From: a virus
Taxonomy: Duplodnaviria; Caudoviricetes
Length of the DNA stretch: 28,641 nt
Direction: 5' to 3' (one strand)
IMG/VR virus record: IMGVR_UViG_3300025141_000551
Coordinates: 1 to 28,641 of that record
Made by a program: the position numbers and the translations under genes. Below are positions 1 to 28,641 of the stretch, in pieces. Within the stretch, counting starts at the first letter, position 1, and every line of letters begins with the position of its first letter. Under the pieces are notes generated by a model. That model saw only the letters and a list, made by a program, of their open reading frames with translations, made no database searches and was not told where the DNA came from.

Positions 1-1352
1 CAATGTATTTATATAATCACTACTTCCCACAAATCCAGTATATCGCTGAGACTTTATGCGTTCCTCTGGCAACATATGTCAATGCTCCATCAAGTTATAT
101 TACCAAAATTTTACAAGGTAGGAGCTTGTTTGAGCAAGGCATAGTAACGCTTGATAGAAATAAAGAGCGTCACCCTCAGATATATAGAGCTGATAAAGGT
201 AACTATCAAGCAGCTCATATTGAATTATATAGACCGGGATTCCATCAGAAGAATGTAAAGGTAGACTTTAGTTCTTACTATCCTTCTATAGCTATGGCCT
301 TAAATTTAGGGCCAGATACTACACAAATTGTAGGTTATGATGAGTATAGTGATGAGGTAGAATTCAAAAATGACATACTTTACGTGCCTGATAACAAGGT
401 GGGTAAAAGACTAATGATTAAAATAGACCAGTCTAGGAAGAGCTGTCTATATAAAATGTGTCATGAATTTAAGGAAATGCGAAAGCCTTATAAGCTTGGG
501 TCTACGAAAGAAGATAAGAGCAAATCAGATGCTCTAAAAATAATGGTGAATACTTTCTATGGGGCAAATGCTAATCCTTATATCAGCTATGGTGATATGG
601 GCGTGGGTGTTACTATCACAGCGATTGCGAGGTGGTTACTCCTCTCCGGCGTTAATATTATCCGTAGCCGATATGGAGAAGATGCTGTGGTATATGTACA
701 CACAGATGGGATTAATACTAATGTGGATGTTGATGAGTTATGGTTGACAAACAGATTAAGGAGATTACTAAAACATGTTATTCCTGATGCTGAGCCGGAC
801 CATATATCGATGGATAAAGATTACTTTAAAGAAGGTGTTTGGTTACAAGTAGGAAACTATGCTTTAAGAAATGAAGATGGAAGTATAACAAAACATGGAA
901 GCACCTTCAAAGCTACATCACGTTCTAAATTTTATTTAACAGTGTTAGAGAAATTAATAGATGGTCGAATGAATAACGTTGTTAATACTAAGTTTATTGA
1001 TGACCTGTATTCTTTAGAAGCTTATACCTTAGATGATTTTATTATGAGAAAGTCTCAAGGTAGGGAGAAAAAGGATTACAAATCTGAGACTGACTTAATA
1101 ATGAAATTAATTGAACAAGGAGAACAAATAGGTATGACTCCTTCACAAGGAACCACTTACTACTATTGTAAGACTAATGAAGGATATAAACTTACAGATA
1201 CTATTAAAGATATAAATGAGATAGATATTCGTTACTACTGGGATACTATCACTACTCTCCTACAAAAGTTCAAATTAGATGAGTGGGTTCGTAAGAAGCC
1301 CCCTATTACAGTAGTAGATAAAAAACAAAAGAGTTTAATGGAATGGATATAA
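1..1352 (+). CDS. polB: Family B DNA polymerase, 5'-truncated by the window edge (palm/fingers/thumb plus C-terminal PIP box)
   Basis: Motif A DFSSYYPS (264-287), motif B KIMVNTFYG, motif C variant YVHTDG (693-710), NYAL...KHG thumb region. C-terminal QKSLMEWI (1326-1349) matches the archaeal QxxLxxW/F PCNA-interacting motif. The exonuclease domain is absent, so the ATG at 3 is probably internal. Confidence 0.93.
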   Translation, partial: MYLYNHYFPQIQYIAETLCVPLATYVNAPSSYITKILQGRSLFEQGIVTLDRNKERHPQIYRADKGNYQAAHIELYRPGFHQKNVKVDFSSYYPSIAMALNLGPDTTQIVGYDEYSDEVEFKNDILYVPDNKVGKRLMIKIDQSRKSCLYKMCHEFKEMRKPYKLGSTKEDKSKSDALKIMVNTFYGANANPYISYGDMGVGVTITAIARWLLLSGVNIIRSRYGEDAVVYVHTDGINTNVDVDELWLTNRLRRLLKHVIPDAEPDHISMDKDYFKEGVWLQVGNYALRNEDGSITKHGSTFKATSRSKFYLTVLEKLIDGRMNNVVNTKFIDDLYSLEAYTLDDFIMRKSQGREKKDYKSETDLIMKLIEQGEQIGMTPSQGTTYYYCKTNEGYKLTDTIKDINEIDIRYYWDTITTLLQKFKLDEWVRKKPPITVVDKKQKSLMEWI

Positions 1353-1739
1353 ATGGCGGCAAGGAAATATAAAGACCCCTTTGGTAGATTGTTCTACAAT
1401 GTTCAGAGAAGTGCAGCGAATGGTCCGAAAGGTTCAGCCCAAAAGATATTGGACCCTGACTATAAACCTCGTAAGATTGATTTCGATATAGAAGATTTAA
1501 AAGACATATGGTATAATCAACAAGGAGGTAAATGTTTTTGGTTGGGTATACCTTTGGAACCAGAATGGGTAAATGAATCATATCATCCCTTAGCCCTAAG
1601 CGTAGATAGACTAGAATGTGGAGGAGACTATGTTAAAGATAATATAGTTATATGTTCTAGATTAGCTAACATGGGGCGTAGTAAATACGATAAAGAGAAA
1701 TTTTCAGATGTTATTGGCTATCTTAAGGCAAATCTTTAA
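1353..1739 (+). CDS. His-Me finger (HNH/endonuclease VII-like, 'SxDR' variant) putative homing endonuclease
   Basis: QQGGKC...LSVDRL...YVKDNIVICSRLAN pattern typical of viral beta-beta-alpha endonuclease-like proteins; starts immediately after the polB stop. Confidence 0.65.
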   Translation: MAARKYKDPFGRLFYNVQRSAANGPKGSAQKILDPDYKPRKIDFDIEDLKDIWYNQQGGKCFWLGIPLEPEWVNESYHPLALSVDRLECGGDYVKDNIVICSRLANMGRSKYDKEKFSDVIGYLKANL

Positions 1740-1745
1740 ATACTA
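1728..1745 (+). promoter_or_regulatory. Putative archaeal promoter (TATA box TTTAAATA at 1735-1742)
   Basis: TTTAAATA overlaps the endonuclease stop codon and lies about 70 nt upstream of the next ATG, in one of the few intergenic gaps. Confidence 0.5.
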
Positions 1746-1810
1746 TAACGTCGTAAAACTAAAAGAGGACGGCCCGTCGGTCGCTCCCCTTCCCATAGGA
1801 GAATGAGAAA

Positions 1811-2005
1811 ATGGACGAAAATGATAAGAAACCGTTAGCAGCGCATTTAGATGCGGCAGAAGTAAAAATAGTCTGGCGAGAAGAAGAGAAAACGAAAGTT
1901 GGCAGAGGAATGATAACTAATGATGATGATAATTTTGTTTACCTCAAAGGTGAAAAGGGCACAGTCATAGTTAATAAGAAGGATATTATTGCCATAAAAC
2001 AATAG
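1811..2005 (+). CDS. Small Sm/Hfq-like beta-barrel protein (putative RNA-binding)
   Basis: 64 aa; VKIVW...GRGMITNDDDNFVYL...TVIVNKKDIIAIK resembles the Sm1/Sm2 pattern of Hfq/Lsm proteins; SD AGGAG at 1797-1801. Confidence 0.55.
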   Translation: MDENDKKPLAAHLDAAEVKIVWREEEKTKVGRGMITNDDDNFVYLKGEKGTVIVNKKDIIAIKQ

Positions 2006-2010
2006 TAAAC

Positions 2011-3534
2011 ATGACTGCCGAAGAGATATTACATACGGGTAACCCGTTACAACAAGGAAACATTTCTAAACAAATTCAGATTGATAGACCTTTAAAGGGG
2101 AAATTAAGGATAATGCCAATATCAGATAGCCCGTGGGCTCCTACTGGTTTTGGAACTAATACGAGAAATATAGGAGCTATTCTATATGGTGATGGTCATC
2201 GAATAGGATATGGTGGGTGTCAAAATTCAAGTCATGTAAAGTGGAGTACCCCATGGCCTTTGAGTCAAACAGAGACGTGGGCACATTTTGAAAACTTACC
2301 TATATTATTTCCCGGTCAAGAAAGGTTTGGAGAAAAATCTTTTCCTGAATGGGTTAGACAATATAGACCTGACGTTATATTAGCTCACTTAGACTTTCAA
2401 ATGTTTAGACATATAACTGATAGTAAAATGCCTACAGCAGTAAACTTTCCTTTAATAAATCAAAAAACAGGTAAGCTATTAAATAGGAAAGAAAGAACTG
2501 AGCTGATGAATAAAGCTTACAAAGAAGTTAATACTATAAAACAAAAGGGACCAAAGATAGCAGCTATTATACCCTTTGATGGAGAACCTTCTATACCTAT
2601 GTGGCAACAACAGATAGACAATATCGATTTTCCTGTAGCTATGTCTAGGTATGGACAACAAGGACTTAAACAAGATTTTAATTGTGATGCTAAATATATA
2701 CCACATGGTGTGGACACTGACTTATTTAAACCAATGTTAGCACCCAAGTATGGTAAAGAAAATTGTCCTAATGCGTTTATAGTAGGATGTGTAGCACGTA
2801 ACCAACATAGAAAAAATATACCACGTTTATTAAAAGGGTTTGGACAATTCGTTAAGAAGAGAAAACTATCCCCCGACCAAGCTAAACTTATATTACATAT
2901 GGATTGGAATGATGCGATGGGATGGGTATTCCCTGACTTTGCTAAACAATATGGTTTAGAAGAATATCTAATGCCTCCTCTAATGGGTAATTTAGATATG
3001 GGACAACACATAAGTGATGAAGATATGGCAAACCTATATAACTGTATGGATGTTTTTGTACTACCTACAGGTGGAGAAGGTTTTGGTATACCTACTGTTG
3101 AAGCTATGTCTTGTGGAGTTCCTATATGTGTAACTAATTACACTACAGGTTATGAGTTAATTAAATGTGATGACCCTGAGAATGAAAAGGTTCCAATGTA
3201 TCCGCTCGGTGGTAAGTGGGACGATGTTACACCTAATGGTAGAGACCATTTAGAAGAAGAAGATATATGCGAAAGAGGTATACTCTTACCATATAAGGAT
3301 ATGTGGTGGGATACTCCTAAGAGAGCAGCACCACAAAGAGCTTTATGTAGTGAACAAGCTATATGTGAAGCACTAGAATATTACTATGACAACCCTAAGA
3401 AAAGAGTTGCGGCAGGTAAAGCTGCACGTGCTCATGCTCTTAAAGAATATAGTTGGGATGTTATAGGAAAAAGATGGGTTGAATTCTTCAATGACGTTAC
3501 GTCGAAGATTAAACCAGTGAGGAAAAAGAAATGA
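2011..3534 (+). CDS. GT-B fold glycosyltransferase (GT4-like)
   Basis: SDSPWAPTGFG N-terminal loop, IPHGVDTDLFKP, VARNQHRKN, DVFVLPTGGEGFGIPTVEAMSCGVP (EX7E), YSWD at the C-terminus. Confidence 0.92.
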   Translation: MTAEEILHTGNPLQQGNISKQIQIDRPLKGKLRIMPISDSPWAPTGFGTNTRNIGAILYGDGHRIGYGGCQNSSHVKWSTPWPLSQTETWAHFENLPILFPGQERFGEKSFPEWVRQYRPDVILAHLDFQMFRHITDSKMPTAVNFPLINQKTGKLLNRKERTELMNKAYKEVNTIKQKGPKIAAIIPFDGEPSIPMWQQQIDNIDFPVAMSRYGQQGLKQDFNCDAKYIPHGVDTDLFKPMLAPKYGKENCPNAFIVGCVARNQHRKNIPRLLKGFGQFVKKRKLSPDQAKLILHMDWNDAMGWVFPDFAKQYGLEEYLMPPLMGNLDMGQHISDEDMANLYNCMDVFVLPTGGEGFGIPTVEAMSCGVPICVTNYTTGYELIKCDDPENEKVPMYPLGGKWDDVTPNGRDHLEEEDICERGILLPYKDMWWDTPKRAAPQRALCSEQAICEALEYYYDNPKKRVAAGKAARAHALKEYSWDVIGKRWVEFFNDVTSKIKPVRKKK

Positions 3535-3905
3535 ATTTAGTATTTGGAATGGATGGAGTGATTTCTACTCCGTGTAGAGTCTATGAAGACGTAGAAAGAA
3601 GTAAGCCTATCACTAACGCGAAAGAGTTTATGGATTGGCTAAGAGATAAAGGACATCATATAACTATATGGTGTAAAAGACCCAACAGTTTAGATTGGGT
3701 AATGGCTACTAAAGATTGGTGTAAAGCACATGAAATACATTATGATAGGTTAATATTTGATAGACCTTATAATGCAATTATGGTAACTGAAACACCAGCT
3801 AATGCAAAGTATTATAAACACGAGCGTGATTTGTCAATGGTAGCTGACATGTTCGAGGAGTGGACAAACGATGTTAGGAATGAATGGACCCATAGTAAAG
3901 ATTAG
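3531..3905 (+). CDS. Capless HAD-superfamily phosphatase-like protein with a degenerate active site
   Basis: LVFGMDGVI (DxDG with the first Asp replaced), GHHITIWCKR, TKDWC...IHYDRLIFDRP resemble small viral HAD proteins; ATGA overlap with the glycosyltransferase. Confidence 0.7.
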   Translation: MNLVFGMDGVISTPCRVYEDVERSKPITNAKEFMDWLRDKGHHITIWCKRPNSLDWVMATKDWCKAHEIHYDRLIFDRPYNAIMVTETPANAKYYKHERDLSMVADMFEEWTNDVRNEWTHSKD

Positions 3906-4176
3906 GTGGAATGATGCCGCCCAGCAAGTTAAAACTCATGCTGTAAACATAATGGAACCTGTAGAGAATCTCTCTATAGCAGAGAGTGTAGGTGAAATGA
4001 TAGCTAAAGATGATAAAGCAATTATATTAGTGAATCATTGGAATGATGTTGATGGTGTGGATATAGTAACGATACCAACAGATTGGTGTCAGGAGATAGA
4101 GGTTTTAAAGGAATGTATTACAGAGAATTCGGAATCCCAGCCAGAATTGGAAAGTGTAAAGACGTCGAAGAAATAG
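3871..4176 (+). CDS. Hypothetical viral protein with WxDA motif (possible Sm/SH3-like barrel)
   Basis: VKIRWNDA...SVGEMIAKDDKAIIL...TIPTDWCQEIEVL pattern common in tailed-virus small proteins; SD GAGGAG at 3855-3860; alternative start at 3880. Confidence 0.6.
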   Translation: MLGMNGPIVKIRWNDAAQQVKTHAVNIMEPVENLSIAESVGEMIAKDDKAIILVNHWNDVDGVDIVTIPTDWCQEIEVLKECITENSESQPELESVKTSKK

Positions 4177-5195
4177 AGAAATTCGTAGAACAATACAACG
4201 GTAAGAAGAATTGTTATGCGAGTGTCTATGTATTTGATGATGAGAAATTAAAAGCTGAAGGTAGAACTAACTACGAAACAGCTTTGTTAAACACTGTATG
4301 GTTTGATTTTGATGATAATAAGGATGTTAAAAAATGTTTAATGGATGTGAGAAGATTTATACGCCGGTTCTGCAAACCACTAAAGATTACCCCGAGGATA
4401 TATCTTACAGGGGGAAAGGGCTTTCAAATGAATATAGACTTTCATTCGCCAGTGGACTTACCGGCACACGTAAAGCGACAAGCTATACGAGAGTATTTGA
4501 AACACCTTAAGGTTAAATATTCCTTAAAGACGTTAGATGATATTTGTATAAATAATAGTGTCTCTTGTATGAGACGTATACCCAACACTGAGTATATCTC
4601 TAAGATTACTGGTGAAGGGACAGGCGTATGGTGTACTCAATTTAGTGTAGAAGAAATATTAAAGATGGGTATAGAAGAACTATACGCTATGGCACAGGAA
4701 GAGAATGAAAAAACTATTCCTCCTGAGCAAAGCACAAAAGCACAGAGAAACTTTGTGGAATTTGTGTGTGACATGTATGAAATAAAACATACTGTTTCTA
4801 ATAGTATAGCTTATTTATTGAATAAGATAGAAGAAGCAACAGGCTCTATTGAACTCTCTAGTAAGTCTCTATTGGGCAATGAATATATTAAGCCCCCTAG
4901 AAGATGCGTAGTAGAGCTAATAGAGAATAATATAAAGCGTGGACATAGCTCCCATGAGGAGAACAATGTCATCGCTTTCGAATTGGTGAATGGAGGGTGG
5001 TCTGATAGAGATATATCTTTTGTATTCAAGAGTATATATAATGAGGCCGCTGGAGATTGGGGCTGGTATACAGACGATTTAAATACCGCAGGGCGTCATA
5101 TAGAGTCAATTCGAGCGAAAGCTATAAATAGGTATTCAGTTGATAAGTTAATACAATTAGGAATATGCAAAGGAGATAAATGCCTTTGCACCTAA
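4113..5195 (+). CDS. Archaeo-eukaryotic primase, catalytic domain fused to a PriL-like C-terminal Cys domain
   Basis: N-terminal YYREFG, motif I WFDFD, motif II variant TGGKGFQ, motif III region LDD...RRIPNT; C-terminal PPRRC...H...YS...CKGDKCLC resembles the PriL C-terminal domain. ATG 4113 is preferred to the TTG at 4083. Confidence 0.85.
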   Translation: MYYREFGIPARIGKCKDVEEIEKFVEQYNGKKNCYASVYVFDDEKLKAEGRTNYETALLNTVWFDFDDNKDVKKCLMDVRRFIRRFCKPLKITPRIYLTGGKGFQMNIDFHSPVDLPAHVKRQAIREYLKHLKVKYSLKTLDDICINNSVSCMRRIPNTEYISKITGEGTGVWCTQFSVEEILKMGIEELYAMAQEENEKTIPPEQSTKAQRNFVEFVCDMYEIKHTVSNSIAYLLNKIEEATGSIELSSKSLLGNEYIKPPRRCVVELIENNIKRGHSSHEENNVIAFELVNGGWSDRDISFVFKSIYNEAAGDWGWYTDDLNTAGRHIESIRAKAINRYSVDKLIQLGICKGDKCLCT

Positions 5196-5207
5196 GGAAG
5201 TGATTAA

Positions 5208-5579
5208 ATGGCAAATTTAAAAAGAGTAGAGAAAAGACTAGAAAACGTCGAGGCATGGGTGAAGGAATTTGAAAAAGGCACTGGGCCTGTTCAAACAATG
5301 GACAATCTTAATTGGTTGGTAGGACAGTCACGTATGTTGGGAGAAAGATGCAATCAACATGAGAGCATGGTAACCCAATTACAACAAGCACTACAATCAA
5401 ACAATGAGATTCTCAATAAGTTCTTAGAAGAGAATGACATGGTTCATGATTGGAAAGGATTTATTGAAGAAATACAAAAGGAGAATCAAGAAAATGCCCT
5501 TCAAGAGCAAGAAGCAGAGAGCTTGGATGCACAAGAACAAGCCGAAGATGGCGAAGAAGTGGGAGAAGGAGACGCCTAA
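5208..5579 (+). CDS. Coiled-coil hypothetical protein with acidic tail
   Basis: Archaeal-type SD GGAAGTGAT upstream; heptad-like Q/E/L-rich sequence. Confidence 0.75.
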   Translation: MANLKRVEKRLENVEAWVKEFEKGTGPVQTMDNLNWLVGQSRMLGERCNQHESMVTQLQQALQSNNEILNKFLEENDMVHDWKGFIEEIQKENQENALQEQEAESLDAQEQAEDGEEVGEGDA

Positions 5580-5646
5580 AGGTCGTAAACTTCCCACCAA
5601 AGTCAAAAAGAAGAAAAAGGCGGGACGCCGCAAAAGGAAAAAGTGA
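5494..5646 (+). CDS. Small, very basic protein (MPFKSKKQRAWMHKNKP...)
   Basis: 50 aa, K/R-rich; MPFKS.KQR.W...N.P..AKKW type sequences recur in environmental tailed viruses; SD AGGAG at 5479-5483; overlaps the upstream gene by 86 nt. Confidence 0.75.
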   Translation: MPFKSKKQRAWMHKNKPKMAKKWEKETPKGRKLPTKVKKKKKAGRRKRKK

Positions 5647-5650
5647 TATC

Positions 5651-5830
5651 ATGGCTAAGAAAGAAGCAAGTAAAAAAGTCGTTGACGACAAACCAGCTGC
5701 TCAACCTAAGAAGGAAGTAGCTGTTGAACCTGTAGAAGAACATGCTGTTCAAGCAGGTGAAGAAATTATCGAGAGACTCGGTATGAAGTTCATCCGAAAT
5801 GTGGATGAAGGAACCATAAGGAGAATTTAA
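5651..5830 (+). CDS. 59-aa hypothetical protein (MAKKEASKKVVDDKPAAQPKKE...), not in the ORF track
   Basis: Translated by hand; GTGAT SD-like element upstream; fills the gap 4 nt after the previous stop. Confidence 0.75.
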   Translation: MAKKEASKKVVDDKPAAQPKKEVAVEPVEEHAVQAGEEIIERLGMKFIRNVDEGTIRRI

Positions 5831-5832
5831 AT

Positions 5833-5973
5833 ATGGGCGCATTAAAAAAATCAGTAAAAGCTGCCTCAAAGAAAACAGCAGCAACAAAGTCTGAATTTGA
5901 AGAGCGTATGGTCGGTGGACTTATGAGAAAAGTCAATAAGAAAACTGGCGAAATCGTAGAAACCCTCGAATAG
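5833..5973 (+). CDS. 46-aa basic hypothetical protein (MGALKKSVKAASKKTAATK...), not in the ORF track
   Basis: Translated by hand; SD AAGGAG at about 5818-5823; starts 2 nt after the previous stop. Confidence 0.75.
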   Translation: MGALKKSVKAASKKTAATKSEFEERMVGGLMRKVNKKTGEIVETLE

Positions 5974-6063
5974 ATGGGGGTTTTAACCTCTCTAAGTCGC
6001 TGTAAGTGTAGTCCCGATGAGGATTGCACTTGCGGCAAAAGAGTATTAAGAGATTATAAATGA
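5974..6063 (+). CDS. 29-aa Cys-rich microprotein (CxC-x5-CxC), not in the ORF track
   Basis: MGVLTSLSRCKCSPDEDCTCGKRVLRDYK; ATG directly follows the previous TAG, and its TGA overlaps the next ATG (ATGA). Confidence 0.55.
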   Translation: MGVLTSLSRCKCSPDEDCTCGKRVLRDYK

Positions 6064-6248
6064 CAATAACTAAAGCAGAATTGTTAAGTGATATAGAATC
6101 TACAATATCTACTGCAACAACTAACCTAAACTCAGTATTAAATACAGGAAGTATAAGCACTGAAGCAGATAAGAATAAAGCATATGAATACATATTCACA
6201 ATCAATGCAATGACAGAAAGAAAAACGTGGATTGAAGCGAATTTATAA
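6060..6248 (+). CDS. 62-aa hypothetical helical protein
   Basis: ORF coupled to the upstream micro-ORF and ending before the promoter-like gap. Confidence 0.7.
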   Translation: MTITKAELLSDIESTISTATTNLNSVLNTGSISTEADKNKAYEYIFTINAMTERKTWIEANL

Positions 6249-6252
6249 TTTT

Positions 6253-6285
6253 AGAAAAAGGCTTTTATAGGAGCCTATCCTATAG
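6253..6285 (+). promoter_or_regulatory. Putative BRE/TATA promoter of the RNR gene with overlapping inverted repeats
   Basis: GAAAAAG followed by TTTTATAG (6263-6270); TATAGGA-N5-TCCTATA (6266-6284); SD AGGAG before ATG 6314. Confidence 0.55.
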
Positions 6286-6313
6286 TAATGAACCGCAAAA
6301 GGAGTGGTAAAGA

Positions 6314-8179
6314 ATGTTTAAAAATAACGTAGCAGAATTTATATATAAGAGAACATATTCTCGATGGATTGAAGAAGAAGACAGGCGTGAAGATTGGCCT
6401 GAGACAATAGAAAGATTTATTAGTTTTGTAATTTCAGAAAGACCTGAGATTCCAGAAAAGACAATTAACAAGATAAGAAAATATATGACAGAGTTTTCCG
6501 TAATGCCCTCAATGAGATTTTTATGGGCAGCAGGTCCAGCAGCTAAGGCTGACAATACCTGTATTTATAACTGCTCCTTTGCTAAGATAAACTCTGTGGA
6601 GGCATTCGCTGAATGTCTTTATATACTCATGTGTGGAACTGGTTTTGGTTTTTCTGTAGAAAAAGAAGAAGTGGAAAAATTACCTGAAGTACCAGCAATA
6701 AAATCTGGTAGAGCTTTAGCTAAAATAGTTATAGATGATTCTAAAGATGGTTGGGCAGATTCAGTTAAAACACTTATGAACAGTCTATATGATGGACAAA
6801 ACATTTATTTTGATTATAGTGGAATAAGATTAGAAGGAGCTCGCCTTAAAACAATGGGTGGTAGAGCATCTGGTCCATCACCACTAATTAAACTGCATGA
6901 CTTCATTCGTGAAACCATGCACAATGCGCAAGGTCGAAAGCTCACAACTTTGGAGGCTCACGATATCTGTAATCAAATTGCTGAGATTGTAGTGGTGGGT
7001 GGAGTTAGACGCAGCTCACAAATCTCTTTGAGTGACCTTGATGATAAAGAAATGCGTCATGCAAAGGAATGGCCTTTCCCTATTAAAAGAGCTATGGCTA
7101 ATAACAGTGCTATATTCAGGGAGAAGCCTTCCGCTGCTCAATTTTTAAAAGAATGGGCAGCTTTAGCTTTGTCTGGAACAGGAGAGCGTGGTATATTTAA
7201 TTTAGAAGCCGCACAAAACAAAGCTCCTTCCAGACGTTACGCTCCTCTTATTCAGGGAACTAATCCCTGTGGAGAAATAATGTTGCGGGATATGGAATTC
7301 TGTAACCTTTCAGAAGTAGTAGTTAGAGAAGATGATGACTTAGATTCATTGTTGGACAAAGTGGAGACAGCTACGTGGCTTGGTGTTATACAAAGTTCGT
7401 TCACCTATTTTCCTTACCTCAGAAAAGAGTGGAAAAAGAATTGTGACGTAGAAGCGCTTCTAGGCGTTAGTTTGACCGGTCAGATGGATAACCCCTCGGT
7501 TCTCACTTCGGACGCGTTAAAGGCCCTTAAAAGCCGTGTTTTGCGCATTTCTCGCAAGGCATCAGGAATACTAGGAACTAAAATGCCAGCAGCGACCACT
7601 TGTGTGAAGCCATCAGGAACTGTCAGTCAACTTGTGGACTCTGCATCAGGAGTACATCCTCGCTATTCTCAATACTATATTCGTCGTTATAGAATTGCAG
7701 CCCGTGACCCATTATTTGCTTTATTAAAAGATGCAGGAATAAAATGTAATCCTGAAGTAGGACAGACAAAGACGAATGCATCTACATGGGTTTTAGAATT
7801 CCCAGTTAAATCTCCTGAAGGTTGTATAACCAGAAAGGATGTAACAGCTTTAGACCAACTAAGACATTATAAAAACTTACAACATAACTGGTGTGAACAT
7901 AACGCCAGTATGACTGTGTATGTCAGGGAAGATGAATGGTTTGAAGTAGGTAATTGGGTTTACCAGAACTGGGATATTATTAATGGGGTATCATTTTTAC
8001 CTTATGATGGTGGTAAATATGAGCTCGCTCCATATGAAGAAATTGATGTACATTCCTACGAAAGGCTTATAAAGACCCTACCCCTAATTAACTATACACA
8101 ACTGTCGCATTATGAGCAACAGGACAATACTCAAGGTAAAGGTGAGTATGCTTGTGCTGGCGACAAATGTGAAATTTAA
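6314..8179 (+). CDS. nrdJ: Class II adenosylcobalamin-dependent ribonucleotide reductase (monomeric RTPR-like)
   Basis: RTYSR, PSMRFLW, YNC, GTGFGFS, VVVGGVRRS, TNPCGEI, CNLSE, KPSGTVSQL and the C-terminal redox pair CAGDKCEI; no ATP-cone. Confidence 0.95.
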   Translation: MFKNNVAEFIYKRTYSRWIEEEDRREDWPETIERFISFVISERPEIPEKTINKIRKYMTEFSVMPSMRFLWAAGPAAKADNTCIYNCSFAKINSVEAFAECLYILMCGTGFGFSVEKEEVEKLPEVPAIKSGRALAKIVIDDSKDGWADSVKTLMNSLYDGQNIYFDYSGIRLEGARLKTMGGRASGPSPLIKLHDFIRETMHNAQGRKLTTLEAHDICNQIAEIVVVGGVRRSSQISLSDLDDKEMRHAKEWPFPIKRAMANNSAIFREKPSAAQFLKEWAALALSGTGERGIFNLEAAQNKAPSRRYAPLIQGTNPCGEIMLRDMEFCNLSEVVVREDDDLDSLLDKVETATWLGVIQSSFTYFPYLRKEWKKNCDVEALLGVSLTGQMDNPSVLTSDALKALKSRVLRISRKASGILGTKMPAATTCVKPSGTVSQLVDSASGVHPRYSQYYIRRYRIAARDPLFALLKDAGIKCNPEVGQTKTNASTWVLEFPVKSPEGCITRKDVTALDQLRHYKNLQHNWCEHNASMTVYVREDEWFEVGNWVYQNWDIINGVSFLPYDGGKYELAPYEEIDVHSYERLIKTLPLINYTQLSHYEQQDNTQGKGEYACAGDKCEI

Positions 8180-8190
8180 GGAGAAATAAT

Positions 8191-8367
8191 ATGGCAAATT
8201 ACGCAGTAGATGATTTTACCGACAGCGCCCAGTCGATGGCAGACTTACTAGCTCTATTAGAAACTAAATTAGAGACTATAACTAACACCAAGACTATACG
8301 CTTGTTAGAAGTATATAAAGATGCAACCAATGGCGGATATAGTTACGCCTTAATTGTGGACGCATAA
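8191..8367 (+). CDS. 58-aa hypothetical protein (MANYAVDDFTDSAQSMADLL...), not in the ORF track
   Basis: Translated by hand; strong SD AAGGAG at 8178-8183; fills the gap between nrdJ and the ORF at 8370. Confidence 0.8.
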   Translation: MANYAVDDFTDSAQSMADLLALLETKLETITNTKTIRLLEVYKDATNGGYSYALIVDA

Positions 8368-8369
8368 AT

Positions 8370-8633
8370 ATGCCTTTCGCAACAGATATTACTGGCTATG
8401 GTCGTAAAATGGGCCGAGACGCAGGACTTGATGATGAAGGTAGAGCACTATCAGTTATCAAATTACAAGGAGAGCGAATGCCAGAAGGTACAATCACTTT
8501 TAGAACCATAAACCCATCCAATACAGAATCAGCTGGTGGAATTGGAGATGTAGGAGACTATGCTCCAACCAGTGCACGTTCAGGATTCTACGGTGATGGA
8601 GCTACAGGTAATCCAAGAAATAAAGGTAATTAG
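8370..8633 (+). CDS. 87-aa Gly-rich hypothetical protein
   Basis: Starts 2 nt after the previous stop; its stop overlaps the stop of the convergent - strand gene. Confidence 0.7.
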   Translation: MPFATDITGYGRKMGRDAGLDDEGRALSVIKLQGERMPEGTITFRTINPSNTESAGGIGDVGDYAPTSARSGFYGDGATGNPRNKGN

Positions 8634-9682
8634 TTATCTCTACTAGATAAATACTCAGCTAGAGTTGGAGGTTTTTTATTCAATGATAAACCAAATTCAA
8701 AAGAATCGGGAGAGAAAGATATAGATTTTCCTATCACTTTATAGTTACCACCATATTCGGGGTTATCTGTTTGTATTCTAACTATATCATTTTCATTAAG
8801 ATAAAAACCATCACTAACTTTTAATCCATATTCATATTGATTTTTTAAATTAGCTTCAAATAATTTTTTAGCAAAGTCTATACATTCGGGAGGGGATTCA
8901 AGATTGTCATTAGTTACTTCTAAATAATTTCTATCATAAGCTTCTAGAGCAGTATCATGTGTAAACTTACCTGACACTCCATCTTTCCCATTTACTATTA
9001 TCACAGTAGGCACTTTTCTATTTACTATATTAAGCTCTACTATATTATCTCGCTCTGTATAGGTATGCACTATTTGGTCACTATCTATATTAGCCTCAGG
9101 CTCTATTACGAGTTGCGTATTAGAACCATCATCTATTAATCTTGCTACATTAGGTCTAGGCAATGTTTGGCTATTATCTATAGCTTTGCTTAATAACTCT
9201 TTGATTATATCAAGCACTACCTTAGTTCCCCTTATAGGCTCTGATACGCTATTAACTGTGGGCGTAGTGTCGCCTATTAAATCTGTCTTACATTTATTTT
9301 CTAATTTAGCTAATTTTAAAAGTTTAGGAATAGCAGCGCCTAAAGTAAGTCCATCAATATTATCTGTATCAGTTAAAATTACTTTAGCTTTCTCTGATTC
9401 ACCACCCTTAATCATATAACCAAAAGCATCTTCAACATATATCTCTACGTCATTAAACGTAGGGTTTGTTCTTTTTATCCAACCCCTTAAAATTGGAGTA
9501 CTATCAAATTCATTTAAATATAAAAGTACCTCTTTGTTCCATAACTTGCGCGTTCCACCCTGTATTTGTGGTATTCTAAACGTTAAAGATGCAGAACCAA
9601 GTTGGCCGGGCTGTGTATAACTCCCGTCGAGGTAATCTGTATCCACCCCGTCAATTAAAATCTTAGGTGTAATCGCGTTCAT
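8630..9682 (-). CDS. Tail tip/baseplate hub protein (T4 gp27/Tal-like)
   Basis: 350 aa, last gene of the tail operon; hub-like layout (LTFRIP...ILRGWIK...; LNENDIVRI...GNYKVIGKSISF); SD GGAGG. Confidence 0.65.
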   Translation of the reverse strand: MNAITPKILIDGVDTDYLDGSYTQPGQLGSASLTFRIPQIQGGTRKLWNKEVLLYLNEFDSTPILRGWIKRTNPTFNDVEIYVEDAFGYMIKGGESEKAKVILTDTDNIDGLTLGAAIPKLLKLAKLENKCKTDLIGDTTPTVNSVSEPIRGTKVVLDIIKELLSKAIDNSQTLPRPNVARLIDDGSNTQLVIEPEANIDSDQIVHTYTERDNIVELNIVNRKVPTVIIVNGKDGVSGKFTHDTALEAYDRNYLEVTNDNLESPPECIDFAKKLFEANLKNQYEYGLKVSDGFYLNENDIVRIQTDNPEYGGNYKVIGKSISFSPDSFEFGLSLNKKPPTLAEYLSSRDN

Positions 9683-12600
9683 CTATTAGTCCTCCAAGTG
9701 GGAATATATCAGTTCTTAAAATTCCATGACCATCAAGAAGGGCAACCCCTTTAATCTGCATAGAAGCATTATATCTCACTAAACTTCGTGGACCAGTTGC
9801 AGCATGACTTTCAGAAACCTGTGTTATAACTCCAAAGAATCTTACAAAGGTTCCATCCTTTTGAGGTTCGTCCCAATAAACATCTACAGCATCTGCTTGT
9901 AAACGTCTCATCATATGTAATTGTCCATACAAACTAGAACCTGATGCAGCAGTGAAAGCACTTGAACTAGACTCATCACCTGTACCAATACTTGTGAGAG
10001 TCATTGTTTGCATAGGAGTTCCAGTGCGTTGTATAAAGACTTTACCTTTACGTGTTATAGCAGTATAATAAGTTCCTGCACGAGTAATAGATATATCAGT
10101 AGTAACAGGTAGAGAGTTTAAGTTATATCCTGAATCATCTATCTCCTTAATAACTTCACCATATCCCCTATTACCATCAAATATATTATTAATTGTTGGG
10201 TATATGCCCGGTGTAAAATCTGTTGAGCTACCAGTTGTTCCAGAGAAAACTACCTTTAAAGCATACATTTCAGTAGTCTTCCATGCACCACTGATATCAT
10301 AACCACAACCAGAGCTTGCAGGACTATCCATAACATTAAAGTAATTAGTAGAAGGATTTTCATTTGCTCCTACAGGAGTTAATTCTAAACCAGCTGCACT
10401 ACCACTAGTTCCTACATTGTATACCTTTGAATAACCATCTATAGCATCATAAACGTTTATACGTCTTAAACTACCAGTTATTACAGAATCATTAGTTAGA
10501 GCAGGTAGGTCAGTTGTATCTCCGTATTGACAATGTATAGTATCATCTTCATCCCAAGCATCAGCAGCACCACTAGCTACCCAATACATTCTATTCATAT
10601 CATCCCCACCTTCATCAGTTACCTTAGGAATAAATACATACTTATAAGAACCTACTTGAGAACCACGTGTAAATCCAGCAGCTGCCATATCAGTATTGAT
10701 GTTAGCGCCAGTAATTGAAAAAGATTTACCGTAACCAGAAACTGGAGTGTTAGCTGTTTTAACAGTTCCTGTGAGTTGAACTTCTACAACATCAGAATCA
10801 CCTAAAGATAAACTACTTTCTACTCTTGAGAAAGTTCCTGCTGTCATACCACTTAAGGTAGTAGCTGTCCAATCTAAAGGCATATCAAAAGTTAAAGGAC
10901 CAGATTTAGCTAGTGAAGCTTTAATAGTAGTATAAGCACTACCATCTTGAGCAGCACTTCCTGTATTTCTGTATTGTTTTTCTAAAGCTGTCCCATCAAA
11001 GAATTCTAAAGGTTTCCATTGGAAGTTCTGATGAACAGTTCCTGTCTTCTCTCCTGCCAAATAATATACACCAGCAATGTTCCAAGCAGGTTTAGCACCA
11101 TCAGGGTGTGTACCTTCCATAGCCACTGACATTAAATGATTAGCATAAGAATCTATATTAAACATTACATTATTTGTTTTCTTAGGCATTAATAGTAATA
11201 GATATTCACTAGCTTCTCTACTGTTATCTAAGAAGTCTTTGAAGCCAGAAGTATTCATTCCAGCCATGTTTACTATAGTATTAGAACCAGTTCCATATGA
11301 ATTAGCAAAGGCAGCAGTAGTATAGTTCGCACTTAAATTACCACCATCGGTATTAGTTAATACAGTAGGGAAAGTTCTATTGTTTGATTCTCCACCAGAG
11401 GGAGCCCAAACGAAAGGAGTAATTCTATACACGTCAATCTTATTGTCAATGATAGAACTAACTTCAGTATCTACTCCATTGGTAGCTGAAGAAGGCTCTA
11501 CTTGAACCCGTGCATAGTGATAAATGTCAGCAAAACGACCGTAATCGTCTATTAAATATTGGTCTATTTGACCATTCTTAGCAGACCCCTTTCTCCATGC
11601 CACACTATTACTAAATGCTTGTGCATCAGCATCCGCAGCAGAGTTAAGACCCAAAGGACCTACTTGATATGTATAAGATAATGTTTTAGTTTGGTCAGTA
11701 GTTTTAGTATTGTCACTTAAAAAGTTTGTTCCTGTAACACTCCATGTGTTCCACCAATCGTACCACATCTTACCTGCATCATATCTATAATTTTTTAAAT
11801 TTACATTAGCAGCTTTAGCTCTACTCTGTGTAAAGTCTAACACTGCGTTTCTAGTATTATCTTCTGCTTTCTTAACAGGCATACCGGGCGATACATAACA
11901 TATAGGTCTATATGCATTAGTAGCTGCACCTAATGAACCTGATAAGGCGTTAGATAAAACTCCAACAAATACTTTCATTTTATTATACGCAGCATTCTGA
12001 GTATAATATTGAGTAGCAGATTGTTGTGCTACTACATATTTAGGATTCTTATAAGTTACCTTTAATATTCTAGCGCAAGTAGCTCCAGTAAGTAAAGCCG
12101 AACCATTAGCTCCTGAAGCAAATATATCTACAAATCCACTACCTTGTGTTAATGTATTTCCACTAACTACAACATTAAGCGTAGTTAAGCGTGCGCTTCC
12201 TCCTATCACTGAGTCACTACTTCCCCTATCTCTACCAGAGTCTATAACTTCAGCTTCTATATCTATCTTAAGAGGCTCGAAATAGCCCAGCTCTGTTTCA
12301 GTCAGTAAGGGAGGTATGAAAAGGTAGAGTGGTTTAGGCCCTTCCCATTCAAAAATACTATTATCTATACCTGAATTTACAGTCTTATTTTCTACACGTA
12401 ATACACCTGTAGATTGACCATCAACCACAGTAGCGCCTGTTACAGTAGAGTCTACACTATAAGGTAAAGGCGAACTAGAGCCTGATGATGAAGCACTATA
12501 ATAACGGGAAACAAATCCTTTTGAATTAACAGTAGCTACCACAGGATTAAATGTCCCAGTAGAGGTATAAGTATGTTTGACTTCGATTGATTTTTTAGGC

Positions 12601-12779
12601 TCAGTAAGTTTAACCCATTGATAATTAGCATATTTAAGGTCTTGTGTAAAGTTACCATCAGGGTCTTGACCATCTCCCCAATCTATATATACTGCACGCA
12701 CATCATCATCATTAAAGTTACCAGTAGCAGTATACTCAGTAAATGCTGTTTGACTGGCTGAACTCCATACTAAGCTCAT
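9663..12779 (-). CDS. Large tail-tip protein: N-terminal PKD domain, S/T/G-rich body, C-terminal Dit/tube-initiator-like domain
   Basis: YIDWGDG...HTYTSTGTF is a PKD signature; the C-terminal ~150 aa (…FFGVITQVSESH…YNASMQI) are gpU/Dit-like. ATG 12779 has SD AGGTGA and an ATGA overlap with the upstream stop. Confidence 0.6.
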   Translation of the reverse strand: MSLVWSSASQTAFTEYTATGNFNDDDVRAVYIDWGDGQDPDGNFTQDLKYANYQWVKLTEPKKSIEVKHTYTSTGTFNPVVATVNSKGFVSRYYSASSSGSSSPLPYSVDSTVTGATVVDGQSTGVLRVENKTVNSGIDNSIFEWEGPKPLYLFIPPLLTETELGYFEPLKIDIEAEVIDSGRDRGSSDSVIGGSARLTTLNVVVSGNTLTQGSGFVDIFASGANGSALLTGATCARILKVTYKNPKYVVAQQSATQYYTQNAAYNKMKVFVGVLSNALSGSLGAATNAYRPICYVSPGMPVKKAEDNTRNAVLDFTQSRAKAANVNLKNYRYDAGKMWYDWWNTWSVTGTNFLSDNTKTTDQTKTLSYTYQVGPLGLNSAADADAQAFSNSVAWRKGSAKNGQIDQYLIDDYGRFADIYHYARVQVEPSSATNGVDTEVSSIIDNKIDVYRITPFVWAPSGGESNNRTFPTVLTNTDGGNLSANYTTAAFANSYGTGSNTIVNMAGMNTSGFKDFLDNSREASEYLLLLMPKKTNNVMFNIDSYANHLMSVAMEGTHPDGAKPAWNIAGVYYLAGEKTGTVHQNFQWKPLEFFDGTALEKQYRNTGSAAQDGSAYTTIKASLAKSGPLTFDMPLDWTATTLSGMTAGTFSRVESSLSLGDSDVVEVQLTGTVKTANTPVSGYGKSFSITGANINTDMAAAGFTRGSQVGSYKYVFIPKVTDEGGDDMNRMYWVASGAADAWDEDDTIHCQYGDTTDLPALTNDSVITGSLRRINVYDAIDGYSKVYNVGTSGSAAGLELTPVGANENPSTNYFNVMDSPASSGCGYDISGAWKTTEMYALKVVFSGTTGSSTDFTPGIYPTINNIFDGNRGYGEVIKEIDDSGYNLNSLPVTTDISITRAGTYYTAITRKGKVFIQRTGTPMQTMTLTSIGTGDESSSSAFTAASGSSLYGQLHMMRRLQADAVDVYWDEPQKDGTFVRFFGVITQVSESHAATGPRSLVRYNASMQIKGVALLDGHGILRTDIFPLGGLIDERDYT

Positions 12780-15700
12780 ACTGTTGTCACCTTCCAATTA
12801 GTTTGTTTAGAACTACCAACTTCTTGAGGTGTAGTTCCTCTGATATTAGTCCAATCCATAACAAATAGTTTTGCACTATGTGTTAAATAATTATTATCTG
12901 AATTTTTATCTGCTAATAAAGCGTTTTTATAAGCAAAACTTCCAGCAGTATCAGGAATTTCATAAGCCTTTTCCCAAAGCACCACTTCTTCAACAGTACC
13001 TCTATATGCAGAATTCTTATTAGGTGCATCTTGTGCTCCTATTGTAGTATTATATGCACTTGTAACTGTATGAGTATTTGTATCTACATCTTCTAAAACT
13101 CCATCTATATACAATTTTAAATACCTACCATCTGTAGCATTAGCATCATAAGTTACAATCATAGCAGTAGGAGTTCTTCCATCATAAGCTACTTCAGACA
13201 CACTTTCTACTACCTGTCCATTTAATACAAATCTAATATGACCATTACTTCCTAAGATATAAGCTTCTATATCTGTACCATTAGCTAAGAAATATGCATC
13301 ATGACCTCTATCATTAGCACTTGGAGTTAAATGAACTGCTAAAGTCCATTCGGTTAAATGTTGCCAACTTGTAACAAACGTCTCACTTCCAGTATATGTA
13401 ACTGTGTGAGGGATAACTGCTACACCATTGGTAGCTGTAGAACTACTAGCAGTTTGAATAGCATAACCTTGTATACCTGTAATAGGGCTGCGACAATCAC
13501 TTCCAACAGTAATAGTTCCAGAAGCAACCGCAGGTCCTCCAGTTGTAGAATAATTATAAACGTAACTTGTAGGTGCGCTCGTAGGTGTAGTAGGTTCTTC
13601 ATTAAAAGGTACATGCATTCTAGCTTTATGGTATTTATTATTTATAGTAGCTCCTGAAACATCTATCATTAACATACGATACCAAACATCATCTGCATCT
13701 TCCTCCCATGTAAAATTTAAAGCTCTTAAATCCTGAGTAGTTAATTCATATAAATTGACAGGTTCAGGGTTCTCAGCGTTAGGTAATAATTGGAATAAAG
13801 GATTAACTTGGAAATTATCAATAAGAGGAACAGCATCAAAATATGTCCATAAGAAATGAGGTTTAAGAATATCAGCATCAGTCGAACTATAGTCAGCGTT
13901 AACAAATTCTACTTTCTGATTAACTGTAGGATTCTTCAAATTCATTACCATTTTAAAATTATCATTAGGCATAAGACTATCAGTATTAATCAATCCATTG
14001 ACATTGAAATCAGTGAATTTTCCTACATAAGGTGTCTTAATATCTACTTGTCCACCTTCACCTGATTCATCATTATAAGCTCCTACACCATAATCTATAC
14101 CTAATTCAAGATTACTGCCAGAAGTTACATCTAGACTCCATGGATTTCCATAAGTAGCACTACGTCCTCCTGTAGCTACAGCACCCACATTATAATAATA
14201 CTCAAATTCGTTCCATGTAGAACCTGTATCAGCAAGAGCTGGTTTGTCACCACTTAGATTGTTTAATATAGCTATATTATCATAGGATTTACCTCCTCCT
14301 CGAGTACCAGATTCATAAGGACCTATATGATAAACAGTCATAGTTACACCGGTATCATCAGTTCCAGCAAAGGTTACGTCCCCACTAGCAGCACCAGTAA
14401 CATGAGTAGTTATATCAAAACCATTAGTAGCTAAACCAGTTGCACTAACATAATAAATAGTGTCATCAACAGGAGTAGTTGTGTTGTCCAATCCTGAGAA
14501 TGAAACTGGAGTTCCTTGAGCTAATCCATGAGCAGTAGCAACAATTTCATTATCTGATACATCTGTAGAAACAACGGAAGTACTAGTGTTAACATTACAT
14601 GGAAATAATTGCATAGTCACCCAGTGTTTAACTGGACTACACCATAGATAAGGTAAATTGGCTACATTAACTAAGTTTTCAGTATCATAATCTTCATTAA
14701 ATTCTACGAAAGGACCATCAACAGCTTTAACAGATAAGTATCTACTTCTTTTACCACTTACTGCACCACTTCCTACAATCTCAGCATCACTACCTGTTGT
14801 CATAGATTTGTAAATAACGTAATGAGGTCCATTGGTAGTATCACCGGGCCTAAATAAAGAAGGATTGTCAACAGATATAGCATTGCGTGGTATCTCATCC
14901 GTTGTCTTTTCACCTCCTATCTCTGTAAATTGAGGTATAGCCATTATACGAGCGGATGTAAATATATTCTCTCTCTTAGCCCACGAGTCTACATTACCAC
15001 TAAGTGACATATATACAGTTCCTTTTTGACTGAGACCATCAGTTGATAATGTTCCGCTACCAGCAGTACCTGTTGTAAAATATATCTTGTCTACTTCTGA
15101 AGCATCACCTGTTGGGGCATTAGTAAAGTCTATATCTAATCCTTGAATAGTAGCTGGACATTTATAGGTAGATGTTAATGCAGTATTACCTGCGTTTAGA
15201 GCTTGTCCACCATAGTAACTAACGAAACTATCATTTGTTCTTCCAGTTGCATTAGAACCATCTGATGTCATAGACCTGAAAGCTTGAGTTGTCCAACCAT
15301 CATTATATAAATTATCTTGGAAATTCTTTTGATTATAACCATTAAACATTAACCATGCAGCAGCTCCAAAACCGGGCGATTGAACAGTTATCGGGTCATC
15401 ATCACTACCACCTAAAGTTAGACTTACACCAGCAATAGCAAGGTCATAAGTAGAAGATAGTTTAATAGCATTATTGGAAGTAGGGGCTTCAGAACTTACA
15501 TAATAAACTGTATCAGCAGAAATACCTGTTGTAGTATCAATACCAGCTGTCACCATAAGTGGTGTTCCGGGCGTTAAATCACCTTTAATACTAGTCCTAT
15601 CTATTTCATTATCAGATACATCAGTTGTACAATCAGTCTTGGAAGCAACGATAGGTAAATCCCATAGACTATCGAACCCCATAGTAACATAGGTAGGTCC

Positions 15701-18700
15701 ATATCTAGTATATAAAGTATTACTAGATGTCATATTTGTACCTCCATTAGCGGCTTCAGAGGTTCTTCTTGTAGCTGCTCCTGCTGCTCCTCCCGAAACA
15801 GGGGAGGTTACTGTAATAGGATTAAAGGTTGCGGGTATTGTAAACGAAGCTTGATTAGCTGAATTATTTAATATCTCTAAATTAAAATTTCTAAAGTCAA
15901 TATTATCAAAATATACTTTAGTTTGACGTCCAGTACCTAAATCTTTATCTCCATCATTATCTTCATCTTGAGGATTTGGTACATATTCACCAGTAAGACC
16001 ATAATAATCTCTATAAATGCTAGTACCATCAGGCGTGTCATCACCTGTATCGTATATACCAGTAGTAGTTGATGGAGGAGCTCCACCTACAACAGTCACT
16101 CCTGAATCGTGAGCTACACCGCTACTTCCCATTCTTCCTCTTACACAGCCTGTTAATTGGTTGGTTGATTTTCCTGTGTATTTAACATACTCTTCAGTTG
16201 CAGTACCGGGATTAATAATTATAGTACCACTACTTGGAAAACTACTTGCACTAGCCAAATCAATAGCAGTAACAGTAGCAGTATGAGCACCGTCTAGAGT
16301 AGTAGAAAGATTACGTCCTACTCCCCAGAATCCTGTACCAGCTGTCCAACCACCGGCTGAACCAGAAGCTGAATAAGTAGCTTCTTTATCTGTAAAATAA
16401 CGGAAATTGTTACACCAAAGTGTAAGAACATTAGGCCAATATTCAGGTTTTTCCATCCATGACCAATTAGCATTGGTTTGAGAACCTGAACCTTCCCTAA
16501 CAGGGAAATAAACGTAAAAAGAAGGAGCATCGTCAGTACTAGTTGTTTCATCATCCGAACTAGTAGTTAATGTTCCTTTAGTAAAATATACTTTACACAT
16601 ACGTGCATGAGACTGTTTAGACCAATAAGTAGTAGGTGATGTGGATAATGCGGCATTTGATGTATTTTCTGTTGAATAATAATTAAATGTGCGGTCAGTG
16701 GAGCTACCAACGGTTGCGGCTGAAAACATATTTTTCTCATTAACATCAAAAACTATTTTAGCATTAACCCATTCATCAAATGAAAGGTCTACACAAGGCT
16801 CATAATTGTTTAAACTTCCACTTGGTTGTTTTGTTTTTCCTCCACCATTAAGGAAAGTTTTAGCTTGAAAACCTGAAGCTCCTGAGTGTAACCATGCTGG
16901 ACGTCCTCTATAAGTTTTTTGATAAGTATCAGTCTCCCAACCATAACCAGCACTTTGACCTCCTGAAGCTATCCAGTGTGAAGGTCGAGTAATTATTGGA
17001 TATGCTGTAACTTTATTAGCATCTGGAGTTTCTGTATTTGTAGGAGATACCACTTTTCTAGTTCTAAGGGTAAATCCTCCTATAATTTTACGAGTCTGTG
17101 AAGAAGTGTCAGTAACTCCATCAGGTGCTCTTTCACAATAGAAATCCATCATACCACGATGTATATAATCATCCATAGTTTCACCATCTTGAGGTTCATA
17201 ATTAGCTAAAGTAACAGTAAAACTACGTTTTAAAGTATGGTAAGAGAAAGATTGCCATCTGTCTGCTGCGGTTGGGGCTGAATAACCACTATTCATCATA
17301 GCTACAGGGTTTGCTGAACTTACTCCACCTTGACTTGAACCTGATACATAGTCTACAACATATGGTGAATTAGAACCAGATGCCACTGTAGAAGGTGTGT
17401 TCGTTGGAGACAATCGGAATATAGGTTCAGAATCTAATTGTGCTACACTAAATGTTAAATTTATCTCTGGTTTTATCAGTTGTGTATTAGTTGAACCTAC
17501 ATTAATAGTACCATTTAGGTCTTTATATTGAGAAGTAAGAGCAAAATCTAGAGGTTGAGGGAAAGGTACAGCATTCATAGAAGCCATAAGATATTGATTA
17601 TTTACAGCTCCACTTACACCATAAATGTCACTACTTATTTTGTTACCAGTAGAAGTACTGAAAGTCCAATATTCGTGCATAAGTAAAGATTGACCTCCCG
17701 TGTCATATTTATCCTTTGTTAACTCCATTGATTGCATAATATAAGGAGAATCTTGATTACCTCCCTGTTCCCAAGGAGTTCCTGAATCTATAGTTCCTCC
17801 GAATTTATTGAATATAGTATTATTGGGATTTGGGTCTACAGGTGTATCTCCCATCTCTGGCATTGACATTGAATGGTCGTATTTAATATAAGATTTAATC
17901 TTAGAATGTCTCCAATATGGAGGATAAGCAGTATAAACGGCTGCTTCAGTACGGTTATCTTCACTATTCTTCCACAAACCTTGTGGTTTTCTTTTCTTTT
18001 GTGGTTTAATAAATAGTTTACCTGTGCGTTTATGTAAAGCTTTCTTAGAAAGCATTCTACCTTCTTTTTCAGCTTCTTTTATATCACTGTATCTGTGCTT
18101 CACATCTATTTGTTGGATAACAACACCTTGACCAAAACCAGTCTGTCCTTCGGCTAATTGACCAAAATTATATAATAAGAAGTTAGCCCCTTCTTCATCT
18201 TCAGTGCTACCATAGAACATACTTCCATGTCCACCTACAAATAAATTACTAACAACGCCTTTTGCATCATCACTTTCAGCGTCTGATAAATCGAAATAAG
18301 GTTTTGAAGAAATACTAACTCCCCCAGCCGCATTAATGGCCATAAAGTCTATTTCTCCTAATGTTTTGTCTGAACCATCAAAACTCTCTTGAATGTATGG
18401 TATAGAAGTATCAATATAAGAAGTATAAAGGTCTACGTTACCCGGTGTATTAGTGTTAGCACCTGAAGTTGAAAATCCTAAACCTCCCTCACTTATAGAA
18501 ACGTTATCACTTATTTTATATGTAGATATTTGGGGTAAAGCAGCAGATTTAGACAAATCTGTTCCACTGCAATATAATCTTAAATGTCCTCCAATAACAT
18601 CTCCAGCACCAGTATTTGGAGAATCTGACACAACACCTGAAACAACATACCTATTAGCACTTGCGTGACCTTCTAATTTAAAAGTAGCACTATCTGTAAG

Positions 18701-18796
18701 GACAGGCGTGTCTTTATAAAGTGCGTTTAATTGTACAATTCCAGTTGTATCCATGTCATATCTTTCATAAAATCTATTTCGTTTTACTTCTACCAT
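12776..18796 (-). CDS. 2006-aa tail fibre/adhesin-like virion protein with C-terminal LamG (concanavalin-like) domain
   Basis: Directly follows the tape measure; S/T/G-rich beta composition; C-terminal WTLAVHL...LYIDG...TTIGA...YRGTVEEVVLW is a LamG pattern; internal repeated modules. Confidence 0.7.
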   Translation of the reverse strand: MVEVKRNRFYERYDMDTTGIVQLNALYKDTPVLTDSATFKLEGHASANRYVVSGVVSDSPNTGAGDVIGGHLRLYCSGTDLSKSAALPQISTYKISDNVSISEGGLGFSTSGANTNTPGNVDLYTSYIDTSIPYIQESFDGSDKTLGEIDFMAINAAGGVSISSKPYFDLSDAESDDAKGVVSNLFVGGHGSMFYGSTEDEEGANFLLYNFGQLAEGQTGFGQGVVIQQIDVKHRYSDIKEAEKEGRMLSKKALHKRTGKLFIKPQKKRKPQGLWKNSEDNRTEAAVYTAYPPYWRHSKIKSYIKYDHSMSMPEMGDTPVDPNPNNTIFNKFGGTIDSGTPWEQGGNQDSPYIMQSMELTKDKYDTGGQSLLMHEYWTFSTSTGNKISSDIYGVSGAVNNQYLMASMNAVPFPQPLDFALTSQYKDLNGTINVGSTNTQLIKPEINLTFSVAQLDSEPIFRLSPTNTPSTVASGSNSPYVVDYVSGSSQGGVSSANPVAMMNSGYSAPTAADRWQSFSYHTLKRSFTVTLANYEPQDGETMDDYIHRGMMDFYCERAPDGVTDTSSQTRKIIGGFTLRTRKVVSPTNTETPDANKVTAYPIITRPSHWIASGGQSAGYGWETDTYQKTYRGRPAWLHSGASGFQAKTFLNGGGKTKQPSGSLNNYEPCVDLSFDEWVNAKIVFDVNEKNMFSAATVGSSTDRTFNYYSTENTSNAALSTSPTTYWSKQSHARMCKVYFTKGTLTTSSDDETTSTDDAPSFYVYFPVREGSGSQTNANWSWMEKPEYWPNVLTLWCNNFRYFTDKEATYSASGSAGGWTAGTGFWGVGRNLSTTLDGAHTATVTAIDLASASSFPSSGTIIINPGTATEEYVKYTGKSTNQLTGCVRGRMGSSGVAHDSGVTVVGGAPPSTTTGIYDTGDDTPDGTSIYRDYYGLTGEYVPNPQDEDNDGDKDLGTGRQTKVYFDNIDFRNFNLEILNNSANQASFTIPATFNPITVTSPVSGGAAGAATRRTSEAANGGTNMTSSNTLYTRYGPTYVTMGFDSLWDLPIVASKTDCTTDVSDNEIDRTSIKGDLTPGTPLMVTAGIDTTTGISADTVYYVSSEAPTSNNAIKLSSTYDLAIAGVSLTLGGSDDDPITVQSPGFGAAAWLMFNGYNQKNFQDNLYNDGWTTQAFRSMTSDGSNATGRTNDSFVSYYGGQALNAGNTALTSTYKCPATIQGLDIDFTNAPTGDASEVDKIYFTTGTAGSGTLSTDGLSQKGTVYMSLSGNVDSWAKRENIFTSARIMAIPQFTEIGGEKTTDEIPRNAISVDNPSLFRPGDTTNGPHYVIYKSMTTGSDAEIVGSGAVSGKRSRYLSVKAVDGPFVEFNEDYDTENLVNVANLPYLWCSPVKHWVTMQLFPCNVNTSTSVVSTDVSDNEIVATAHGLAQGTPVSFSGLDNTTTPVDDTIYYVSATGLATNGFDITTHVTGAASGDVTFAGTDDTGVTMTVYHIGPYESGTRGGGKSYDNIAILNNLSGDKPALADTGSTWNEFEYYYNVGAVATGGRSATYGNPWSLDVTSGSNLELGIDYGVGAYNDESGEGGQVDIKTPYVGKFTDFNVNGLINTDSLMPNDNFKMVMNLKNPTVNQKVEFVNADYSSTDADILKPHFLWTYFDAVPLIDNFQVNPLFQLLPNAENPEPVNLYELTTQDLRALNFTWEEDADDVWYRMLMIDVSGATINNKYHKARMHVPFNEEPTTPTSAPTSYVYNYSTTGGPAVASGTITVGSDCRSPITGIQGYAIQTASSSTATNGVAVIPHTVTYTGSETFVTSWQHLTEWTLAVHLTPSANDRGHDAYFLANGTDIEAYILGSNGHIRFVLNGQVVESVSEVAYDGRTPTAMIVTYDANATDGRYLKLYIDGVLEDVDTNTHTVTSAYNTTIGAQDAPNKNSAYRGTVEEVVLWEKAYEIPDTAGSFAYKNALLADKNSDNNYLTHSAKLFVMDWTNIRGTTPQEVGSSKQTNWKVTTV
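14330..15630 (-). repeat. Two copies of a ~80-aa beta module (TDVSDNEI...GTP...DTxYYVS) inside the 2006-aa protein
   Basis: Copies at about 15380-15630 and 14330-14570; DNA 15603-15625 and 14544-14566 match at 21 of 23 nt. Confidence 0.8.
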
Positions 18797-21700
18797 TATG
18801 CTACTCCTGCGAAGGTATCTACTTTGAACTTACTTCGCCCTGCTGTGAATTTACCAACATGTAAATTTTGAACATTTAAGCTGGCTCCTGCATTAGCTTG
18901 ATTAGCGTGAACACCAGCATCGAGCTGGTTCCTTAATATATTATTGGTCCTACTATTATTTATAATTTGCCCTGATTGGTTAGGTGTAAAGAGTTCTGGA
19001 CCCTGTTCTCCAACTAAATATGAGCCTCCCATGCTTCCATATCCACCATTTGCCATAGCAGTAACATAACCACCATACTGACGGCCGGCCCTATTTACTA
19101 GAGGGTCTGTTCCAGTGGTGGTATCAGCAGCAGCAGCAACTGCTGCTATATCAAATGTAGGCCATGAACCTAAAGTAATTTTTTCATTGTAACCAGCCCA
19201 TCCCCAGCCTTCGCCTCCTATTCCGGGAACCCAATCAGGTGCTTCAAAACTAAAACCACCTATATCAATTTCCATCTCAATATTGGACATCATGGTAGCC
19301 ATAGCATTCCAAGCTGTTTTAAATGCATCTATACCAAATATAGCAGTTAAACTCACTGCATTTTTTAAACTTGCTGCAATACCTAAAAGTTTATCAGGAA
19401 GTTCCTCGATGAAAGTGAGAATACTACCAAACATTTCAGTACCAAAATCTAGAGCTGATGCGAAGGTATCTAACACAACCTGACCACCATTCCACCAAGT
19501 TACTAATTCCGCAAATCTGTCCTCCCACCACGTAAGAGTCATCCATCTTAACCATCCCTCTTCCGAGTCAAATAATTTAGTCCATAAGCTTGAGAATCCA
19601 CTAACAATAGCATCAATTATTACACTATTACCTATATAATACATAACTACATCATAGATATTTTTAAATACATCTGATACAAGATATAACATATAACCGA
19701 AAACTCCACCAAGTCTCATGGCTATATCCATTCCTACCCTCTTTATTGAGAAACCTAAATCAGACATAGCGTCTTTAGCATATTGAACAAAACCACCCCA
19801 CAAATAACCTAAATATCCTAAGCTTTTTCCTTGTTGTGCAGTTATTAATTCTATTTCTACCATCCACATAATCAAACCATCAAAAAGTCCACCCAAATTA
19901 TTCCAAAGCTCTACGACCCCATTTTTAAAGTCTACAAACATTTGTTTTATAGGTTCAAATATACCCATAAGTTGAACTCCCCATGCAACAAAAGCAGCAA
20001 TAGCGGCCACAATAATTACAACAACAGCAACAATAGCTCCTACCATAGTACCTAGAGCTGCTACTACATAACCAATACCGGTATATAAAGTTTGTAAGGC
20101 CATTGCCATTTTTCCTACTTTAGCCGCACCTGAACCTGCCGTTTTACCAATTTTAGCTGCATCTTTGGCTTTACCAGCCTTACCATACTTAGCAGCATTC
20201 TTTTTAGCATTTTTACCATAGTGATATCGTTTTTTACCAGTCTTATCTACTGATTTATATCCACCCTTAGTTTTTTCCATGGATGGTGTAACACCACCAC
20301 CTCCCATTCCGGGTGGTGCTCCTCCAACTACAGGTAAACTCTCTCCAGCTGCTTCTGCTCCTGCTTCTGCCGTGGCTGCTTGAGTTGCTACACCACGAGC
20401 CCCTGCTAATTCTAATTCTGAAGCAGCAAGAGCTTGATTTACCCCAACTTCTGTTGTTTTAGCAGTAATATTATTTACAACAGCTTCGGTTTCCTCTTCA
20501 GTAGCCTTTTCAGCTGCAAAAACCCATGTATATAAAGCCATCATTCCAGCTACAGTAGCCCTTAAACCAGCTGTAAGACTGAATAATTTATTTAACATTG
20601 TAAATTGTATTACTAGACTAGTAGCTCTAGGCCCTAACCAGTCAATAGCTTTCATTAATACTTTAATTGGTAACAAATAAGCTTTGAGTACGCCAATCGC
20701 TGTTTTACCTTCTCCAGAGAATTCAGCAAGGAATTTTATACCATCCTGTATAAGCACTGTTAATTCTCTTACTGCTTCAACTGCCACTTGTTGTATAGTT
20801 TTACCAAACTCTGTTAATTGTTTATTACCTTCTTCTCCCTCTACTAATAGGTCTTGAAGCCCTGTTATTCCATCAATAATAGCACTATGAAACTCATTCA
20901 TAGCTCCATTAGCTCTTTCTACTCCATCTGACATAAAGAAGAGCATCTGAACATTATTTTTCAAAATTTGAATTTGAGCAGACATAGATTCATTCTGAAT
21001 CCTAACCATCTCATCTAACTCTCCACCAGCATTTTCTACATTTTTAACAGCTTCACCAAATTCATCTGCATTTTGCACTAAGTGAACGAAAGCAGTAGCA
21101 CCACGAACATTCAAGTCTTCAATAAGGCCCGTTAACAGTTCAGTATTGCTTGCGGCTTCGGGCCCAATGATATCTGAATATTCCTTAGCTATTACAGTCA
21201 AATCCTTCATAGAGCCATCTGCTTCTCTAATTTCTAGACCCATTCTAGCGAATGCAGCCGTATTATCGTCAGCGTGCTCAGCAAACTCAGCGAGAGCTTG
21301 CCTTAGACCACGACCTGCGATACCTGCTTCGAGTGCACGGTTGGTTAATATTTCCAACGCACCCAGTAATTGGTCAACAGATTGACCTGTAGCAGTAAAG
21401 AAAGGCATTGCGAATTTAACAGCACTGGATAAATCTTCGTATTCAATCAAAGATTTCTGAATAACATGTGCGAACTTATCTGTTATTTCAGCTGCTTGTT
21501 CCATTTCCATTCCGAAACCCATTATAGTCTGTGTAGTTAATTTAGCTATAGTATTGTGGTCTCCCTGAACAGCCATAGATAATTTGAGTGTTTCAGGTAA
21601 TACCTTAGCAGCATCATTAGCGCTTAAACCAGCCGATGCTAATTGATAAAGACCTTCCGCTCCATTTTGCATCTCCATTCCAAAAGATTGACCAAATTGA

Positions 21701-22854
21701 GTAATAACGTTACTTGTTTCATATAATTCCTTACGAGTTAGATTGAACACAGAGTTTGCATTCATTAATTCTCTTTCAAATTCTACTAATTCTTGAGTAT
21801 TTTGTTGTAATTTATAAAACATAGCAGTGAGAGCAGATATAGATTCTCTCAGAGCATTTTGGAAGTTGTTTTTCAAAGCTTCAGCAAATTGAGCTGTCTT
21901 ACGTGCTGCATGTTCTGCACCCCGTGCTAACTCTTTGATAGCCTCTTCTTCTCCTTTTATAGCTCTCGTCATTAAATCAGTAAGGTCTTTCTCATCTCTG
22001 ACCATATCCTGATATTCAGCATCCCATGCACTATATGCTTCATTATAATCCCTTATACCTTCATCGACAAAGGTATAGAAATTACGAGCTGCATCTACAT
22101 TATCTTTAAATCCTTGTTGTTCTGCGTCAAGAAGTGCTATAGATTCTCTATGAGCATCAGCACCTATTTGACCTGTTTTGAGTAACCATTCAGTCTTGGT
22201 TCTCATCATCTTGATTTCTTCCATTCCATAATCTCTTCTACGCGTAGCATTATCTAATTCTAATTTAGCTATACGCTGAAGTTCTTTTCTATTCTTGTCT
22301 CCTTCTTTTCCAGTGTCCCACATTACATCTGACAATTTACCCATGTCAAATTTACCAATTTCTCTTTGAGCCTTTTCTAAATCTTCATGGTCGAATAATT
22401 TAATAAAAAGGTCTGGAGAACGCTGTTTAACATGAGCAGCAAAATCTTGAAAAGCTCTTTTTCCTGCTTTAAAAGTATTCTCTAATTGTTTAGTGGTCTT
22501 TGCTGTACCCAATGCTTTTTGTGTTTTTACAAAAGCTTTTTGTGTTTTACCAGCCACCATTTTAGCTCCCATATTAGTTTTGTTCATAGAGGCTTCAAAC
22601 TTCTTTTGCCCCTGTAACATCTGGGATTGTAAATTTTTACGATGGTTTTCTATCTTACTTCGTACAGCATTTAATTCAGTTTCAGTTTGTTTAGTACGTT
22701 TTTTAGCTTGCTGGACCTGCATGCTATTCATCTTTTTATATAGAGCTGCGGCTCCTGCGCCAATTATTTGACTTGCTTGGCCCATGGCTTGTTTTGAAGG
22801 CATAGCTAAACCAATAGCTACCCTTGCTGCAAATACTTGTCCAGCGAAACCCAT
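18796..22854 (-). CDS. Tail tape measure protein (TP901-like core)
   Basis: AEGLYQLASAG, DKFAH, AGIAGRGLR core; hydrophobic segments; C-terminal ANGG...YLVGEQGPELFTP motif; located after the chaperone pair. Confidence 0.93.
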   Translation of the reverse strand: MGFAGQVFAARVAIGLAMPSKQAMGQASQIIGAGAAALYKKMNSMQVQQAKKRTKQTETELNAVRSKIENHRKNLQSQMLQGQKKFEASMNKTNMGAKMVAGKTQKAFVKTQKALGTAKTTKQLENTFKAGKRAFQDFAAHVKQRSPDLFIKLFDHEDLEKAQREIGKFDMGKLSDVMWDTGKEGDKNRKELQRIAKLELDNATRRRDYGMEEIKMMRTKTEWLLKTGQIGADAHRESIALLDAEQQGFKDNVDAARNFYTFVDEGIRDYNEAYSAWDAEYQDMVRDEKDLTDLMTRAIKGEEEAIKELARGAEHAARKTAQFAEALKNNFQNALRESISALTAMFYKLQQNTQELVEFERELMNANSVFNLTRKELYETSNVITQFGQSFGMEMQNGAEGLYQLASAGLSANDAAKVLPETLKLSMAVQGDHNTIAKLTTQTIMGFGMEMEQAAEITDKFAHVIQKSLIEYEDLSSAVKFAMPFFTATGQSVDQLLGALEILTNRALEAGIAGRGLRQALAEFAEHADDNTAAFARMGLEIREADGSMKDLTVIAKEYSDIIGPEAASNTELLTGLIEDLNVRGATAFVHLVQNADEFGEAVKNVENAGGELDEMVRIQNESMSAQIQILKNNVQMLFFMSDGVERANGAMNEFHSAIIDGITGLQDLLVEGEEGNKQLTEFGKTIQQVAVEAVRELTVLIQDGIKFLAEFSGEGKTAIGVLKAYLLPIKVLMKAIDWLGPRATSLVIQFTMLNKLFSLTAGLRATVAGMMALYTWVFAAEKATEEETEAVVNNITAKTTEVGVNQALAASELELAGARGVATQAATAEAGAEAAGESLPVVGGAPPGMGGGGVTPSMEKTKGGYKSVDKTGKKRYHYGKNAKKNAAKYGKAGKAKDAAKIGKTAGSGAAKVGKMAMALQTLYTGIGYVVAALGTMVGAIVAVVVIIVAAIAAFVAWGVQLMGIFEPIKQMFVDFKNGVVELWNNLGGLFDGLIMWMVEIELITAQQGKSLGYLGYLWGGFVQYAKDAMSDLGFSIKRVGMDIAMRLGGVFGYMLYLVSDVFKNIYDVVMYYIGNSVIIDAIVSGFSSLWTKLFDSEEGWLRWMTLTWWEDRFAELVTWWNGGQVVLDTFASALDFGTEMFGSILTFIEELPDKLLGIAASLKNAVSLTAIFGIDAFKTAWNAMATMMSNIEMEIDIGGFSFEAPDWVPGIGGEGWGWAGYNEKITLGSWPTFDIAAVAAAADTTTGTDPLVNRAGRQYGGYVTAMANGGYGSMGGSYLVGEQGPELFTPNQSGQIINNSRTNNILRNQLDAGVHANQANAGASLNVQNLHVGKFTAGRSKFKVDTFAGVA

Positions 22855-22863
22855 TAGTGCTCC

Positions 22864-23157
22864 TTATCCTAATCCACTAAAACTTACTTGTCGCTTCTTT
22901 CCTATCATTTCGTCATACTTGGCACGTTTTTCTAAATATCTGTGCCATGTTTGTCTTATCTCTGGCTTATTTTTAGACAATGACGCTACATCATTGTCAG
23001 TATATCCATCCATTGCATGTAACATCTCATGTTCATTAAGGGCTGCAAGCAGTCCTTTCAATTCAATACGAGGTGTTTTCTTTATATCTTCCCAACTCAT
23101 ATGAAGGTGCTTCATAAGTGGGATGTATATCAATACCGCATCAGGCGATTCCGTCAT
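22864..23157 (-). CDS. Tail assembly chaperone, C-terminal (gpT-like) frame
   Basis: Lies immediately before the tape measure; HMSWEDIKKTP is gpT-like; in the -1 frame relative to the upstream chaperone. Confidence 0.8.
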   Translation of the reverse strand: MTESPDAVLIYIPLMKHLHMSWEDIKKTPRIELKGLLAALNEHEMLHAMDGYTDNDVASLSKNKPEIRQTWHRYLEKRAKYDEMIGKKRQVSFSGLG

Positions 23158-23528
23158 CAGATGGTAAAATTTTCAGACTCAGAGCTCTCTACACCCATTA
23201 TATGATTTGAAATCTTATATCTCAATGATGTGGGTAACATCCCCCAGTTTTCTGCCATTATACTAGCGTTTGCTGGTTGTTTCTTATTAGCTTTTTCAAT
23301 CATAGCTACAATACGTTGGTTTCCAATTTTAGAATAGTGGGCCATTTTCTCATCATCATCAGCATCTTCAGGGATTGCTCCCATCTTTGGCTCTTCTTCT
23401 TCCACTAATTCGCAAAAATGAAAATCAAAGTCTTTCCCTCTATAATCTACACTTGCGTTCTGCACTTCATCAGTCAGTGCAATCAATTCTTCTATGCTCC
23501 ATGCCGTTTGTTTTTCTTCTTTTGTCAT
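23157..23528 (-). CDS. Tail assembly chaperone (gpG-like)
   Basis: 123-aa acidic protein between the tail tube genes and the tape measure, ending in a slippery site. Confidence 0.82.
   Translation of the reverse strand: MTKEEKQTAWSIEELIALTDEVQNASVDYRGKDFDFHFCELVEEEEPKMGAIPEDADDDEKMAHYSKIGNQRIVAMIEKANKKQPANASIMAENWGMLPTSLRYKISNHIMGVESSESENFTI
23166..23172 (-). other. Programmed -1 ribosomal frameshift slippery site A AAT TTT
   Basis: In-frame X XXY YYZ heptamer two codons before the stop; a -1 slip reads ENF-YHL-MTESPD into the downstream ORF. Confidence 0.85.
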
Positions 23529-23552
23529 TTAAATCAATTCCTTTGTTTTTTA

Positions 23553-23577
23553 GAAGGGGAGGTCAATCCTCCCCCTC
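23553..23577 (-). terminator. GC-rich intergenic hairpin after the tail tube genes (possible terminator, attenuator or stability element)
   Basis: Minus strand GAGGGGGAGG-ATTGA-CCTCCCCTTC, 10-bp stem with one G:U; followed by an A-tract rather than a U-tract. Confidence 0.45.
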
Positions 23578-23592
23578 AGACTACTTACCTAT

Positions 23593-24195
23593 CTATAGGC
23601 CTGTAGTAGTTGCTGTAGTGGTAGCTGTAGCAGCGAGTAATGGAGTTACATATGTCATAAACTCCAATGTTTCTTCTGCTGTACCATCAACATTTAGTGT
23701 AACTGAGTGACCTTGTACACAACAATTTGGAATAGAGAAAACTTCTACACCGTTTTTCAATTCCAAAAATAATCTATAACCGTGAGTTGCAGTTGGTTCT
23801 TCTAAACCGTCCCATGGGTCGGCTGAACCACTTATACCCCAGCGGTATCCGTTGTTATATACTAAATCCCAGCTCAAATCTATTTTCTTTCGAGTGAGTG
23901 TTACAGTTGTCTCTTTCTTTGCTTCGACTTTCTGAACAGAACGTAGACCGAAATAGGTAACGTCCTCGTCGACTGCTCCAATAGACAAATCACAACCAGT
24001 CAAATCTACAACTAAATTACCGAAAAGGTCGTGAGTACCTGCGGTTACAATACCAGAAGCAAGTGCTTCTGCAAATGTAGTGTATCCTGCTGCACCAGTT
24101 CCTACTGTGGAAGCAGTTGTTCCACTAAAGTGTAAACCTAATGTAGATTCTGTTGTGATGTAAGCATTCATATCTCTTCCTAAAAAGTAAGTCAT
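23593..24195 (-). CDS. Tail tube protein, paralog 2
   Basis: Position before the chaperones; beta-rich 200 aa; YFLGRD...TTES and GHSVTLNVDGTAEETLEF are shared with the neighbouring gene. Confidence 0.78.
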   Translation of the reverse strand: MTYFLGRDMNAYITTESTLGLHFSGTTASTVGTGAAGYTTFAEALASGIVTAGTHDLFGNLVVDLTGCDLSIGAVDEDVTYFGLRSVQKVEAKKETTVTLTRKKIDLSWDLVYNNGYRWGISGSADPWDGLEEPTATHGYRLFLELKNGVEVFSIPNCCVQGHSVTLNVDGTAEETLEFMTYVTPLLAATATTTATTTGL

Positions 24196-24199
24196 ATTA

Positions 24200-24895
24200 T
24201 CACCAATCTCCTGCCACTAAGTCTGCATTATCGAATGTGTTAGAACCTGTAGTTAACGTTGGCATTATTGTAGATGCGAATTCGAGGGTTTCCTCGGCTG
24301 CACCATCTGCATTTAATGTCATCGTATGACCTGTCCATTCACACCCTCTTAGGGCGTAAACTGGTCCTGCTGCTGCATTCTTAAGTCTTACATGAACTCT
24401 GTAGCCGTAAGGCCTGTTGCTTGCTGTTTGTCCCTTTGTAAATTTAGGGTTGCTTCTACCGTCATTAATATTCCATGCTGAAGTACCATCCCAGATAACT
24501 CCGAATCTTGCTCCCATTCTTGCAGCATCTGCATTACTTCCATAGAAAGTAGACGTAGCGCTTGGTCCATTGAATAGAATATCGAAGTTGTCATTTGTCT
24601 TCTTCTTGGTTATTGTAACGGTATTTTCTTCTCTTAACTGAACTTTGTGGGTGCTTGTTTGACCGAAGAATGGACCAACATCTTCATCTGAAACACCTAT
24701 ACTGACATCAACGCCAGTTACGTCTGAAAGTAATCCTCCACTAATAGAAGCCCCATTCTCCATTGACGGGAATACAGCGCTGCCTGTAGCAACAACCTTG
24801 GCTTCTCTGGATGTAATCCCTACAGAACTATCATCGCTCTGTGAGGATTCCGTGGTGACGAATACTTCAACGTCTCTTCCTAGGAAATATACCAT
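24200..24895 (-). CDS. Tail tube protein, paralog 1
   Basis: YFLGRD...TTES and GHTMTLNADGAAEETLEF; strong SD AAGGAG and its own promoter-like region upstream. Confidence 0.78.
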   Translation of the reverse strand: MVYFLGRDVEVFVTTESSQSDDSSVGITSREAKVVATGSAVFPSMENGASISGGLLSDVTGVDVSIGVSDEDVGPFFGQTSTHKVQLREENTVTITKKKTNDNFDILFNGPSATSTFYGSNADAARMGARFGVIWDGTSAWNINDGRSNPKFTKGQTASNRPYGYRVHVRLKNAAAGPVYALRGCEWTGHTMTLNADGAAEETLEFASTIMPTLTTGSNTFDNADLVAGDW

Positions 24896-24914
24896 ACTAT
24901 CTTTTCTCCTTTAT

Positions 24915-24985
24915 TTGTCTAGACAACATTGCGAACATTTCACTCGACTATTTTTATATACTCAAGTCTAGTATATAAAGCTTAT
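24915..24985 (-). promoter_or_regulatory. Putative late promoter for the tail tube genes, inside a TATA-containing inverted repeat
   Basis: TTTATATACT-N7-AGTATATAAA (24953-24979) and the perfect palindrome TTGTCTAGACAA (24915-24926) in a 107-nt intergenic gap. Confidence 0.6.
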
Positions 24986-25002
24986 GCTCCTTCGTACTAT
25001 TT

Positions 25003-27192
25003 TTAAGCACCAACTTCCTTATATTTTCGACCTGCGGCTCCACCTGCACCAGCTCTACCAGCCCTAATGAATGGAAGTGTCCACTGTAAAACCTCTTGTC
25101 TTCCACTTGATGTCTGGTTAGCCCAAGGACTATTATCTTCAAAAAACTTTCTATTTCCTTCCCATTTATTGGCTTCAGAACGAGTCTTCCAATGTTGTTC
25201 TCCAGCAGACATTTTCTTTTTCATATTTGCCATAAAATCTCCACTACCCCCCATATTTTCCTTAATATTGGCCATAATCTTAGCATTAAGTGCAGCAATT
25301 ATATCTCTATTACCCTTTACACCTACTTCTACATGAGGAGCTATACTCGTAAGTTCTCTTAATAACATGTCTCCTTCTAATTGTTTTCCTAATAATTTAT
25401 CAATGGCTGCATTTCTATAATATTCATCCATCATTTGTTGTCTTAATCGATTATCTCTATAATCTTGCCATTTAGTATCATTAGCAAACATTGCACTACC
25501 TACTAAATCTATAAAGAATCTATTACCATCACGCATTGCGAGAGTTACTGGGTCAGAAAATGTAGCTCCTCCTTGGTCAATAACCCAATTCCATGAAACT
25601 AAATATTCTTTATTTTGTTTGGCTACATAAAAGGGGGCTACAAATTCAAAACCAGTTCCTTCTCCACCCATCATCATAGCGTCTATTAAACGTACAGCAG
25701 TTTGTCTAGCCTGAAATGTTGCTCCCATATCTACATTAGCACCAAATCCATCCTTTCCTTCCTTTACACCCTCCATTTCTAATTGACCTGCTACTATATT
25801 CATTCTTTGTGCTATATCTCTAGTTTCAAATCCTAATTCTTCAAATGCATTATTAATCATATCTGCTTGTAGTTGATTGAAATCTGTAATAATTTTTACA
25901 GCAGTTTTAACATCTGGAACTGTGGTTTTAAATCCTTCCGCTGCAAAAGCGGCTGAATATCCTCCTTTTTTGTAAAGACTAGCAGCAGTAACTTCAACAC
26001 CTACTGATGAATTTTGTTCTAATTGTACTAATTTCTTTAAATCTCTACCAGCTGCATTATCTAATGACCTTAAAGTATAAACCAAATCACCTTCAGCTCC
26101 TTGTGTTGATATATCAACATTCTGACGATTACCTTTTGAAAATGTTCTAGCATATTCTTTAGGTAAAGCACCTACCTTACTACCCTTTAAGAACTGTTGG
26201 TTTTTGTTTAAATCTCGTTCACCCCATTTTCTCATTAATTCTGGATTATCTATACCTATCCTAGCTGCTTCTCCGTCCTCTGTTAATTTATTACATAAAA
26301 TACCTATACCCAATTCTTCTGGAGATTCACCACCGTAATTTACTCCTTCAGTTACAGGATTTTTATTTATTGTGGGGTCTGATTCAGCATCTGCATAAAT
26401 TTCAGAGATATCATCAAGTATAGATTCTTGGAAGGCTTTAGATGCTTGCGCTAAGAATCCTCTACTAGGTAACCATGCAGGATTACTACCAAATGTTTTA
26501 CCTGTACCTCCTACTAATTTACTTAGAGGGGCTTTAAATGGTAATTCTCTCCATAAATCTTTAGGACCATCTGAGGTAGGATAATCCAACATACTTTCTG
26601 GTTGAGTTAAATTTCTATCATTAACAGAGAGTTTTTCGAGTAACTCATGTAAATTATCAAATTTATCTAAGCCACCAAAAGTTTCAGCAGATTCTCTCCA
26701 GTTATTAGGTTTAATAACACCTCCTTTTGAACCAGTTCCTGCTACAGTCATCTTACCTATTGTTTTACTCATAGCATCCCAAGTTCTGCTTGCCCTAAAA
26801 GCAAACGGTTGTTTAGCACCAGCCTGAGGATGTAAACTACGCAAGTTAACTAACCATGAAGCAACATTACCTCCATATAACCAATGAACATAAGGTAATA
26901 ATACATCTGTAACATAACCTTCTCGCCCTTCTCCTGCGTTAACAGAACTATCTTTCTTTAAAAAATCAAAAGCTTCAGTTCCACCTATAGAAGGACCCCA
27001 TTCTAAATAACTATCATCACCTTCGGAAAATACAGATGTACCGGGATTCTCAGAGAAAATATAATCTGATGCCTTATTAAACTGTTCAATTTTACTTTGT
27101 GCCATAAAGGGTACATATCCCATCATCACCTGTCTATAAACATTCTGTCCTTGACCACGTTGAAACTTATTAGGTAATGTCCACTTAGCCAT
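25003..27192 (-). CDS. 729-aa protein of unknown function in the neck/tail module
   Basis: Long ORF coupled to the tail terminator gene; no motif recognised. Confidence 0.8.
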   Translation of the reverse strand: MAKWTLPNKFQRGQGQNVYRQVMMGYVPFMAQSKIEQFNKASDYIFSENPGTSVFSEGDDSYLEWGPSIGGTEAFDFLKKDSSVNAGEGREGYVTDVLLPYVHWLYGGNVASWLVNLRSLHPQAGAKQPFAFRASRTWDAMSKTIGKMTVAGTGSKGGVIKPNNWRESAETFGGLDKFDNLHELLEKLSVNDRNLTQPESMLDYPTSDGPKDLWRELPFKAPLSKLVGGTGKTFGSNPAWLPSRGFLAQASKAFQESILDDISEIYADAESDPTINKNPVTEGVNYGGESPEELGIGILCNKLTEDGEAARIGIDNPELMRKWGERDLNKNQQFLKGSKVGALPKEYARTFSKGNRQNVDISTQGAEGDLVYTLRSLDNAAGRDLKKLVQLEQNSSVGVEVTAASLYKKGGYSAAFAAEGFKTTVPDVKTAVKIITDFNQLQADMINNAFEELGFETRDIAQRMNIVAGQLEMEGVKEGKDGFGANVDMGATFQARQTAVRLIDAMMMGGEGTGFEFVAPFYVAKQNKEYLVSWNWVIDQGGATFSDPVTLAMRDGNRFFIDLVGSAMFANDTKWQDYRDNRLRQQMMDEYYRNAAIDKLLGKQLEGDMLLRELTSIAPHVEVGVKGNRDIIAALNAKIMANIKENMGGSGDFMANMKKKMSAGEQHWKTRSEANKWEGNRKFFEDNSPWANQTSSGRQEVLQWTLPFIRAGRAGAGGAAGRKYKEVGA

Positions 27193-27194
27193 GC

Positions 27195-27683
27195 TTATCT
27201 AAAATTCTCGAAACTAACACCCATCGTAGCAGTAGCTCCCCATAGTTCTAAATCAGCATTATAAGCTACATCAGAAAAACCATTATAATTTCTTTCTATA
27301 ATTTGTACCTTAGTAGCATCAAAAGATAAATCCATGAGACTATTTGCCACATTGAGCATAGCCCAATTTAATAACCTCCTTTGTTTATATACTTCTGTAG
27401 AACTACCACCATCGGGGGTGATACTCTTAGAAGAAGTTTTATCTACTATAACGTGAAATCTAAACGCAAGGCCATATATCTCTCCTGTTTTATCACTACC
27501 ACCAAATGTAGCGTTCTGTCCATAAAACTGAGTATCTGAACCATTAGCAAGTTGTTCTACTATAATACATGGATAAGAAACATCTATAGCTTCTGGATAT
27601 TGTCCATATACAGTAAAACCAGAAAAGTCTGTTCTAAGCTGGTCTATAATAGCGCGTTCTATAGTATTAATAAAATCAGCCAT
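27195..27683 (-). CDS. Tail terminator/tail completion protein
   Basis: 162 aa; AIIDQLR...VYGQYP...YPCIIVE pattern typical of lambda gpU/SPP1 gp17-like proteins; position in the module. Confidence 0.7.
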   Translation of the reverse strand: MADFINTIERAIIDQLRTDFSGFTVYGQYPEAIDVSYPCIIVEQLANGSDTQFYGQNATFGGSDKTGEIYGLAFRFHVIVDKTSSKSITPDGGSSTEVYKQRRLLNWAMLNVANSLMDLSFDATKVQIIERNYNGFSDVAYNADLELWGATATMGVSFENFR

Positions 27684-28641
27684 ATGCCCTCCTTAGTGAA
27701 TCTCTCCTACCTTTAGTTCTTACACAATTAAATATAATATAGCCGTCAGTCATGTCTTTTAAAGAATGAACATGCCATGATATAGACTTATAATATTCTA
27801 TACCTCTAATCATAACAGTATTACCCTTAGTTCCATCTACACTGAGTTCAAATCTTTCAAAAGGGTTTTCTTCGTTCCAAGCAGAACCACTAGCCATAGT
27901 TAGTGCTGTTCTAGTACCAGCCTTATATATACTAGTACCATCATCTATACTTCCACTCCCAAATGGAACATCTACTGTTAACCAGCTACCTGTAGGTATA
28001 GTTAAAGTACTTCCTGTAGTATAGGTAAGTTTATCATTAGCAGTAGTACCGCTCTGATAAGAACTAAAATTCATAAGCGCTATATTGCTTGCTCCACTAC
28101 CCTTTATTTGGAAGCGTAATCTATCTGCTTCTAGAACATTCTGAGCACTAGCACTATAGTAAAATGTGCCATTCGTATCATCACCGAATGTAGCTGTAAT
28201 AGTTTGCCCATCAGAGGTAAACTCCATATCAGCTGTGCCTGATGCCCATCCAGTTGTGCCAGACGTAGGAACGCTATATATAGTTCTATTGTTAACTATT
28301 AATCTATCCCAACCTTCTATCTCATTAAAATCAGTATTATTATCTTGGTCGAAATTAGGCATATTCTTTATAGTTTCTAAATTAGGAGTATAAACTCTAG
28401 CAGCTCCTATAATATTACCACCTGCTTTTTCAATTTGATAATCCGCAGTAACAGCAGGTCTAATAATAGCTGGTAAGTTGGGCATTAACATCTCACTACC
28501 ACTAACTACGCCTGTTGAAACTCCATAATTATCTTTACCATAAATGGGTGGTCTATGATAAGTGACATATTGAGCCTGTTCTGTTCTATATCTTAAAGCA
28601 CGAAAGACTCTGTTCATATTCAAAGCGCCCGGACGGACACC
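27676..28641 (-). CDS. Head-closure (stopper)-like protein with an inserted jelly-roll/carbohydrate-binding-like domain; probably 5'-truncated
   Basis: VTYHRP...KDNYG...ARVYTP...DRLIVNN [insert] WHVHSL...IFNCVR stopper-like pattern; the frame stays open to the window edge (GVRPGALNM). Confidence 0.6.
   Translation of the reverse strand, partial: GVRPGALNMNRVFRALRYRTEQAQYVTYHRPPIYGKDNYGVSTGVVSGSEMLMPNLPAIIRPAVTADYQIEKAGGNIIGAARVYTPNLETIKNMPNFDQDNNTDFNEIEGWDRLIVNNRTIYSVPTSGTTGWASGTADMEFTSDGQTITATFGDDTNGTFYYSASAQNVLEADRLRFQIKGSGASNIALMNFSSYQSGTTANDKLTYTTGSTLTIPTGSWLTVDVPFGSGSIDDGTSIYKAGTRTALTMASGSAWNEENPFERFELSVDGTKGNTVMIRGIEYYKSISWHVHSLKDMTDGYIIFNCVRTKGRRDSLRRAYG

Follow-up and report, generated by a model that had tools for sequence, protein, structure and literature searches.

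The window, the whole stretch of 28,641 nucleotides that was analysed (positions 1..28641), comes from a tailed archaeal virus, covers about 40% of its genome and lies wholly inside record G001. The plus strand encodes the C-terminal part of a family B DNA polymerase (PolB; 3..1352; Pfam PF00136, E 2.5e-12; 739 aa in an overlapping record), a GT4-type glycosyltransferase (2011..3534; PF00534, E 8.9e-14), a 370-aa protein (4083..5195) whose only library match is phrog_9660 (unknown function) and which, judging from its motifs, is probably an archaeo-eukaryotic primase, and a B12-dependent (class II) ribonucleotide reductase (RNR; 6314..8179), which served as the clade marker. The minus strand carries genes for proteins of 350 aa (8630-9682), 1044 aa (9663-12797) and 2006 aa (12776-18796), the tape measure protein (18796..22854; PF10145, E 3.8e-25), a 729-aa protein (25003-27192) and a gene that is cut at its 5' end. 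Pro-Gly pairs are scattered over these genes. On the plus strand, CCG-GGA lies in PolB (234..238), where relatives at the same column have CCG 14 times, CCC 9 times and CCW never, and CCC-GGT lies at 2311..2315 (relatives: CCC 7, CCG 14, CCW 0). On the minus strand, CCC-GGC (9606..9610) is found in the 350-aa gene, CCG-GGC (10207..10211) and CCC-GGT (11884..11888) in the 1044-aa gene, five pairs, all CCS-GGN, in the 2006-aa gene (14844, 15372, 15567, 16206 and 18441; span 14844..18445), CCC-GGA twice in the tape measure gene (19223 and 20309), CCC-GGT (27041..27045) in the 729-aa gene, and CCG-GGC (28628..28632) near the start of the cut gene. The last pair is conserved in relatives, and the ATG start of its gene is seen just upstream of it in G001.

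A direct count over the full window found no CCAGG, no CCTGG, no GATC and 14 CCSGG sites, the latter at exactly the 14 Pro-Gly positions listed by the initial annotation. Synonymous codons were shuffled within genes to obtain the expected counts, which were 17.9 for CCWGG (lowest of 500 shuffles, 11) and 63.4 for GATC (lowest, 49). CCAGG/CCTGG was the most depleted 5-mer of the window (z -5.65; runner-up -2.49). The choice of proline codon depended on context: all 14 Pro-Gly pairs were CCS and in frame (10 CCC, 4 CCG), compared with 46 CCS and 287 CCW among the remaining 333 prolines (Fisher p=5.4e-12), and prolines preceding G[ACT] codons were 9 CCS vs 82 CCW. The initial annotation had claimed that Pro-Gly codons are recoded in a genome otherwise dominated by CCA/CCT, with CCSGG tolerated and GATC lost. 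All of this held, except that Pro-Gly is just one among three purged reading frames. The virus eliminates short palindromes beyond compositional expectation. Long stretches of positions 1-9000 were matched by contigs of 4 public runs with 0-3 differences, indicating that the absence of sites is not an assembly artefact; the public-run variant table (about 1325 differences) was left out of the testing for new sites. Chance, composition and assembly artefact were ruled out by the shuffles, the 5-mer z-scores, the relatives and the public-run contigs.

The purge extended to related viruses. In the core clade (about 1.66 Mb, 39 species-level clusters with a median RNR nucleotide identity of 78%), GATC occurred 0 times vs 4677 expected and CCWGG 0 times vs 1766 expected. 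The view of the initial annotation that exactly these two motifs are avoided was too narrow. In the window and two overlapping records (55.7 kb coding), CTGCAG (23.4 expected), CAATTG (15.9), TTGCAA (14.6) and GGTACC (8.1) were likewise absent, each being 0 in the window itself too, and some relatives purge CATG. The additional words lost are palindromes of 4 and 6 bp and differ by lineage, and the purge sets are nested: GATC is purged everywhere, CCWGG in most, and CATG, CTGCAG and TTGCAA in sub-clades. Among the deep-branch records, four keep CCWGG and two purge CATG. AGCT is kept by the virus clade and GCGC by the virus. A degenerate YTGCAR target was rejected because CTGCAA and TTGCAG each occur 11 times.

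We compared these patterns with the methylases of the viruses. Neither a C5 methylase (PF00145) nor, over the cut-off, a Dam-family methylase (PF02086) was matched in any of 49 viral records, 10 of them at least 90% complete; records G050-G054 lie outside that set. N4/N6 methylases were found in 2 of the 49 records and in 3 of those other 5, namely in G020, G031, G050, G051 and G054. A viral methylase as the explanation for CCWGG retention was unsupported: N4/N6 methylases are present in G031 and G050, which keep CCWGG, but related ones are present in G020 and G051, where CCWGG occurs 0 times. The same idea for CTGCAG was also unsupported, as G026 keeps 24 sites without any methylase match. 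A PolB tree, made by a quick method that leaves the ingroup base unresolved, placed G020 beside G031/G052/G053 and G051 beside G050. On this tree, the state of CCWGG seems to have changed two times or more within the deep branch, with no direction given for the changes.

We considered whether host C5 methylation of viral DNA had removed the words through C-to-T changes, with no selection. Candidate-host DNA (see below) does show such a pattern at CCWGG, with cytosine exits of about 0.5 and a Pro CCW:CCS exit of 0.96. In the virus, the Pro-Gly fix replaces A/T by C/G at the middle base, which is unmethylated, and so runs counter to the AT bias, and Asp preceding a C-codon was GAT 0 times vs GAC 895 times. 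At homologous Pro columns, CCS was used in 126 of 126 cases before Gly, and CCW in 73 of 86 where Gly was replaced. The surplus goes to CCSGG (161 vs 69). Nine synonymous exit tests gave an OR of 0 in all but the ATT:ATA balance test (1.04). The deamination products were not enriched, either for CCWGG (CCTAG/CTAGG 0.78, CCAAG/CTTGG 0.92) or for GATC (GATT/AATC 1.02), so the word loss is due to selection, in all reading frames, rather than to mutation pressure. The homologous columns, exit tests and product counts refute decay by m5C deamination in the virus, and we regard this origin as extremely improbable. These results support synonymous-codon selection against GATC and CCWGG that is stable across the lineage. 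When 11 records were pooled, Pro-Gly also ranked lowest among 377 dipeptides (259 vs 546), and it was low in four small AT-rich control loci (20 vs 33.9); the values were 33 vs 38 in phage CRP-7 and 484 vs 478 in genes of the candidate host. Avoidance at the amino-acid level is likely real but poorly controlled, and we do not claim it.

The source is an uncultured, magrovirus-like marine tailed archaeal virus of 67-81 kb. Pfam and PHROGs searches identified a head-tail module (capsid, portal, terminase, tape measure) and PolB, with relative G019 (67 kb, terminal repeats) included, and the virus group encodes aIF-1A, RecU, Hsp20 and class II RNR. As far as the available descriptions go (PMC11706807, PMC12451623), it resembles Magrovirales, especially Krittikaviridae (group E, Velanvirus), as a marine tailed virus whose genome of 67-81 kb encodes PolB, terminase, a CobT-VWA protein and a GT4 glycosyltransferase. 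Velanvirus has GroEL in those descriptions, whereas a chaperonin was absent from all 22 records of the group that were searched, of which 11 have a completeness of at least 90%; Krittikaviridae were compared by description only. A chaperonin is present in 12 of the 26 original magroviruses. Magroviruses are characterized by an archaeal replisome that is nearly complete (clamp, clamp loader, MCM, RadA, primase). Clamp, MCM and RadA had no Pfam match in G019, and such genes need profile-profile searches (PMC5434244). No integrase match was obtained in G019, a complete relative (48 of 57 ORFs of at least 90 aa by Pfam; 38 by PHROGs).

The hosts are probably marine Poseidoniia archaea, judging from the best cellular matches of one 107-aa gene, matches that carry no taxon labels. 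A host genome scan with a single aIF-1A sequence gave no match. The sole match of an aIF-1A alignment scan was a contig of viral type that had been assigned to a Maricaulis MAG; it contained 0 GATC and 0 CCWGG. In candidate-host DNA, GAT[C] ranked 1 and C[C]WGG ranked 3 among 64 palindromic cytosine contexts. The initial annotation had proposed a host lineage with stable systems for both motifs. Both words do touch the candidate-host DNA and the avoidance is lineage-stable on the virus side, although not confined to these two. GATC was under-used through all six exits (OR 0.30-0.71), with a GAT[C]>T OR of 0.30 vs 0.95 (no skew) in E. coli. At CCWGG, the cytosine exits of about 0.5, the W>S exit of 0.96 and CCSGG at 1.04 lie within the background range and have no positive control; the E. 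coli background skews are 0.58 for [C]CWGG and 0.66 for G[C]GC, and the candidate-host skew of 0.5 is no larger. The known Dcm site of E. coli skewed the opposite way (OR 9.9), so E. coli failed as an m5C positive control and the test is without a working one. The candidate host is also skewed at G[C]GC (0.44), although the virus keeps GCGC.

Published SMRT data bear on the mark (PMC8919816 and its supplement). GATC calls in marine Euryarchaeota were 14-51% at QV 43-78, and GATC was called m5C in two high-coverage Euryarchaeota MAGs; in three Thaumarchaeota, it was 91-99% m6A. A divergent C5 methylase (for example CM1200mP32_11970 and CM15mP78_600) was carried by 6 Euryarchaeota MAGs, and a 30% match to an m6A GATC MTase was found in 1 of 27. 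Among the 30 archaeal MAGs (completeness 0-92%), none had a restriction enzyme annotation and no CCWGG motif call was seen. A Dam-type m6A mark at host GATC is doubtful, since E. coli lacks the GAT[C]>T skew that the candidate host has and the SMRT calls are weak and partly m5C. Together, candidate-host DNA and the SMRT data point weakly to cytosine-5 marks.

We consider it likely, at a probability of roughly 0.55, that the purge reflects type II-like restriction by the host at GATC and CCWGG, which the virus escaped by synonymous recoding. Marine Poseidoniia would cut viral DNA at both words and would probably use 5-methylcytosine as the self-mark of the enzymes. If every host had the system, progeny would be methylated and selection would be weaker, and therefore patchiness or under-methylation must be assumed. 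Progeny from a host without the system, or progeny incompletely methylated, would be cut on entry into a host with it, and a single site may be costly enough to hold the count at zero. Shorter-lived systems in host sub-lineages could produce the patchy extra purges (CTGCAG, TTGCAA, CAATTG and CATG). According to the available part of one survey, the vast majority of such avoidance is attributable to orthodox type II systems (PMC6286503). We counted the lineage-varying palindromes for restriction, together with the under-use of both words in candidate-host DNA and the GATC calls and C5 methylase of marine Euryarchaeota. Counted against it were the 0 of 30 MAGs with an annotated enzyme, the missing CCWGG call, the host link from one gene, the candidate-host CCWGG skew within the E. 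coli background, and GCGC, skewed in the host yet kept by the virus.

A tentative alternative is that conserved host methylases stamp the progeny and that other strains or systems (type IIM/IV, or a DpnI/DpnII-like pair) cut or sense the stamped DNA. Self-methylation would then be no help, leaving word deletion as the sole escape. This would fit modified GATC across marine archaeal MAGs that list no restriction enzyme, and the lack of matches to C5 and Dam-family methylases in the 49 viral records though relatives acquire N4/N6 methylases; haloviruses, by contrast, methylate or purge GATC in the accessible account of PMC8651126. In the available parts of PMC4687349 and PMC6286503, GATC avoidance accompanies DpnI-like enzymes in 38 of 42 hosts and 45 of 46 of their phages. 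The same sources, to the same extent, give type IV site avoidance in 0 of 13 host genomes (PMC4687349) and most phage cases as orthodox type II (PMC6286503). No methyl-dependent nuclease was seen, and the patchy 6-bp palindromes resemble ordinary type II targets. It is less probable still that no defence nuclease is involved and that viral yield is lowered at these words by methylation in the host or by a protein that repairs or binds specific sites (MutH-like nicking, a methylase that blocks replication when bound), with the words selected out as a result. The MAGs without annotated restriction enzymes agree with this, mismatch-repair counter-selection of GATC is cited for enterophages in the accessible text of PMC4687349, and in T5-like phages, evasion of Dam and Dcm methylation is independent of restriction (PMC10644984). 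However, with about 6400 sites expected and 0 present, a mild cost in yield is a poorer fit than it would be for simple depletion, and it leaves the lineage-specific complete loss of CATG, CTGCAG, CAATTG and TTGCAA unexplained.

EcoRII and MvaI recognize CCWGG, and Sau3AI recognizes GATC with an m5C mark. These enzymes and the orphan methylases Dam (Gm6ATC) and Dcm (Cm5CWGG) of E. coli share the two words found here; E. coli lacks a GAT[C]>T skew and its C[C]WGG skew is opposite, whereas the candidate host has a pattern nearer to a cytosine mark of the Sau3AI type. We identified no homologues of these proteins. Escape by site avoidance is already known and well surveyed, and the window by itself is unremarkable. 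Some site is eliminated completely or almost so in about one tenth of the viral genomes surveyed, as given in the available portion of Rusinov et al. 2018 (PMC6286503). Our virus resembles the non-temperate dsDNA prokaryotic viruses described there in eliminating short palindromes from a dsDNA genome, in our case that of a putatively lytic-type virus. In the cases described there, the host enzyme is known. Here, host and enzyme are both putative, and an absolute purge is shared by about 39 species-level clusters. Haloarchaeal tailed viruses, in the accessible account of Liu et al. 2021 (PMC8651126), have either a phiCh1-like Dam with GATC or neither. Our virus matches the Dam-less ones, but its group has no methylate-and-keep member for GATC (0 of 49 over the Dam-family cut-off) and CCWGG is purged too. 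Complementary DpnI/DpnII systems, as far as PMC4687349 describes them, would give moderate host and strong viral GATC avoidance, as seen, but no such genes were seen and the mark here looks more m5C-like than m6A-like.

These results reveal an abundant marine archaeal virus group under absolute selection against two words, though published marine archaeal MAGs are without any listed restriction enzyme and no CCWGG mark shows in long-read methylomes. For Poseidoniia genomics, they define two words as precise targets and the divergent C5 methylase as a candidate, and the nested purge sets could help pair uncultured viruses with host lineages. A broader and rather speculative reading is that cytosine-5 methylation at GATC and CCWGG is lineage-wide in marine Poseidoniia but faint to SMRT, with a divergent C5 methylase as its writer, an enforcing defence missed by current annotation and one site lethal to the virus; the clade may represent a family of Marine Group III viruses rather than Group II viruses. 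Regarding Marine Group III, we observed that the clade keeps AGCT and that its aIF-1A is closest to a low-GC lineage. If this reading is true, viral genomes would be a read-out of the methylome of their uncultured hosts.

A direct count across the 28,641 bases of the window returned no CCAGG, no CCTGG and no GATC, as the initial annotation had proposed. Synonymous-codon shuffling within its 23 genes predicted 17.9 CCWGG sites (W, A or T; never fewer than 11 in 500 shuffles) and 63.4 GATC sites. The sister word CCSGG (S, C or G) occurs 14 times (near 234, 2311, 9606, 10207, 11884, 14844, 15372, 15567, 16206, 18441, 19223, 20309, 27041 and 28628), always as an in-frame Pro-Gly pair (10 CCC, 4 CCG). 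CCS codons are not equally preferred before other residues: among the remaining prolines CCW outnumbers CCS 287 to 46 (Fisher test against Pro-Gly, p=5.4e-12), and among those ahead of other G-starting codons 82 to 9. The gene with the final Pro-Gly site is truncated at the edge of the window; its ATG start is found in the overlapping record G001, and the pair is conserved in relatives. The idea of avoidance through Pro-Gly codon choice held in that every pair is CCS. It fell short in that the same shuffle gives expectations of 11.9, 4.1 and 1.9 for the three reading frames, so that Pro-Gly is only the largest of three purged frames. Nor are exactly two motifs avoided, as had been stated: in 55.7 kb of coding sequence from the window and the two records that overlap it, G001 and G013, CTGCAG, CAATTG, TTGCAA and GGTACC were also absent, against 23.4, 15.9, 14.6 and 8.1 expected. 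AGCT, GGCC, GCGC, CCGG, GGWCC and GCWGC occurred at normal frequency in the window.

The same counts were extended to related viruses. Of 84 loci retrieved with PolB and ribonucleotide reductase (RNR), 76 belong to the clade; all 76 lack GATC and 75 lack CCWGG, the loci overlapping and thus not being independent. GATC is present in all 8 of the distant RNR loci (44-54% identity) and CCWGG in six. Among 13 records covered whole or nearly so (five up to 60 or 80 kb), GATC was absent from all and CCWGG from 12, the exception being G031 (8 vs. 30 expected). A core pool of 181 loci (approximately 1.66 Mb after repeats were removed) contained no GATC (4677 expected), no CCWGG (1766 expected) and 787 CCSGG (636 expected); this pool excludes the deep-branch records G031 and G050-G054, which were left out after their counts were seen. 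GATC was absent from all of these excluded records as well. G050 kept 25 CCWGG sites (63 expected) and G051 none, and both lacked CATG (201 and 220 expected), which is only partially depleted in the core clade; G052 and G053 had a single CCWGG apiece within 4-5 kb, and G054 had none within 4 kb. CCWGG thus persists in four deep-branch records, and AGCT is retained by the clade. Ten of the 13 records had no CTGCAG, and its counts in G020 and G026 were normal. The purge is therefore nested: GATC is always gone, CCWGG nearly always, and other palindromes by sub-lineage. At a threshold of 95% nucleotide identity, the 47 near-full RNR genes of the clade fall into 39 clusters; their median pairwise identity is 78%.

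We wondered whether viral methylases explain the kept CCWGG sites. N4/N6 methylases were found in 2 of 49 records and in 3 of 5 deep records; C5 methylases and Dam-family matches over the cut-off were found in none of the 49. Both long CCWGG-keeping records carry a methylase; G020 and G051 carry one too and have lost every site, and no link could be made. In G050 (L354-L356) and G051 (L357-L360), an SPPY-type N4/N6 methylase adjoins the RecU gene. The 31-kb G031 (L089, L090) contains a pair of divergent, oppositely oriented replication modules, with PolB, a 490-aa protein and a methylase each present twice; it is possibly a chimeric assembly, and also encodes IMPDH/GMP reductase and DNA ligase.

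The window derives from a magrovirus-like tailed archaeal virus of marine origin. Metagenomes of seawater and of marine plankton contain its sequence (19 entries with at least half of its words, from six named studies, two entries possibly being the source), and long stretches of it recur with 0-3 differences in contigs of four runs. Genes for PolB, a GT4 glycosyltransferase, class II RNR and a tape measure protein lie in the window. Two giant proteins adjoining the tape measure gene, at 9663-12797 (1044 aa, presumably beginning with a PKD-like motif) and 12776-18796 (2006 aa), had no Pfam or PHROG match and are likely tail parts. A small ORF at 5482-5646, between the replication genes and RNR, encodes a very basic protein of about 54 aa (MPFKSKKQRAW...). 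The overlapping record adds archaeal aIF-1A (L001:8221-8544 in G001, upstream of the window; carried by 36 viral loci), archaeal-type Hsp20, RecU and a squalene/phytoene synthase-like gene (L001:2196-2798). The latter is also present in G019, a relative whose 67-kb genome is complete and has terminal repeats. Among the G019 products are capsid, portal and terminase, together with an AAA plus VWA pair and collagen-like fibres. Long Gly-Pro-rich collagen-repeat proteins occur in G019 (L096-L097) and G041, and in the latter record Gly-Pro pairs number 173 and Pro-Gly pairs just 28, every one of them CCS. A 10.9-kb contig from a virus of the same type (L085, NZMJ01000097.1; aIF-1A 74% identical, no GATC, no CCWGG) sits within a Maricaulis MAG, probably by mis-binning. 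By published descriptions, genome size, CobT-VWA and GT4 are points of similarity to Krittikaviridae (accessible text of PMC11706807), but none of 22 clade records has a chaperonin, and we did not place the virus in that family. A term search of the accessible text of two magrovirus papers (PMC11706807, PMC5332604) returned no 'initiation factor'.

The viral aIF-1A profile served as a host lead. Its best cellular matches resemble, we assume, Thermoplasmatota proteins; one match led to 80 marine contigs (L130-L209) with aIF-1A, Rio1 and an archaeal KH gene, whose GC content of about 35-43% is presumably a closer fit to Marine Group III than to Marine Group II. Both words are retained in this candidate-host DNA (GATC 0.74 and CCWGG 0.90 of the codon-shuffle null), and its Pro-Gly pairs use CCW 336 times and CCS 57 times. 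In a stratified C versus T comparison at synonymous sites by sequence context, GAT[C] headed both the 64 palindromic and the 256 four-base contexts (OR 0.30, z -12.7), and C[C]WGG came third (OR 0.50); the values for CCSGG and AG[C]T were 1.04 and 0.82. All 80 loci represent the same chromosomal neighbourhood in related genomes, so the z values imply more independence than there is. The GATC skew persisted over three GC groups (0.22-0.34), and the CCWGG skew was weaker by group (0.53-0.69) and missing from some individual loci. GATC is avoided through all six of its exits (OR 0.30-0.71), and therefore part of the host skew reflects selection or codon-pair bias. In E. coli, unrelated positions had skews of 0.58-0.66, and the Dcm site was skewed the opposite way (9.9). 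G[C]GC is also skewed in the candidate host (0.44; 0.16-0.44 over all exits), yet GCGC is normal in the virus. What stands is that the GAT[C]>T skew is strong in the candidate host and missing in Dam-bearing E. coli (0.95).

SMRT sequencing detects m5C poorly. In the accessible parts of PMC8919816, GATC is modified across archaeal MAGs: Euryarchaeota calls reach 14-51% at QV 43-78, m5C is also called (34-35%) in two high-coverage Euryarchaeota MAGs, and three Thaumarchaeota show 91-99% m6A (QV 141-247). Those parts list a C5 methylase in 6 of 27 Euryarchaeota MAGs (only 20-35% identity to known enzymes), a 30% match to an m6A GATC methylase in one of 27, and a CCWGG motif in no archaeal MAG. 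In the available text of PMC9516812, the CCWGG motif is listed for viral MAGs alone, and the motifs given for MGIIA are CGCG, GGTAG and TCGCGA.

Mutational decay of the words is the least credible origin of the purge. Seven genes (27-51 sequences) were aligned, and 14 columns had Pro-Gly three or more times. All 126 Pro-Gly prolines in these columns are CCS (71 CCC, 55 CCG); where Gly is sometimes replaced (8 columns), 73 of 86 of the same prolines are CCW. In six pooled records (295 kb coding), lost CCWGG reappears as a CCSGG surplus (161 vs. 69 expected), and cytosine-deamination products were not enriched (ratios 0.78 and 0.92; GATT/AATC 1.02). The synonymous exits are all complete, for example GAT 0 and GAC 895 for Asp ahead of a C-codon. 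The purge in the virus is the work of selection in all reading frames, not of mutation.

For the source of that selection we favour, at roughly 55%, host restriction at both words. Type II-like host enzymes would cut viral DNA at GATC and CCWGG, the host self-mark at both words would be cytosine-5, and restriction would be patchy or outrun by viral replication. This reading is preferred because orthodox type II systems cause most site avoidance (according to the accessible text of PMC6286503), the palindromes are patchy and the candidate host itself avoids GATC. A methyl-directed or complementary defence is a tentative second choice: no REase gene is listed for any of the 30 archaeal MAGs, mostly very incomplete ones, in the portion of PMC8919816 available, viral self-methylation seems to be absent (no C5 methylase and no Dam-family match over the cut-off in 49 records), and DpnI offers a precedent (PMC4687349, in part). 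That methylation or repair imposes a cost without any defence nuclease seems rather unlikely.

Site avoidance is already a known strategy, archaeal tailed viruses included (PMC8651126, accessible text). We found no published description of a GATC/CCWGG purge in magroviruses in searches of literature listings that covered few subscription papers: a term search of the available text of PMC11706807 returned no 'restriction', and the purge is not described in the accessible parts of PMC5332604 (term search), PMC10160649 and PMC5434244. The clade is a real and very clean new case of this strategy, and its value rests on the putative host enzymes behind the purge and on the hint of cytosine marks.
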